64,000 bases of DNA from positions 36,458,001-36,522,000 of the forward strand of contig CM119371.1 of assembly GCA_051294905.1 (NCBI GenBank), read 5' to 3'. How positions within the stretch are numbered: position 1 is the stretch's first letter; the number at the start of each line of letters is the position of its first letter. The DNA is from Botryllus schlosseri (lineage: Eukaryota). Under the pieces are notes generated by a model. That model was given only the letters and a program-made list of their open reading frames with translations. It was not told where the DNA came from and searched no databases. Shown one piece after another: positions 1 through 64,000 of this stretch. The translations under genes were made by a program, and so were the position numbers.

Positions 1-497
1 TTTGGCCGTGTATTTCACCATAATCGAAAATACTTTCCATGAAAAATCGAATAAGATGCATGAAAAATATGGACAAAAGTTGCACTATAAGATTCCTTAA
101 AACAGCATTCTACATTATCTTACGAGTATTTAAGAAGCTGCCGGAAGCTGTAAAAAAAGTTGCAAAAACTTGCCCTCAACTTGTTGATGAAAGAATTGAA
201 AAATATGAAATTCAGTCTAAATATGGAGAAACACGCGTGCATCAGAGGTCAATCGAACAAAGCGCGAAAAAAATTGCCAGGTTAACCGCTACTTCAGCCC
301 CCCCCCCAGGTTGAGAGCCAATGGTCTGCAAGAAATGAAGTCACCATTACGAGTACCGAGACAGCCATACAAATAGAGGTTGGAAGGCATTGTTTGCCTT
401 AAATTTAATACGGTCAAAACTAGAATGGAAATTTGAACAGACACACACAAAGAAAACATAACACTTCTTGCTGCCTGTTCGCGATCACGGAATTTAC

Positions 498-2548
498 CTT
501 CATTTTCGGGATTTCGTAGATCCTCTTGTCATCCGTAACTGTTCCGATGATGACGGCAGTTTTGGTATCGTTTCCGGGTTTCTTCATGTTACGCACCTGT
601 AAAAGAGAACTCGTCTCAGGCGAAGTCTCGAGGTCACGAGATGGAGCCTAGCCTCACGTAGCCTGGTACGACCAACACCGCATATTGGATTGGAAATAGA
701 GCTGGTCTTTTGAATATTAGATTGAATAGTATATTCATATTGAAATAAACCCGAATATTTTCGGCTGACACTCGTCAGCGCAACTAGTAGAGAATTGGAA
801 GGAATTTATGTGCCTTGTAGTCGACTTTTATCAAAATACACCAACCCTAACTCTGTCAACAAAAGGAGTTCGTGCACACCTGAAAATAGCACATTGAACG
901 CTGTCTCGTTCGAAACTTCATGCTGGTGACGTCATATTTTGTGATACGATTGTTGATAAACAATGCTATTTCCAATTCTCTGCTAGTTGCTGACGCTTAC
1001 CCCTGACGAGCGTCAGCCGAAAATATTCGGGTTCATTTCAATATGAATTTGAATATACTATTCAATCACGTATATTGAACTTCTGTCCCTCCAATTAGAT
1101 TAGATTAGAATGAAAATTAAAGATGCCGCAAAATAGTTCAATTCATATCAAATTATACTTCCTTCTCTAAAGCATGAGAATTCCATGTCCGCACATTTTG
1201 CACTGGCAATATACAGTTTTGCTGTGGCATTTTAGAGAAAACCACGAAACTGGATAGGAATTAGTACATAGAGACAATGTAACATATATATTAGAATTGG
1301 ATTACCAGCGTTTCGTTCTAGTTTGTCTATTATTGCTGTACTCAAAGACTTGGACTATTAGACGAGTTGTCTAATTTCACTAGACTAGAGCAAATTTTAT
1401 ATGTACTATGAACTTTAATTTAGTGGTTTTTTTTTCTTATTCGAAATTTCAACTAATATTCAAGTTTTTCTAAATTTAGTAATTTCAATTCCGATCTAAT
1501 TTCCAAACAAACTAGCTTCAATTTCAACTTAATATGGATAAATTGTGCAGCGCAAATTTTCCAATTTCAATCCAATTTAGAAAAAAAAACTTTAGATCCA
1601 GTCATAATCCAATTTGGAAAAGCTGAAATTGTTCTAGTTGGACAAGGCGCGCTGAACTGTATGAGGTCAATGAGGACAGTATTCATTTCATTGTAAGTCA
1701 CATGATGACAAAGTAAAGCATTGCTTACCACTCGAGCAATGGAAATGGGAGGTCGGTTGGTTCGGCTCATGAAAAGACGCCTCAAGACGACGCGGTTGAA
1801 CCCAGAGCTGGTTCGTCGAACAAGGAAGCGGTAAAGCTGTAAAATCAACAGATTGTGAAAATATTCCATACACATTAAAGATACCACTGTGAAAAATATA
1901 GAGATTAGAACATGATAGGTCTATGATAACTGGTGATTTTAGATACTCAACATATTGCGCAAAGCTCACTAACGGGCATACACTTGAACATAATTGGTAT
2001 CAATCTTGGGGCACAAAATATGTGGCTAATAATCACACAAAGCACAAATATATTATAAAGCTATATCTAGCTATATCTTGTCAAGATCTTCCTGAACATA
2101 AACATAACACTAATATACAATTGAATGGTAGGTTTATTCTGAAAGATATCCGAATATGTTCGGCTGACACTTGTAAGGGTTAATCTTTATCAATCATTTC
2201 GTGACAAAAATGACATTTACACACGGAAATGGGTTTATTTCAAGTATTTTGCTAGCTATTGTGCATCGTTAATAAATGCTTACCTTCACGAGAAGTTTAA
2301 GATAAATATCATTAGACTTGGGTGCAGTCCTTCTGGACTTGCGGTCCTTGTTATGGCGGATGTCGATACCCTGAAATAATACAGTATTATAGAGCGAAAC
2401 ACATCACAATTCTCCCCGCTGGATACTGCAAATCATACTTTACATCATCATCTACGTCTTAATTAAGAAATTACAGTATCTGGCTATTTGTGCGACCCGA
2501 TATTTCCAGATTAGATACAGATTTTTCTAAAGGAGCTACACTCACCAT
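498..2548 (-). CDS. RPL18: 60S ribosomal protein L18 (eL18), 5' part; remaining exons lie left of the window
   Basis: Exons 2546-2548 (ATG only), 2284-2370, 1729-1836 and 498-596, all GT-AG. They splice to [99 protein letters not shown], the recognisable eL18 N-terminus. Confidence 0.97.
715..1092 (+). mobile_element. Second truncated Penelope-like insertion (short inverted pLTR 715-804 + endonuclease tail/pLTR 805-1092)
   Basis: 805-1092 matches the element from about 14672 onward (TTTATCAAAATACACCAACC...GAGTTCGTG...). 715-804 is the reverse complement of the pLTR. Confidence 0.8.
999..1032 (+). ncRNA. Minimal type I hammerhead ribozyme, RPL18 intron 3 (antisense to RPL18)
   Basis: ACCC CTGACGA GCGTCAGCC GAAA ATATTC GGGT; core intact. 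Confidence 0.75.
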
Positions 2549-3086
2549 CGCGACCGACTAGAAGAGACAGATCTTGGTTACTCATGCATGAGCTCCACAT
2601 TTCAGTCCACGTGACACTAGGTGTCCCAAGACACCAGTTGTTCTCCTTCAAAACGACTATAAAATCGCATTTGTTGACTACTATTGGAAAAATACAGATA
2701 TTATTATTTAAAATGAAAGTCATAATGCATATCAAAAGAATCCCGAACTATGGAGAATCGCATTCGCAGAACTATATACTTCTGTATATTTATAATGTAA
2801 TACAATCTTTTTCCCAGAAAATACGAATTGAATCCTTCTTTTTGTACATTAATTTAATTTTCAATAAAATATCGAGCCATGTGGATTCGTTGAATATACT
2901 AAATCTTTACTCAACTAACTATATTGCACCAGTCCTGGTTCAGGTTCGCTGACGTTTTGGATCACTGCATTACCGGTACAGCAGATTCCGTTTCAAAACA
3001 AATCAGAGATTTGGGATTTCTTGCGAGTTGCGATTCGAGTTTCTCCGGCGACGTAGGTTGGAGTGAAATTTCTAATCATCTTCAAG
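2549..3086. promoter_or_regulatory. Divergent (bidirectional) promoter region RPL18/OFD1
   Basis: Only 538 bp separate the two outward-facing ATGs (2548 on -, 3087 on +). No repeat was recognised in it. Confidence 0.65.
2559..2570 (-). promoter_or_regulatory. Candidate TCT initiator / 5'TOP pyrimidine tract of RPL18
   Basis: Minus strand reads CTGTCTCTTCTA about 10-22 nt upstream of the ATG, as is typical of ribosomal protein gene starts. Confidence 0.6.
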
Positions 3087-6000
3087 ATGTCCAGGTCGAA
3101 GAAAAAAGACGGAATGTCGGCCGAAGAGCTGAAGAGCAAAATGTATCAATCATTGCAGTCGGCGGGAGTCTTGAATGATCTGCGAGTAAGTTAATCTGTG
3201 ACTGAACTTGAACATCCATTGATATTGATACCACCCATCAAATGAAGCGAGTGTCGCTGACTGAAGTTGGTAATTTTCTTACAAGTTGGTTAGTTTGATT
3301 GAAAGCACTTGATATGTCAAATCATATTCATATATATACTGTATATATATAAACTATATACTATATCCATTGCATTATTGCAATAAATACTTTTTCTGAC
3401 ATAAATAACATGTAGGCCTTTAATGACTGTATAATGGAACCAGCTGATGACTTGACGACCTAACGGTCTTATCGCTGATCACCATTTCACTGAAATAGTT
3501 TCCATTATACTACGTCATTTCCCTTAATTTTTGGAAATAACTTGTATTTGTCTTTCTGTTTTGTTTGTTAAAGCATTGAAACGCCTGCTGTTCTGAGTGT
3601 TTTCTCTAACTTATTAAATGACTTTATCAGAAGTCAAAATTCCTACCTCGACTTAATGAATATTTTAACCTCCAGGGCTATCTTCGACAAAGCGTAATCA
3701 ACGAACTGCGTGGTCGTTACAAAAAAGATGGCGGAAGACCGGACGATTCAGACGCTGAACTCTTTATTGGTTCAATGAAACGCAGTAGTAAGTTTGCTGG
3801 ATAATTTTCTGTTCTATAAAAATTCATGTTTTCGCAACCACTTCTGTTAAATGATCTTTGAAACCCGAATTAATTTTCGCATGCCTCTTTGTTACCATTA
3901 TCAAGAGACAAAGAGTTAATTGCGCAACACAGCTTAAGTGAGATATCATCATTCAATTCATAATCAAAACATAGGGCTTGAAAATTGTATATCAACAATT
4001 CTAAATTTCATGCCTATGACAGCATATTTGGTGATGTGATACTATTGTTTATACACAATATTCTTCCCAATTCTCTACTAGTTGCTGACAATTAGCCCCG
4101 AAGATCGTCAGCCAAATAGATTTGAGTTTTTTTTTTCAATATGAATATACTATGCAATTGTATATTGAAGTTCTGTACCTACAAGACGCTCTTCTAATAT
4201 AATATTTGTAACATTAGTATCCTGTGGGCCGGTTTAGATTCTTCCAACTGAATATAGTTATTATGCTTTTTAACCATTTTTCTTCATGTCGCGCTTCTAC
4301 AATTTTGTGATTCACAATGTTTTTCGAATGCTTTACATCTGATTGCATGCATATCGTGTATAATAGCAACAGGGTAATTTCGGATTTGATACTTAATTCA
4401 GTGACTTAATAGTGACTTTTTATTCAGACGGGTCGTCGTGGGAGCAAAGTGCAATCGACAATCTTGTGTATCAGCATTTGAAGCAATCGCGGTACATGTA
4501 CTCCCTCTCCGTGTTCCAACAAGAAAGTGGAGTGGATGGATATGATGTATGTGCATGCTGCAATACATAGGCGCCGACTTACGAGGTCACCATATTCACG
4601 AGGCGGCGGCCACCTCGTTCAAAATGCTCAAATGCCCAAGTGATTTGTGACCAGTAATTAGGAATCAGGCGAACCGATGCGACCTCGTTAAGTACGTCTT
4701 CGATTTCGATGCGCGCGTGTGTCAGGCGCGTAGCCACAGGGGTTTCGGGGTTCGAATCCCCCTGTTTGAAACGCGAAACCCCGTCATTTTGAAATGACCG
4801 TTCTAACTTTAATATTTAGTTGCAATTCAATAATTGTGTTATCAGTGTTCAGCGCCACCGATTTGCGAGAAGCAAGTTATTATAGTTTTGCCTGAAAAAG
4901 TAAAAGTGGTAGTAACTAAGTTTCTGCAAAATTCCCACTCGTGAAAGAGATCCAAGTTTATCCCAAATCTAATTTCTGCATTTCAGAATTCAATTAGCGA
5001 AAAAGTAAGTAGTTATCATTAAGGCAAAGCTTGCTTGAGTACTCTGAATGAGCGGAAGTGCTCCATTACTGACCGCATGTAGGTTACCGTGATAACATTA
5101 CCGAACCTCATTTTCAGGACTCTGTGACGGAAGATCTTCTGAGAAGACTGGGAGCAGCCCCGGATTTACTCGACCACAAAGCCAGGGAAAACGACGCCTC
5201 ATTTCGAGCACCGCATTCATCGACACCCGTCGCAAATGGCAATGGCGATCATAAATTGCTGATTTGGAAGATTCTATCGAGGATGTCGTCGCCGTTACAC
5301 GTCATGACGAAAATGGACGAAAAGGCAGAGAGATATTTGAAGCAGAGCGGGAGACAGATGTCGCTAGGTAGGCTAGGCGCAGACGTTATAAGTCTTCACA
5401 AAATATTTCCGCTTTTTCGCAATACCAATATAGATTTTGCCAACTTGCACTTACTTACTTTTCTGTTTTTACTACTTCGGATAATATGGCACCTATTTTT
5501 GAATTTATGAGGCAGGCCAAAATTACTCCAATTAATAGATCTCGTTGATATACAATGTTTTTTCCGGTTTTCGGCTAGTTGCTGATGATTACTCCTGACG
5601 AGTGTCAGCTGAAGGTATTCAGGTTTGCTTTAATATGAATCTATAATTCAACAGTTTATTATAGTAGGCTAGTCTTATTTAAATACCAGGGTTGTCATGA
5701 CTCGACTCGAGTCATTTTCTAAAAATACGAATCTGTTTATTGACTCGACTTGGACTCGAGTCATTGCGCATGATTTGGACCAAGTTACATGACTCGAGAG
5801 TCAGACGGCCAAGACCGACATTTCATTGTAATTTCGAAGAATAGTAAAGTAACCACACTATTGGGATTTTGTGATATTGGTACTGGTACTTGAAAAATTG
5901 GGCCAGAAACTGCTAAAAGCGAGGAAAATTATTATCTTATAAATGCGAAGCACTCGATATCACCAGAGTTATAAAAAGTGGGCTTAACAAGACTTTAACT

Positions 6001-9000
6001 GGAAACTAACCTCAATCAACACTATGACTGCGAGTGAGAGAAATTTCGATATTATGAATGCGAGCCATCCTATATCACTGCAGCAGAGTTGGAAAAAGTG
6101 GGTTGAACCAGATTGAACTCAAAACTGAACAGTGAACACAACACAATGACTCGAACTCGAGTCACGGACTCGGCCCCACTCACCGACTTAGACTTGACTC
6201 GGTGATGAATTGGAAATGACTCAGCTAAACTCGAGTTGAAACTATAAAAGTGAGATTGACATGAAACTTGGTTACAACCCTGTTCCATACTACTTGAAAT
6301 GTGGCTCCTTGAGTTATGTAGGGGGTCATAAAAATACTAACTAATGAGATTACCTGCAAATTATTGGAGTTCGCTCAAGTGTCGTGTATATATTTCGTTG
6401 TTGATTATTGTAACAAATAATATATATATATATTCGTTTTTCAGCTGAAAAACTGCAAGCTATAGACGAGGAAATGGACGGCACTCTGCGTCAGCGTAGG
6501 TACGACGACGTGGAGCAAAGGAAATCCGTGGTTTCGCTAGCGAGCGCGACTCGCAAGGCCGAAGAGGAGGCGGAAAAGAGTGCTCGAGCGTCGTTTGAGC
6601 AGTGGAAAAAGGTCGAGCTCGCCGCCGTGCGGGTTCAAGAGCAGGAGAAGTCTAGAGAGAAGGTGAAGTAATGTTTTTGGACTGATGTGCTGCGGTTTTC
6701 AAACTATAGTGTTGGCACGATTACTTAGTTTTTGAGTTGAAGATAGCATCAAGTAGAAACCAGTTTATGAGTAGATATTGATCCTTCTTGTTAGTGCGAT
6801 TATGAGAATCCCCAAAATGGCAATTTGAATTGGAAGTATAGCGCTAATACAGTGGTTATTACCTTTACCACCCTGACAACCCTTACGCTGTTGGCAAGCC
6901 TTCACAGAATCCCAGTTTTGGGCCTAATACATTGCTATATAACACTGGTGCACAAAAGAAAGTGCATCAACAACAGTGTTATATGAGCATAACCAAGGGT
7001 TGTGACGAAGTCACAAGGCTCCGAGTCACAAGTCTATCTCACTTTTATAGTTTTGACTCGAGTCTAGTCGAGTCATTTTCAATTCGCCACCGAATCAAGT
7101 CCAAGTCATCGAGCAGAGGGTCGAGTCCGAGTCATGGTATTATGACTCGAGTCCTAGTCCAAGTCATTATTTTAACTGCACTGTTTCCAGTTAAAGTCTT
7201 GTTAACCCACTTTTTATAGCTCCGTTCGGTGATATCAAATGGTTCGCAATTATAATATACTAATCTTTCTCAATTTTAGCAGTTTCTGGTCGCATTTTCA
7301 AGTACCAGCACCAACAGACGAAATCCCAATAGTGTGGCTGCTCTACTATTCTTCGAAATTTCAATGAAATGTCGGTCTTGGCCTTCCGAGTCTCGAGTCA
7401 TATGACTTGGTTCGAGTCATGCGCAATGACTCGAGTCCAAGTCGAGTCAATACACAAATTGACTCAAGTCGAGTCATCAGAAAATCGGGACTCGAGTTGA
7501 GTCATTACAGCCCTGGCAAACTATTAAGCCCGAGTCATAGTGTTGAGACTATATAGTACAAGTCCAGAACATTGTGTGCGGTGTACAGTTTCGTGTTCAG
7601 ATGACGTTCAACCCACTTTTTTACAACCCTGCGTAGGGGATATCGAATGCCTTGCATTTGAAGCATACTAATTCCGTCACCTGTAACAGTTTCTGCCTCT
7701 GTTTCTCAAGTACCAGTACTAATAGATAAAATACAAATAATGTGACTTTACTATTCTTGGAAGTTACAATGAAATGCTTGTCTTGGCCGTCCTAGTCGTG
7801 AGTCATGCACAATGACTCGAGTCGCATCATTTTACGCATTTCAAAATACGACTCGAGTCAAGTTTAGTCACCGAAACCCAGGGTTGTAATGACTCGAGTC
7901 ATTTTTTCAAAATACGGAAATGACTCGACACGACTCAATCTGTGTATTGACTCGATTCAGACGGTGAAAGACCGACATTTCATTGTAATTTCGAAGCCAA
8001 CACACTATTGGGATTTCGTTTGTTGGTACTGGTGCTTGAAAATGCGACCAGAAACTGCTAAAAGTGAGGAAAATTGATATATTATAAATGCGAACCATTC
8101 AATATCACCAAACAGAGTTAAAAAAGTGGGTTTAGGAAGACTTTAACTGGAAACTGAGCAGTCAACACAATGACTTGGACTCGGACTCGAGTCATAATAC
8201 CATGACTCGGACTCGATCCTCTGTTCGCTGACTTGGACTCGGACTTGACTCGGTGGGAATTGAAAATGACTCGACTTGACTCGAGTCAAAAATATAAAAG
8301 GGAGATGACTTGTGACTCGGAGCCTTGTGACTTGGCTACAACCCTGCCGAAACCGCTATGCCAGTAAATTACGCATGTGATTCCCAAGTTTTTCAATGCG
8401 ATACCCGATTGTTACTTTGCAGATCTTAGAGAGGACCAGGAAACTGGAAGACGACTTTGCGCAGAGAAGGGAAGCTCTGATCGCGAGAGAGAGAAACGCA
8501 ATCGACCGACTGAACAATCAGAAAGATGTACGTGAAACACCCCCTTCTCAAAACTGATACTCCTTTGGTAACGCCAATTCTATCACTGAAATATTTATCT
8601 CATCCGGTATGCAGCAATTCGTGGTATAGCACACAATGTTGCGGTGGCTTTTTTCCCGGTCTTTTTCTTTTTATATTCATATTGAAACGAACCCGAATAT
8701 TTTCGGCTGACACTCGTCTGGGTTAATCGTCAGCAACTAGTAGAGTATTGAAAAAACGTTGTTTATCAGCAATGTCATCACAAAATATGACGTCACCAGC
8801 ATGAAATTCGAATAATCGAGGAGAACGTATGACTTGAACTATTGCACTATTTCTATGTTATAATCTAAAATTGATACATTAAACTTATCTATTCGCCTCC
8901 ATCATTGGAAGATCCATTCCCATGTGACTGCACCATTGCTTAATGTTTATACACCATGTTATTTTCTACTTGGTGCTGATTACTTCTGATGAGTGTTAGC

Positions 9001-12000
9001 CGAACATATGTGAGTTTCTTTCAATACGAGTATATTATTCACTCGTAAATTCACCCTTTTTTCGTGACCATTGCGGTGTTCTGTTTAGTAGTCTGCTCAC
9101 TCACATGCATGGCTTAACTGCAACTTGATATTACGAATATACTTGTGTGTTTTGTCGCTAATTAAACGCTGTAAGCCTGGTGCATTACCTGACCTCTGTG
9201 TTTACGCGCAGTCGATGGAGAGAGACCTCCACCATCAACGGCAGACCCTCTTGCAAGAGCTGGAGCACATTCAGTTGAGGGAGAAGAGCTTGCAGGAGAG
9301 AGAGAGAATCTTGAAAGAGATGGTGGGTTTCAAATCACGTAGCTGATGCCTGTGTGTAGCACGCCGCATCGATGAGAGGTATTAGTGTCTAGTTGCGATA
9401 AAACAAGCCCTATAATTCTAAATGCAAAATACTAGAAATCCAGATGCGTTTTCCTTGATGATACTGACTAGGGCAACTTTTTGTAACTTTTCTCTGTTTT
9501 TCACGCCAATTTTTACTGCAACTTTTTAGCAAATATAGCGTTGAAATGTGGAGGAGAGAGTTAAAAACGTGCTATAATCTATTTCTAGCATGGTTCTATT
9601 ATCTTTGATTTGCATAACAATGAGCTATATGATGGGTTAGGTGCATCTGAATGTTATCTATGACACAATGGCTTGCAAGCAAGAAGCTCAACTACCCCTG
9701 CCAAACGCGACCGTGCCAGAACAATATGTTTATCGACCGCTATATTAATTCTGTCCTATACATTTGAGAAAGTTTCCCATTTCACGTAAACCCAGGCGGG
9801 TCCATCGAAAATTACATTTTCACTGGGTCGCTCTTTTCAGGCTATTGACGTTGTTTAAGTCGCTAAGACTGAGTTTTCCTTCAATGCCTAGGTTCAACTT
9901 TGCAGACCTAGGGGGTGGGGTGTGTTATTTGACTTGTTTTAGGCGAAGGGGTTATCGCTATGCTGTTTGGTTTCTGGGGTGGAATTATTCCTGCATTGCG
10001 TAATTTTCTTGCTGTGTACCGGAAAAAATGGAATTTTTGGCGGTCTCGCCTGTCGCCAGACCATCCGTTCAATGGCAAAGTAACAAATTGGACAGAGCAG
10101 GATTCATACTGTCACTGAAATGCTTGAATTTGATTTAGATAGAAGATTTGTCTCATCAATATTTCTTACTAACCGCTTCCGCATCATATTTTATTGTCAA
10201 ATTTGTTGCTAAACCCATGTAAAATTATTCTTAAAAACGGGCTTTCTTTGATGTCACTGAAAAACACTTTCATTTTCAACGAACGATCTCAAAATGATTC
10301 CGCCGAAATTTCGTGTACCGATATATTTTAGGAAATGATTAAGATTCGGGAATTGGACTTGATAAAAGCCGAGGCGTTGAGCGATCAGCTACGCAACGCC
10401 GGGGTCAAAGGTGACAGGAAGAACGCGGAGGACTCTGTGGTGTCGTCATGCGCCGAGTCGCTGCGTAAATCTCTGACTGGCAAAGAAAGTATGATATTGC
10501 TTTATGTGTTCCACCGTCAGGGTCATAACTAGAAAATTTTTAGCATTTTCAAGTTAGATTACAATTAGAATTATAGCTACAATGTATTTTTTGCAAATTT
10601 TATTATACTGTAATTTTCCATGCATAATGCGCAAAATTTTCACGAGTTTTTGCCCCAAAATAGGGGGGTGCGTATTATACATGGGTACAACAAGCCTTGA
10701 AAAAAATCTCCCTCGATAAAAAACTTGAAATCACACCCATCTTCATGTTTGTTTCCAATCGCGCATCACTTTCAGCCTTCGCGCGTAGTAATTCGTATTA
10801 TAGACTGTAACGCGCTGCCAATTAGTGGTAAGCGTGTTGCCAATTAACGTGCACAAGCACGCGATCTCCTGCTGAGTTGGTTTGCCGTTTGTACGCGAGC
10901 GAAATTAGGTCACTAATAGACACTCGAGTGTGGCAATTCTCGCCAATTCATCGGGTCAACGACAGGCCTGAACATATACAAGAGACCATGTGCGCAAGAT
11001 ATAATCGCCTGCGTAATCAGTCACATCTCCAACAGACCTGTTGTGCATGACATAACCGTTAGCCTAGGCGCAATCGCATCTGTAATAGGCATCGTGCGCA
11101 AGATGTCGGTTCGTTGGCCTAAACTAACTCGCCGCCGGCCTCGCAGGCTTTGGCTGCTATCTACTATCGTTTAGAGACAATGCCGTTAATTGTATAATGA
11201 TTAGCAATCGCATCTGTAAAAGGTCTCCTCGTGCTCAAGATGTATCGCGACACCCGCCTCGCAGGCTTTGGCTGCTATCTACTATCGTTTAAAGACAATC
11301 CCGTAATTGTATAATGATTAGTGATCGTCCTGTAATGATTGTTCAAGACTGACATCTCGGAACTATTCATGTACTGAATGTAGGGTGCGTACTATACATG
11401 GGTACAGGCTTTTTCCCAGAATTTACATGCTATTTTAGGAGTGCGTATTATACATGGGGGCGTACTATACTTTGAAAATTACGGTAGTATTATATCACCA
11501 ACATTTCGATCTAATTGGACCACTACAAATCTAGATGAACGCTTCCTCACTATTTAGAAGTGCCTTTGATGTATGATTACTTCAGGCCGTCAACTGGACC
11601 AAGTGTTGCAGGAGCTGGAAGTCCGGGCCAGCGAGTCGGCAATGCTCCGTTCTGAACTAGAAACCTTGAAGATGGAAATGAGGACTACAAAAGTGGGTGT
11701 TATGTCTTCTTGGTGGTACGATTGCTGACATACAATGTTCTTTCCAATTCTCTGCTAGTTGCTGACGATTACCCCTGACGAGTGTCAGTCAAAAATATTC
11801 GGGTTTATGCCAATATAAATATGTTATTCAATTGTACCTTCCTTGTTCTGTGTTGCAGTCTATTTCTAATAGGCGCGGATCTCCTATACACTATATACAG
11901 CTTTGTGAATAGGTGGTAAGGTGGATATACATTTTTAAGAGACTCTCGGAGGCACCGAACTTCAATATCCAATTGAATAGTATATTCATATTGGTATGAA

Positions 12001-15000
12001 TCCCAACATTTTCGGCTGACACTCGTCAGGGGTAATCGTCAGCAACGAATAGAGAATTGGGAAGAGCGTTGCACCTCAACAATTGCATCACCGAATATGA
12101 CGCACTCGTGTGTTTCTCGCCGAATGCGTTAGTAATCACAGTGGTGCATCTTCTTTAGTACAAAATGATAGCGTATACCGTAGATCATCAAGCATGTCGT
12201 AATATAACACCAGGTGCGTTCTCAAGAAGCCAGCCCAACCCCACAGGCAAGGCGTCAACCGCCTTTGGACACCCACGACCGATCATTACGACAAAGACTG
12301 GACACATTAACTAGGTAGCTATCCCGGTTTGTTATTCATCAAGTGTAGCTATGGTCAGTGACCGAACACTTGTACTTTTCAAGTATTGTTCAGTTCAAGT
12401 AGTCTAGTGCAGTGTTTCTCAACCTTTTTGTCTTCGTGCACCCCTTTGGACCACCACAGACCCTCCTAGTTTTAGTTCAAATTTGCTCTATTATCATGCA
12501 ACCGTCATCTTTTCTGTGAAAATAGTAACTGCAGGCTAGTGGTGACGGCAGCAGAATGACCTTTCTTGACATTAACGTCATACTATTTATGAAGAGACTG
12601 GGAATGCTTCTATTTCAAAGCGAATTCTCTTGCTGCACGCGGCCGTGTCTTGAAATTCCAATAATTTCCACAAAAATAGATGACTGCAAATGTAATAATA
12701 ACACCTAACGCTTCAGACGACACCTTTGGATATGATCACAACATGCATGGCACCAATATGATGTCAAGCCTCGTTATTTCTATCTAGCAGCTCATCTTGA
12801 AGTTATTCTGGAACAGCAGTTATGTTTATCACAGGGGAAAATGGATTTTTGCAAACAAATTTATTCAAAAACATATCCGATTTGGCGATTAAAATGGGTT
12901 TGCACGGTGAAATATATTTCGTATCAGACTACTCCCGATGCTACTTGGATAGTTCGGTGATAGGTTTGCACCCGGTGACAGGAATGGTCATGTCTTGAAA
13001 AATAGCCATTGTCTCACGGTAACTGATTATATTTTCGAAGATTCTAACTATTTGCAGTGTCACTGGCCGTTTTGGGAAGATATATCTTGAAATTTCGAAA
13101 GTAGCTAACTCCGATTAACTGCTAAAAGTAGGCTATGCGAACTCGCGACATAATATAATCTTTAATACTAATTTATCAGTGAGCGTTTTTCTGACTTTCA
13201 TTCTCCACTCACACTTATAGTAGGTGTCATATGTCTCTGAAATTGCTACTTGTAATTGTAATTCTACTTGTCATTGAGTATATAGTTACCGTGTTACTTC
13301 AACGCCACCAGCAACAGTTACCACTTTTACTATCTCTGATCATTTGTCTGTGTGAAATGAACTCAAATAATCTTACATTACTCAAGAAATGGAATAGTTT
13401 CATTTGCAACAAGTCGCAAACGTTTGATGCAGTGTCTAAGTATTTTTTGTTTTCCAGGCAACTGGACCAGTGGAGCAGCAACACTAAGACCCAGAGAGAA
13501 TCCGTCGACAACGAAGAGATGACGAGATGGGTGAGGTCACGACGCTGCCCTGAAATTTTTATGCGTCTCTGCGAAATTACGATAGACGAGTGGGTTTGGT
13601 ATTTTTGAATGCATATCCCGATCCATATTTGAACTTGGCATTGGGGTATCTAATCTCTGCCGCCTCACAGTATCTGTTCTGTAGACTTGGACAATCATCT
13701 AATTAGACTGATTTCAGCGAAATGTCGATAATCAAATTCGCGAAATGTTTCTTTGGTCTAGTTCTAATTCCCGCAAATGCTACAGGAAAACTATAGGGGA
13801 AAGGAGGCGAAGATGAGACACTTTTCTGATATTCCACGCCACTTGAAGGGTGTTGCCGTCTGAGGAATAATGTTGGTACCAATGGAAAGCCTGTGATCTG
13901 TACTATTCATGACTCTGTGTTGTGTTATATTGAACAACATTCTTGTGGATTTATTGGCCCTCAAAAATCCTTGCTCAAATGTCTCAACCTACCCCCAGGT
14001 GAGGGTAAGATGAGACACGCCGTGCTCAAGATGAGGCACCAAGCAATTCTGGCTCATTACACCACCGATTCATCCCAAATGACGAATCAACTAGCAACCT
14101 CATGAGTAAAATATAATAATCATGAAATAATTCACTTTTAAAAAGAATTTGTACATCTTATACGAATTTAAATGACATCGAAAACCAATTATCCATGGGA
14201 TCGAGCAACAATATGAATTTTGTTATTATTTTGACTTGCAATGTCACATCTGGTCAACCACTAGATAAATAATCTAGTATGTGAAGAGCTTCTTGGAGGT
14301 ACAGAACTTCAATATACAATTAAATAGTATATTCATATTGAAATGAACCCGAATATTTTCGGCTGACACTCGTCAGGGGTAATCGTCAGCAACTAGTAGA
14401 GAATTGGAAAGAACATTGTATATCGACAATCGTATCACAAAATATGACGTCACCAGCATGAAATTTCGAATGCGAGAGCGTTCAATGTACTATTTTTAGG
14501 TGGTACACGAACTCCTTTTGTTGACAATGGCCTTTGATCTTAAGATTGATGCTGATCGATCAAAGGCCATTAATTCTGCCATCGGCAAACATCTGTTGGA
14601 TAATCCGATTTGTGCGAATAATTATCGAGACGACCGATTTCGAATCGTTGGGCGGGGCCGTTCACAATTCCATTTGTGTGCCTTGGAATCAACTTTTATC
14701 AAAATACACCAACCAAAACTCTGTCAACAAAAGGAGTTCGTGTACCACCTAAAAATAGTACATTGAACGCTTTCTCATTCGAAATTTCATGCTGGTGACG
14801 TCATATTTTGTGATACGATTGTTGATACACAATGTTCTTTCCAATTCTCTACTAGTTGCTGACGATTACCCCTGACGAGTGTCAGCCGAAAATATTCGGG
14901 TTCATTTCAATATGAATATACTATTTAATCTAGTATGTGTGCCATGAACAGTAAATTTAGAATATTGCGAGGCTTTCAGTGAAAAAGCCCTCTGATAACC

Positions 15001-18000
15001 ATGTCTCATCTTACCCCCACACCTCAAAAAAATGTTAAAATGTTCTGTCTGTTACTTTTCAGAGGTAAGCGCATGATGACACTGCTAATATTGCACTTTA
15101 CCAGCTTCGGTAATGTTGTTTTATAATATGAAGTACTAAGATAGCCATGCCCTTACAAACACGAATTCACAGAACTGACATAGACTATGAAAATATAGTT
15201 TTTGCCGTTTTTCTGCCCAACATCAAATCTGTTTTCCTTGTTGATATGGTAGGACTATAGAATGAGATTATGGGCACAACATAGCTGAAGGAATATGTCC
15301 ATCAGAAAATTGTTCTATGAGAAAATTGCATGTCTCATCTTGGCCTCCTCTCCCCATATAGTGCAAAACTTTGCTGTACAGACATTTGTCATTCTCTTGC
15401 TTGGACCGGAACTTGAATTCTATCTGCTGTCGGTCTTTTTTCAAGTCGTTTCATTTGCTGTGATAGCGACAGGAGATGTCGAAACTGTCCGAAGTGAGAG
15501 AGACCTTCGAAGAGAAGCAGCGGCAATTGGACGACATGATGGACCGGGTCTCGGCCAGGATCGGGTCCGACCGGTCCGCCAGGACTCCCCGAAAAGGTCC
15601 GGTCATTATTAAGAGTAGGCAAAGCTCGAGTCATTTGATTCTGAACCGCCTGTTTGTCTTTGAGTATTCGAATATCGCTTATTACGACGTCATAACAGTA
15701 TAAAAGATGTGAAAATTTTAAATATGTACCTTTTATGCCACTACAAACAATATAATGGCAGTTCTAGAGCACATTGGCAATTATTTGAAATATATTTTCA
15801 ACTATACCCATTTCATTGCATTTTGTGACAATGCTGCACATTAGGGGTCTTCAAAACCGACTTTCCTTCTCAAATCGTACTGGCTACTTGATAAATTTGT
15901 TAGGTTACCTAATTTAAGCCTGCACACCAAATTTGGTTCAATTCCAACCAGTAGAAAGTTTCTATTTATTATATAAAAATTAATGAACAAAAATTTCAAA
16001 ATTTTCTGTTATGTTGTCTATTGATACGATGTTCACCAAATTTGGATTATGAATAAAATAGTATTTACAATTTACGATTACGATTACGACACACCAAATT
16101 TGGTGTGTAGGCTTAAATTAGGTAACCTAACAATTTTATGAGGTGAACAGAAAGTTTTCAAATTTTTTGATATTTATTTTTATATAATAAATAGAAACTT
16201 TCTTCTTCTGTAGCAATGCGGCTACTGGTTGGAATTCAACCAAATTTGGTGTGTAGGCTCAAATTAGGTAACCTAACAATTTTATCAAGTAGCCAGTTCG
16301 ATTTGAGAAAAAAAGTCATTTTTGAAGACCCCTACTGCACATGGGTTGATTGTGGCTTCTCAGATATGTCATGTACGCTAACGTGTGTAGCTTTGCAACA
16401 AAAGTTTCACAGTGGAAAATAGTATCGAAACTACGATTCTCGGTGATAAATTAACTCTTGGTTGGAAGGGAGCTCATAATTTAAGTACTAGAGTCGTGGA
16501 GTTAATCTCTGGGTCAGTGTCGTATGACACATATTTTAAAATATTTTTCAGGCGCATCATCGGGTCAGCTACCCTCGACCAGCTTACGGCTTCTCATGGA
16601 CGCACAGTATGATGTAACAAAGGGCTCGTCAATCAGAGACTACGATCCAGTGCATTTGGAGAGGAACGTGCGCTGGGCCGATAAAATGCCGTACTCTGTG
16701 AACGCGAACCTTTTAGGTTGGTTTGAGATTATATTATTATCCTTCTAGTAAACTCTACCAAATCTCATTTATTAAGTATTGCTTACCGTTCGTTTTGAAG
16801 AGCATCTTTGCGACACAGAACTTCAATATACAATTGAATAGTGTATTCATGTTGAAATGAACCCGAATATTTTAGACTGACACTCGGCAGGGGTAATCGT
16901 CAGCTTCTAGTAGAGATTCGGAAAGAACATTGTATAACAGCAACCATTCAATTTCTACACCCAATTGAAGTAATTTTGACTTTTAGATTTCTGCCTCTGC
17001 TTTTAATTGATCAGGAATTCACAGCATTACAGGGTTGTAATCAAGTCGCAAGGCTCCGAGTCACAAGTCAATCTCACTTTTATAGTTTTGACTCGAGTCA
17101 AGTCGAGTCGTTTTCAATTCACCACCGAGTCAAGTCCAAGTCAGCGAGCAGAAGGTCGAGTCCGAGTCGTGGTATTATGACTCGAGTCCAAGTCATTGCG
17201 TTGAATGCTCATTTTCTAGTTGAAGTCCCGTTAAACCCACTTTCTATAACTCTGTTTGGTGATATCGAATGGTTCGCATTTTTAATATACTAATTTTCCT
17301 CACTTTTAGCAGTTTCTGGTCGCATTTTCAAGTACCAGTACCAATAGACGAAATCGCAATAGTGCGGTCTTTACTATTCTTCAAAATTGCCGTGAAATGT
17401 CGGTCTTGGCCGTATGAGTCTCGAGTCATATGACTTGGTTCGAGTCATGCACAATGACAAGAGTCTAAGTCGAGTCATTTCCGTCGCGAGTCGAGTCATC
17501 AGAACATCGTGACTCGAGTCGAGTCATGACCCAAATCAATACAACCCTGCAGCATTACTTCTACTTGAGTAATATTGCCGACCGCTCACACCACATCCGG
17601 CGAAAATGCCCAAAAAAGAAGCGAAGAAATACATTTATGTTTTCTACACACTACTCACTCCAATTGGTTTTGATTTTACTACTTCTTCCACGTGTTCAAT
17701 TTTTTAGGAAAAATTTTTTACTTTCACGTTTTTGATTTTGAAAAGTCAAAGGTAGTCTTGGGACGAGTTTCGGTCACCCACGGTTGTAACCAACTCGCAA
17801 GGTTCCGAGCCACAAGTCAATCTCACTTTGTTAGTTTTGAATCGAGTCAAGTCGAGTCATGTTCAATTCACCATCGAGTCAATTCCGAGTCAGTTAGCAG
17901 AGGGTCCAGTCCAAGTCCTTATGTTCACTGTTCAGTTTTCGCTTCAATTCGGTTTTACACACGTTTATCAACTCTGCTCAAGTGATATAGAATGGCTCGC

Positions 18001-21000
18001 ATTCATAATATCGTAATTTTCCTCAGTTTTAACAGTTTCTCGCCCTATTTTTTCAAGTATCAGGACTGATGGACGAAATACCAATAATGTGGTGACTTTA
18101 CTATTCTTCGAAGTTTCAATGAAATGTCTCTCGACTTGCGTACAAGTCGGGTCAATACAAAAATTGACTTGAGTCGAGTCATTTTACACATCGGAAAAAA
18201 AGACTCGAGTCACCAAAAAAATCGTGACTTGAGTCATTAAAACTAGGGCTAGTTTTTGCAACTTTTTTTTACAGCTTCCGGCAGCTTCCTAAATACTCGT
18301 AAGACATGTAGAGTGCTGTTTTAAGCAATTTGAAGGAATCTTATAGTGCAACTTTTTGCAACTTTTGTCCATTTTTTTCATGCCACTTTTTACAACATTT
18401 TGCAACTTTTTCGATTTTTCAGGAAAGTATTTTTGATTTTGGTGAAATACACGGCCAAATTCGACTGAAGTACCGCAAATTAGCACTGAAGGAACGTTCC
18501 GACGGGTGTTTCGGTAGCTGAGCCGGAAAGTTGGCCTTTTTTTTTAGTCAACCGAGCCAAATGTGGTCCTTTAGTGCAACTTTGTGGAAAAAATAAATGC
18601 AACTTTTTACTGTAACTTTTGTCAAAAATAAATGCAAATTTCCACGGATCTGCAACAAAAACTTGCCCTAATTATAACCCTTCATTCACCTATGATTATG
18701 TATGTTAACAGGTAGCGCGAAAAGTCCGAGAAATGCGAGCAAGGATGTGAGCGCTGTGGATATGGACACCTCCAACGAGACGGTGATGTCCAGCGACCTT
18801 TCCACCTCCGCGATTCGGAGAGATATCCGAGAAAAGTGGGTTTTATGGGTGGTTTAGTAAATTCTGGATGACAATTTTGCACCGACACCATCCTTATATT
18901 TGTGAAGAGGAAAAATGTCCCGACTGACTATATTCAAGTTAAGGACATGCCCAGGCTATCCATGTCAAAAACAAACATAAAATCCTTCAAGTAAATCATT
19001 AGTATTGCTCACATGCCTTTGATAACTTGAAGCTTGATTCGGAAATTCTCTTGAAGTCATGAATCATTCCACAGTTTTTCATATATCGAGTCTAAGTCGA
19101 TATTTTGTTAGGCACTGACTCGAGTCAAGTCATTGTAAAAATGTGACTCGAGTCTCTCTCCTCTCTATCTTGACGACTCGCTCCGCTTCAGATTCAGAAA
19201 CTTGGAAAAGGAGACGGAACAGTTGGATCAAATGTACAAGAGATACATCAACTCGAACTATAAAGACGTCGGTGCAAAGCTAACAGGTGCGCGCATGATT
19301 GATTGAAGAATGCCTCTCCGGCCTAACATGAAATTTAAAAGCTAGCGTCATATTCATAACATCTGCAATGTTCTTTCCAATTCTCTGCCGGTTGCTGTCG
19401 ATTACCCCTGACGAGTGTCAGCTGAAAATATTTGGGTTCATTTCGATATCAATATACTGATCAATTGTATGTTGCTGTACCTCTAAGAAGCTCATGTGCA
19501 TATAAACTCTATACTGAGTGTAAAAAGTGAGTTGTGTTGCAAAAAAAATTGAGAAATCTTGAAATTATATTTTTCAGACGAAAATTACCGGAACCCAGAT
19601 CCCAAACCCGAATATAAAGCATTCCGAGAATCATTTCCCGTCCCAAAATCGCCCGCAACAAAATCAACCTTGTCGGAAAGCGCCCATCGTCGATCGCCTC
19701 TAAAAGTTGACATGTTAACGCGGGAGATACCTGACTTGGAACTGTCGAAGCTTGACGCATCGCCACGGCAACAAGATCAAAGACCAAGATCGCCGACAAA
19801 TAGTGATGTCACAGAAGATAAAAGCAAGTCGCGTCCTGAATTAAAATCAAATGAATCACCGTCTAACGACGACGCATCTCGAGATACGCCTTTGCTGTCT
19901 ACGACCCATCCCGGGGCACAATCTGACCGCAAGGACACCGGGGCAGTGCCGGGACTGTCGTTAGGGTCCGGAAGTTCTAGCAGCTCTGAAATTTCAGAAC
20001 GTAGTTCAGTTTCGTCGATTTCACCCAGACCTGACTTAGCCGGACCGGCCCGGCCCTTCGACCGCATGGCGATTTTCGAGAAGAAAACGGAAGATATATT
20101 CTCCGGGCAAAATCTCTCAAAGTCAGCGGAATCTCCAGACCACCAAATATCATCGGACAACCCAAGGTCTCCGGACCGCCCCAAATATACAGACCGCTCA
20201 AAATCGCAGGATCACCCAAAATCTCCGGACCACCAGAAGTCGACAGACAGCCTGAAATCTTCGGAATGGCCGAAACCTCAAGGACGCCCCAAATCTCCGG
20301 ACCACCAATCCGATTCCGAAGAAAACGACCGGTTTCAAGATATACTTCGCAGCATCGACCAACGTAGCGCCCGCAGTATCGAGGGCGACACTGACCCAAA
20401 ACTAGCGGACATTCTCAACAAAGTAGAGCCTGCCCCGTCTCAAATTAGTACCGGACCAGTTTTGACGTCACCAAAGCGGCCCAGTGATGGACAGGTGGTA
20501 GTCGCGTCCAAATATCAATCCGAGAGTGACGATTCATCTTCAAGTATGTCGGAACACGTCAAGCAAGGCAAAAAAGATTCTCTGGGCATTGGTGAAAAAG
20601 GGATCGTCACATCAGAACAGGATCGCGGTCGGAGTGACTTTTCTGACGACCAGTCTTCAGCGAGCTCGATTTCGGGGAAAAATAACGACAAAAAATCTGA
20701 TTATCCCGATGATTTTGCGTCTTCTGCGTCTGAGGTAAAGACTATGTCCGACTACGAGCCTACTTCTACCTCCGCGCCCAGGATCGAAGAGAAGGTATTT
20801 CGAATCCTTTTTTCATTCCACCTTCCGCTGAGGCAGGGTTGTAATGACTCGAGTCAAGTTTTCATTTTGTAAATGCGTAAAATGACTCGACTCGAGTCAA
20901 TACAGATATCGTGCATGAATCAAGACTAGGGCGGCCAAGACACACATTTCATTGTAACTTCGAAGAATAGTCAAGCTACCGCGTCATTGGTATTCCGTCT

Positions 21001-24000
21001 ATCAGTCCTGATACTTGGAAAATAGCCCCACCCCCAGAAACCGTTGAGAATGAGGAAAGTTAGCAGGGTTGTAACCAAGTCCCAATCTCACTTTTATAGT
21101 TTTGACTCGAGCCAAGTCGAGTCATTTTCAAATCACCACCGAGTCAAGTCCGAGTCATCGAGCAAAGGGCCGAGTCCGAGTCATTGTGTTGACTGCTGAG
21201 TTTCCAGTTAAAGTCTTGTTAAAGCCACTTTTTATAACTCTGTTTCGTGATATCGAATGGTTCGCATTTATAATATACTAATTTTCCTCACTTTTGACAG
21301 TTTCAGGTCTCAATTTCAAGTACCAGTACTAATAGACGTAATCCCAATACTGTGGTTACTTTACTATTATTCGAAATTACAATGAAATCTCAGACTTGGC
21401 CGTCTGAGTCATATGAGTTGGTTTGAGTCATGAGCAATGACTCGAGTCCAAGTCGAGTCAAGACACAGATTGACTCAATTCGAGTCATTTCCGTGTTTTC
21501 AGACTCGGACTCAAGTCAAGCCAATACAACCCTGAAAATTAGTATATCATGAATGCGAGCCATTCTGTATCGCTCCAGCAGAGTTGGAAAGATGGGTTGG
21601 CAGATACCATTCACCTATGGAGTGTCCTGTTCACAGAAGGGGTTTAAAACCCACGGCGAATCATGATGATTGCTGGGAGAAATGACGAAGAAAGTCAATT
21701 CATGTCAATTTACCAGCGTGTCGCAGGCCCAGACGTGCTGATTTATTATATGTGTGCCGCTTCACCCATAGGCCTACTTGTCTTTTGATTATGGAGCAAT
21801 AATGGTGCGTAAATATCAATTCACTCCATCTTGCGCGAGACAATATTATTGTAAAGGCTACGATTAGCGGTTCGTCGTAAGTCCTACAAGTTTTTGTGAA
21901 TGCGTCACAACAACAAACGGAAGCCACTGTTCGTGATATCATATCAAGTTTATTTGAGTTGTTCCGCATCACATAAAATAAATATGCACAATCTTGCACC
22001 ACTTTAGAGCATTTATTTGAACGGCGTTTGATTGCGGTTGCTCAAAAATCCTGATATTTAGGTTTGTATCGTTATGAAGATATTATTCAATCCATTACAA
22101 GCAGAAGCAGCAATTTCCAAGACACATCAAATCAAATTACATTTTTATTAAAAATAAAAATGACCAGGACCCGATCCACAGTTTCAACCGTTGATTACAC
22201 CCTGTCGCATTCTCTTTCAGGCCGCCAGCCAGGAATTGGACGAGGACAGGTCCGGAGCTGACATCAACTGGTCCAACTTACAGCCGGACAAGTCTGGTAG
22301 GTGGCTCTGCCCGTGCAGCACCATTTACTCAATTCTCAGTTTTTTAGGAATAATTCCATGAAGTCTTTGTCAATTTTAGTAGGGTAGTCTTCAAGGGGCA
22401 GCTTCTTTTAAAATTGCAAAATCTAACCTCAAAACTAACGCAAAGTGACTAATGCCACCGCAAATAGCTACAATCTCGGATCATATATTCAGTTACCGTG
22501 ATACCGGCGCTATTTGGCTATCACTTGTAAAATTGATGCAACAAAGAAGATACATTGTGGCACGTTCCAAGTCCTCAGGCGAATTTACTCCTACGAATTT
22601 ACTATATAGCATCAATTCATTAGGGTTAAGTACATGCGTGAATGACGATTATACAATCTCCTCATGTTAACAAACTTACACTTATGGTAATCTTGTCAAA
22701 TAGTCCGGAAGTGCTGTCAATGTGTGAGTCCCTGATCTCTTGTAAAGAATTAAATACGTGCGCGCTTATCAACGGGTATTGCGTGGCCTTAGCGACGATT
22801 TGCGCAAGTCAGAATGTCCGAGTTGTTATGGAATCTGTTCTGTAACGACACCGATTTCAGGTGGTTCTAATCTTTCTAATCTTTTATAACGCAAGCCTTG
22901 ACCCACATCTTCTGATGGTTATGTTTAAGTGGTCGCAGATGTTCGATGTCATTTAGTTTCGCGATGTTAACTCTTGAATCGCTATCGCTAATCAACATAC
23001 ACTCAATGGCATTGTCTCTAAAGCATTGCAAGTAGAAGCAAAGGTATGCTAGGCCCGAGACACGATAGTTAGGCCAGCGATGATATCTTTCGTGCCAGGC
23101 CTATTGCAGATGCGATTGTGTGGGCCAGGGGTGGGTAACCTGCATCGGTTAAAGGAAATTTGTACGGCCGTCGACACGTAATTCAATTAGTATGTGTCGG
23201 CGGCCGTCGACATGCGAATTTAATTTACGAATTGACTCCCAAATTTTTGAGACATTTTAATTAATCTTGGAATTTTCTTTGCTGTAAGCGCGATTCAATG
23301 TTACTTCATTTTATCGATTCGTAGGGTAGCGCCCTTTGCAATCTGAACCGCACAGTAAACGCGAACAAACGGTAGAGGAAAATGCTGCGCCTGATATACA
23401 AAAATGGTGTACACCTCACGAAATCTGCTACCAATTCAACGAACATGTTTGCACGCAGGAGAGCTTGCAAAGTCGGCAGAACGCATCGAAGCCAGGCAAG
23501 ATCCTGTTGTCGATTTTGACGAGTCACAATCGGAACAGTCCATGGAAGCGCCGGATGATGTGTAAGCGGTTTATGATTTTGTCGGATATTCTATTGCATC
23601 AATGATGCGATAGTTGAAGAAAAGTTATTGTTTCATTCGAATGTGAAATTTGACAAATTTACGTAGCCAAGGACGTGAACATCTAAAAACAGTACATCGA
23701 GCTGAAGCCATCTGTTCGCCTCAATTAGTCAAATTTTCATGTCGGTGACGTCATTTATGATGATACGATTGTTGATATACAATTTTCTTTCCGATTCCCC
23801 ACTAGTTGTTGATCATTACCCCTGACGAGTGTCAGCCGAAAATATTCGGGTCCATTTCAATATCAATATGCTATTCAACTGCGTACTGATGTTCTGTACC
23901 TTCAAAAACCTGTTTCATTACTCAATTGGTTATCATTTTGACTCCTTCCACTTTTACTTGTCATTTTTCATTTGGTAAGTCAAAACTAGATGTAGAATCG

Positions 24001-24635
24001 GTGTTATTACTAAGTCAAGTCGAGTCATTTTCAATTCACCACCGAGTCAAGTCCAAGTCGGTGGGTAGAGGGTCGAGTCTAAGTCGTTTTGTTCATTGTT
24101 CAGTTTTTAGTTTCATCCGGTTCAGTTGAACCCACTTTTTTCAACTCTGCTCGAGTGATATAGAATGGCTCGAATTCATAATGTCGTAATTTTCCTCATT
24201 CTCAACAGTTTCTATCTCTATTTTCCAAGTATCAGGACTGATGGACGAAATACCAATCACGTGGTGACTTTACCATTCTTGGAAGTTACAATGAAGTGAC
24301 TGTCTTGGCCGTCCTAGTCTCGAGTCATGCACAATAACTCGTATACAAGTCTAGTCAATACACAAATAGATTCGACTCGAGTCATTTTACGCATAAATGA
24401 CCCGAGACATCAAAAAATTTTGACTCGAGTCGAGTCATTACAACCCTGGGTGGAATACTTACTTTTTTACTTGAAAATCGCTACTTCCACTGGTCGTAAG
24501 ATTATATTCCATTGGCTATTTCGGCTGTCTAAGCACTTTGGTATCCTTATTTTTTTATCATAATTCTCGTCCAGACGCAAACAATTTTCATCCGATTCCA
24601 GAGCGAGGAAAAGTAGCGACGAGGACTTCTGGTGA
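3087..24635 (+). CDS. OFD1: OFD1-like centriole/centriolar satellite protein (LisH + coiled coils), 19 exons, about 1146 aa
   Basis: Exons 3087-3185, 3676-3787, 4428-4546, 5118-5367, 6445-6662, 8423-8527, 9212-9322, 10332-10488, 11586-11692, 12214-12314, 13458-13530, 15467-15614, 16552-16716, 18712-18835, 19192-19286, 19578-20794, 22221-22296, 23459-23561, 24575-24635. All are GT-AG and phase-consistent (3441 nt). OFD1-like motifs: SAEELKSKMYQSLQSAGVLNDLRGYLRQSVINEL, LisH IDNLVYQHLKQSRYMYSLSVFQQESG, SLAEKLQAIDEE, EALIARERNAIDRL, HQRQTLLQELE, FRNLEKETEQLDQMY, and an acidic C-terminus ending SSDEDFW*. Confidence 0.9.
4005..4193 (+). repeat. Degenerate solo pLTR (others at about 2148-2190 -, 5543-5652 +, 16797-16945 -, 19366-19493 +, 23731-23905 +)
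   Basis: Shares CCAATTCTCTACTAGTTGCTGAC...TCAATATGAATATACTAT...GTATATTGAAGTTCTGTACC with the 14.3-kb element. Confidence 0.7.
7879..8346. mobile_element. hAT-type MITE of the GACTCGAGTC family
   Basis: TIR CAGGGTTGTA/TACAACCCTG, perfect 8-bp TSD CCGAAACC, and subterminal arrays of GACTCGAGTC/GACTT. Confidence 0.85.
8672..9050. repeat. Divergent pair of degenerate pLTR copies
   Basis: Minus copy about 8672-8812 (hammerhead core CTGA mutated to CAGA) and a decayed plus copy about 8945-9050. Confidence 0.7.
10608..11484. mobile_element. Tc1/mariner-superfamily (Tc2-like) MITE
   Basis: TA-CTGTAATTTTC ... GAAAATTACGG-TA, repeated GTGCGTATTATACATGGG, and an internal about 65-bp repeat (about 11139 and 11257). 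Confidence 0.7.
11719..12105. repeat. Convergent pair of pLTR copies in OFD1 intron 9
   Basis: Plus copy about 11719-11836 (GAAA mutated to AAAA) and minus copy about 11937-12105 (cleavage site altered). Confidence 0.75.
12410..13100 (-). mobile_element. Decayed Buster/Charlie-type hAT transposase relic
   Basis: CAGTGTTTCTCAACC end. Minus-strand fragments NPFSPVINITAVPE*LQDELLD and YPKVSSEALGVIITFAVIYFC resemble the hAT C-terminal dimerisation region. The far boundary is uncertain. Confidence 0.6.
14347..14380 (-). ncRNA. Minimal type I hammerhead ribozyme (inverted pLTR copy)
   Basis: Exact reverse complement of 14868-14901. Confidence 0.8.
14868..14901 (+). ncRNA. Minimal type I hammerhead ribozyme in the pLTR
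   Basis: ACCC-CTGACGA-G-TGTCAGC-C-GAAA-ATATTC-GGGT: stem I ACCC/GGGT, CUGANGA and GAAA cores, 1-bp stem II, palindromic AATATT stem III, UUC cleavage triplet. Confidence 0.8.
15842..16334. mobile_element. MITE with about 110-bp TIRs
   Basis: TAGGGGTCTTCAAAA...TTTTGAAGACCCCTA with perfect 8-bp TSD CTGCACAT. Confidence 0.85.
17030..17549. mobile_element. hAT-type MITE, GACTCGAGTC family
   Basis: Same TIRs and a perfect TSD CAGCATTA. Other copies at about 5687-6282, 6995-7515, 7520-7870, 17780-18238, 20834-21600, 24010-24448 and 38085-38700. Confidence 0.85.
18244..18670. mobile_element. hAT-type MITE (partial copies at 1-177 and about 9468-9560)
   Basis: TAGGGCTAGTTTTTG/AAAAACTTGCCCTA with TSD ATTAAAAC/ATTATAAC. 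Window bases 1-177 are the reverse complement of its left part. Confidence 0.75.
21064..21534. mobile_element. GACTCGAGTC MITE nested in an oppositely oriented copy of the same family
   Basis: TSD AAAGTTAG/AAAATTAG. The host copy starts at 20834 and resumes after 21534. Confidence 0.75.
23818..23851 (+). ncRNA. Minimal type I hammerhead ribozyme, last OFD1 intron (sense)
   Basis: ACCC CTGACGA GTGTCAGCC GAAA ATATTC GGGT; core intact, inside a solo pLTR at about 23731-23905. Confidence 0.75.
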
Positions 24636-25313
24636 CAATTTGCGTTCGTACCATCGTACAACAAGAAATCTCGAGTGACAGAATGTACGCAGTAATAATA
24701 AATCAAACCTGTCGCTTAAATCACGACTTTTCAGACTCCACACGACACCATTACGGCCGATTCGTACGTACTCGTGGTGCATATATAGGTAGACTCGCCA
24801 CGCTGATTCCTGCTATCATGTGATTCTGGATTTTGAAGTTGTCTGGATGCCGCCGTTTGTTTCGAAATGCAGTTGTTCAATTTTAGAGCATAAATACAGA
24901 TTACTATTTTTGAAGGCCTTGTGTGTTTTGTGTAACGTTTGAGGAAGCAGATCGCGTGGATTAGCGTTTAAGACAGGGGCGCGCAACTTCTCCAGTCGGC
25001 GGGCCTGATACGGGAAAATGAAGTGCTTGGCGGAGCGGGTTCCTGTTCTATATTCGTTAAAAGCGCGTGAAAATGTTAGAACTTGTGACTAAGTTTGTCA
25101 ATAATATTTGTAATTGAATATATATATAGGCCCATGTCAATATGTGATTCTCTTTTAGCATCCGTGATCAGATTTAGCGGTGCATCTAAGGGAGGTGGTG
25201 CCTTCGGAAGTTTAGGGCACTTTCATAACATAATTAGTTATACCGGGGGAGGGGCTTGTTATTAACTACTCTGTTGAATGTTGTTATTTCGTGACCTCCC
25301 GGCTGCTATAAGG

Positions 25314-25679
25314 TAGGGTTACCATACGTCCTCCTTTTTTGGGTTTTTGAAAACGTTCTCCGAGGACGCCTAGATGCCCTCCTTTTTGAGATTTTGTCCT
25401 CTTTTTTACGAAATTTTGTTAAATGTAGGGCAAATTCGACTGAGGTACAGTAAATCAGCACTGAACTAACGCTCCGGTGGCTATTTCGGAAGCTGAGCAG
25501 GAAAGTTTACCTTTTTTAATTGTATTTTGGACACTGAGCGAGAGAGTTGACCTTTTTTTAGTCAACCGACCATGAAGCGGGAAAAATTATCCATTTTTTC
25601 AAGATTTTCCTCCGGGATTCTAAGTTTGAACATTTTAAAAAGGGTACTCCTTTCCCGATTCCAAAATATAGTAACCCTA
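25314..25679. mobile_element. hAT-type MITE
   Basis: TAGGGTTACCATA/ATAGTAACCCTA ends with an imperfect 8-bp TSD. Confidence 0.65.
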
Positions 25680-26036
25680 TTATATGGTCAGAAGAAATTG
25701 GAATCACCCAAACGTACGAGGTTAAACAAAACGTTTCGTGAGACGAACACGGTTCCATGTTGACATTTCTTCACATAGGGTGCATCATTTTCTCAGATTC
25801 CAAAGATAACACTATATTGACTGGTTGTAAATCAAGCACGCTTCTCACTAATTTAAGCGTGCTATTTTGATGATGCCGATTCTCGCCGCTAATCATCTGT
25901 CCAAAATAATATTATCGAAATCTTAATAAAATCGCATACGACTAATCAAATAGGCCTAATACGTATCTTATATTACACAGTGAATGGAGCTGCTTTGTTG
26001 TCATGCATACCCGACACGCGTGTCTAAATTATTAGA

Positions 26037-27080
26037 TTACAGGAATCGGTATTCTTCAATCAATCTTTCGTATTTGGCCTTTGCTTCCTCGTACACTATA
26101 TAATCTTCGTACAGAACGACTTGCCGTAATTTCCGAACCGATTCTTCGTTTAGGACGTCCTTGGTAATCGTTTTCGTTCTATTCATCAAAGTCGCTTTGA
26201 TGCCACCCCATGTTTCCAAAGCATCTCCGAAGAAATCCGGAATGACGGCTTCCAACAGCTTCACAGTGTTTTCGAATTCTTCAGTCATTCCAATCACTAA
26301 ATAGTCGTCTCTAATGTGCTTCCTCGCTAATTCCACCCCCTCCATTGAAGACATATCTTTGCAAATTGGATCGAATCCGCAAAAATACTTTGTATAGTAA
26401 TGTGTCAGCCTTGGAGTATGACAAAACGCCTCATTGTCCATCACGCATTTGTTTATGTCACTTATATTTTTGAGCTGTGCTCTTCTGCTTGCGTCGCCAT
26501 ATTTCAAGTAATTAAACTCTGATTGAAATCGGCTGATTGGCTCGCGTATCATGTTGATATAGATCGGTGGTTGAATTCCTTGCTTTTGAAAATCTAAATA
26601 ATGGATGTGGCGATCGTAAAACGTTGGAGGTTTTAATCCAGCTATATATTGCATTTCCTCAAGCGCCAGTTTGTCACGTGGATGCTCATCTCCATAGTTT
26701 AATGACGATTCAGTGTTGATTCCTTTTAACCGAGCCACGTTGCGGGACAGCGTGAGCAATGACCTGCTCCCGCACTTACCCAGTCTGTTGTAAAACACAT
26801 TTCGCGATGTCGCATTCGGCAGACTCGTGGCCCGTGTCAAATCTTTCGAAACAGAGCTGCTTCTGGAAATGGCTGCACTCAATATAGACTTTACGGTAAA
26901 AAATCCTTGTCGGTTCGATGCAACCGCTCTAATGTCGCCTTCCACAATTGTGTAACTTCTTATTGAAGTTTCTTCGTTTATGTATCCGACGGCATATAGA
27001 TAAAATATCTGAGCCGCCGCCAGGAGGAATGCAATGACAACGGCTATCATAAAAACGTTTTTAATTCTCCGCCTTGCCAT
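26037..27080 (-). CDS. UST: Uronyl 2-O-sulfotransferase-like (Sulfotransfer_2 / HS2ST-UST family), copy 1, 347 aa, intronless CDS
   Basis: N-terminal type II TM anchor, 5'PSB VFYNRLGKCGSRS, RHIHYLDF, 3'PB YINMIREPISRFQS, YFCG and YLVIGMTEEF motifs. Confidence 0.9.
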   Translation of the reverse strand: MARRRIKNVFMIAVVIAFLLAAAQIFYLYAVGYINEETSIRSYTIVEGDIRAVASNRQGFFTVKSILSAAISRSSSVSKDLTRATSLPNATSRNVFYNRLGKCGSRSLLTLSRNVARLKGINTESSLNYGDEHPRDKLALEEMQYIAGLKPPTFYDRHIHYLDFQKQGIQPPIYINMIREPISRFQSEFNYLKYGDASRRAQLKNISDINKCVMDNEAFCHTPRLTHYYTKYFCGFDPICKDMSSMEGVELARKHIRDDYLVIGMTEEFENTVKLLEAVIPDFFGDALETWGGIKATLMNRTKTITKDVLNEESVRKLRQVVLYEDYIVYEEAKAKYERLIEEYRFL

Positions 27081-29163
27081 TTATTTAACGATTATCTGAA
27101 TCCAGATATATGGCAAATGATAAAAGTTAGTAATGATCAAGCGAAGAAGATGGTGGAAACCTTCGACGTAAAACATTGCATAGTTTTGGGGTTTTGCGAA
27201 GTATAGTCGGGTGTTCAACATTGTACATGTACATTGTACGTTGGACAATATATGCATGACCGTAACTGCCGCACCCCAAACCCCCAATGGACGGGGGGGG
27301 AGCTCGAAGGAGGCCCAAAATTATTTCGTAAATTATCGTGATTTATAGAGTTTCTTTTTGGAAATTCATGCCACTTTTAAAAAATGTTTTCGCACTGCGT
27401 GCGACTTCATGTTGTCAAATATACCATTTATACAGTTTTAGCATATGTAACACATACAACTCCAAGAAGTCTGCCAGAACGCTCGGAAGCGAGAAAACTT
27501 GGGCCGAAAAGGACTGTCCTTGTGCTGACCGACGACTTCGGTCTATATGTTTAATTATCCATACGCGCCTGAATAGCTGGCGCCGAATGATCCTGTCCCG
27601 CCAATCTGAACCCCACAAGACGAATTCCTACCCGCAAGGAAAATTTAGTTGCCAGTGAAGAAACAACAATTTGAACCCGTGTGCGTCTTTTAGTTTAGTA
27701 CGTTTGGGTGATTTCAATATGTTTTGACATAGCAGACAGAAGGTCACGAAACAACATCATGCAATGAAGTTATTATACCGCCCGATTATGTTTATTTATT
27801 ATTGAAGGACCCTACAGTTTCCAAGACACCTCATTCAGCTCTGCCGGGAAATCTGATTACGTGAGCAGGGAGGATAAAAATTGATCGCAACATATACAAT
27901 TCCCGATCATATTGACCGATTCAATCATGAATTGTTGAAAATTTTCGCGCTTTGCGCGCTTAGGCGAAGTGATGCGTCTCACTAAATAGTACAATAAATG
28001 TCATAGATAAGTCGCGTCAAACACGACTAACCATATGGGGGGTCTGGAGGCGAAGACCGCCAGAAGTTTGGTTTATCCCCCTATGGTGGGCCCATCAATA
28101 CCAACGGTTTGCGGAGGCCCGGCGAAGTGATGTTACAGTCTTGTGTACATGTTGCCCGCGATGTCATATTTGTTGGCCCACCATCTGATTTGAGATTTCT
28201 GAAGAACGTTTGGTAAAGCATTCTGAAATGCGCTAATTGATTTTGGTTCGAAATTCGCGTAGTTGTTCAAAATAAGCTATTCCCTTGTACCCAGTAGCAT
28301 CACTATTCCCCCACTAGCTGCTGCGTGATCGGCGATTGTATAATAGCATTCCCTGGATGAATGAATTAGCTTAGTGGTTAACTTTTTTTCCTGCGGCGCC
28401 CTCTTTCAAAAATTGCCTAGGTAGGGCGCCCCTGCCATATTTTAAGGACTGTAGCACAAATAATGGGTAAGAGGTCGAAGTCGACATGTCTTTACGGGTT
28501 GGGACTTAACTATTGGAAATATTTCTCGCTTGAATTACGCCCGAGGAACACTCGACTAATTGACGATAATAGTTATATGTGCTAAATTCGGAATCAAATC
28601 AAGGTTGTTATAATAACAACCTGGGTGTACGGGCTCATACCATCTGATTCGATCCCGATGTAGCCTACGCATCCTGAATTCATCTCTGCGATTTGCAATA
28701 CGGGTATAGTTAGTTGTATTGGGTTTTATTTTATTGCTTTGTGTGATTATTAAATGAACTGAGAATGGCAGAGATCTTTGCTCACATTGAATTTTGTACT
28801 GCACCTGGTTATAACTTTAACATTAATGTGTTCCAAACAAAGTAACCCATAACGTTCATATGGGTGGTTATGGATCAGAACACTAAACAGTACCATCCTT
28901 TATGATACGATGAAGAAATATTCTGACGATTTTGTAGCTCTCAAATACAAGTAGGCCTTATATTTCGTTTCGGTGAAAAGCCTCAAATCGTCTTTGGTAA
29001 ATAAAGGGCGCTTACTCTCAAAAGTCGTACGTTGCCTCTTTCTTCGATTTCGTCACGCTGTGTGCTGCAGGATAAAATACCTGACTCAAAAATTTTTGTT
29101 GAAAATAACCCGAGCTATAGCAGGACGGGAGTGTTTTAACGTGGAATTGGCGATTTAAATGTA

Positions 29164-30117
29164 GGGGAGATGTGGTACCGATGGATCAAAAATTGCAAAA
29201 TGATCCCTGGCCCTCAAATCTTCTGCCGAGAATAGCAGATCTTTTGCTGTCTCAACACTTCGATACAAGCTCTACCTTTCGTGGACATTTACATGAATAT
29301 CCGCCTTTTCAAAAAATATTTATAAACGTTTAAAATTTGTTGCTCGAACGTGTCATCGGCTCCCACCCGGTGGGTCCAAAGGCACACGACCATGGGACCT
29401 ATGAGACATACGCTCAAAAACTCAAATTTGTTCACTTTTTTTGTTGTGTACTTTAAGCTAAGCTACAGCAAGTCAATGAAGAATGTTTCGTCGCGACCTT
29501 CAAAAATAAATTAGATTATATCAACTTAAATGTTGGCATAAAATCTTGTTTTGATTTATGCTAAAATTTACAAAATTAATGCCACATACATATTACCCGC
29601 AAATCGAGATTTTGACTTTCAAATACCTCGTAATAGCGATAAAATACCACAGGTAACTATGATTTACAGCCTATATATGTGTAGGCGAGTTTCTGTGATT
29701 AGTTGGTCCATCTAATTTGCTTGATTTGGCCATGGTACCATAGGTCCCCCACCCCATAAATATTGTAATTGACTTGAATATAGTCTACTCGAGGATGGTA
29801 TTGATTAAAAAAATATGTGCCACTATATAGCCTGATACAAGCCCTATACTTCACATCAAAAATTATGGCGGGTTTGTTAGTCTGCAAGGTGATATAGAAA
29901 AATGCAAATGTCGATCCAAATTTACTTTACAGCCCCTAAAACGTAAATCATTCGTCACATACCCCATAACTCACGCAGGTCGAATTTTTTTGCATGTGAG
30001 GAAAGATTCTGCCAGCATGCAATTGTAGACAAATTCACGGAGTGTAATCATGGAATTATCATGGAGAATTTTTCAAGTATTTTCGGTCCCAGTGATCCAT
30101 CGGTACCACATCTTCCC
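29164..30117. mobile_element. pogo/Tc1-mariner-type MITE
   Basis: TA-GGGGAGATGTGGTACCGATGGATCA ... TGATCCATCGGTACCACATCTTCCC-TA. Confidence 0.8.
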
Positions 30118-32288
30118 TACCCCCAGTTAATTTTTCATGGTTTATAATAAACCACAGCATTCTTGGAAACATTTATTAGTTATTGGCGTTATTACTTTAT
30201 CATAGAAACAATGATTGATACGAAAACACAGTATAATGTGATAGATGCAACCGCTTGATCTGCATAAGCTCAATTTCTATCCGAAGTTTAATATTAGCCT
30301 ACTCATACTCGCTGCATATCGCGGGCACCCTGTCCAGGCTCAATTAGACAATCCCGGGTCCTGTACTATGTGGCCATCAACCTTCAAGACCGAGAAGCCT
30401 TGCTTACACTCCTATGTCGAGTCAGGAATATCGATTATTCTTTTCTGCATGGTTCGTATTAAGGTGCTGTATGAACGGGGTGGATTTTATGGGTCTTCAT
30501 ACAAACCAAACGCGGTGACTACCGTAATCCTCCGCATTCGATTGCGATGCATCGATACTTTATGTGTTCAGGACTTTACTTCTGTTTTGACATAGTTAAC
30601 ATTTATCCTACGCACCGTAACGATGTATCAGTCTGTTAAAAGCTGTCGCGCACTACTGTTTGAGAACCAGTAGTCTAGCAGATGGGCAATGGGTATGTTG
30701 GCTCATTTCATTACAGTGTAAGTAGCCTTTGATTGTTGCAATATAGATTACAATTCTTGCGGTTGGTGAATGTAGGAAAGTATCTTTCGTTGTACTACAA
30801 CAAATTTTAATTATTTCTATCATAATACGTAATGTAACTACTGGAATTCATCATAGGGCCAGATTTCATTAAAATAAAGTTTATTCATGTGAAAACTGGT
30901 CAGGTTTTGAGCCAAAATAGTTTTTTCGGGCCAAACTACTTCGTAAGGACAGACAGTTCCATCCAGAAATGAAGATAAGTTGTACAATTCTAACATTATG
31001 TGGGAAAACACCTAATTTACATACGTTAGGTCAAAATGTGGTCAAAATTAAATTTTTTAAGGTCAAAAAAAGTCAAAATTTTGATATTTTTTTAGGTCAA
31101 CATTTTCCGTTTTTAAGTCAAAATCTGATCACACTCACTTCAAAACCCACCCCCTTAATTATAATCAGCAGTACTATTATTTTTGTCCACTCAAGAAACA
31201 CAGTGTAAAATGTGATGCACAAGACCCACATTACGATGTAATGAACGATTAGGCTATATATAGGAGGATGTCGAAACGAGCAAGTAGCCTACTACTGTCT
31301 ACCAATGTTACATCCACATCGGTCTAATGTCGGATGTTATGGTGATTTATTCTGATTTTTTGAATGTTTATTCGTTTCATTCGCTTCCTTGTATTCGTCC
31401 TCCACTGGTTCTTTTTCTAGACTACGCTTTAAAGACGCCATAAGAACAGTGATATCAAACTCATTGTGGTCTGGGAAACAAGCGTATGTTGTGATAGGTA
31501 TATGTGACGACGGCACGTGCGACCGAGCAAATATGCATCATATTCGAAGGAAGTAGCATATGCTTCAGGAGATTATCCGTCGTAGGATCGTTAGATTACA
31601 TTTTTATCTGACCAAGACACACAAAGCGATAAGACGCAGTGCTATGTAATAACAGATAGGAGGATGCCGAACGACCATTTGCGGTTGCAGCTGCGTTCAC
31701 TTAAACTGGCATCCACGTGGATGTCGCAGTTCTTTCTTCGATGTTTGTTTCTATTCCGCGGCTCTTTGTTGCTCTTTCCATTACTTGTAAAGTGCGCTCT
31801 TTCATCTAGCCGCCCGGGCGACAGGTGCTTATCGTCACCACTACGCTATCTCTTGATTTGAATGAGATTTAGAAATTGATGTTGGTTGTGGTATCGGTAA
31901 CTGCAGAAATTGAAGCCTATTCTGGGTATACACGACCACGTTGCACTGTCAGCTGTCTACGTTTCGGTTGTAAGTCAGGCACGCGTCTTCTTGGATGAAG
32001 TACGGTTTTTTGATGATACAAATTCCCAGCGATAAAACAACTGACCAAATTATTAATACCAGATTCCTAATACAATCAAAGACGTCAATTAAATACACAT
32101 CAAAGCCAAATATAACCCTAACTACAATAATACGAACCCAACTAATGCAAGTCTAACATCACTCCTTTCAGCGCAGCGCGCTGTTCCTAATGAATCAATC
32201 AGTTGTCTGTATGCCGACGCTTATTTCGAAATGCATTTGTTTCATTTTAGAGCATAAATACATGTAAGTATGTTTGAAGGCTTTTGTG

Positions 32289-33340
32289 CAGACCTGGACA
32301 AAGTGCGGCCCGCGACGCGATTCTGACTGGCCCACGAAAGGTAGCTTGGAATTTAGAACCTAGTTTTGAATACTAACGTGTGGACTAAAACACCATAGGT
32401 TGTATAAACTGAACCGGAGATGCGTTTACTTTGAAGCCAGCTTGGTAATCTGTTTACACTGTACAATGATTACATCGCCTACGTAGATCGTATATGCTTA
32501 ATCTGGATTCAAATTAAAGCAAACATACCAGAATATACCCTGACAATTAAGTCAAAAGTGGCGGTTTCCAGATAGTTCAATACGTGTTTGTTGCTATTGT
32601 TACACTGCGAAATACTCGTTCTGTGCTTTAAACTGTTACGTCATACGTTTCCAGTCCATAATCCGTAAAACAAGTCAATCAGTTCAGGTGAGACGAGAGT
32701 AGAGGTCCGTAAAAATGATGAGCATGCATTTTAAGAAATAAAGGCGGAGGCTAAAGGCAGGCACTTCAGGAAGAGTTGGACCACTCAATATTTGCTTACT
32801 AAAGTATAAGGGACCCCCATCATTTTAGTTTATGGTGAACAGGCCGGCGTGTTTGGAGATATATTTTGGCATTGCGAGAATAAACGCAAGGAAATATAGA
32901 CACACGTCGGCCGAGGCCGAGGGAGCGCGGATTTCAGAGCATCCGCCAGCGAAACTCTCAAAACAATAATACTACATACCAAGCTACACACAGTCGAGAT
33001 GCAGACCAACTTTGTAATATCCCAAATACATTTTGACGTCTCAATAGAAAAAAGGGTCTTGGGGGAGGGGGGCTTAAATGATATAACATTTTAAATGATT
33101 GTTTGATGTTTCGCATTGCTTTGAATACTGACACTGAATGAATAAATAATATTTTTATAAATTAACTCTCACTTTCTGATAACCTAATTTTAACACATCC
33201 AGTAGCTTGTGTTAACAATATAATTTACTGTTGTCTATTTAGAAATGAAATACGCCACGAAATATACTTCAAACCTTTGGCTCGGCCCGCCAACCTATTC
33301 TTTGCTTCTCATTTGGCCCACCCCAGCTTTTGTGTGACTT
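32289..33340 (+). mobile_element. Decayed SPIN/GTF2IRD2-type hAT relic (similar relic at about 36240-36400)
   Basis: CAGACCTGGACAAAGTGCGGCCCGC end. Translation GRHFRKSWTTQYLLTKV*GTPIILVYGEQAGV resembles the BED-finger N-terminus of this group. Confidence 0.5.
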
Positions 33341-33852
33341 TGGATGAAGTAGATTGCGTAGAGTAGCGCTCCAAACGCAGCTCAACAATAGAACATGACA
33401 TATTTTCGACAGATACTTCATTGAGGAATGGAGAATCGTGTGCCTGCGTGATTCAGTCCTGAATCGAGGATTAGACTTCGAACCGAGCATTACTGATCAT
33501 ATCGTCATACCAGAATGAATGATGTAATACAACTATCTAGGCCAATCGTTTAAGCAACCACAAATATTATAATGCCAGATCACATTGATGATAAATTTGT
33601 ATTTATAGTTATATACAAATTTATATTTTATTTTTATATAACTATTTCATTGCATTTTGCAACAATGCTATGGGCTGATAACAGCTTTACAGATAGGTCA
33701 TCTTTTCGTGCGTAGTACGGAAATCTCAATATAATCGCATACGACGAATCAAATACGGATCTCATATTAAAGAGGCGCTTCTACACGAAAACGAAGCAGC
33801 AGCTCCACCTATCGTTTAAATGGTGCATACCCGACACGAGTGTAGAGCTAGA

Positions 33853-34899
33853 TTAAAGTATTCGGTATTCTTCAATCAATCTTTCGTATTTGGCCTTTGC
33901 TTCCTCGTACACTATATAATCTTCGTACAGAACGACTTGCCGTAATTTCCGAACCGATTCTTCATTTAGGACGTCCTTGGTAATCGTTTTCGTTCTATTC
34001 ATCAACGTCGCTTTGATGACACCCCATGTTTCGAGAGCTCCTCCGAAAAACTCCGGAATGGCGGCTTCCAACAATCTCACAGTGTTGTCGAATTCTTCAG
34101 TAATTCCAATCACTAAATAGTCGTCTCTAATGTGTTTCCTTGCTAACTCCACCCCCTCCATTGAAGACATATCCTTGCAAATAGGATCGAATCCGCAAAA
34201 ATACTTTGTATAGTAATGTGTCATTATTGGGCTTCTGCAAAATGCTTCATCGTCCATCACGCATTTGTTGATGTCACTTAGATTTCTGGGTTGAGCTCTT
34301 TCCTCTGCGTCTCCATATTTCATGTAGTTAAACTTGGATTGAAATCGGCTGATTGGCTCGCGTATCATGTTGATATAGATCGGTGATTGGAGTCCGTACT
34401 TTCGAAAATCTAAATAATGGATATGGCGATCGTAAAACGTTGGAGGCTTTAATCCAGCTATATATTGCATTTCCTCGAGCGCCAGTTTTTCACGTGGATG
34501 CTCATCTCCGTAGTTTAATGACGATTCAGTATTGATCCCTTTTGACCGCGCCACGTAGCCGGCCAACGTGAGCAATGATCTGCTCCCGCACTTGGCCAGT
34601 CTGTTGTAAAACACGTTTTGCAATGTCGCATGCGGCAGACTCGTGGCCCCGGTCAAATTTTCCGAAACAGATCGGCTTCTAGATATGGCTGCGACCAATG
34701 CAGAGAAGAGAAATTTTATGGTTGAAAATCCATGCCTGTTTGATTCCACCGCTACGACATCGCCAATTTTGGATCTTGTCCTTTGAGTTTTTTGGTTTGC
34801 ATTTGCGCCGACATGCACGTGATAAATCTGAGCCGCGGCAAGAAGAAATGCAATGACAACAGCTATCGCAAAATCACGTTTAATGCTCCGCCTTGGCAT
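33853..34899 (-). CDS. UST: Uronyl 2-O-sulfotransferase-like, copy 2, 348 aa, intronless CDS
   Basis: Same motifs as copy 1 (VFYNRLAKCGSRS, YINMIREPISRFQS). Start placed at ATG 34899 (MPRRSIK) by alignment with copy 1 MARRRIK. Confidence 0.9.
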   Translation of the reverse strand: MPRRSIKRDFAIAVVIAFLLAAAQIYHVHVGANANQKTQRTRSKIGDVVAVESNRHGFSTIKFLFSALVAAISRSRSVSENLTGATSLPHATLQNVFYNRLAKCGSRSLLTLAGYVARSKGINTESSLNYGDEHPREKLALEEMQYIAGLKPPTFYDRHIHYLDFRKYGLQSPIYINMIREPISRFQSKFNYMKYGDAEERAQPRNLSDINKCVMDDEAFCRSPIMTHYYTKYFCGFDPICKDMSSMEGVELARKHIRDDYLVIGITEEFDNTVRLLEAAIPEFFGGALETWGVIKATLMNRTKTITKDVLNEESVRKLRQVVLYEDYIVYEEAKAKYERLIEEYRIL

Positions 34900-35054
34900 T
34901 GAAATAGCTATGAACTCTATCGAAAGATATAGCAAAGGATAAACGATTATTTGGTTCAAGCAAGCAAAGAAATTGGCGGAGACCCGTAACGCCCGTAATG
35001 AAAATTAGAGTGGGAGATATACGTTTTCTGAAATTATAGAAGTGGGGGCACATT

Positions 35055-35102
<48 letters not shown>
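35055..35102. repeat. (CT)n microsatellite upstream of sulfotransferase copy 2
   Basis: About 24 CT units. Confidence 0.95.
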
Positions 35103-35104
<2 letters not shown>

Positions 35105-38100
35105 ATATATATCTATATCTAATATTTCATTATTCAGAATTGTGTGGCGGGCTGGATTCAAACCTTCAAACCACCCGCGGGATGGATCCGTCAACGACTC
35201 CAGAATGTTACCTCATGCCCTTAATCTTCACTTTAATACAGTATTATGAAGCAAATGTATTCCATTTTCCTTCAAACTCTGAACTTAGTGTGACTTATTT
35301 GCCTTTTCGAATTTGAGTGTCAATGTCACGAACTTGTTGCTAGTCGTAACAAGAGCGAAATTAATAACACCGCAGTCGGGTGGCTATATCGTGGCCTATC
35401 AACATGAATATGCTCGACATTTGTTGTATTGAAGGATTATTAAATGAAAGTATCACGCATAAAAAAATCTGAACATTTGCTGCAAATGTGCTAGATATAA
35501 TAAAATCATTTTTAAACCTACTCAGAATTGCTTTGCGGATAGAATGGAATCGTTTGGCAGACAGAAGGCGGGCCGAATATTCGACACCCCTGCCCTACAC
35601 TGTTTCCTTGGCTCATGGGTTACAAAGTAATGAATGTCATAAGAGCGAGCCATTGCAAAAGTGAAACTGTTATGGAGGGGCATTCAAAGTAACGAGTATC
35701 GAGAAAGCGCGTGTTAATCATTGCTAATCAGTGTACTATAAATATAAGTGTGGATTATTATTGATGATGATTTATTGATATTATTGATTATTATTATTGA
35801 TTTAGCCGTGAAAATGGAGTAGAAAAATGGATTCCATGAGTTCCCAGTTGGGCATTGTCAACAATCACGATATGTGCTCAGTATACTCTTTGGCTACGTT
35901 ATGAACGTAGTGCGACCCGCGGAACGAATGTGGCCCGCACACGTTCATTTTACGGAATTTGCATCATGAAGGCAATTACTACTGGCACGGTATTGTTACA
36001 CATTAATTTAGCAACTTAGCTCATCTATCGCACCGTCTGTCTCGTTATGACGACTCATTCTTTGGTGTTTTCTTGTTTCTTGATATGTGATCGAGTTAAA
36101 TTGCTATTGCTTTGAATCGGTATTCGGCTGGACTCTGGTTCAAGAGAATCGAGCTGCGTATAATACACTTTTAAAGAGTGTTCCACTCACAGCGAATGGT
36201 TTGAACAGAAAGAAAAAATAGATAACGGGAAATTAAACGGCGAAAACTGGGTTTGTAAATCTGCGTGAAACAATGAATTTGCCTTCTCAGATATAAATGG
36301 AAAACTGATGTGTCATATTTGTCCAAGAACAGTTGTCATGGCGAATCGTAGAAGATTAAAATTATACCACGACATATTCTTCTTGAGTTATAGGCCTACA
36401 TATCGCCTGATCTTAGAAAACGTTGCTAGCTAGCTGTCAAGCCCGGCAACGACGTTAACGACGCATCATTCAAAATTGCTTGAAATATCGCTAAACCCAA
36501 GAAATCTGCTAGAGAAGGTTTGATTTCAATAAAACTATAGCAACTGCAAACTATTAAAGCTTTTGAATGCATGGAAATGTGCTAATGCCCGTGTACGACT
36601 GGTAAATAGGCTACAATAGCCTAAATTTTATAGTAGCCTAAATTTAATAGTAGCCTATAAATACAAGGTAATAAGGTTCTGCGCCCCGCAGAGTCGTTTG
36701 CTGTTAGAATGTGGCCCGTTATACAAAGAATGTTGAGAACCCCTGCTTTGCAGGCTATCAATAGGTTATTTCAGGACAGGCCACATGATTAGTTGCGCAT
36801 GGCAACGATAGAATACAGACAGCTTAGCGAGCTACTATCTTCCCCGTTCATGCTTATGGTCCTCATTTTAAATCTTCGTACATCTCGTGAACCTATGGCA
36901 ATTGTCAGTGAAAGTTATTTTGACACTCGAGTACGTTATATGCTTCTTCTCCGTAAGTGTTTGGTACTCAATTCGGCAAACACACGTAGAAATACTGCGT
37001 GTTGTATAGTCGTATTGCGACACGTGATGCTGACATTAACGTATGAGATACGTCTATAGCGGACAGACATTGGCTCATTTTGCTGTATAAGTAGCTACTG
37101 ACTGTAGCTATATTCTACAATTCTTGCAATTGGGTTTAGTGATTAACCATGACCTGACCACGCAACGTTGGTGGAACAAATCAGAGTGAACCACAATATA
37201 ATCTGCGGCGCAGAGTAAACTCAGTAGAATTCTCGCGGCAGCTTTTACTACTCGTTGTGATCGTGCAGCGTTGAATCCAGTCTGTCTATAGGACAGTAGT
37301 CTACAGGACTCCTTTATAACCTGTTCGCCAAATAAAACTATCATGGTAGCAAGTAAAAATTACATATGAAAAAGAAGCATCTTCTTCCTTCTTATTTTAT
37401 ACTTCGAACTTGACGATATCGATATAATCTTGATCATGATGCAACCGCTTCAAAACCCTCCACTCCCTGTCTTAATCATAATCATAATCAACGCTTCTGT
37501 TAGTTTTGTCCGCTCAGGACACACAATGTACCCTACAATGTGATACACGCAAGACACACATTGCGATGTAAGGAACAATTATTTAGGAGGATGTCGAAAC
37601 GAAAGCGAACACATCTAAGACCCCCTCGACCTAATTAGAGATGTGGCACTGTTTGATTCTGATCTTTAGGATATCTATGCTTTTAATACGCTTTGCTTTT
37701 CTCTTTTCATTCGCTTACTTGTATTCGCCCTCCACTGGTTATTTCTATGAACTGTGTTTTAAAGACGCCGTGGGAACAGCGATGTCAAACTCCATTTGGT
37801 CTGAAAAACAATCGTATGTTGTGATATGTATATATATACAAGATATGATGATGTCACTTTCGACCAATATCAGAGCAAATATGCATAATATTCTGAGTGA
37901 GCATATAGGCTACTTGAGATTGGGATTGCACAATGTCAATACGTCGTCGGAGTGGGATTGTCTTGATTTGAATGAGATCTAGATATTGTTGTCGAGTAGG
38001 GTGAACGTGAATTGGCAGAGGGAGAAGACAGACAGAGAGAGTGAGAGAAAACAAACAGGCAAATTTGCGGTACAAAAGAATGACTGGGGCAATGGGTCTA

Positions 38101-40358
38101 GTTCGAATGTTGAGACTTAAGTTCGAGTCCAAGTCTAAGTGTTCGCACTGTTCATCATCGAGTTCAAGTAAAGTGCAACTCACTTTTTTTAAAACCCAGA
38201 GGTGATATCGAAGGCCTCCTATTCAAAATATACTCATTTTTCTTACTTCATAACATGATTATTGAAACAGATAAAAGACAGTTTCCGGCCCTATTTTTCA
38301 ACTGTCGGTCCCGATACACGGGACTTGGATCAGTATCAGTTTATTGATAATTTTCATCATTTCAAAACACCACAGAAACTGCGATACAATGAAGAGATAG
38401 GGAGGTGTCGAAACGACTTGGAGTAGTCTTTGAGATCAGACACGCACGTTGACCTAGGCGAAGTAGAGAAGAGGCATGCACACTGACTGAAAAGTGAAGC
38501 AGATAATTTAAAGGCAAGCGACGAAATGAGATGGTATGTGGCGGAAGGCGAGATCGATATGTTAGGTCGTGGTCCGGTGATCCTGAAGGATGTAAAATGT
38601 CTCGATTGATGAACAATGACTCGAGTACAAGTCGAGTCAATGCATGAAGCGACTCAAGTCGGGTCAATGAAAATTTGAGATTCGAGTCATTACAACCCTA
38701 GTAGCTATCGGTTTGAAATTTAGTTTAACAATAAAACGTGAAAAATTTTCAACAGCAACTTTGCTGAGGGATACCAATCGGTCAGTAATCTATTTTCCAG
38801 TCGATGGATGCAACCAGGTGAAGAGTATATGGATTTGTATCACTGAGCAAGTAGCACGATGATGCGTTCTCTTGCGATTGGTGTAATCATATGATAAATT
38901 GTACGCGCAGCAGGTCCGGGGCCTTAGCAATGATAGGGAGAACTAGGGATGGTGTGAACGTGAGGTTCACGTTCGCGATCTGTGCGTGAATTTTGATGTT
39001 CACGTTCACAAACGAATCTCGGTGGATTCTACACTGTGAATCTTCTTCATATACTACAATCTTGCGCGTCATTAAAACATGTTTGGTTAAATTCTTTACA
39101 TTTCAACTGCGGGCTACTTTACGCATGACGCTGGCAGAATTTAAAAAAATCAACACTGAACGGGCATGCACCTTACAAATTTCAAACGTTTCCCCTGCTT
39201 TGTTACAAAAGTTTGCTCGAAATATCCAGCTTTCCGATCGTGCACCTTGACAATGTCAATAATTTTACCTGATTTGTTACAAAAGTTTGCTCGAAATATT
39301 TAGTTTTCTGTTTGTGAATATTTAGTGACTCTCTGCTGTGACCTTGACCAGCGATCAGACAACATCAAAACCTAAAAATGTAATTTTTCCAGTGGCAAAT
39401 GTGCCTTCTCACTGGCAGAATCCCAGCAAATAATTCGTATATAACTTTGCATAGATTGGAATATACGTCAATAGTGTATATACCGAACCCAACGCGGCAG
39501 GCAGCGTCTATAGGTGGTAGAACTAGGGTAGCATGTAAAACAAAATTCAATTTAAAACAAATATGTTTGAAACGAGGCCCTTGTTTGAAACATGTTTTTA
39601 TTGTGTTTTTTGTTGTTGTTGTTGTTGTTGTTTAAGCAATGACGTCAAGAGTATTCAACTGTGACGTCATAGTGAATTGGCATTGGCAATTGAAAATGTA
39701 GGGTAAATATGGCTCCTTCCACGAAAAGTGCTTTCGATCACTGTCATAAACAGACCAAAAATATTTTCAACCAGTACCAATGTTCCCTTTAATTTCTCAC
39801 GAGTCTGCGTGCACTCACCAACTTACTACGCGGTCCCTTGGACAACAGTTCGTAACGTAAAAAAATGGCCATCACTTCGGATTTTTGTGCACAGCCTAGA
39901 TTTTCTGTGCGCATAGACCTTGTCAGCACTGCACAATTGCCCACGTGCGCAGCTTAGAGAGAACATTGCCAGGACTACATCGTTATGAAGCAGTTTTACG
40001 TTCGGCGGTCATCATCATCAGAACACCCATTCCGTACCAATGATCTATATCTACGCGCATAAACTGTTTAACCAACGACAATTTCGAGGGTTCCAACCCC
40101 CCACATCGTATACGTCGACTATTTAGGCTCATACTACATGGTTTTTCGGACGTATTTTGCACAAATATGGCATAATTAGACAACGTTTGAAAAACAACAT
40201 ATTTTTTTTCAAAAAGGCATTTGTTTAAAACACTGCTTAAACATGTTTTAAACAAAGTGTTTTAAAACACCGTTTGTTTTAAATGCAACCCTAGCCGTAC
40301 ATCACCCAGAATCTCATCCTTGACTCCAGTAAATGACGAAGTATCATATAGCTTAATT

Positions 40359-41303
40359 CAGTGTTGGGATGATTCGAGTCATGACTTGACTTGAGTCAGA
40401 CTCGAGTCAACTTTTTCGTATGACTTAACTTGACTTGACTCGGCGCTTCAGGAATGTGGACTGACTCGTGACTCGAAGCAAAGTTTACGAGTCAATTTCG
40501 AATCATCAATAAGTAATAAGGTCGATTATATCACTGTATCAGTATCATGTATATATTCGGATTAGTCGCGTTACACTGGTGACACTTCTGAGAGCAACCA
40601 GTCATTCACTGATTGTAGGTTTCACTGGTCCTCCATTGTTACATCACAAATAAATTGACCGCAAACGAAATGATCATAGTTTACGTTGCCGTAGTAGTAG
40701 TTGATTAATAGCAACGTATCTCTGTTTCGTAGACGGCTCAGTACTAACATTGCGCAGTTCTCATCTTTGTCAACTCTCTTGTATGATTTACATCGAATGA
40801 ATATAACCAAGCGTTTATATTCTCACGGATGTGTGAATGGGTATAGTGTATTGTACCATATCAATTTGTTTCAACCTCTCGAGGCTTCGTATTCGTTCCT
40901 CTATTTGGGCTGATAATAACAGACTGTAGCATGTAACTATATACAGTTACTCATGTATTTTATTAGCAATTCTACGTGTGTCTGTGCGTTGCAACACCTG
41001 TTTGCATGTAGATTTACCTTTATATTCGTTATTTGAATCAAGATAAATGGCAAATTAATCTGTCTTTCACACAACTGGCAAAATTTTATGACTTAGAATC
41101 ATCACTCGTACTTCGAAATTCAATTTGACTTTAATTGTGACTTGACTCGTGACTTGACTTGCCTTGACTTAACTTAACTTGACTCGAGTCACCTCCAAAA
41201 ATCGAGCGACTTGACTTGACTCGAGTCACCTTCGATAATCGATTGACTTGACTTGACTCGAGATGACTCGTGACTCTAAGGTAGTGACTTGATCCTAACA
41301 CTG
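40359..41303. mobile_element. hAT-type MITE (CAGTGTTGGG TIR subfamily; second copy 53868-54687)
   Basis: TIR CAGTGTTGGGAT/ATCCTAACACTG, perfect TSD GCTTAATT, GACTT/GACTCGAGTC subterminal repeats. Confidence 0.8.
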
Positions 41304-44300
41304 GCTTAATTACGGAACATAACAAACTCATTTTCACGACAGCTCAATGTGACATTTACTTTTGTCCTGCATATAAATAATAGGTAGATTTAAGTAAATT
41401 CGTCTTCATGCATATCGCTGTCTCTGTCGAACGTCTGGTAACAATTACACCTTCGTATAAAAATAAATCGTCTGTCACGACCGAACAACCGTAATACGAC
41501 GGACTTTTTAACGCCATTGATACCAGAGCTTTGGAGCAGCCGTAAATTTGCATTGCTTCTGCTCCGGCTCCGGAGCTTTCTTCTCTCACACATTAGCTCC
41601 GGCTCCAGCTCCGGAGCCGCATTATTACCACTGCTCCGGCTCCAGCTCCGGCTCCGGCAACCATATCGAAGGAATCTGCCTATATCAGGGGTGGCCAACC
41701 CGCGGCCTGCGGGCCATATGTGGCCCGCGATAAGGTTTTGAGTAGCCCGCGAACTAATTCCCCATTATATTATCGAAATTCTGTTATATTATCGAAATTG
41801 AATTGCTCAGATTGAAAACTTGCAAGGCCAACCAAAAAAATTATTAGTCTGGCCACGACACTTGGGATGACTGAAGTATCAGTTTCGACGCATTGGCAGA
41901 TCCAGGGTCCAGTCACATTTTTAGTAAATCGTCGTACATTACAATAAACTAAAATAGTAGTAAAATATTACTTCACGCTTCGCGTGTTTAATTGTCACAC
42001 AAATTCTTTCTCTGTAGTCTACCCCCACCTGAAAATGAAAAAAACGCCTGATTTGGCCGATTGAGTCTATAACTCTATTCGTAATTACGAGAGAAAGTAT
42101 TTTCGCGTTTGCACTCGCAGAAAGATCGTCGGCGATGAAATGTAGGCACAAAATAATTGTCGTATATTAGCGGAAATCTTCGATATCGATATGTCCAGAT
42201 GCCGAATAGTCCTGTCCTTGCAAACTGAGCCCAGCGGGTGGTATACAGTCGACCCGCAATATACCCAAGTAATAATAATGTTAACTTTGAAAATTTTACG
42301 CGCTTGGCGCGGCCAGTGGGCAGCGCACTCGTTCGTCAATTTCACGTGGCCCTTTAGCTGAAAAGGTTGGCCACCCCTGGTCTATATAGGTTACTAATTT
42401 ACCCGTAGGTTAGTTATCTATAGTAATCTAGAGTCTGTCAGCCGTCAGTAACATCGGATGCAACAAGGAAGACATAGGTGCCGCCGTACCGGCTTGTGAC
42501 GACATAATGAATACTTGTCAATTGTCGATAACATCATAGTTGCGCTAGAACGCACTTTACTCCGTGACATTGCTGTGTACAGCATTAAAATTCTGATGCG
42601 GCGTTTTAACACTGTCACTGTACTTGTTAACATTAAGCCATACAGCTCAATTCAATTTTTAAATGTGCGATTATTATTCAACTGTAACTGTAGTAAGAGC
42701 AATATGGGCGGATATAACGACGTAATCAATAGAAATTGTAGAAACCCGGTGAAAGAGCGCACTCACAAGAATGTAAAGTGCAAAAAAGAGCTGCGGAATA
42801 GAGACTAACATCGAAAAAAGGAGCTATGTGACATCCGGCACTAGGCCGAGGTGGTATCCTCCTATCAGTTCATTGCATAGCATTGTACATTGTGTGTGTC
42901 TTGTTCAGATGTATGTAGCCTATAATCTGACGATTATTGATTATTGTCGGTTTGCTGGGTATACCCGGACTCTTATTATATGTATCGGATACATGCTACC
43001 TTACACATTGTGTTGGTAGCGCAACAAACTTTCCTAAAACCTTTAGGATTTTCAAGTACAAACTAGATGATCAAGAATGACCAATGCTTGCGAGCTCATT
43101 TTTGTGGTTTACAATCTGCAAGTTTAACATTAGCATTCTTGTTGATTATTCTTGGATATGGTGATGATATTTCTATCAATTATGTTTCCACTGTAGTATT
43201 TTGCTTCATGTCTTAGGGCAGCCCCATACATGGGTTTCTCAAATAGCGGGTTAACATTTATTAAAGTTATGAATTATTATGTAACCGTGTAATAATATGA
43301 CCTTGAATAATACGTTGCTTCGAATTTTTAGTCCAAAGTTTAAGTGCGTATCATACGATTTATTTCCTGTGTCGGGCTAAAAAATATTCGAGAACCTCTG
43401 CTTTATAGACTATAACCGTTCCATTTTATTCAACAAGATAACTGCAACAATACAACTGGTACATCGTTTAATGGTCAATGATCAGAGATGATGAGATCTA
43501 GTTGGTATTAATTAGTATTATAACTGCAAGCTGCAACAATACAACTAGTACATCCTTCAATTGTCAATCATCGGAGAGAATGAGATACAATTGGTATTGT
43601 TAGTATTTTATCATTTGAGAACACCAACAGATAGTGATGAGATTAAAGGATAGAAAGATATTGAAATGAAATGAAGTCTTTCAATCAGACAGCTATTTGG
43701 TCAATGGCATAATACATCTAGAAAGGGTTTGTGTTGAATCCAGTCCATCTGGTGTAGTTTTGGGTTGTGAATGGGGAATATAAACCATTACAGTTGGTGA
43801 TAACTGATAAGGATAGAATAATGATTTCAGCACTTCCATCACGAGGACAAGACGACACGAAACAACATTATTTTCGTCGCTAACAGCTATTGGATGCCCA
43901 CATGGATGATTTATATTGAGATGGATACTTTCACCATCCTCATTGCACTTCAAGAGACGAAATTAGGTCCATGTTTAGTCCAGTCCCATAGTAAAGCATA
44001 TAGCAACAAAACAGATTTGGGTCGAGTTATCTTTATCGCCCCTAGTGTTCAAAATGAAGTGGAAATGCCCCATTGGGCTATATGTAATGTGAGCTCTGGT
44101 GATTGCTGCTTACTAGGGTCTGCTATAGATTCCCCCACGGGCCGGATGAAATCATCTGCCGGGTCGTGTCTGGCCTGTAAGGATTGTGTTTGACAGCCCT
44201 GCTGTACTCTTAGGTCGGTGCGGCTATCTGTTTATGTGTTTTAATCAGGTCCGTAACAACATTTTTCTCCCCCCCCCCCTCCGCCCAAAAAAGGACTGAT

Positions 44301-45543
44301 CTTGGGTCCATTATAAAGTAGTCGATGTAACTTGTTGGGCACTTATTATATGCATTTGGCTGTTAAATTTTATGTATGAATTCTGTCAATAATATTGATA
44401 CTTCCATATATTAGGCTACTAGAAAATGCACCGGCAGGTTGCACATCCGGTGATTTCCAACCTTTCATGGTCGCGACCTCATTTCCCACTTGAAAATGTT
44501 CCGTGGCAAAGCTCAAAACCCAATAAGCTGATTACTAAAAAAATTCCGCTTGCCCAAACTTACTCACGGCCTAGGAAGCTGATTACGTCCAACATCATCG
44601 CGATCCCCAGATAAAGGCGAACGACCGCAAGATTTGGAACCACTGTCTGTGATTGAAGCATCCAACCGGCCTGAACCAACTCCAGGAATATACCGTTGGC
44701 TTATAATTGCGATTAGAATCAGACTGATTTCAGTAAATGATGGTTATTTATATTTATTTTGATTGCATTTTTGGCGAGGGTTGTGCATGATGCCCATACT
44801 AATATTATTATACGTTGCATTAACTCGCGCACGGCGCAAAGAACAATTTTGAATAGCTTAAATCTGCTTGAAAATAATATTGTTTATGTTGATTTACGAA
44901 AAACTTTTGAGCCGGCTTAAAGCCTTCAAAATTCCGGACATTTAGGCATATTTTAGAAATTCCTGCCGGACGCAAATTTTTCAGTGAAATTTCGGACATG
45001 TCCGGGAAATTCCGGACGTATGGCAACCCTAAATTAGCATGCACAATTGCATACTCAATAACACTGTCCAATTTCGCGGCCCGATTAAAGAACTATCTCG
45101 AAAGAACGAGTATTTGCTCATCCGATTCATAGAAACGATAAGATGGAATGTCTCGGCTCGTGCTCGTCATATCGACATGTGCTGAGCAACGAAATTACGT
45201 TTTTATCCTCTCTCCCATTTCGCGTAATGCATAGTGATCATTATTTTCAAACCGTATACAATTGGCCAGGCCAACAAGGTTGTGCTGCTGATGGAATTGC
45301 GGGTATGCCGAATACCTACAATATTCACAGGCATATTTCGTATACCGAGGTTCGGCACTAATGTATGAAAATTGAACATTGAACATACGACTGTTCTGCT
45401 GTTAAATCCCCACGAACATGGTTAGTCGGAAAAGGTAGCGCCAAAGAGGAAAGGATTCTTAATTTGGCGAAGGCCGGCTGTTGAATTTTGTGAACTCAGC
45501 AGATATGGTTGTGGCATATATAATAGCATCTTATGAAATACGT

Positions 45544-45691
45544 CGGAGCCGGAGCTACTACTCAAATAACTGGCTCCAGCTCCGACTCCGGCTGAATTTT
45601 ATGTAGAGCTCCGGCTCCAGCTCCAGCTCCGGTAAAAATGCACGGCTCCGGGGCTCCGGCTCCGGGCTCCGGCTCCGGATCCAAAGCCCTG
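45544..45691. repeat. (GCTCCG)n-rich MITE end (second copy about 41524-41657)
   Basis: Tandem GCTCCG/GCTCCA units next to a CCAAAGCCCTG terminus. Confidence 0.65.
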
Positions 45692-45871
45692 ATTGATACG
45701 CACATATTCCGCATCTGTGCGAATACAGGTTTTTGTTGGTTAGACATTTCGATTTACAGCATGAATTAAATATCCATCTTTTAATAAAACAACCCTTATT
45801 TGTACACGGCAAATATAACAGTTATTCATACACTTCAAAATCTGCATAATCCACACATGTGTGAAGATAAA

Positions 45872-47640
45872 TTAAGGTATTTGGTATCCTTCAATCAATT
45901 TTTCGTATTTAGCCTTCGCTTCCTCGCATACGAGATAGTCCTCGTGCAGAACTACTTCCCGTAATTTCCGAACCGCTTGCTCATTAAGGACGTCTTTGGT
46001 AATCGTTTTCGTTTTATTCATCACAGGCACCTAGATGCGACCCCATGTTTCCAAAGCACCTCCGAAGAAATCCGGAATGACGGCCTCCAACAGCCTCGTA
46101 GTGTTTTCTAATTTTTCAGTTATTCACTACATAATTATATTTAATGTGTTTCCTCGCCAATTCCACCTTCTCCGTTGAAGACAGATCTTCGTCAATTGGA
46201 TCGAGTCCGCAAAATACTTTGTATAGTGATGTGTCATTCTTGGAGTATGACAAAACGCCCCCTCGTCCATCACGCATTTGTTTATTTCACTTATATTTTG
46301 GGGCTGAGCTCTTCTGCTTGCGTCCCCGTGTTTCAAATAATCAAACTCTGATTGAAATCGGCTGATTGGCTCGCGTATCATATTGATATAAATCGGTGGC
46401 TGAAATCCGTGCTTTTGAAAATCTAAATAATGGATGTGGCGATCGTAAAACGTTGGAGGTTTCAGTCCAGCTATATACTGCATTTCCTCAAGCGCGAGCT
46501 TATCATCTGGATCAGGGCTGGCCAACCTTTTCGGCCAAAGGGCCACATTCGATTGACGAATTTTTGCGCGGGCCACAATCCGCGCGAAGCGCGAAAATTT
46601 TTTGAAGTTCATAGGTCAATAATATTGTCACACTTGACTTTATTGCGGGCCTGCTGTATATCGCTGGGCTAAGTTTGCGAGGACTGGGCTATTCGGCGCA
46701 TGGACATATCGCTATCGAAAGCTGTGACCAACATGCGTCAATCATTTCGTGCCTAGGTTTCACGGTGGACGGTCTTACTGCGAGCGCAAACGCAAGGTCG
46801 CATATGTTGAACGACACTTTGTCTCGTAATCGCGAAAATAGTTAGACTCAATCTGACACATTAGGTGTTCTTCCATTTTCACAAAAGGGCAACCATATTA
46901 AAAACAAGAAATCGAGTGACAACATATTGCGCTAAGCTTGTAGAAAATTTTTACCTTTGATAAATCTATCGCAAATTATTCTGCTTTATTGTAGTGTACG
47001 AAGATGTACCAATATGTGAATGGCTGATGGATCTGTCAATGCGTCGGAACTGATATTTTAGTCATCACATCTCAAATATTGCGGCCAGACTAATCAAATT
47101 TTTGGTCGGCCTTGCAAGCTCAAAATCTGTGCAATCCATTTTTGATGATATTAGAAATTTCGGAAATTACCTCGCGGGCCACTCAAAACCTTCTCGCGGG
47201 CCACATGTGGCCCGCGGGCCACGGGTTGGCCGGCCCTGATCTGGATGCTGACTTCCATAGTTTATTGACGATTCAGCTGTGATTCACTTTGGACAGAGCA
47301 GCGTAACGGGCAAACGTGAGTAAGGACCTGCTCCCGCAGTTACCCAGTCTGTTGTAAATAACGTTCCGCGATGTGCCATTCGTAAGACTCGTGGCCAGTG
47401 TCAAATCCTTCGGAACAGAGCGGCTTCTGGAAATTGTCACGGTCGATCTTGAGTTAAAGGGAACTTGACGATCGAAAATCCTTGCCAGTTTGATTCAACC
47501 GCTACCACATCGCCATGGGCAATTTTGAAACTTATCCTTAGAGTTTCTTGTTTTACATTGGCGCCAACCTATAAGTAGGCCAGTAGAAATGCAACAGCAA
47601 GGGCTGTTACAAAAACGTTCTTAATGCATGGCCGTGCCAT
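45872..47640 (-). pseudogene. Uronyl 2-O-sulfotransferase-like pseudogene, copy 3
   Basis: Starts MARPCIKNVF at 47640. A deletion/frameshift in the TM region gives TAG at codon 24; a MITE is inserted at 46513-47238; there is a 1-nt deletion at about 46211-46214 (KYFCG becomes KYFAD) and a further small deletion near 46125. Homologous TAA at 45872. Confidence 0.9.
46513..47238. mobile_element. hAT-type MITE disrupting sulfotransferase copy 3 (relative at 41686-42379, opposite orientation)
   Basis: TIR CAGGGCTGGCCAACC/GGTTGGCCGGCCCTG, perfect TSD ATCTGGAT, GCGGGCC subterminal motifs. Confidence 0.88.
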
Positions 47641-47806
47641 TGAAATATAGATTATCTGAATAGAACGATAGAACGCAATTCGGGACCTCTGAACGCAAAC
47701 AGTGTCAAGTCTTGAGCTTTTACGTAACCACTGACCTATCGATATGATTACACTGCTTCAAAATGCGCTCAATAAGCACAATGCAAGATGAACAATGCGA
47801 TACAAG

Positions 47807-48225
47807 TAGGGTTGCATTTAAAAAAAAGGTGTTTCAAAAAATAGGCCTTTTTAATAAAACACAATTGTGTTTTTTTCAAGTTGTAAAATTATGCCATAAT
47901 TGTGTAAATGCTTTACAAAAACATGTTGTATGAGCCTATACGGACAATTACCACCCGACATAGCCGACGTATATCGATATGGGATGGTTGGAACCCTCAA
48001 AATAGTATATTCAACAGCAATAGTACATATATTTTGTCAAAGGAGCCATTTTTACCCTATAGTTTCAATTGTCAATGTCACTTCCACTATGACGTCACAA
48101 TTGAATGTTCGTGGCGTCATGGCTTTAAAAAACATGAAAAAACATTTAAAATAACATGTTTTAAATTAGGGCCTTGTTTTAAACATGCTTGTTTTAAATT
48201 TATTTTTGTTTTAAATGCTACCCTA
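47807..48225. mobile_element. hAT-type MITE (relative at 39524-40293)
   Basis: TAGGGTTGCATTTAAAA/TTTTAAATGCTACCCTA with perfect TSD GATACAAG. Confidence 0.8.
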
Positions 48226-48526
48226 GATACAAGTATCGACAGACTACTTTTTATCGGCGCAAACAAGCGTATGTTGGGATAGGTCTATCTAAAGTTGTCA
48301 GATTCGATTAATGTGTGAGCAAATATGCATCATACTCGAAGTGAGTACTAATTACTTGAAATAAGGATTACGCAATGTCAATCCGTTGTCCAGCAAACAA
48401 TTGGTAGCATGTTTCTGATTTGTGTTTGCGATTGTCATCGATCAATACAACATCCATTGTAACAGAATATTTATTAAGCTCGAAGACTTTTCGGGTGCCA
48501 CTTTTCAAGAGTTAACGGCACACTAA

Positions 48527-49516
48527 AGCGTAGGCCACACGTATAGTATTCACTAGCGACATCACTCGCGATAATCTCACTTTTCCACTAAGACGAGTGT
48601 TACGTCATCATGGGGTGGGAAAAGGTTAACCGAGTACAGTACATCATTCTCGGAGCGAGAAACTGCGCCGGTACGGTACTTATTACAAAGCTTCAACATT
48701 GGGCATCATTCGAATAGGTATCCCGCCGTACAACCAAGATATGTTAGCCGACTTGGTGATATGGTAGAAGTTGAAAACAACAATAAAATGCTATATGCAC
48801 ATTGCACGCACAGTCCAAGGCATTGCTGACAGCTATTTGCAGAGGCAATACTTTCATTGGTAGTGGCATTCAATAAATGAACACATATTTCAGCAGTCAA
48901 ATGCGGTATCATAGTGATTAATTCAACTGCGATTGGCTTGGTGTTGGTCAGTTGCGGAGAGCTCTGTAGGGCACAACGGCTGCTTGATGAACGAAGTGAC
49001 AACGATGATCAAATCAGAAATCGGCGTAATAAAATATCCAGTAGAAGCCCTGATCCCTTCATATCAAGCATGAGTTGGGTTAGATTTTGTAATCGCCTCG
49101 TCCATCATTGCATGGCACTTGTCGTTATCGATTTACATACCTTGTGTTCTAATTTAAACATTTGAATTCTTGTGGTTGCAAGAGCCAACATTTTCACCTA
49201 TTTGAATGTCATAAGATTTGTTTTTGTTATTACGAATGCCACACAGGTCTGTATGCTACAATGTATCACCTACTTGGCTAGGTCCGTACACGGCGTAGGT
49301 TTCCGAACAACTGATCCCCATTCCACGGTAACTTTTTCTCCGCTGTGACGTAATACTGTCACAACAAGATTCACTAGCGAGCTTGCGAGTGAAACGCATC
49401 GGTAGCGTCTTGACTAGCGACCTTGCTAGCGACCCCGCTAGCGCTTGGTAGCGAAGGAGTGGAGCAAAGAAAGAAACGAAGTCGCTAGCGAATTTCGGTA
49501 CCGTGTGACCTACCCT
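48527..49516. mobile_element. Probable PIF/Harbinger-type non-autonomous element
   Basis: TIR AGCGTAGGCCACACG / CGTGTGACCTACCCT flanked by TAA on both sides, with CTAGCGA subterminal repeats. Confidence 0.6.
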
Positions 49517-50347
49517 TAAAGGGATTTAAACAGATTTAAAAGCAAAACCAAAAAGGCAAAGTATGACGCAACAATCAAAATCACAGATCATGATATTCGC
49601 TTTGAACCAATGGCAACAATAACAAACTATGCAGTATACGGACATACGGTACTATAGTAGCAACGCAATTCGTAAATAAACAGTTACACGCACGAAACAA
49701 CACGCACTAATAAGAAATTTGCAGGTTATAAAGGAAATCTTTTTGTCTACATAAAATGCTCAACTAAATAATAGTAGACTCCAGCACTTTTAGATGAAAC
49801 AAAGACCTACCACGCGCAATGACAGTGAACATATTGTCATCATAGTGCTGTGCACAGGCGAGGTTTTCACTCAGATGCTGACCAATTGACGAAGCATATG
49901 CTTGGTAATCGTCATAGCAGTCTGTTTTGGCAGCCAATTTGCACTGACGTGCGAGCTCCGTGCGATCATTTGCGCATGTTTTTGACCGAATCAGTTTTGG
50001 GATACGCTGCTTGATACGCTCGTCATCGAGCAGTAGAGACGTGGAAGGCGGAAGGGCACTCGGGCAGGTTGAATAAAAATGACATCATAGTTTTTAATAA
50101 CTGGTGCCCGAGTGGGAACGTCACAGCATTACTCACAGCAGTGTAAGTGAAGGCGTAGAGAGATATACACTTGAAAAATCTCAAACACACATAACGCGTA
50201 ATCCGTTCCACCACCTCTCCCTCCCTCGCTTGCAGCGAATAATTTAAGACGTGATTTTATATCGGTTAGTAAGTATTCACATTCACATGTACACAATCTA
50301 TCACGCAGCATATATTCTTAGATCTCTTCATTGGTTGGTCCCATAAC

Positions 50348-50808
50348 TAGGGCTGGGCACAATGATACCAGTACTCGAATCTGAATCGAGTTATTATTTT
50401 AATGATTCGAGTCGAGTACCAAAAGTCGATTTTTTTCGAGTACTGGAAATATATGCTCCTCGCTACTGTGGAAGCCTCGAAACCTTGATTGGCCGTATCG
50501 CAGCATACGAAACATATAGTACAAAGCTACGGAGGTTACTGAAAACACATCTCCGAAGTCATGATCCTCCCACAACATTATCACAAAGTGCTATCAAATC
50601 GTTAGGGTCGAATAAATACCAAAGTATCTCTAATGTGATGGATAACAGGTATTATATTCTTTGTGATGGCAGAAAAGGTACATATTTGTACTTTGACATA
50701 TTTCATTTTGTTGTGACGTCATCATGAGTGATACTCGAATACTCGACACGAAGCATATTACGAGATTCGGAATCGAATCACTCTGGTATTCGATTTGGCC
50801 CAGCCCTA
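50348..50808. mobile_element. hAT-type MITE
   Basis: TAGGGCTGGGC/GCCCAGCCCTA with TSD CCCATAAC/CCCATAAT. Confidence 0.75.
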
Positions 50809-51993
50809 CCCATAATGTATAGGTCGGCATAAAAGTTTCTTCTTTATGTCTTCAAATGCATGGAGGGAAGTAAACCAGCGTTAAATTATCCATGTGGCAT
50901 CGTGACGAAACAATCTACAATTCCGGAAGGACATTGCAAGTCATACAAATTATCGAACTGAAGTGGCCTGCAAGCTCTACAAGCAGATGCATCATCAAAG
51001 TCACGAGCGACCAGAGGCTGAGTACCGACGTCTGAAAACCACGGATATAGGTAGTGAGAACAGTCGCTCATCAGGTTTCGTTACCAATTGTCGCGAGATC
51101 TACCTCACAGAGGTGTGTGACATCGTCACAGTCTAATCGCCCGTCGTACACTTTCCAATCGGTAAACGTATGCCAGGTGTGATGGGTTGTCGATAAAAAA
51201 GCTATTAACTTAGTTGAATCGTTCATCTGCTTGTTGCGAACTCGGAGAGTAAGATAATTCTAGACCAGACTGCATGAACTATTTCTTCGAGATGGTGGAA
51301 GTCAGGCATCCTAGTTCACTCGCACTTACCATTCATGTCGGGTTATAGCGTTTTCAGTCTGTTGAAATCTGACTTACAAAGAGTGTCGCAGGATCAGACT
51401 GAACCCTAGCATAGTCAAACCCAACAATAACCTGTTTGAGAGTTTTTGAAAAGATGCTGAATTTAATACATAAATAGAAACAAAGTCAGTGGAATTGCTC
51501 TAGCGATGAAGCTTTCTTTTTGTGATCTGGACAGTAGGCTAATCAGTCGTGTCGCCATTTTTCGTATCGGAATTGTGACACCGCGCACGCGTATAATGAT
51601 AATAGCCATCACAATTTTTATACAATAATGTAAATCGATACGATCTCTGAAGCTGTGCGTGGCAGTATGATGATTTCATAATTTATGACTGGTGCGCGTC
51701 TACCAGAAACTTGCAGTACGAGCTGTCACCCATTAACGTGGTGCTTGCCCCTGTCACAGCCGCCCAACTCAACTTGTCAAGATAACCTGGAGATTTGAGT
51801 GAATGCTTGGCTATCTGGGTGGATAACGATCAGATGTAGTTACTAGACAGACTGGAATGATTTGAGAACAGTGTCGGATTCGAACAGGATTTCTTAGCGA
51901 AACCTAGAATAATTGCAGGAGAGGCAGGATAATTGGTACTGAAAACCACAAATCTCTTGTCCAATATGTATCAGTCTCCGTCATGGTCGGTGG

Positions 51994-54900
51994 TCACGAT
52001 TCAACCGATGAGCGCCGCCCACTTGAGGACGATGAACTCTGAGAGCTCTCAGAACGATGAGAGCTGCTAGGTAGCGATTGCTCCATCACAGTGATATGAA
52101 CGAGTAGGTGTGAATGTTTCAGTGGAATGCCGTCGCTGTCGAGCAGATGAACGGTCCGATAACCTGAAAAGGGATAAAATTTGGTGATTTGTCTGACGCA
52201 GGGGCTATAGGTTCAAATATTACTGTTGGTTGATGACCTTTGAGAGATACTGTTTTTAGAGTAGGTCCGACAGGTGACGAGGCGATGGAAAATAGTCCTT
52301 AGTAAGTGAAATACCGGTACCGTACTGACTTGCGATATAAAAACTACACCAAGAAGTTCTGAAAGAATGTGTGAGGCTTCTGAATAGTTGCTTTGCGCTG
52401 TAGTATTGGACCTCGTTTGAATTGTGATAATGGCACTGGAACTTATCTGCATCCTTCTTATCGTTGATTCGTGAATAGATATTATCTTTACTGACAGTCA
52501 AAGCCTGTCGTCAGGTCATGGAGATTATATGAACACTACCGTACCTTGAGCAACACTTTCGAATGGAAGCACGAACTGGCCGACATTGAGAGAATCGTTG
52601 AAAACTTTGAACCAAACCATGGCGAGCGAAGCGGTCGACACTTGAAAGGTCAATTCGTCATCCCAAACCGGGTTGTACCCTACAAATGTGAGCAATTTAG
52701 CTCTAAGGAATATCATAAAATACGATACGTTATCGCAGTGCTGCTTAATTACTGCACGAATCAAATGGTTGGTAGCCTATATGTATGCACATCCTTACCG
52801 GTACTCATCAACTTACCGCTTCCGTTTACCGACTTGGTACGCAATTTCATCTGATCTGTGGGCTCTCCTACGATTTCAACTTCGACAGATAGCGAACTTT
52901 CCTCGTCCACATCAACTGCAGAAACAAGCAAGGATATAACCTTTCCGCGTTAGTCTCCTGGACTTATTGGAGTTCATTATTATGGTTGAATATCATAATA
53001 TCCCTAGAGATTTATAGAGAGAACTATCAGATAACCTACCGGCAATATCGGATCCACATATCACAGTAATTTGAAGTTTTATGGGACATGTCTTGGCGTA
53101 GCTATCTCTCGACACCCGCATGAATTCCGGCTTTAAAAGGTACCCACATCGGCCATTTTGTCGGAACTTCCCGTGGTACAAGGTCATTTCGTCACACTTA
53201 GTTTGGTAATTTAGAGCAACTGAAAGGGAATCGTGATTTTCCAGATAATAATAATATTTTCAACAAATTTGAACCTCACCGACTTGAAACCCAGCGTTCC
53301 AAAGAGGTTGCGGGTCATAGTTGCTGGAGTCTGTCCTTGTGGCTCCTGGATATGTTCTGTTGAGGTTGGTGGCGTGAAATTGGATTGCTTTCGCTCTATC
53401 CTGCGTGGCAAGTCTGGACATAAAGAGAGATCGGGCCGTCAATTTGGCGAGCAAGACGTGAGACAAGCGCATGAGGACATGTTGAAAGTGGGCGTTAAGA
53501 GTGTGCGAGAAGCTACCACGATTTCAAATATGGCCTACATAGCACCGCAAAATGTAACTAAATGATGCTTTTCTCTGGCCGGGACTAGGCCCAGCAAGAT
53601 ACGGGCTGATATGCTCACCTGTAGGCTTTATTTTCAGAAAACGAGGAAATTTCTCGGTACGTTGTACTTCTCATAGCTTCATCAAATCCTTTAAACTTCG
53701 TGCTTTTACAATACACAACTTGATCAGACAAGTCCTTCGAAAGTTTCAACTTTTTCTCCTGAACGATTAAGATGGCGAGTTGGAAAGGGTAACGGAAGGA
53801 CTTCGGCCATTTCCACTCATAAATTTTATCCCGGAGCAAAGAAATTATATTGTATTGCATGATGTGCCAGTGTTGGGTTGTTTCGAGTCATGTCTTGACT
53901 CGAGTCACCTTTTCGTATGACTTGACTTGACTCGAGTCATTTTGCTAAAAGGACTTGACTTGACTGGGCGTATCAGAAATGTGGAGTGACTCGTGACTCG
54001 GAGTGACACGAGTCAATTTCAAGTCATCAAGTAATCGGAGTCGATAAAAATCACTGTATCTTGTATATGTTCGGATTGTTCGCGAAACGCTGCATGGTGT
54101 AACCTGTGAGAGCGACAAATCATTTAATGATCCTGCGTTTTACTGATCCTCCATTGTTCTCTCACAAATAAATTGACCGCAAACGAACTGATCGAAGCTT
54201 ACAGCTTACGTTGTCGTAAACTAGTATAGTAAAGTAATTTCTGTTCTCTGTTTTTACCTTAACCTAACCTCTTATTATTCGAATATAGTTTATATAGTCA
54301 TCAACCATTGGCGCAGGCTCGGATCGTATCATATCGATTTGTAAATCGGTAATGTACTGCATCCTATCAATTCGTATCTATTCTCTATTTTGTCTGGTAA
54401 CTATAAACTGAGGTTTAGCAGTTCTACGTATATGTGAGCCATACAGCGCCTTCTTGAGTGTATATTTAACTCTATATTAATTCGTCGGTTCAAAATCAAT
54501 GACCACTCAATCTGAATTTCAGGCAGCTAGCAAAATGCAATGACGTTTTCATGCCTCATACTTCGAAAAGGCAACTTAACTCGTGACTTGACTCGAGTCA
54601 CCTCCAAAAATCGAGTGACTTGACTTGACTCGAGTCAAAATGTGCAATGACTTGTGACTCGAAGGTAGTGACTTGATCCCAGCACTGTGATATGGCTGTA
54701 TAGTTGTTGTTCAGTATTCATGGTGTGTCGACAGCAATGGTCATTTTACACCGGGACCATGTTTTCATAGTGTCCTATATGGTGTCGACACAAGCAAATC
54801 TCACGGCTCAGTGAAATTGTATCACGTCACAATTTCCATTTGGCTACAGGCAATTTGACGGTCATTTTTGACCGGCTTGCCGAGCATTAAATTTGGTGAA

Positions 54901-57900
54901 ACGGGTATCAATCGAAAGCTGTCTCTGTACTGATTACGAAAATATAAATTTTATTCCGCTCGCGGCCCTGGAACCCCCACAATCAGCCTCGAATTTTTCA
55001 TTGTTATGGAGATTGGCATTGGGACGCAACAATGCTGTCTGGTGAAACGAGAGAGTTAATCTCTCGTTACTCTCTCGTTTCTCCAGACAGCATTGTTGCG
55101 TATCAATGCCAATCTCCATAACAATGAAAAATTCGAGGCTAATTGTGGGGGTTCCAGGGCCGCGAGCGGAATAAAATTTATATTTTCGTAATCAGTGCAG
55201 AGTCAGCTTTCGATTGATTCCCGTTTCACCAGATTTAATGCTCGGCAAGCCGGTCAAAAATGACCGTCAAATTGCCTGTAGCCAAATGGAAATTGTGACG
55301 TGATACAATTTCACTGAGCCGTGAGATTTGCTTGTGTCGACACCATATAGGACACTATGATGTTATATGATTCATGAGCTGCCGGCTTGCAATTAGACAC
55401 AATCGATTGCGCTTCGCGAATTTCTTTAAATTTATCGATTATTACGCACACACATCGATTGATCTGTGGAGAAGGTCGATTAGGCCTACTCAAGTTTGTA
55501 TAAGGCTATTGCAAGGACACTCAGGACATCGACGTAAAATGAACAGTTGAACACTGAACAAAATGTAGTGTGATGTATATCATGGTATTCAAAATTGAGC
55601 GAGTTTCTCACCTGCTTCTTTGTGCGTAATGATTGATCGGAGGTCTGTGAATTCTCCTGGCTAGCTTCTTCTGCCTTCCCGACCATTATGGCATCCCTTC
55701 CTTTCCAACGAAAAAGCCTCAGCTGCCAGAAATATAACGTTGATCGTGGCGTTCTGGTTATCCAGTTTGATACTCACTCCAAGATTTTTCGAAAGATCCA
55801 CATCCATCTCCGCGGCTTCATCTTCATCACTTACGTCACCATCCTCATCATCAGACGATAAAACTGGTAACTTCTTACCTGTATATATAAGGTACATTTA
55901 GTATTTTCTTCATCATCAAACAAGATCACCCGTTACCAACAAAACACAAAACGATGATAAAATACACGCTGCACCCAACTTTAATACATAAATGGGTGGT
56001 ATCTTAACTCGACAGAAAGAGATCCCGGCAATAAACGCACGGACCTTGTGTAAAATGGCCAAAAATATCTGAATTCCATTAAATCTAATAGCCACCCAAT
56101 TTAAAATTATTAGATCCTTTCATTTACGCTATGTACTATAGATGCCGATACCTTTAAGAAGAATCTTTCCCTGCAAGGCGGCTGGTGATGGAAGTCTTTC
56201 TTCTTCAGAATCGGGAAGAATCGGCTCAGTCAGCAATTCCGCACCGAGAATTCTCTGTCAATGAAATAGAATATTTTTATCATCAGTTTTATCGAATGAA
56301 ACATCAATTTTGATTGATATATATATCGGGAAAGATGCAAATCGCTGAGAAATTCTAAAACTAAAACGAATCACAAGTACAATCGCGCTGGCGGACTCCA
56401 CCTGCATGTATGCCGCCATTTTCTCTTGCTGCTTCACGGAACAGTGGTTTTCGATGCTCAGAATGAGCGGGAATCTAGAGGCTTCGAACGCGTACTTCCC
56501 GATGACTTGGATGGCGTCCTTGAATTTGATTTTCGACGTGAAAGTGTGTCCGTGGAAAATTATGGGCTCTCCGTCCCTTCCGTCCCAACAATCCAGCTCA
56601 ACGCATCGGCACCCTTGCAAAAGAGCCCTGGTGAAAGGGTAGTGTTTTAGAGAGGAATAATAGTCTGCTGATTGTGTTCTACTTTATCGCAGCACTATAT
56701 ATTAATTTGCTTTAAGTGCCAGCGGAGCAGAGATACCTTACCTCTCTACTCGAATGGCTTACAGTATCATATACCAAATCAAAATCATCGATTATATTTG
56801 CACATAATTTGGATATCGCGATACAATGAAAAGATGGGAAGGAGGAGCCGATACGACTAAGCAAACTCTGTCAATTACCTCTCAATGCGGGGAGTATGAA
56901 TATACGTTAAGATAAAGCATTGCCGATAGAAGAGAAATGAGGAAGATACAATTAAAATGGATAAGCTATGGGAAAGTAGAGGCATGCGGCGGTACAAAAT
57001 AAAATTATAATGATTATTATAATGACGGCTGAGCTGAATGCCCTGACTAGTGACCAAATGCCTAAAGTCCATGAATAGACGGCTTAGAATAAACTTTGCA
57101 TAAACGCCTAGAAATCCCAATTCCAGACAGTAAATTCAATAAATAACCTAATTGTTAGTATCGCTGGTCAGCCCGTTTCCCACATAGATAATGCCAAATA
57201 TCTCGGGGGTTTACTGGACTCGAACATGTCCTGGAAGAGTCATATTCAGTCCCTAAACGCTAAATTATCACCGAAGTGCGGCCTGTTCTACAGCCTTAGG
57301 CGCTTCATGCCAGCATGGGCTCTTCTGATACTCTTTAAATCCCTAATCCAATCGAAGTTACATTATGGCATCCTCTGTTGGTGGGCTGCTAGTAAAACTG
57401 CATTCATGCCACTGCAAAAAATACAGCATAAAGTACTCCGAATCATAGCTAGGGTCCCAAAGGGGCCTGGCTGCCCATCCAACAAGTCGCTGCTGAAGAA
57501 ATTCGGCGTCCTGAACCTAGAAGATATGCGGAAACGAGAACTCGCCAAGTCTATGTATCAGTTCCACTGCGGTAGTTGCCCCAAATATTTCAATGACTTC
57601 TTTACCTCGGAATCAAAAGCGCACAAGTATAACACACCCGCGTCCACGTCGTCCAAACATCATATGATCGACCGAAAAGATCATTGCTGTATCAAATATG
57701 CCGGACCTGATGTGTGGCACAGTATCCCGCCGGCCAGCCGACAGTCGACGAGCATGTCCACATTCAAGTCGAAATACAAGCAAATACTACTAAATAAATA
57801 CTAGTGCATCCTCAAGATTACTGGACCACGACTGACCTATCGATCTCGCCTTCCATGTCATGCCACCCCATTTTGTCGCTTGCATTTTTCTATACTATCT

Positions 57901-59738
57901 TCTTTACTTTTCATTCAGTGTACGTGCCTCCTCTTTACATCGCCTAGGGCCTAGGCCAAGGTGGGTGTCTCATTCCATAAACTACTCCAAGTCTTTTCGA
58001 CATCTTCCTGTCTTCTCATTGTATCGCATTTTTGTGGTGTATTGAACTGGTAAAAATTGCTAATAAACCAATGAGGATTACTCGGACTATTTCGCAGATT
58101 AGAGAGATTGTGGACTCCCGTCGCGTGTACGGAAAAACCACCACTTTGCACAGCGATTCCAGAACTCAGTCGAATGATCTCGCCGGCTATTCGACAGTCA
58201 TCGAGCATGTCCACATTCAAATCGAAATACAAGCAATTTCTTTTGAATCAACTCCAGTCTGCCCCCAAGACTACCGGACCACAATCTCACATATCGAGCT
58301 CATCTGCCGACACTGCCGCGTGGTGGCAAACAAGAGTCGATAGGTATACTCATACTCACTTCATGTATGCGTCGGTGCTGCTCGGTCCTCGTAATTGATC
58401 TGCCATCAGGTACGTATTGTGGGATGAGGCGATGAAGTAATGCGACAGTGGATGCTTCATATCTTGATAGACCTGGAGATGTTATGGAATTATCGTGTTA
58501 TTACAATCAGGTTTATTTACCCGATCAGTTGAAGTATAGCTGGTCAATTTATGGCATAATGTATACTGTATATATCATTGCAGCTTTTAGTAAAGTATAT
58601 TTACATTGGACTACCTAAATTTCAATGCGACAACAGCACCTACTTGGTTATCATGAGTGTAAGCGGGTGATAATTGACTATCATTATACCTCCAGAGTAG
58701 TATAGATGTAAAGCCGTAAACGTAGGGTTACCATGGGTTGGGTTGGGTTGGTGTTAACCTTTTGTTTTAGTCAAACTTCCCGTCCGAATCCAGATTTTAC
58801 TTATATTATGGCATTTATCAGTTGTCTCTGTACTATCGCCTGACTCGTAAAGCTGTAAAGGCGGACAAATTGCAAAAAAGGAGGTCAATTGGGCGTCCCC
58901 GAAGCACATTATAGATGAGGAAAAATCCTCCCAAAGGTTATGGTTTAGGTTATCCTACGTAAACGTCTACTCAATTACATGGAGAAATAGCGATTCCCAA
59001 GACATGTAAAAACGACTACAAATGGAAATAGAAAATGAGATGTCTGAAAAGGGCTCAAGTGAGTATACTTGAAGAACTAAATTTGGTCGAGGGGTCGCAT
59101 TGGCTACTAGTGGCAGGTAATCGGAAGTGGCTACATTCCAGATTTAATGGTGCATATTGTGGACTGACACAAAATGACGAATAACAGTGAAAATCGATGC
59201 AATCCGCATACATATTTAGTAGCTATTCAACGATATGTGGGAGTAGCTTAAAACATAACCACTTGAGTAAATAGTACAGATAGCGGAAATCTACCTGATG
59301 TCTCTGAAAAAGTAGAGGTATACCCCACACCACATTACTGACCACTTCTGATTATACCTCGTCGTGTCTTTTGTTGAATACTTCACAATTATTCGACAGC
59401 ATGAACGACACGAATCCGTGCACTGACATTTGCTTTCTCTCTCGGATGACATCAGACATTTCGTAATCCTCGATGATCCGCAAACAGTCAGCTTCGGTTA
59501 CGTCATATTCTCCTTGAGATTCCTGTTGTTATAAGTAAACGGTAAACTGTGCTCTGCATCCCAAATTAATTTATAAATTCACTTGTAGAAATTTATAGAT
59601 TTCTCTCGCGGTCAAAATTCTCTTGTCGGCCGAGTACTTTTTAAAGATATTCTGAAATTCCGGCAGCAGAGTCGCTGTTTGATAGAACTCGATGAAGAGC
59701 TCGAAATCCACGCTAGGATTCTCCTTGGTAGTTCTGGC
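51994..59738 (-). CDS. Phosphoinositide-specific phospholipase C, delta/eta-type (EF hands, X, Y, C2), 3' 13 exons (610 aa); 5' exons not found in the window
   Basis: Exons 59583-59738, 59358-59522, 58360-58472, 56402-56627, 56152-56254, 55778-55878, 55612-55722, 53619-53758, 53280-53413, 53040-53219, 52817-52915, 52545-52679, 51994-52163, all GT-AG and in frame. Motifs: [103 protein letters not shown]. Confidence 0.93.
54765..55360. repeat. 596-bp near-perfect inverted repeat (fold-back)
   Basis: Arms of about 292 bp (54765-55056 and 55069-55360), about 8 mismatches by eye, 12-nt loop. Confidence 0.92.
57140..58045 (+). mobile_element. 5'-truncated CR1/L2-group LINE (ORF2 C-terminus + 3' UTR) in a PLC intron, antisense to PLC
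   Basis: [18 protein letters not shown]...[14 protein letters not shown]...[12 protein letters not shown]...G..VWHSIP...S.STFKSKYK. Related 3' fragments at about 58150-58310 (+) and 38360-38592 (-). Confidence 0.85.
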
Positions 59739-61867
59739 CTGAAAATGTCGGTAAAAAAGATCACGTGATGTCACAATATAGTAGGAGTGTTTCCTGCAGT
59801 AAAATGGCGTTTCCTGTAGCAAGTGTTGTCAATGTAAAAGGTGACACTTGACTTGTTGCTAATTTGTGTGCTCTGATGTAACATGAAATTTTTAGGTTGG
59901 GTGTTGCGGAAGAAATGAGTATTGTGCTGAATTTTTGCTTGTATCTAAGACGATTTCAGTACCTAGTATAGTGGTAGGCAACTTTTTCCGCTCTGCGGAC
60001 CGGTTTTCAAAAGCAGAAGCGTTTAACATTGCTAATTGATTGTAGCTTACACACTATGAGGTTACTAAAGGGTGACCAGTATGACAGTACCACACACGTT
60101 ACGACTAAAGAGATTAACTTGATATTTACCAGTGATATTGACCACTATAATTCCGGACCTCCACTTGAGTTGCGTAACTGAATACTTAAATTCGATCGAA
60201 GTTCAGCAATATTCCAAAATGACTAATCCGAATTCTGTCAAATCTTCAAATCAATGTATTCCGGGAACTGGTGATAAAACTGCGTTCTGATAACACTATA
60301 CCATGAATGTTTAACATTCGGTTTTTAGGGCATCCACCCACTGCCGATACGCTTTTACGACTAGGGGATATATTCCATGATCTATGGGCTGTTTAATTTT
60401 GTGATATTTCGTTAACTAACCTCAGTTTATACTAGCCGTATATGCTTTTTGGTGTTATTCATTTTCATTCTTACTCTTGAGCCAATCACGCAATCTATAC
60501 GTCAGTTCCGGGCGCTAACAAACTACCGTTCGTCGTCTAGTACGATTAAGGAATCGATTTTACCAGCGTCACACCCATCCACCATACCGGGGGTTGCGAT
60601 ATAGTTGCATAGATTCGCAAGAAATGATTGTCTTGCTCCGTTATTTTAATGTAAATAGCCTCGCGTACGGATATGAAAGAAAATTCCCGTAACGTAGAAA
60701 GCGACAAACAGACAACTAACGAAAACAAACAGGTTGGACTCAACGACAATTGCCAGGCGCGTGACTTTGGACGCGACAGACGGCGGCTCTGCCCGCCGAC
60801 GGAAATTGCAATAGCGGAAGACCACCTTTCTATTTGTCCAATTATCATTCAAACAAGGGCCTGTATTAGCCAGAAATGGGCAATTAGTAGCTTATACTCT
60901 ATTTAGATTAGAACAAGAACTGAATTCGCAAATAACTTGTGAAGAGAAAATCAAGTTCAGTTATTATCAAATCAGAGTTCATTGTCATAAGCTCGAGAAT
61001 GACAAATGCCTGTACAGTACACCATGCTTGACTCTTTTCGTACTATACAGTTCTTCTGTAGCGTTTTCAGGAAACCCTTATATTAGACTGTAATTAAAAT
61101 TACAGCATAAAACATTTCACAACCTAGATTTGGAATAGATTACCGGCAATTCGCTCTAATTAGTTCAAATCGGACCTAAGCACGTGCGAGAAGAATTGGA
61201 CAACTAGATAATTCTAGTTGTCTAATTTCACTAAATCAGATCGAAATACCAGTAATCTAATTCTAATCTAATTTGGAAAAGCTGAAAATTGTCTAGTTGT
61301 CCAAGTCTGCGTGCGAGACAGTAGGCAGGGCATGGTATGGTATGGTATGGAACGACGATTTTCCATACTCCATACTTGCCTTACTCTCTCCATACCATAA
61401 TTGCAATTTTCCATACCATACCAACATTGTTCCATACCATACTTGATACAATGATACATATTCCATACTTTCAAATACTTCAATATCATAAGTATAGTAC
61501 CTTTTCTAGTACCTATATTATTGATATTTCGGATGTCCTTTTTGCTTAAACTAGCCATGATGCGAATCTAATTCCTGGTGATAGTTTTACGGAGTCTGTT
61601 TTGGTGAGGCTTAGTTCACGGTGGTGAGGTGTCGTGTACGTCTACTCTGTAGCTTCCGCGAGCAAAATGAGATAGTCAGCAGATTGTTATCTAGGACAGT
61701 CCATAATATATAGACGGGTAACATACGGCACGCGGGCCAGATGCGACCCGCGACGAGATTTTGTCCGGCTCGCGGACATTTTCCCGTCTTACATGTTAAT
61801 GTGGCCCGCGGCCGAGATTCCCCACTACTTGCCTAAACGTCAAATTTTAGTGACTGTATGTTATTAT

Positions 61868-62807
61868 TAGGGCGATTTTTTTGACATGTCAAAAAAAGTC
61901 AAAATTAGGTCAAAATTGTAGCGTTAGGTCAAAATTTGTCAAAATTGTTTACAAAATCAAACATTTTTTGACCTCTACATTTAGTTTGTATCGTAGATTT
62001 TGCGCTGTCTGTGAACTTATCATTTGATAATTTACAGCCTGTAGCCTACTTTATAGGCCTGCCGTTGTCAGCTATCAACCTCTGCTGCTGAACGTTCTTT
62101 CTCCATACTTGACAAGCTACTTAGTAAGAACAGACACTTTCTACCCGAGATACTGCAGTGGTATAATCCGGGGCTGCAACACCAATGGGTGTGGGTTCGA
62201 TTCCGACCTAGGTCGACTTCATAATTCCGATAGCTAAGTGTTGGAGGTTTACCTAGGCTCCTCCTCGCCACCTCATCCGCGTAAGCGGTGTCTTACAAAA
62301 AAGCCTAGAGGTGGGCCGTGCTATATGTTGGCAGTTACGGAAAATAATGAAGAATATCGGCCTGGCGTAAATAACCATAGTAGTTGACAAACACCATGAA
62401 TACCACAAAACAAACAAACAAAACAAACACTTTCTACCCGAGAATGTAGGAAAGTATCTTTCGTTGTACTACAACAAATTTTATTTATTCCATCATAATA
62501 CGTAATGTAACTACTGCAATTCTTCATAGGGCCAGATTTCGTTAAAATACTAGTTTTTTCATGTAAAAATTTGTCAGTTTTTGAGCCAAAAACGTTTATT
62601 CAGGCCAATCTACTTTGTAAGGACAGACAGTTCCAACCAGAAATGAAGATAAGTAGTACAATTTTAACATTATGTGCGAAAACACCTAATTTGCATGCGT
62701 GAGGTCAAAATTTGGTCAAATTTCAGTTTTTTTAGGTCAAAAAAAGTCAAAATATAGATTTTTTAGGTGAAAATCTTCCGTTTTTAGGTCAAAAAAAAAT
62801 CGCCCCA
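61868..62807. mobile_element. MITE with GGTCAAAA repeats (partial copy about 30770-31130), carrying a nested SINE
   Basis: TAGGGCGATTTTTTT/AAAAAAATCGCCCCA with perfect TSD GTTATTAT. Confidence 0.8.
62151..62426 (+). mobile_element. tRNA-derived SINE
   Basis: A-box-like GCAGTGGT, B-box GGTTCGATTCC (62194-62204), (CAAA)n tail, and a 17-bp TSD ACACTTTCTACCCGAGA at 62134-62150 and 62427-62443. Confidence 0.8.
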
Positions 62808-64000
62808 GTTATTATATAGGTGTGCGCACTGCGCAGCGTGCGAGAGTGGAGCTTACGCGTAAGTTCGTCGAAGCGAGAAGACTTGCTTGCATTATCGGCA
62901 TTTACGATGTACTCTACCCTAATGAATTGAAATCTTGGTAAATTTTGGGTACCGGGCTTATCAATCGCTTTGAAATCTTAATTAAGGATTGCACCGTGAT
63001 AGTGATTTAGTTGATCAGAGAGAAGCAGACATGGCGGCACCTGTATGACAATGCTGTTTTCAAATCCACATTGCATTGTCATTATCGGCGAGAAATGGCT
63101 CTGAAGTGACGTATTGATGTCGATAAAACATATTCATTAAATACGATTTATTCCTTGTATATATGCGCGAATAATGTATCCTTTCAGCAATCCGGCCCGC
63201 CAAGTACTTAATTTCCCTATATCCTGCCCGCTGACTGGAGAAGTTGCGCGCCCCTGCTCCGTAAGAATATCATCGCATCGCATTTCCGGTACATTGGCAC
63301 GAGACACGTGCAAGTTTGAAGTAAATACTCGCCAAATCATCTATAATATAGGCGCACCCATAAAATATCCCAGCTACGGGCGATCAATACTGCAGCGATC
63401 TGAGTGATTATTAGTACAGTATTAGGTTGAGGTTAGCGTGGCGAGAATTTCAAACTATATCTACCCCACTTCCTGATCTATAATCCTAATGGGAGATCGT
63501 TTGAAATGTGACCAATAAGATATCTCGCTATGTAAATACTACAAATGTGCGGACAATATTTCAGAAGAAATGTAATTATCAATCACATTGAGTTATTAGT
63601 ACGTTGCGTCATGATTGCTTGTAAGCTGTCGTCACTCAAGGAATGAGGTAGTTGGAGTGGACCACATTACCAATTATTGCGTCACACGATAGCCTACAAT
63701 TTGCTCGGAGACGTCGTGTCTAGACTCAATAGAATATCGGATCAACATTACTGTTGTCATTATTACATCACAAAATCATGTCATTCCAAGTGCTCCTAAA
63801 ACCGTTGCACAAGCGTGTATTTGTTCCTACACAGCATTCAATAGTTCACGTTCACACATAACAAAAGCGACCGTATTCCGTGAACAGCGATCAACGTACG
63901 CTTCATGAAGCATGCACAGATCACGATAAAATGTATAAAACACCTAAGTATGGAAGTATGGAAATGTCGTTCCATACCATAGATTAAAATCTTCCATTCC

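Follow-up and report, generated by a model that had tools for sequence, protein, structure and literature searches.

Hammerhead-bearing repeats near RPL18 in Botryllus schlosseri as probable 5'-truncated copies of a Penelope-like retrotransposon

The repeat copies scattered over the first 24 kb of the window (the whole 64-kb stretch of Botryllus schlosseri DNA analysed here) are best explained, with a probability that we put at about 0.85, as dead-on-arrival, 5'-truncated insertions of one autonomous Penelope-like element (PLE) whose tail carries a hammerhead. Judged from its sequence, this hammerhead joins two known forms, the minimal hammerhead of PLEs and the pseudoknot (PK) hammerhead, in a predicted fold in which a pseudoknot takes the place of helix II. 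We describe the anatomy, copy numbers, covariation and RNA context of the element and its ribozyme.

A blastn search of positions 14700-14960 against the whole window gave 14 copies at 10 loci, the count reached in the first-pass annotation; all lie at 714-23878 and none in the 24-64 kb part, and the outer limits widen to 710-23914 with a tandem-unit reference as query (Table 1). The copies are 82-391 bp long, 5'-truncated and have a single 3' end in common, and seven of the 14 bear an optional 37-nt PLE 'tail' that is also found at many genomic loci. The pattern CTGACGAGN{4,12}CGAAA matches six times in the window against 0.02 expected, a number reached in none of 100 shuffles. When the 14 copies are aligned, the complete motif ACCC-CTGACGA-G-N-GTCAGC-C-GAAA-ATAT-TC-GGGT runs uninterrupted in four, 804-1094(+), 14282-14526(-), 14539-14929(+) and 23729-23914(+), which are the same copies whose ribozymes (at 999, 14347, 14868 and 23818) had been singled out as intact; the remaining 10 have core or stem mutations.

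Table 1. Features in the window (HHR, hammerhead ribozyme; identities are those of repeat copies).
Feature	Position	Strand	Remarks
Host RPL18 exon	420..647	-	Pfam Ribosomal_L18, E=3.7e-10
Copy, abutting 804..1094 head to head	710..804	-	Sense to RPL18; core present, stem I 5' arm deleted
Older copy, 291 bp	804..1094	+	89% identical; in RPL18 intron, antisense to RPL18; partial tail
HHR of copy 804..1094	989-1032		Intact; linker nucleotide C
Decayed copy	2112..2193	-	78% identical
Decayed copy	3998..4194	+	82% identical; with tail
Decayed copy	5544..5660	+	80% identical
Copy	8672..8813	-	91% identical; core broken, CTGA>CAGA (U4>A)
Decayed copy	8944..9051	+	74-76% identical
Copy	11710..11836	+	89% identical; G12>A
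Copy	11934..12102	-	85% identical; with tail; box and GAAA intact; C17>G, palindrome broken
Target-site duplication, left, 8 bp	14274..14281		CTAGTATG
Left half of inverted pair, 245 bp	14282..14526	-	37-nt tail 14282-14318; intact HHR 14347-14390
Youngest and longest copy, 391 bp	14539..14929	+	5'-truncated PLE insertion without tail; right half of inverted pair
ORF remnant	14539..14766	+	Last 75 codons of GIY-YIG endonuclease domain and TGA stop (14764-14766)
3'UTR 5' of ribozyme	14767..14857	+	Holds TGACGTCA palindrome, conserved in lineages A and B
Pseudoknot 5' strand GCTGAC	14858..14863	+	Predicted partner 14881-14886
Stem I 5' strand ACCC	14868..14871	+	Partner 14898-14901
Catalytic box C3-A9 (CTGACGA)	14872..14878	+	
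G10.1, 1-nt linker, pseudoknot 3' strand, C11.1	14879..14887	+	3' strand GTCAGC, 14881-14886
G12 A13 A14, palindrome AATATT, C17	14888..14897	+	Palindrome runs A15.1 to U16.1; predicted dimeric helix III
Predicted cut site	between 14897 and 14898	+	
Stem I 3' strand GGGT, rest of 14-nt leader, start of next unit's ORF	14898..14929	+	ATG (14912) and first 6 codons
Target-site duplication, right, 8 bp	14930..14937		CTAGTATG
Copy	16795..16943	-	89% identical; with tail; core mutated
Copy	19366..19493	+	86% identical; with tail; C11.1>T, C17>T
Copy	23729..23914	+	85% identical; with tail; HHR core intact at 23808-23851

A search for a full-length copy with reverse transcriptase (RT) and GIY-YIG domains, proposed in the first-pass annotation, was successful. 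The unit, as defined by the tandem arrangement at locus L049, is 2,692 bp long and has a leader of 14 nt, an ORF of 848 aa counted from the ATG (860 aa between stops) and a 3'UTR of 131 nt, closed by the 44-nt hammerhead. The ORF comprises an N-terminal domain, an RT (RVT_1, E = 8e-9; RT chains in the PDB, E = 6.8e-5) and, at the C-terminus, a GIY-YIG endonuclease. The GIY-YIG match in the 848-aa protein itself is below threshold (E = 0.028); PF01541 is matched by five of seven aligned relatives at E <= 0.1 (best 1.4e-4), and Y...Y-V-G, R, H and E are invariant columns of the alignment. A single ORF with RT and C-terminal GIY-YIG, partial tandems as pseudo-LTRs (pLTRs), partners that are inverted and 5'-truncated, extensive 5' truncation and a tail of 30-40 bp are common to this element and to the PLEs described in Craig et al. 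2021 (PMC8557442).

A first look at the genome returned 1,599 candidates for the repeat, with 43 of the 45 matches listed being 98-100% identical, and the hammerhead pattern occurs at 4,818 sites against 0 for a control pattern. Among the 99 RT matches scored (95-97% identity), at least seven fall in uninterrupted frames of 857-860 aa, stop to stop. Because many copies are ~99% identical and full-length frames are still open, the family is young, in agreement with the recent activity proposed earlier.

The short copies had been read as a ~240-bp pseudo-LTR that multiplies alone, non-coding and with its mobilisation in trans, in the manner of a retrozyme or SINE. Most copies are indeed short and far more numerous than the full-length ORFs seen, and animal retrozymes have been proposed to derive from PLE pLTRs (a 2026 bioRxiv preprint; de la Pena et al. 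2020, PMC7229834). However, copy 5' ends are spread continuously, at lengths between 82 bp and over 1,300 bp, without a favoured boundary, and the repeat spans the last codons and stop of the RT/endonuclease ORF together with the first codons of the next unit, the longest window copy reaching 228 bp into the endonuclease. The tail and the target-site duplication, moreover, agree with direct PLE insertion. Metazoan non-LTR retrozymes, as described by de la Pena et al. 2020, resemble the present family in their type I hammerheads, occurrence as animal repeats, probable reliance on PLE enzymes and copy size of a few hundred bp, but they are non-coding short tandem repeats of 150-450 bp with canonical loop-loop hammerheads and small circular RNAs, whereas the copies here are dispersed or inverted and carry ORF ends and a hammerhead of the minimal PLE type; short tandem arrays are absent from the window. 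We regard independent multiplication of the pseudo-LTR as largely refuted, and very improbable.

Under direct insertion of the autonomous PLE, and going by PLE biochemistry, the endonuclease would nick the target and reverse transcription would begin inside the RNA, 31 or 68 nt downstream of the ribozyme cut site, either position falling, in a longer-than-unit RNA, among the first codons of the unit that follows; cDNA synthesis would mostly abort early. Two internal starts combined with early abortion would yield one 3' end, with or without the 37-nt tail, and ragged 5' ends, and the same route could give rise to tandem arrays and to head-to-head inverted pairs, which are frequent in the genome. 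A common 3' end, variable 5' ends, a tail, inverted pairs and target-site duplication are among the PLE hallmarks described in Craig et al. 2021 and Frangieh et al. 2024 (PMC11167929), and in the account of the latter the Poseidon PLE of Anolis carolinensis, PAc, likewise has two internal RT starts whose spacing equals the genomic tail. RNA reads leave the present element at two places ~40 nt apart (L049 1678 and 1718).

The youngest copy, whose upstream limit was taken from locus comparison, is 98-100% identical to genomic copies that are themselves ~99% identical. The window frame at 14500-14766 ends with the same residues as the 848-aa ORF, and the 3' end of the insertion reads ...TTTAAT. 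Its inverted partner is 98.8% identical to the lineage A reference. The same 8 bases flank the two halves on their outer sides, which indicates that the pair arose from one insertion event. The TGACGTCA palindrome in the 3'UTR of the copy at 14539-14929 may have a promoter role.

The ribozyme is, by prediction, a type I hammerhead with a 4-bp stem I, 11 core nucleotides and no helix III of its own; Rfam hammerhead models gave no match to it even at E <= 10 on 101 nt. Hammerhead numbering places the predicted cut after C14897, as had been anticipated. Among 11 lineage representatives, U4, G5, A6, A9, G12-A14, A15.1, U16.1 and C17 are invariant, whereas the outer pair of stem I covaries (A-U, G.U or U-A), in lineage B the C3-G8 core pair is replaced by U3.G8 and U3-A8, and in other lineages AAGCTT stands in place of AATATT, the palindrome of helix III. 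In a covariation test on these representatives, from which the fold model was itself built, 99.4% of cells were paired, against 21-46% with partners slid, and the score of 0.242 (0.104 for shuffles) was reached by none of 500 shuffles. Both sides had changed in four of the 15 pairs, with the pseudoknot, stem I, C3-G8 and the helix III palindrome contributing one apiece.

The local stem II is a single, invariant G10.1-C11.1 pair with a loop of 7-8 nt, and the linker nucleotide after G10.1 is U, G, C or A depending on the lineage. The predicted partner of the loop is a run of six nucleotides, 4-5 nt upstream of stem I, and this pseudoknot replaces helix II in our model. Complementarity is retained in all 11 representatives, with compensatory changes: GCUGAC/GUCAGC (4,664 copies) and GCCGAC/GUUGGC (41 copies, lineage C) have duplex energies of -8.1 and -7.5 kcal/mol, compared with -3.4 and -4.6 when their strands are mixed, and UCUGAC/GUCAGA is found in a relative of 57% identity that lies on a metagenome contig (L103). 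The window copy at 23729-23914, with GTTGAT as its 5' strand, retains the pairing via two G.U pairs. Independent events are few (for this genome, a single change on both sides and a single G-C to G.U; for the metagenome relative, one); furthermore, sub-lineage L076/L077 has lost the terminal pair, L080/L083 have a G.G mismatch, and the mismatched combination GCCGAC+GUCAGC occurs in 60 copies. No conserved helix IV was found on inspection of the alignment (A1).

A very short stem II had been described as a known trait of PLE hammerheads, which is at odds with Cervera and de la Pena 2014, in whose account helix II of the published metazoan minimal hammerheads is contiguous and 6-8 bp long, with a base left unpaired between A9 and G10.1. 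For the present element the description holds locally, with its one-pair stem, but not for the helix as a whole, which would be replaced by the pseudoknot and draw its remaining pairs from the strand upstream of stem I. The published form does occur in distant relatives on metagenome contigs (28-40% aa identity), where helix II is ordinary, contiguous and 5-8 bp long. PLE minimal hammerheads otherwise match in being type I with a 4-bp helix I, a conserved G10.1-C11.1, a palindromic 15.2-16.2 segment and an occasional U3-A8 core covariant, and in numbering thousands of mainly solitary motifs. The PK hammerhead (Weinberg et al. 2015, as cited; crystal structure in Zhan et al. 2024, PMC11300833, PDB 8YDC) is similarly described as having a 6-bp pseudoknot for helix II, a loop closed locally by G10.1-C11.1 only, and a partner strand 5' of helix I with a short linker between. 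In the solved structure, however, an additional stem-loop (helix IV) supplies the partner strand as its loop, and helix III is normal and stable, whereas here 4-5 nt separate partner strand and stem I, helix III would form only as an intermolecular palindrome, and the context is a eukaryotic retrotransposon.

This palindrome implies that two ribozymes would pair through helix III and cut after C17, and we retain both the dimer and the assignment to a PLE family with a minimal type I hammerhead that the first-pass annotation had put forward. In lineage A the helix III duplex is all A-U (-0.2 kcal/mol), and nearest-neighbour folding favours the inactive hairpins CUGAC/GUCAG and CCGAA/UUCGG. The ribozyme might instead work as a monomer, with the stability of the pseudoknot, the motif's strongest helix (-8.1 kcal/mol), letting a 2-bp helix III suffice, and the solved PK hammerhead is reportedly very fast (Zhan et al. 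2024). Yet with only four bases between A15.1 and U16.1 a hairpin would need a 2-nt or 0-nt loop, and the palindrome stays perfect through the double change AAUAUU to AAGCUU, as an intermolecular duplex requires; we consider action as a monomer improbable.

Cleavage would release an RNA beginning 14 nt before the AUG of the ORF (the distance is 9-21 nt for sister lineages and 3 nt for the metagenome relatives), a placement that differs from PAc, and if it takes place in vivo the ribozyme may serve in 5'-end processing or unit-length formation. A hammerhead-like fold that is conserved but does not cleave, and that acts just upstream of the AUG as a recognition or translation element for the element's protein or for ribosomes, would also fit several observations. 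In vitro, the minimal hammerheads published for PLEs show poor cleavage (Cervera and de la Pena 2014), and PAc, according to Frangieh et al. 2024, uses uncut RNA as template, has ribozyme mutants that insert like wild type and yields no RNA-seq ends at the cut site. Likewise, every genomic copy here spans the cut site, so that its template RNA was uncut there, and read ends from two raw RNA runs did not, at either L049 cut site (between 1650 and 1651 and between 4342 and 4343), pile up to the 5 molecules and one fifth of local depth that were needed for listing. Short-read libraries, however, do not enrich 5'-OH or cyclic-phosphate ends. The invariance of the core in all 11 representatives also speaks against a non-cleaving fold, as does the covariation of the core tertiary pair C3-G8 (C-G to U.G to U-A), a constraint specific to the hammerhead active site, and we think such a fold unlikely. 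Over the 5' two-thirds of the ORF, bulk RNA coverage is ~0-2x, with ~6% of the run sampled, and the truncated copies sit inside other transcripts in the RNA-seq data.

As to the host genes, the Pfam match in the exon at 420-647 bears out the RPL18 context, and no Pfam family was found in the exons tried of the + strand coiled-coil gene that had been called OFD1. The idea that self-cleaving motifs are seeded into host pre-mRNAs stands only weakly: the RNA reads gave no cleavage signal; of the intact copies, 14539-14929 lies in the sense direction of the + strand gene, and 23729-23914 would do so too if the gene reaches that far.

A blastn search with window positions 14700-14960 against the whole window returned 14 matches at 10 loci, all within the first 24 kb (positions 1-24000) and none in 24001-64000. 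The whole hammerhead is unbroken in four of the 14 aligned copies (804-1094(+), 14282-14526(-), 14539-14929(+) and 23729-23914(+)), and the other ten carry disabling changes. The first-pass annotation had reported the repeat with these numbers and at these places, and its anatomy of the repeat also proved accurate. A longer reference, taken from a genomic tandem array, widened the copy limits to 710 and 23914 and added no copies. The motif CTGACGAG-N(4-12)-CGAAA occurs six times in the window versus 0.02 expected; on the genome-wide total of 4,818 pattern matches, about 0.6 would be expected in 64 kb against the six observed. The copies sum to approximately 2.4 kb within a 23.2-kb interval and are 74%-98% identical to the youngest copy, which indicates a long period of insertion at this locus. 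Their local clustering fits the reported habit of Penelope-like elements (PLEs) of inserting beside older copies.

The two ends of the copies behave differently. All 14 have their 3' ends at query positions 221-237, while 5' starts lie anywhere from 1 to 157, and a 37-nt tail is present in seven of the 14. A young inverted pair consists of a tailed copy, 14282-14526(-), and a tail-less one, 14539-14929(+), so that the tail is found at one end of the pair only; the pair is enclosed by an 8-bp target-site duplication, CTAGTATG, at 14274-14281 and 14930-14937. As the same eight bases occur on both flanks, the pair arose by a single insertion event. No target-site duplication could be called for the older pair at 710-1094.

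We then considered the element from which these copies derive; genome-wide figures are pattern counts and first-look candidate counts in the 495.5-Mb assembly and are lower bounds. The 208-bp core of the repeat has at least 1,599 first-look candidates in the genome, with 98-100% identity in 43 of the 45 matches listed. Thirty fetched and oriented loci share one common 3' end, and differ in how far homology reaches upstream (about 230 bp in the shortest, over 1,300 bp in the longest), and the longest copies, traced upstream, run into a reverse-transcriptase (RT) open reading frame (ORF). A genome search with this ORF gave at least 2,880 candidates, and among the 99 scored at least seven are 95-97% identical in stop-free frames of 857-860 amino acids (stop to stop). 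One full-length frame, of 860 amino acids stop to stop and 848 from its ATG, opens with the translated ribozyme region and terminates inside the "240-bp repeat"; the repeat thus joins the end of one ORF to the start of the next unit. From 5' to 3' it comprises the last ORF codons with TGA, a 3'UTR of 131 nt that has the hammerhead at its end, a leader of 14 nt, and the opening codons of the following unit from its ATG on. Four consecutive units with a period of 2,692-2,693 bp, each containing an 848-aa ORF, occur in a tandem array (L049), and further tandem runs were found at other genomic loci.

The element protein matches RVT_1 above the Pfam cut-off (E = 8e-9) and RT chains in PDB (E = 6.8e-5). 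For GIY-YIG (PF01541) the protein alone is sub-threshold (E = 0.028, 15.2 bits versus a cut-off of 22.6), and NCBIfam and PDB searches recovered the RT and not the endonuclease. PF01541 is matched by five of seven aligned relatives at E <= 0.1 (best 1.4e-4), and the invariant GIY-YIG columns are found at the C-terminus (Y720, Y730-V-G732, R741, H745 and E816). Read by eye from the translation, C-H-C-D-C lies between the GIY and YIG motifs, which are followed by histidines, and the stretch immediately upstream has no cysteines. The accessible text of Craig et al. 2021 gives a CCHH motif inside the endonuclease (EN) and the lack of a CX2-5CxxC linker as markers of the Penelope/Poseidon clade.

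Three further observations concern element-derived sequence elsewhere in the genome and in the 3'UTR. In sister lineage D, same-strand ribozyme matches at G000:C2:32077527, 32082939 and 32088352 are spaced by 5,412-5,413 bp, twice the usual unit, which suggests a composite or nested tandem repeat. Another locus, close to 27.49 Mb on G000:C6 (L025 1940-2366), has a 77-bp unit repeated six times head to tail; every unit includes the final 42 nt of the 208-bp query (3' strand of stem I through ...TTTAAT), and the array is a minisatellite derived from the 3' end of the element. A perfect TGACGTCA palindrome (CRE/ATF-like) lies at window 14799-14806, within the 3'UTR and some 60 nt before the ribozyme, and recurs at ~3970-3977 of fetched locus L047; it is kept between lineages A and B despite approximately 67% identity of the surrounding UTR, and may belong to the internal promoter attributed to PLE pseudo-LTRs (pLTRs).

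According to the portions available of Craig et al. 2021 and Frangieh et al. 2024 (PMC11167929), PLE insertions are marked by heavy 5' truncation, partial tandems (pLTRs) and an inverted 5'-truncated neighbour copy, and an optional 30-40-bp tail is explained by reverse transcription starting at either of two internal sites. The present element has the features of an EN+ PLE: RT in a single long ORF, a C-terminal GIY-YIG, partial tandems, inverted 5'-truncated partners, a common 3' end with heavy truncation, and an optional tail. Genomic copies either stop after ...TTTAAT or run 37 nt further, and head-to-head pairs are frequent across the genome. We found a recently amplified PLE family with a hammerhead in its pLTR to be a well-supported reading; elements of this kind have been on record since 2014 (Cervera and de la Pena 2014).

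The first-pass annotation had the repeat spreading largely as a solo, non-coding unit similar to retrozymes or SINEs. That claim fails, as the copies carry ORF ends, have ragged 5' ends and bear the hallmarks of truncated insertion. Retrozymes, in the available part of de la Pena et al. 2020 (PMC7229834), are short non-coding tandem repeats (150-450 bp) with canonical type I hammerheads; the window copies are dispersed or inverted and contain ORF ends, and their hammerhead is minimal. A SINE identity, which calls for a fixed 5' head and an internal pol III promoter, was likewise rejected, as the 5' ends are ragged; an Rfam search of the window matched no tRNA, 7SL or 5S family. The window copies are ordinary truncated PLE insertions. 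The 14 window repeats, and several thousand more in the 495-Mb genome, should be labelled as such in annotation and not treated as a separate SINE or retrozyme family.

Lineage A, the element lineage closest to the window copies, is the nearest lineage for all 14 of them. The type I hammerhead core (C3 U4 G5 A6 N7 G8 A9 ... G12 A13 A14 A15.1 ... U16.1 H17) has the correct order and spacing, and the pattern has 4,818 genomic matches versus 0 for the control. From A15.1 to U16.1 there are six bases, AATATT, a palindrome that gives a hairpin no space.

Window positions of the hammerhead parts in the reference copy, the four intact ribozymes, and a second repeat family
Feature	Position	Sequence	Strand or orientation
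Stem I, 5' strand	14868-14871	ACCC	
Catalytic box	14872-14878	CTGACGA	
G10.1	14879	G	
C11.1	14887	C	
GAAA	14888-14891	GAAA	
C17	14897	C	
Stem I, 3' strand	14898-14901	GGGT	
Intact ribozyme	989-1032		antisense to RPL18
Intact ribozyme	14347-14390		antisense to + strand coiled-coil gene
Intact ribozyme	14858-14901		sense to + strand coiled-coil gene
Intact ribozyme	23808-23851		sense only if + strand gene reaches that far
Second repeat family	6848-7219, 7333-7556, 8118-8355, 16856-17293, 17674-18016, 20831-20916, 21026-21281, 23890-24129		both strands

To follow these features through evolution we compared lineages within the same genome: A, A' (85% amino acid identity), B (68%) and C (about 80% to B), together with D and E, which were found by pattern search. 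Over the 11 lineage representatives the core is invariant, save for the covarying C3/G8 pair, which passes from C3-G8 through U3.G8 to U3-A8 in lineage B; a U3-A8 core variant was noted earlier in Schistosoma (Cervera and de la Pena 2014). The outer pair of stem I is A-U in four representatives, G.U in three and U-A in four, and the palindrome, AAUAUU in lineage A, reads AAGCUU in B to E, a double change that keeps it palindromic. In the 11 representatives 99.4% of cells are paired, versus 21-46% with slid partners, four of the 15 hammerhead pairs show a both-sided change, and the observed covariation score was reached by none of 500 shuffles; these values need to be interpreted cautiously, as the structure was read from the same sequences as were tested and the lineages are few. 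All of the lineage variation in the hammerhead is of a kind that would preserve the predicted structure.

We rejected the alternative of placing the catalytic box at the first CTGACGA (14859-14865): that stretch lacks an adjacent stem I and lacks G10.1/C11.1, and in lineage B it is the second box that changes to UUGARAA, with U3-A8, the first remaining constant as one strand of a pairing. The Rfam hammerhead models gave no match at the gathering score, nor with the threshold relaxed to E <= 10, whether 25 kb or 101 nt was searched, and the sole weak matches at relaxed thresholds were to chance miRNA and snoRNA families.

The gap from A9 to G12 is only 9-10 nt, which has room for G10.1-C11.1 and a loop but not for a helix II of 6-8 bp; there is no contiguous hairpin helix II, G10.1-C11.1 being the single local pair. 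The loop, GUCAGC, is complementary to GCUGAC, a block 4-5 nt upstream of stem I that is conserved between lineages as strongly as the core. This arrangement points to a 6-bp pseudoknot that would replace helix II, with G10.1-C11.1 kept. Across the 11 representatives 98.5% of cells in the six pseudoknot pairs are paired; lineage C, where GCCGAC is found with GUUGGC, accounts for the both-sided change of a single pair and for the shift of another from G-C to G.U. A second both-sided change (UCUGAC with GUCAGA) occurs in L103, a relative from a metagenome contig. Among genome copies, strands are matched in 4,664 of the common form and 41 of the lineage C form, and the two mixed combinations number 60 and 2; duplex energies are -8.1 and -7.5 kcal/mol for the matched forms versus -3.4 and -4.6 for the mixed. 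Any of the four bases (U, G, C or A) can stand between G10.1 and the pseudoknot strand, as would be expected of a linker. The closest metagenome-contig relatives (56-63% amino acid identity), L103 among them, have the short form of the hammerhead; in distant ones, at 28-40%, helix II is contiguous and one base is bulged, as in the form already published.

Against the pseudoknot stand the small number of independent events, the loss of the terminal pair in one sub-lineage, a mismatch in two other sequences compared (L080 and L083), and the complementarity of GUCAG to the box CUGAC as well, an inactive pairing favoured by folding programs. Nearest-neighbour folding, which is uninformative for a pseudoknotted, tertiary-stabilised ribozyme, returned the active fold for neither monomer nor dimer. 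By inspection, a 4-bp stem around the pseudoknot partner strand is possible in lineages A and D and not in C or L103; a helix IV at this position, with only 4-5 nt to stem I, found no support across lineages. We also observed that in all lineages C11.1-G12-A13-A14 is complementary to U16.2-U16.1-C17-G1.1 (window 14886-14900 and its equivalents), so that a local hairpin (CCGAA/UUCGG in lineage A) can hide GAAA and the cleavage site in the monomer; such a hairpin might be an off-state relieved by dimerisation.

The minimal PLE hammerhead of Cervera and de la Pena 2014 is similar in that helix III is absent or minimal and 15.2-16.2 is palindromic, allowing a dimer; their 6-8-bp helix II and unpaired base between A9 and G10.1, however, are absent here. 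The pseudoknot (PK) hammerhead, as presented in the available text of Zhan et al. 2024 (PMC11300833), has the same plan, with a 6-bp pseudoknot for helix II and only G10.1-C11.1 closing the loop. As presented there, it differs in that its pseudoknot partner is the loop of a helix IV stem-loop, whereas inspection here showed no conserved helix IV, and in that helix III here would be intermolecular only. Pseudoknots linking stems I and II are common among hammerheads, according to the portion available of Perreault et al. 2011. The putative combination of a pseudoknot for helix II with a dimer-only helix III is the most interesting residue of this analysis; support for it comes from covariation and from the PK hammerhead, an analogue of solved structure.

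We tentatively suggest, at a probability of about one in three, that one PLE subclade, comprising lineages A-E and the relatives of 56-63% amino acid identity, swapped the hairpin helix II for a pistol-like 6-bp pseudoknot with the 5' flank of stem I while helix III stayed dimer-dependent, which would be an undescribed hybrid of the PK and dimeric PLE forms; the pseudoknotted form may already have appeared in Lunse, Weinberg and Breaker 2017 or in the supplement of Cervera and de la Pena 2014. This form escapes the Rfam models and probably stem-loop descriptors too, so model- and descriptor-based screens can overlook a whole class of PLE hammerheads. If the suggestion is true, pseudoknots could account for the PLEs that are reported, in the accessible text of Craig et al. 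2021, with an 'HHR core' only or without a canonical hammerhead. The lineages form a natural series in which every hammerhead helix has been tested by evolution, including C3-G8 and the proposed pseudoknot, and the genome holds dozens of natural mismatch variants suited to direct assay.

Two raw RNA runs, labelled with the same species, and two contig sets were aligned on the tandem unit, with about 6% of the bulk run read. Bulk RNA depth is 0-2x across the 5' two-thirds of the ORF and reaches approximately 170x only in the last 200 bp or so, in both orientations equally, and 96% of aligned reads pass into unrelated sequence. The source of the signal is therefore truncated copies that form part of other transcripts. 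Reads leave the element at 1678 and 1718 of the tandem array, the tail-less and tailed ends. At a listing threshold of a fifth of local depth, no pile-up of molecule ends was found at the cut sites in the two raw RNA runs; as the libraries are not end-specific, this is weak evidence against efficient cleavage and none against catalytic competence, which is favoured by the invariance of the whole core and by covariation at C3-G8. All genomic copies extend across the cut site, and the template RNA of each was therefore uncut there. For an Anolis element, the part available of Frangieh et al. 2024 (PMC11167929) likewise describes no ends at the cut site and an uncut template. In all lineages seen the predicted cut falls 3-21 nt upstream of the ORF start codon; that cleavage would occur just before the start codon, yet all insertions come from uncut RNA, bears on the role of hammerheads in PLEs.

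The host introns had been assigned to RPL18 and OFD1 in the first-pass annotation. The exon at 420-647(-) is RPL18, and translation gives a second open frame at ~1700-1830(-), which we take to resemble the RPL18 N-terminal region; the pair at 710-1094 is thus inside an RPL18 intron. A coiled-coil gene on the + strand extends from about 3.1 kb to at least 20.9 kb, and its identity as OFD1 was not confirmed with Pfam. At 19553-20872 (+) we observed a 439-codon open frame, S/P/D/K-rich with repeated ...PKSPDHQ... units, which matched no Pfam family and probably represents a large exon of low complexity in the + strand host gene. The same introns hold a second, unrelated repeat family (see table), which translates to recurring strings such as ...VTRLRVTS.SHFYSFDSS.VESFSI.HR.KSKS... 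and contains GACTCGAGTC-type palindromic hairpins with weak, chance-level miRNA-family matches (E 0.35-9.8); this family resembles a MITE-like foldback element.

Follow-up and report, generated by a model that had tools for sequence, protein, structure and literature searches.

Type I hammerhead ribozymes have been described in Penelope-like elements (PLEs), where, in the available part of PMC4209133, they lie in the pseudo-LTRs of elements coding for a reverse transcriptase (RT) and a GIY-YIG endonuclease, conserve G10.1-C11.1, have a stem III that is absent or palindromic, which implies dimers, and occur as thousands of mostly solitary copies with opposite-strand pairs 100–700 bp apart. A dimer mechanism has been put forward for them (PMC4209133, PMC6765202). 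They have been presented as minimal ribozymes with very poor activity in vitro, and their published consensus has a long hairpin helix II (7–8 bp), a bulged base at its 5' end after A9 and, in the parts of these papers available, no tertiary contacts (PMC4209133, PMC6155905); the word pseudoknot is absent from PMC4209133. A stem II of only one base pair is known from a bacterial or metagenomic hammerhead (Perreault 2011; PMC3088659), in which a 6-bp pseudoknot constrains the stem lengths and is needed for fast cleavage, activity being lost and then restored by a compensatory mutation. It is also found in the phage hammerhead RAGATH-1 (RF03152), a type I ribozyme whose single G-C stem II closes a 7-nt loop (consensus structure '<_______>'). 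There the central loop bases pair 5' of stem I (CUAGG/CCUAG in examples, CUUGG/CCAAG in the consensus) and one position covaries, the pairing having been inferred from alignments; of 10 IMG/VR phage loci that we fetched by means of its printed consensus, 8 contained RAGATH-1.

The hammerhead presented here lies in a window of 64,000 nucleotides of the Botryllus schlosseri genome (contig CM119371.1), at positions 14858–14901 of the plus strand, where it is intact by sequence and of type I. The core order (C-G-S) CUGANGA ... GAAA ... UH is present together with A15.1-U16.1 (A14891/U14896) and G10.1-C11.1, and the core itself, CUGACGA (C3-A9, 14872–14878) and G12 A13 A14 (14888–14890), falls in columns that are invariant across 79 aligned copies. 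Stem I is ACCC/GGGU, its 5' strand (14868–14871) being held in a 7-nt spacer (14865–14871) and its 3' strand lying at 14898–14901; ACCC alone pairs here, whereas all 7 nt pair in other subfamilies, and among copies the stem I pairs change on both sides and the stem varies from 4 to 7 bp. As a hairpin, stem II consists only of G14879-C14887 (G10.1-C11.1, a G-C in 66/66 distinct copies), which closes a 7-nt loop II (14880–14886) without internal pairing, and it is completed solely by a helix formed with the leader upstream of stem I. Helix III is the palindrome AAUAUU (14891–14896), which would leave a 2-nt loop and so allows no closure in a monomer, yet gives 6 bp between two copies; its central pair covaries, being G-C (AAGCUU) in 42 and U-A (AAUAUU) in 16 distinct copies. 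With a palindrome-only stem III, cleavage after C17 (C14897, predicted between 14897 and 14898 from its position relative to the core) should require two copies pairing through AAUAUU, as for the published PLE hammerheads. Taking the CUGACGA of the leader as the core in an alternative register, or drawing a type III arrangement, was rejected on inspection, there being no helix II or helix I to draw.

The surroundings indicate that the ribozyme sits at the 3' end of a 5'-truncated PLE, within its pseudo-LTR. Directly upstream, at 14524–14763 (+), is the 3' end of the PLE ORF (C-terminal endonuclease region), recognized by tblastn with the 850-aa RT/GIY-YIG ORF of another locus, L041 (residues 771–850, 52.5% identity, E 2.7e-19). 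Three tandem ribozymes spaced 2,778 bp have the 850-aa ORF between them, in which RVT_1 is detected with an E value of 7e-10 and GIY-YIG falls below the cut-off (E 0.0014). The window ORF at 19559–20872 was considered as a PLE protein and proved unrelated. Downstream of the cleavage site there is a 'tail' of ~32 nt (14898–14929, +), delimited by self-BLAST (query ends 541–556 for copies at 12 or more places), and the copies in the window share a common 3' end with variable 5' truncation; a PLE tail of 30–40 bp has been described (PMC8557442). Both tandem and inverted ribozyme arrangements are present. The inverted pairs are in the window, and the partner of the present copy, at 14347–14390 (-), is head-to-head with it and keeps leader, loop and core unchanged. 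The motif occurs 10 times in the window (0.30 expected), and its pattern gives about 9,085 matches in the 495-Mb genome vs 24 for a control pattern. One window copy, at 12000–12043 (-), retains leader and loop intact while its helix III and cleavage site have decayed. Pattern matches with a GUGGACU loop (L002, L010) or an AGUCGGU loop (L018, L019) are without palindrome and without leader, and look like another repeat or decayed copies.

The leader GCUGACG (14858–14864) is antiparallel-complementary to loop II, UGUCAGC (14880–14886), a complementarity that the preliminary description of this stretch had reported; it amounts to six Watson-Crick pairs plus G14864.U14880. When the 40 nt upstream were shuffled 20,000 times, a leader matching in 7/7 positions arose in 144 cases, and 125 of the 127,988 7-mers in the window can pair 7/7 with the loop. 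The same description had extended the pairing to the whole of loop II, which holds for six of the pairs; the seventh, between the last leader G and loop position 1, is unpaired in 53/66 distinct copies of a sample in which copies with a base other than U at loop position 1 were deliberately over-represented, so that the conserved helix has 6 bp. It joins GCUGAC (14858–14863) to GUCAGC (14881–14886), leaving U14880 as a linker. The remaining G14864, at the junction with the stem I strand, is a G in 11/11 subfamily representatives and pairs with loop position 1 in some subfamilies only (here as G.U).

Evidence that this helix is maintained comes from covariation. In the 79 sampled copies (66 distinct, 4 of the 10 window copies having been left out by a mismatch to the search pattern), the 6-bp helix is 87.3% paired, against 7–34% when the strands are slid, and has a covariation score of 0.370 vs 0.204±0.016 in shuffles, a value that 0/500 of them reach. 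Alignment A1 still includes L002, L010, L018 and L019, which depress the pairing values obtained from it. At P1 the 79-copy alignment has 28 A-U, 28 G-C and 1 U-A pairs, at P4 52 G-C and 4 A-U, and at P5 44 A-U, 11 G-C and 5 G.U. For the 11 subfamily REPRESENTATIVES, pairing at all six positions is complete (100%, 11/11 representatives), three pairs never varying and three changing on both sides. A family with 8-nt loops, GCCGACG/UGUUGGCU (GCCGACG leader in 10/14 copies), adds a U-A to C-G change at P3, and its consensus at P4 is G.U. Compensatory changes are thus seen at 4 of the 6 positions across PLE subfamilies (G-C/A-U/U-A; U-A/C-G; G-C/A-U/G.U; A-U/G-C/G.U), which supports the suggestion of a pseudoknot made in the preliminary description. 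Exact counts over the genome follow the same pattern: matched leader/loop combinations number 208, 165 and 129, one-step mismatched ones 2, 3, 3 and 8, and no many-copy subfamily has a mismatched leader/loop consensus. Leader and core are always 7 nt apart, except for one subfamily with 8 nt. Read from the opposite strand, the consensus G.U pairs would become A.C, an indication of a sense-strand RNA.

Covariation beyond random transitions had been proposed as one test of the pairing, and it is found across subfamilies and not within the dominant one, where a compensating leader change was seen in 0/22 sampled variant-loop copies, as expected for dead copies. At least four double A-U mutants on the A backbone are among the matches listed, close to the ~2.6 that independent transitions would yield by our own estimate, which uses 95 and 136 single mutants and puts the family size roughly at 5,000. 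The covariation evidence therefore rests on at least five substitution events between lineages, most of which are transition pairs reachable through G.U. Two individual copies had been singled out earlier. The 'RPL18 copy' (989–1032, +), with CGUCAGC as its loop and a private C after the leader GCUGACG, does have GCUGACGC at 989–996 and GCGUCAGC at 1010–1017, as had been given. The two-sided difference read into it is not a compensatory one, the loop U to C change converting G.U to G-C and the leader A to C change adding a pair with G10.1, a nucleotide already engaged with C11.1; this leader change is absent from the other three of the four CGUCAGC-loop copies sampled. The '23.8-kb copy' (23808–23851, +) has a decayed leader, GUUGAUC, in which the two C to U changes described before are ordinary transitions; a third change, G to C at leader position 7, had gone unmentioned.

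One reading of these data is that the complementarity has no function and survives from a local core duplication that spread with the expansion of the family. CUGACGA is common to leader and core, deletions between the two repeats do occur (the copy at 749–792, minus strand, has lost leader and stem I strand between two CUGACGA direct repeats, and L076 is another case), and shared ancestry within the family makes raw counts overstate the support. We consider this reading disfavoured and very improbable, given compensatory changes at 4/6 positions between lineages with ORF identities of only about 51–57%, an A-U to U-A transversion pair at two separate loci and the lack of any many-copy subfamily with a mismatched consensus. 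The helix might instead have been selected for another step of retrotransposition, for example as a 3'-end structure recognized by the PLE reverse transcriptase/endonuclease near an internal initiation site. It does lie about 45–70 nt from the common 3' end of the copies (tail end at ~14929), and in the available part of PMC11167929 internal RT initiation creates the tail and catalytic hammerhead mutants were without effect on insertion in vitro. This seems quite improbable, since the helix is locked to hammerhead geometry, with loop II closed by the invariant G10.1-C11.1 and the partner abutting stem I at a fixed spacing, and the hammerhead would have no helix II if the leader helix were absent. 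Roles in retrotransposition and in cleavage are compatible with each other.

We favour a role in the ribozyme itself, in which the 10.x strand of helix II probably comes from the 6-bp pseudoknot, stacked on G10.1-C11.1, and the hammerhead would need to dimerise. Six nucleotides of loop II (14881–14886) would pair with the leader (14858–14863), which ends one nucleotide short of the 7-nt strand of stem I, and the resulting helix, with the leader in place of helix II positions 10.2–10.7, would stack on G10.1-C11.1 to give a 'helix II' of 7 bp, an inferred geometry. Loop position 1 (U14880) would be the single linker across the deep groove, and the leader would ascend the helix and turn directly into stem I, setting the two arms side by side as an active hammerhead requires. 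Built in this way, the helix would be expected to promote cleavage.

The resemblance between leader and core, absent from the preliminary description, has a further consequence. Leader and core are almost the same sequence (CUGACGA twice), hence loop II is also complementary to core C3-N7, and it can pair there in subfamilies A, B, C and E. This would allow a bistable gate, in which loop II paired with C3-N7 (CUGAC:GUCAG) would be the off state, pairing with the leader the on state, and the availability of the leader, which could depend on where the transcript starts, on co-transcriptional order or on a PLE protein being bound, would decide cutting. For the pseudoknot itself an adverse result is that two inactive hairpins (-12.2 kcal/mol) are the preferred structure when the subfamily A monomer is folded with nearest-neighbour energies, the leader helix having a pair probability of ~0.1. 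For subfamilies A and B the 5-bp core/loop hairpin has a predicted energy of -5.4 to -6.3 kcal/mol and is the dominant structure of the ensemble, its mean predicted pair probability being 0.66–0.78 vs 0.02–0.1 for the leader helix. The repetition of the core sequence in the leader also fits a gate, the core/loop hairpin is formable in 86.7% of cells, and a PLE hammerhead that cleaves only with its protein added has been described (PMC11167929, in the part available). Against this, the core/loop pairing is not conserved and is without covariation, 412/500 shuffles reaching the observed score; the core is invariable, yet loop changes that break the hairpin have been fixed and compensated in the leader instead. 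The hairpin is lost in subfamilies F, G and K, which keep only three core/loop pairs (-1.3 to +0.7 kcal/mol), and F-type leader/loop combinations still amount to 165 copies. The folding prediction for subfamilies C and E already has the leader helix as its dominant structure (0.91). As an explanation of the helix in general we hold the gate to be decidedly unlikely. For the most successful subfamily (~7,500 copies, including the one at 14858–14901), a two-state device in which loop II clamps the core, or a decoy leader frees it and builds helix II, is unlikely though conceivable. It differs from the competing hairpin envisaged earlier, in which leader/loop pairing itself would sequester the core, an idea that finds no support in that form, given that this pairing includes no core nucleotide.

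Set against the described systems, the pseudoknot reading places this ribozyme between several of them. It shares with the published PLE hammerheads the type, the position in the element, G10.1-C11.1, the reduced stem III with its implied dimers, the high number of copies and the opposite-strand pairs, and departs from their consensus in having a hairpin of 1 bp, a helix of about equal total length being built with the leader. Genome searches for the published long helix II hairpin (8–30 nt spacer) gave, among the matches listed (100 of 137, plus 87), only 8-nt loops and indel variants. As in the Perreault 2011 hammerhead, one strand of the would-be helix II comes from nucleotides attached at the upper end of stem I, and it belongs to a 6-bp Watson-Crick helix that joins the stem I and stem II sides and is kept by compensatory change. 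The arrangement is the mirror one, a 3' tail after G10.1 pairing there with loop I and loop II pairing here with the 5' tail before stem I, and that ribozyme is a monomer with a normal stem III (PMC3088659, in the part available). The preliminary description expected a distinctive variant, which overstates the case: a stem II of 1 bp with a 7-nt loop pairing 5' of stem I is the architecture of RAGATH-1 in Rfam, down to the 7-nt segment between partner and stem I. RAGATH-1 differs in holding the partner in a 5' hairpin loop (a 5-bp kissing loop), whereas here a single-stranded leader abutting the stem I strand forms 6 bp; its 9-bp stem III hairpin makes it a monomer, in contrast to the palindrome-only stem III found here, and its context is phage rather than a eukaryotic PLE. 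The PLE hammerhead has neither the partner-bearing 5' hairpin nor the long stem III and does not reach the RAGATH-1 gathering score, its best score with RF03152 being 22.6 bits (model positions 25–77 only) vs a cut-off of 56.3. RF03152 gave no match to the copy at 14858–14901, and over the genome none at E≤0.001 among the 59 of 81,555 candidates scored. No Rfam family reached its gathering score in the 64-kb window, and at E≤10 no hammerhead model matched around 14700–15100, only TD-1 and sR55 at chance level. A literature search at the level of titles, abstract openings and text passages, with subscription journals, figures and supplements outside its scope, gave no account of a helix between leader and loop II for PLE hammerheads. 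The catalogue by Lunse, Weinberg and Breaker (2017), reportedly of about 150,000 variants, may include the leader/loop II form.

RNA evidence was sought in two raw-read single-cell runs, one bulk run and a contig run. Reads lie on the element in both orientations, with no reported position at which molecules start or end in large numbers. A pile of read ends at 14897/14898 was not seen in the two single-cell runs (7,547 and 5,094 reads), whose library type bears on cleavage neither way, and a bulk run labelled with another organism had 0 reads on the element.

Where PLE hammerheads have been described as minimal, a group of PLE lineages that accounts for ~9,000 ribozyme copies in a single genome probably builds helix II from the 5' leader instead. 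Descriptors and covariance models based on a helix II hairpin miss these copies, Rfam finding none of the ten or more in the window. The 'core-only' motifs of other PLEs (HHR_core, PMC8557442) may be the same thing, and those elements can be re-examined through leader/loop complementarity. The architecture already has a precedent in phage hammerheads, and what is known of hammerhead catalysis is unchanged. Constructs without the leader are predicted to understate activity. If the two-state device were true for the largest subfamily, self-cutting would be confined to RNAs whose leader is present and free, such as read-through or tandem transcripts, or to RNAs remodelled by the protein of the element. 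The comparison links the ribozyme of a eukaryotic retroelement to the architecture of the phage RAGATH-1 hammerhead.

The stretch at 14858-14901 of the forward strand, GCUGACG AUUACCC CUGACGA G UGUCAGC C GAAA AUAUU C GGGU, is by its sequence a complete type-I hammerhead ribozyme. Stem I pairs ACCC (14868-71) with GGGU (14898-901), the core C3-A9 lies at 14872-78, stem II is reduced to G10.1 (14879) and C11.1 (14887) closing a 7-nt loop, G12 A13 A14 occupy 14888-90, helix III can only come from the palindrome AAUAUU (14891-96), and cleavage is predicted directly 3' of C17 (14897). No Rfam match was obtained at gathering score in the whole 64-kb window, nor did any hammerhead model match around this site at E≤10. 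The complementarity of loop II to the leader, just upstream of stem I, was found as the preliminary description had it: 14858-63 and 14886-81 can form six Watson-Crick pairs, with G14864.U14880 in addition. By chance, the 40 nt upstream of the site contain a 7/7 match in 144 of 20,000 shuffles. For the copy named after RPL18 (989-1032, forward strand) the coordinates given there hold, but not a compensatory change on both sides: the loop U->C converts G.U to G-C, while the leader A->C would pair with G10.1, already partnered by C11.1, and is absent in the three others of the four sampled copies with a CGUCAGC loop. The leader of the 23.8-kb copy (23808-23851, forward strand), GUUGAUC, does have two C->U transitions, but also an extra G->C that had gone unmentioned. 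It had also escaped notice that the leader repeats the core, CUGACGA being present twice in the flagged copy, which gives loop II a second complement in core C3-N7.

The motif CUGANGAG-N7-CGAAA has 10 matches in the window at ≤1 mismatch (0.30 expected) and 9,085 genome-wide (495 Mb), against 24 for the reversed control. At G000:C1:22034000-22043000, on one of the B. schlosseri contigs, three tandem ribozymes spaced by 2,778 bp have between them an 850-aa ORF with a reverse-transcriptase domain (RVT_1, E 7e-10) and, at its C-terminus, a GIY-YIG match (E 0.0014, 19.3 bits) under the 22.6-bit cut-off. ORFs 51–57% identical to it lie upstream of ribozymes of the window subfamily at three fetched loci (L078, L005, and L031), and the window has a match to its final 80 residues at 14524-14763, just 5' of the flagged ribozyme. 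The window copies have a common 3' end ~32 nt past the cleavage site, differ in their 5' truncation, and several are head-to-head on opposite strands. Passages on Penelope-like elements (PLEs) in PMC4209133 and PMC8557442 describe hammerheads in pseudo-LTRs, inverted truncated copies, and a 30–40-bp tail; the tandem units, RT ORF, truncated and inverted copies, and shared tail seen here are this same picture. A second PLE ORF C-terminus fragment is located at 49716-50021 (reverse strand; 48% identical to the ORF at locus L041 over its residues 750-848). The 437-aa ORF at 19559-20872 (forward strand), which follows closely on a decayed ribozyme copy (19408), was rejected as a PLE protein, having no similarity to it. 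It has no Pfam match, and S, D, P, and K abound in its parts seen in BLASTP alignments.

Identical ribozyme copies also recur at regular intervals at G000:C2:34054564-34165851 (6 copies, ~21.7 kb apart), G000:C9:19316443-19333588 (3 copies, ~8.6 kb apart), and G000:C9:24233421-24288986 (3 copies, ~25–30 kb apart), which suggests large tandem segmental repeats with one PLE fragment each. Two copies, window 739-798 (reverse) and locus L076 (forward), have lost the leader and stem I strand through what looks like a deletion between the direct repeats of CUGACGA in leader and core. At G000:C1:9212295-9212474 (L074, reverse) there is an inverted junction lying exactly where the reverse complement of one copy's loop II/GAAA meets the other copy's core, so that the two are joined as a palindrome at the microhomology of leader and loop. 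Genome-wide, in some copies of subfamily A (the dominant one, which includes the flagged copy) a point change makes the leader a second exact CUGACGAG, leaving two core-like motifs 14 nt apart.

Every copy with the exact core pattern from the fetched loci and the window was aligned (79 copies, 66 distinct). By design this sample over-represents copies with a first loop base other than U, and it leaves out the four window copies with a mismatch in the search pattern. In this set the six leader/loop II pairs (P1-P6) are formed in 87.3% of cells vs 7–34% with the partner slid by 1–3 columns, and their covariation score is 0.370 vs 0.204±0.016 after shuffling (0/500 shuffles reach it). Leader G and loop position 1, the seventh pair, fail to pair in 53 of the 66 distinct copies, and the helix originally described has been trimmed to 6 bp. 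Among distinct copies, P1 is A-U in 28, G-C in 28, and U-A in one, P4 is G-C in 52 and A-U in 4, and P5 is A-U in 44, G-C in 11, and G.U in 5; deviations from the common pair at P2, P3, and P6 are mostly wobble or decay. The U-A variant (UCUGGCG/AGCCAGA) comes from two separate loci, at each as an inverted pair.

With one hand-picked intact representative for each of 11 subfamilies, the helix is 100% paired, three pairs being invariant and three altered on both sides. A fourth covarying position comes from the families whose loop II is 8 nt long: with leader GCCGACG, loop UGUUGGCU forms C-G at P3 and, in the consensus, G.U at P4, and this leader accompanies the loop in 10/14 copies (GUCGACG in 1/14; leader region absent in 3/14). 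Family-consensus G.U pairs would read as mismatched A.C on the complementary strand, which places the constraint on the sense RNA. The 8-nt-loop families (UGUUGGCU or UGUCAGCU) have 137 genome matches, with copies at G000:C1:12992443-12995542 (L093) and 26 more in L091-L110. Seven exact leader/loop combinations, counted genome-wide on both strands, segregate as follows: ACUAACG is found with NGUUAGU (208) and NGUCAGU (2), ACUGACG with NGUCAGU (129), NGUUAGU (3), and NGCCAGU (3), and ACUGGCG with NGCCAGU (165) and NGUCAGU (8).

Inside the dominant subfamily the evidence points the other way, compensation being absent. Twenty-seven of its copies were fetched for variant loops or as their neighbors; among the 22 with a variant loop the leader never changes in compensation, and 6/6 pairs survive in one of them via G.U. 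Single mutants on the A backbone number 95 for the leader G->A (A.C) and 136 for the loop C->U (G.U), and there are at least four double mutants (among the first 100 of 129 matches), ~2.6 being expected from independent transitions given, by our estimate, ~5,000 intact A copies. Such a pattern is expected of dead transposon copies. It means that the evidence consists not of thousands of observations but of paired substitutions that separate active lineages, five at the least, the majority of them transition pairs able to pass through G.U.

The preliminary description had offered two readings, a tertiary pseudoknot or a competing hairpin that sequesters the core. The between-lineage covariation supports the pseudoknot; the off-switch is not supported as framed, there being no core nucleotide in the leader helix. 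A related switch, with loop II alternating between core C3-N7 and the leader in subfamily A, could draw on a core pairing with loop positions 2–6 that is possible in 86.7% of cells and is predicted to prevail in the ensembles of the A and B monomers (pair probability 0.66–0.78). The minimum-energy fold of the A monomer (-12.2 kcal/mol) is this hairpin plus CCGAA/UUCGG, burying GAAA and C17, and the leader helix alone is predicted at -7.4 kcal/mol; because such nearest-neighbor folding leaves pseudoknot stacking and the dimer out of account, we keep the switch only as a minority reading for subfamily A. The core pairing, however, does not covary (412/500 shuffles reach its score), and it keeps no more than three pairs in subfamilies F, G, and K (-1.3 to +0.7 kcal/mol), the loop change that breaks it being matched by a leader change.

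In the pseudoknot, 14881-14886 would lead 5'->3' into C11.1 in place of the 11.7-11.2 strand, and the antiparallel leader (14858-14863) would replace 10.2-10.7, followed by one invariant G and the stem I 5' strand. By stacking on G10.1-C11.1, the leader helix would produce a 7-bp helix II beside the stem I strand; in the 8-nt loops the extra U adjoins C11.1 and would break this stacking. The stem I 5' strand is constant at 7 nt (8 nt in one subfamily), with 4–7 bp formed, so that the tops of both arms would meet. Between G10.1 and 14881 six pairs would be spanned with U14880 as sole linker. Loops of 6–7 nt with every nucleotide paired are known among RNA kissing complexes. Other PLE hammerheads, in the part of PMC4209133 dealing with them, have a 7–8-bp hairpin helix II, matching in total length the one that the leader would build.

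In two single-cell RNA runs with the same organism label, reads lie across the element in either orientation and show no excess of ends at 14897/98, which neither supports nor refutes cleavage in vivo. A similar absence appears in passages of PMC11167929 on a PLE from Anolis; in vitro, cleavage by the hammerhead of that element occurred only when its protein was present. Over the PLE 3' region (14700-14930) many reads diverge at 14812, 14836, and 14863, so other expressed repeats match only part of it.

There are three close precedents. Perreault et al. (2011) report, in the relevant passages, stem I/stem II pseudoknots in ~40% of hammerheads and a single-pair stem II as "one case" (PMC3088659). 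RAGATH-1 (RF03152) was the sole hammerhead family to give a match, its model positions 25-77 aligning with a family-D copy at 22.6 bits and E 0.058, and its Rfam structure line also draws stem II as a single pair that closes a 7-nt loop. Ten phage loci with its printed consensus were fetched and eight pass the cut-off (67–86 bits), all in IMG/VR contigs (L081-L087 and L089, e.g., L084:91-167). In the four printed alignments CUAGG of loop II complements CCUAG, part of the loop of a hairpin that lies 7 nt 5' of stem I, and the model consensus is CUUGG and CCAAG, so one position covaries; RAGATH-1 loop II probably pairs with this hairpin loop. The phage copies have ACUAGGA as loop II, and the Rfam structure line leaves the pairing unmarked. 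The flagged RNA was not filed under RF03152 because its score is too low and the 5' hairpin and long stem III are absent.

Our RNA shares with the PLE hammerheads characterized in passages of PMC4209133 its context and palindromic helix III, but a long hairpin helix II is described there, while here helix II would be built with the leader. It is thus a PLE hammerhead by context, with what looks like the helix II solution of RAGATH-1 and the Perreault type-II RNA, an architecture that already has precedents. PLE hammerheads are said to be without tertiary interactions in a passage of one review (PMC6155905), and no description of a leader/loop II helix in them was found in text portions of the hammerhead, pseudoknot, and Penelope-like literature (Lunse 2017, figures, and supplements being outside this scope). 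Craig et al. note, in the part concerned, that some PLEs with a hammerhead core match no stem/loop descriptor (PMC8557442); these core-only PLEs may deserve re-reading in the light of the leader/loop II helix.
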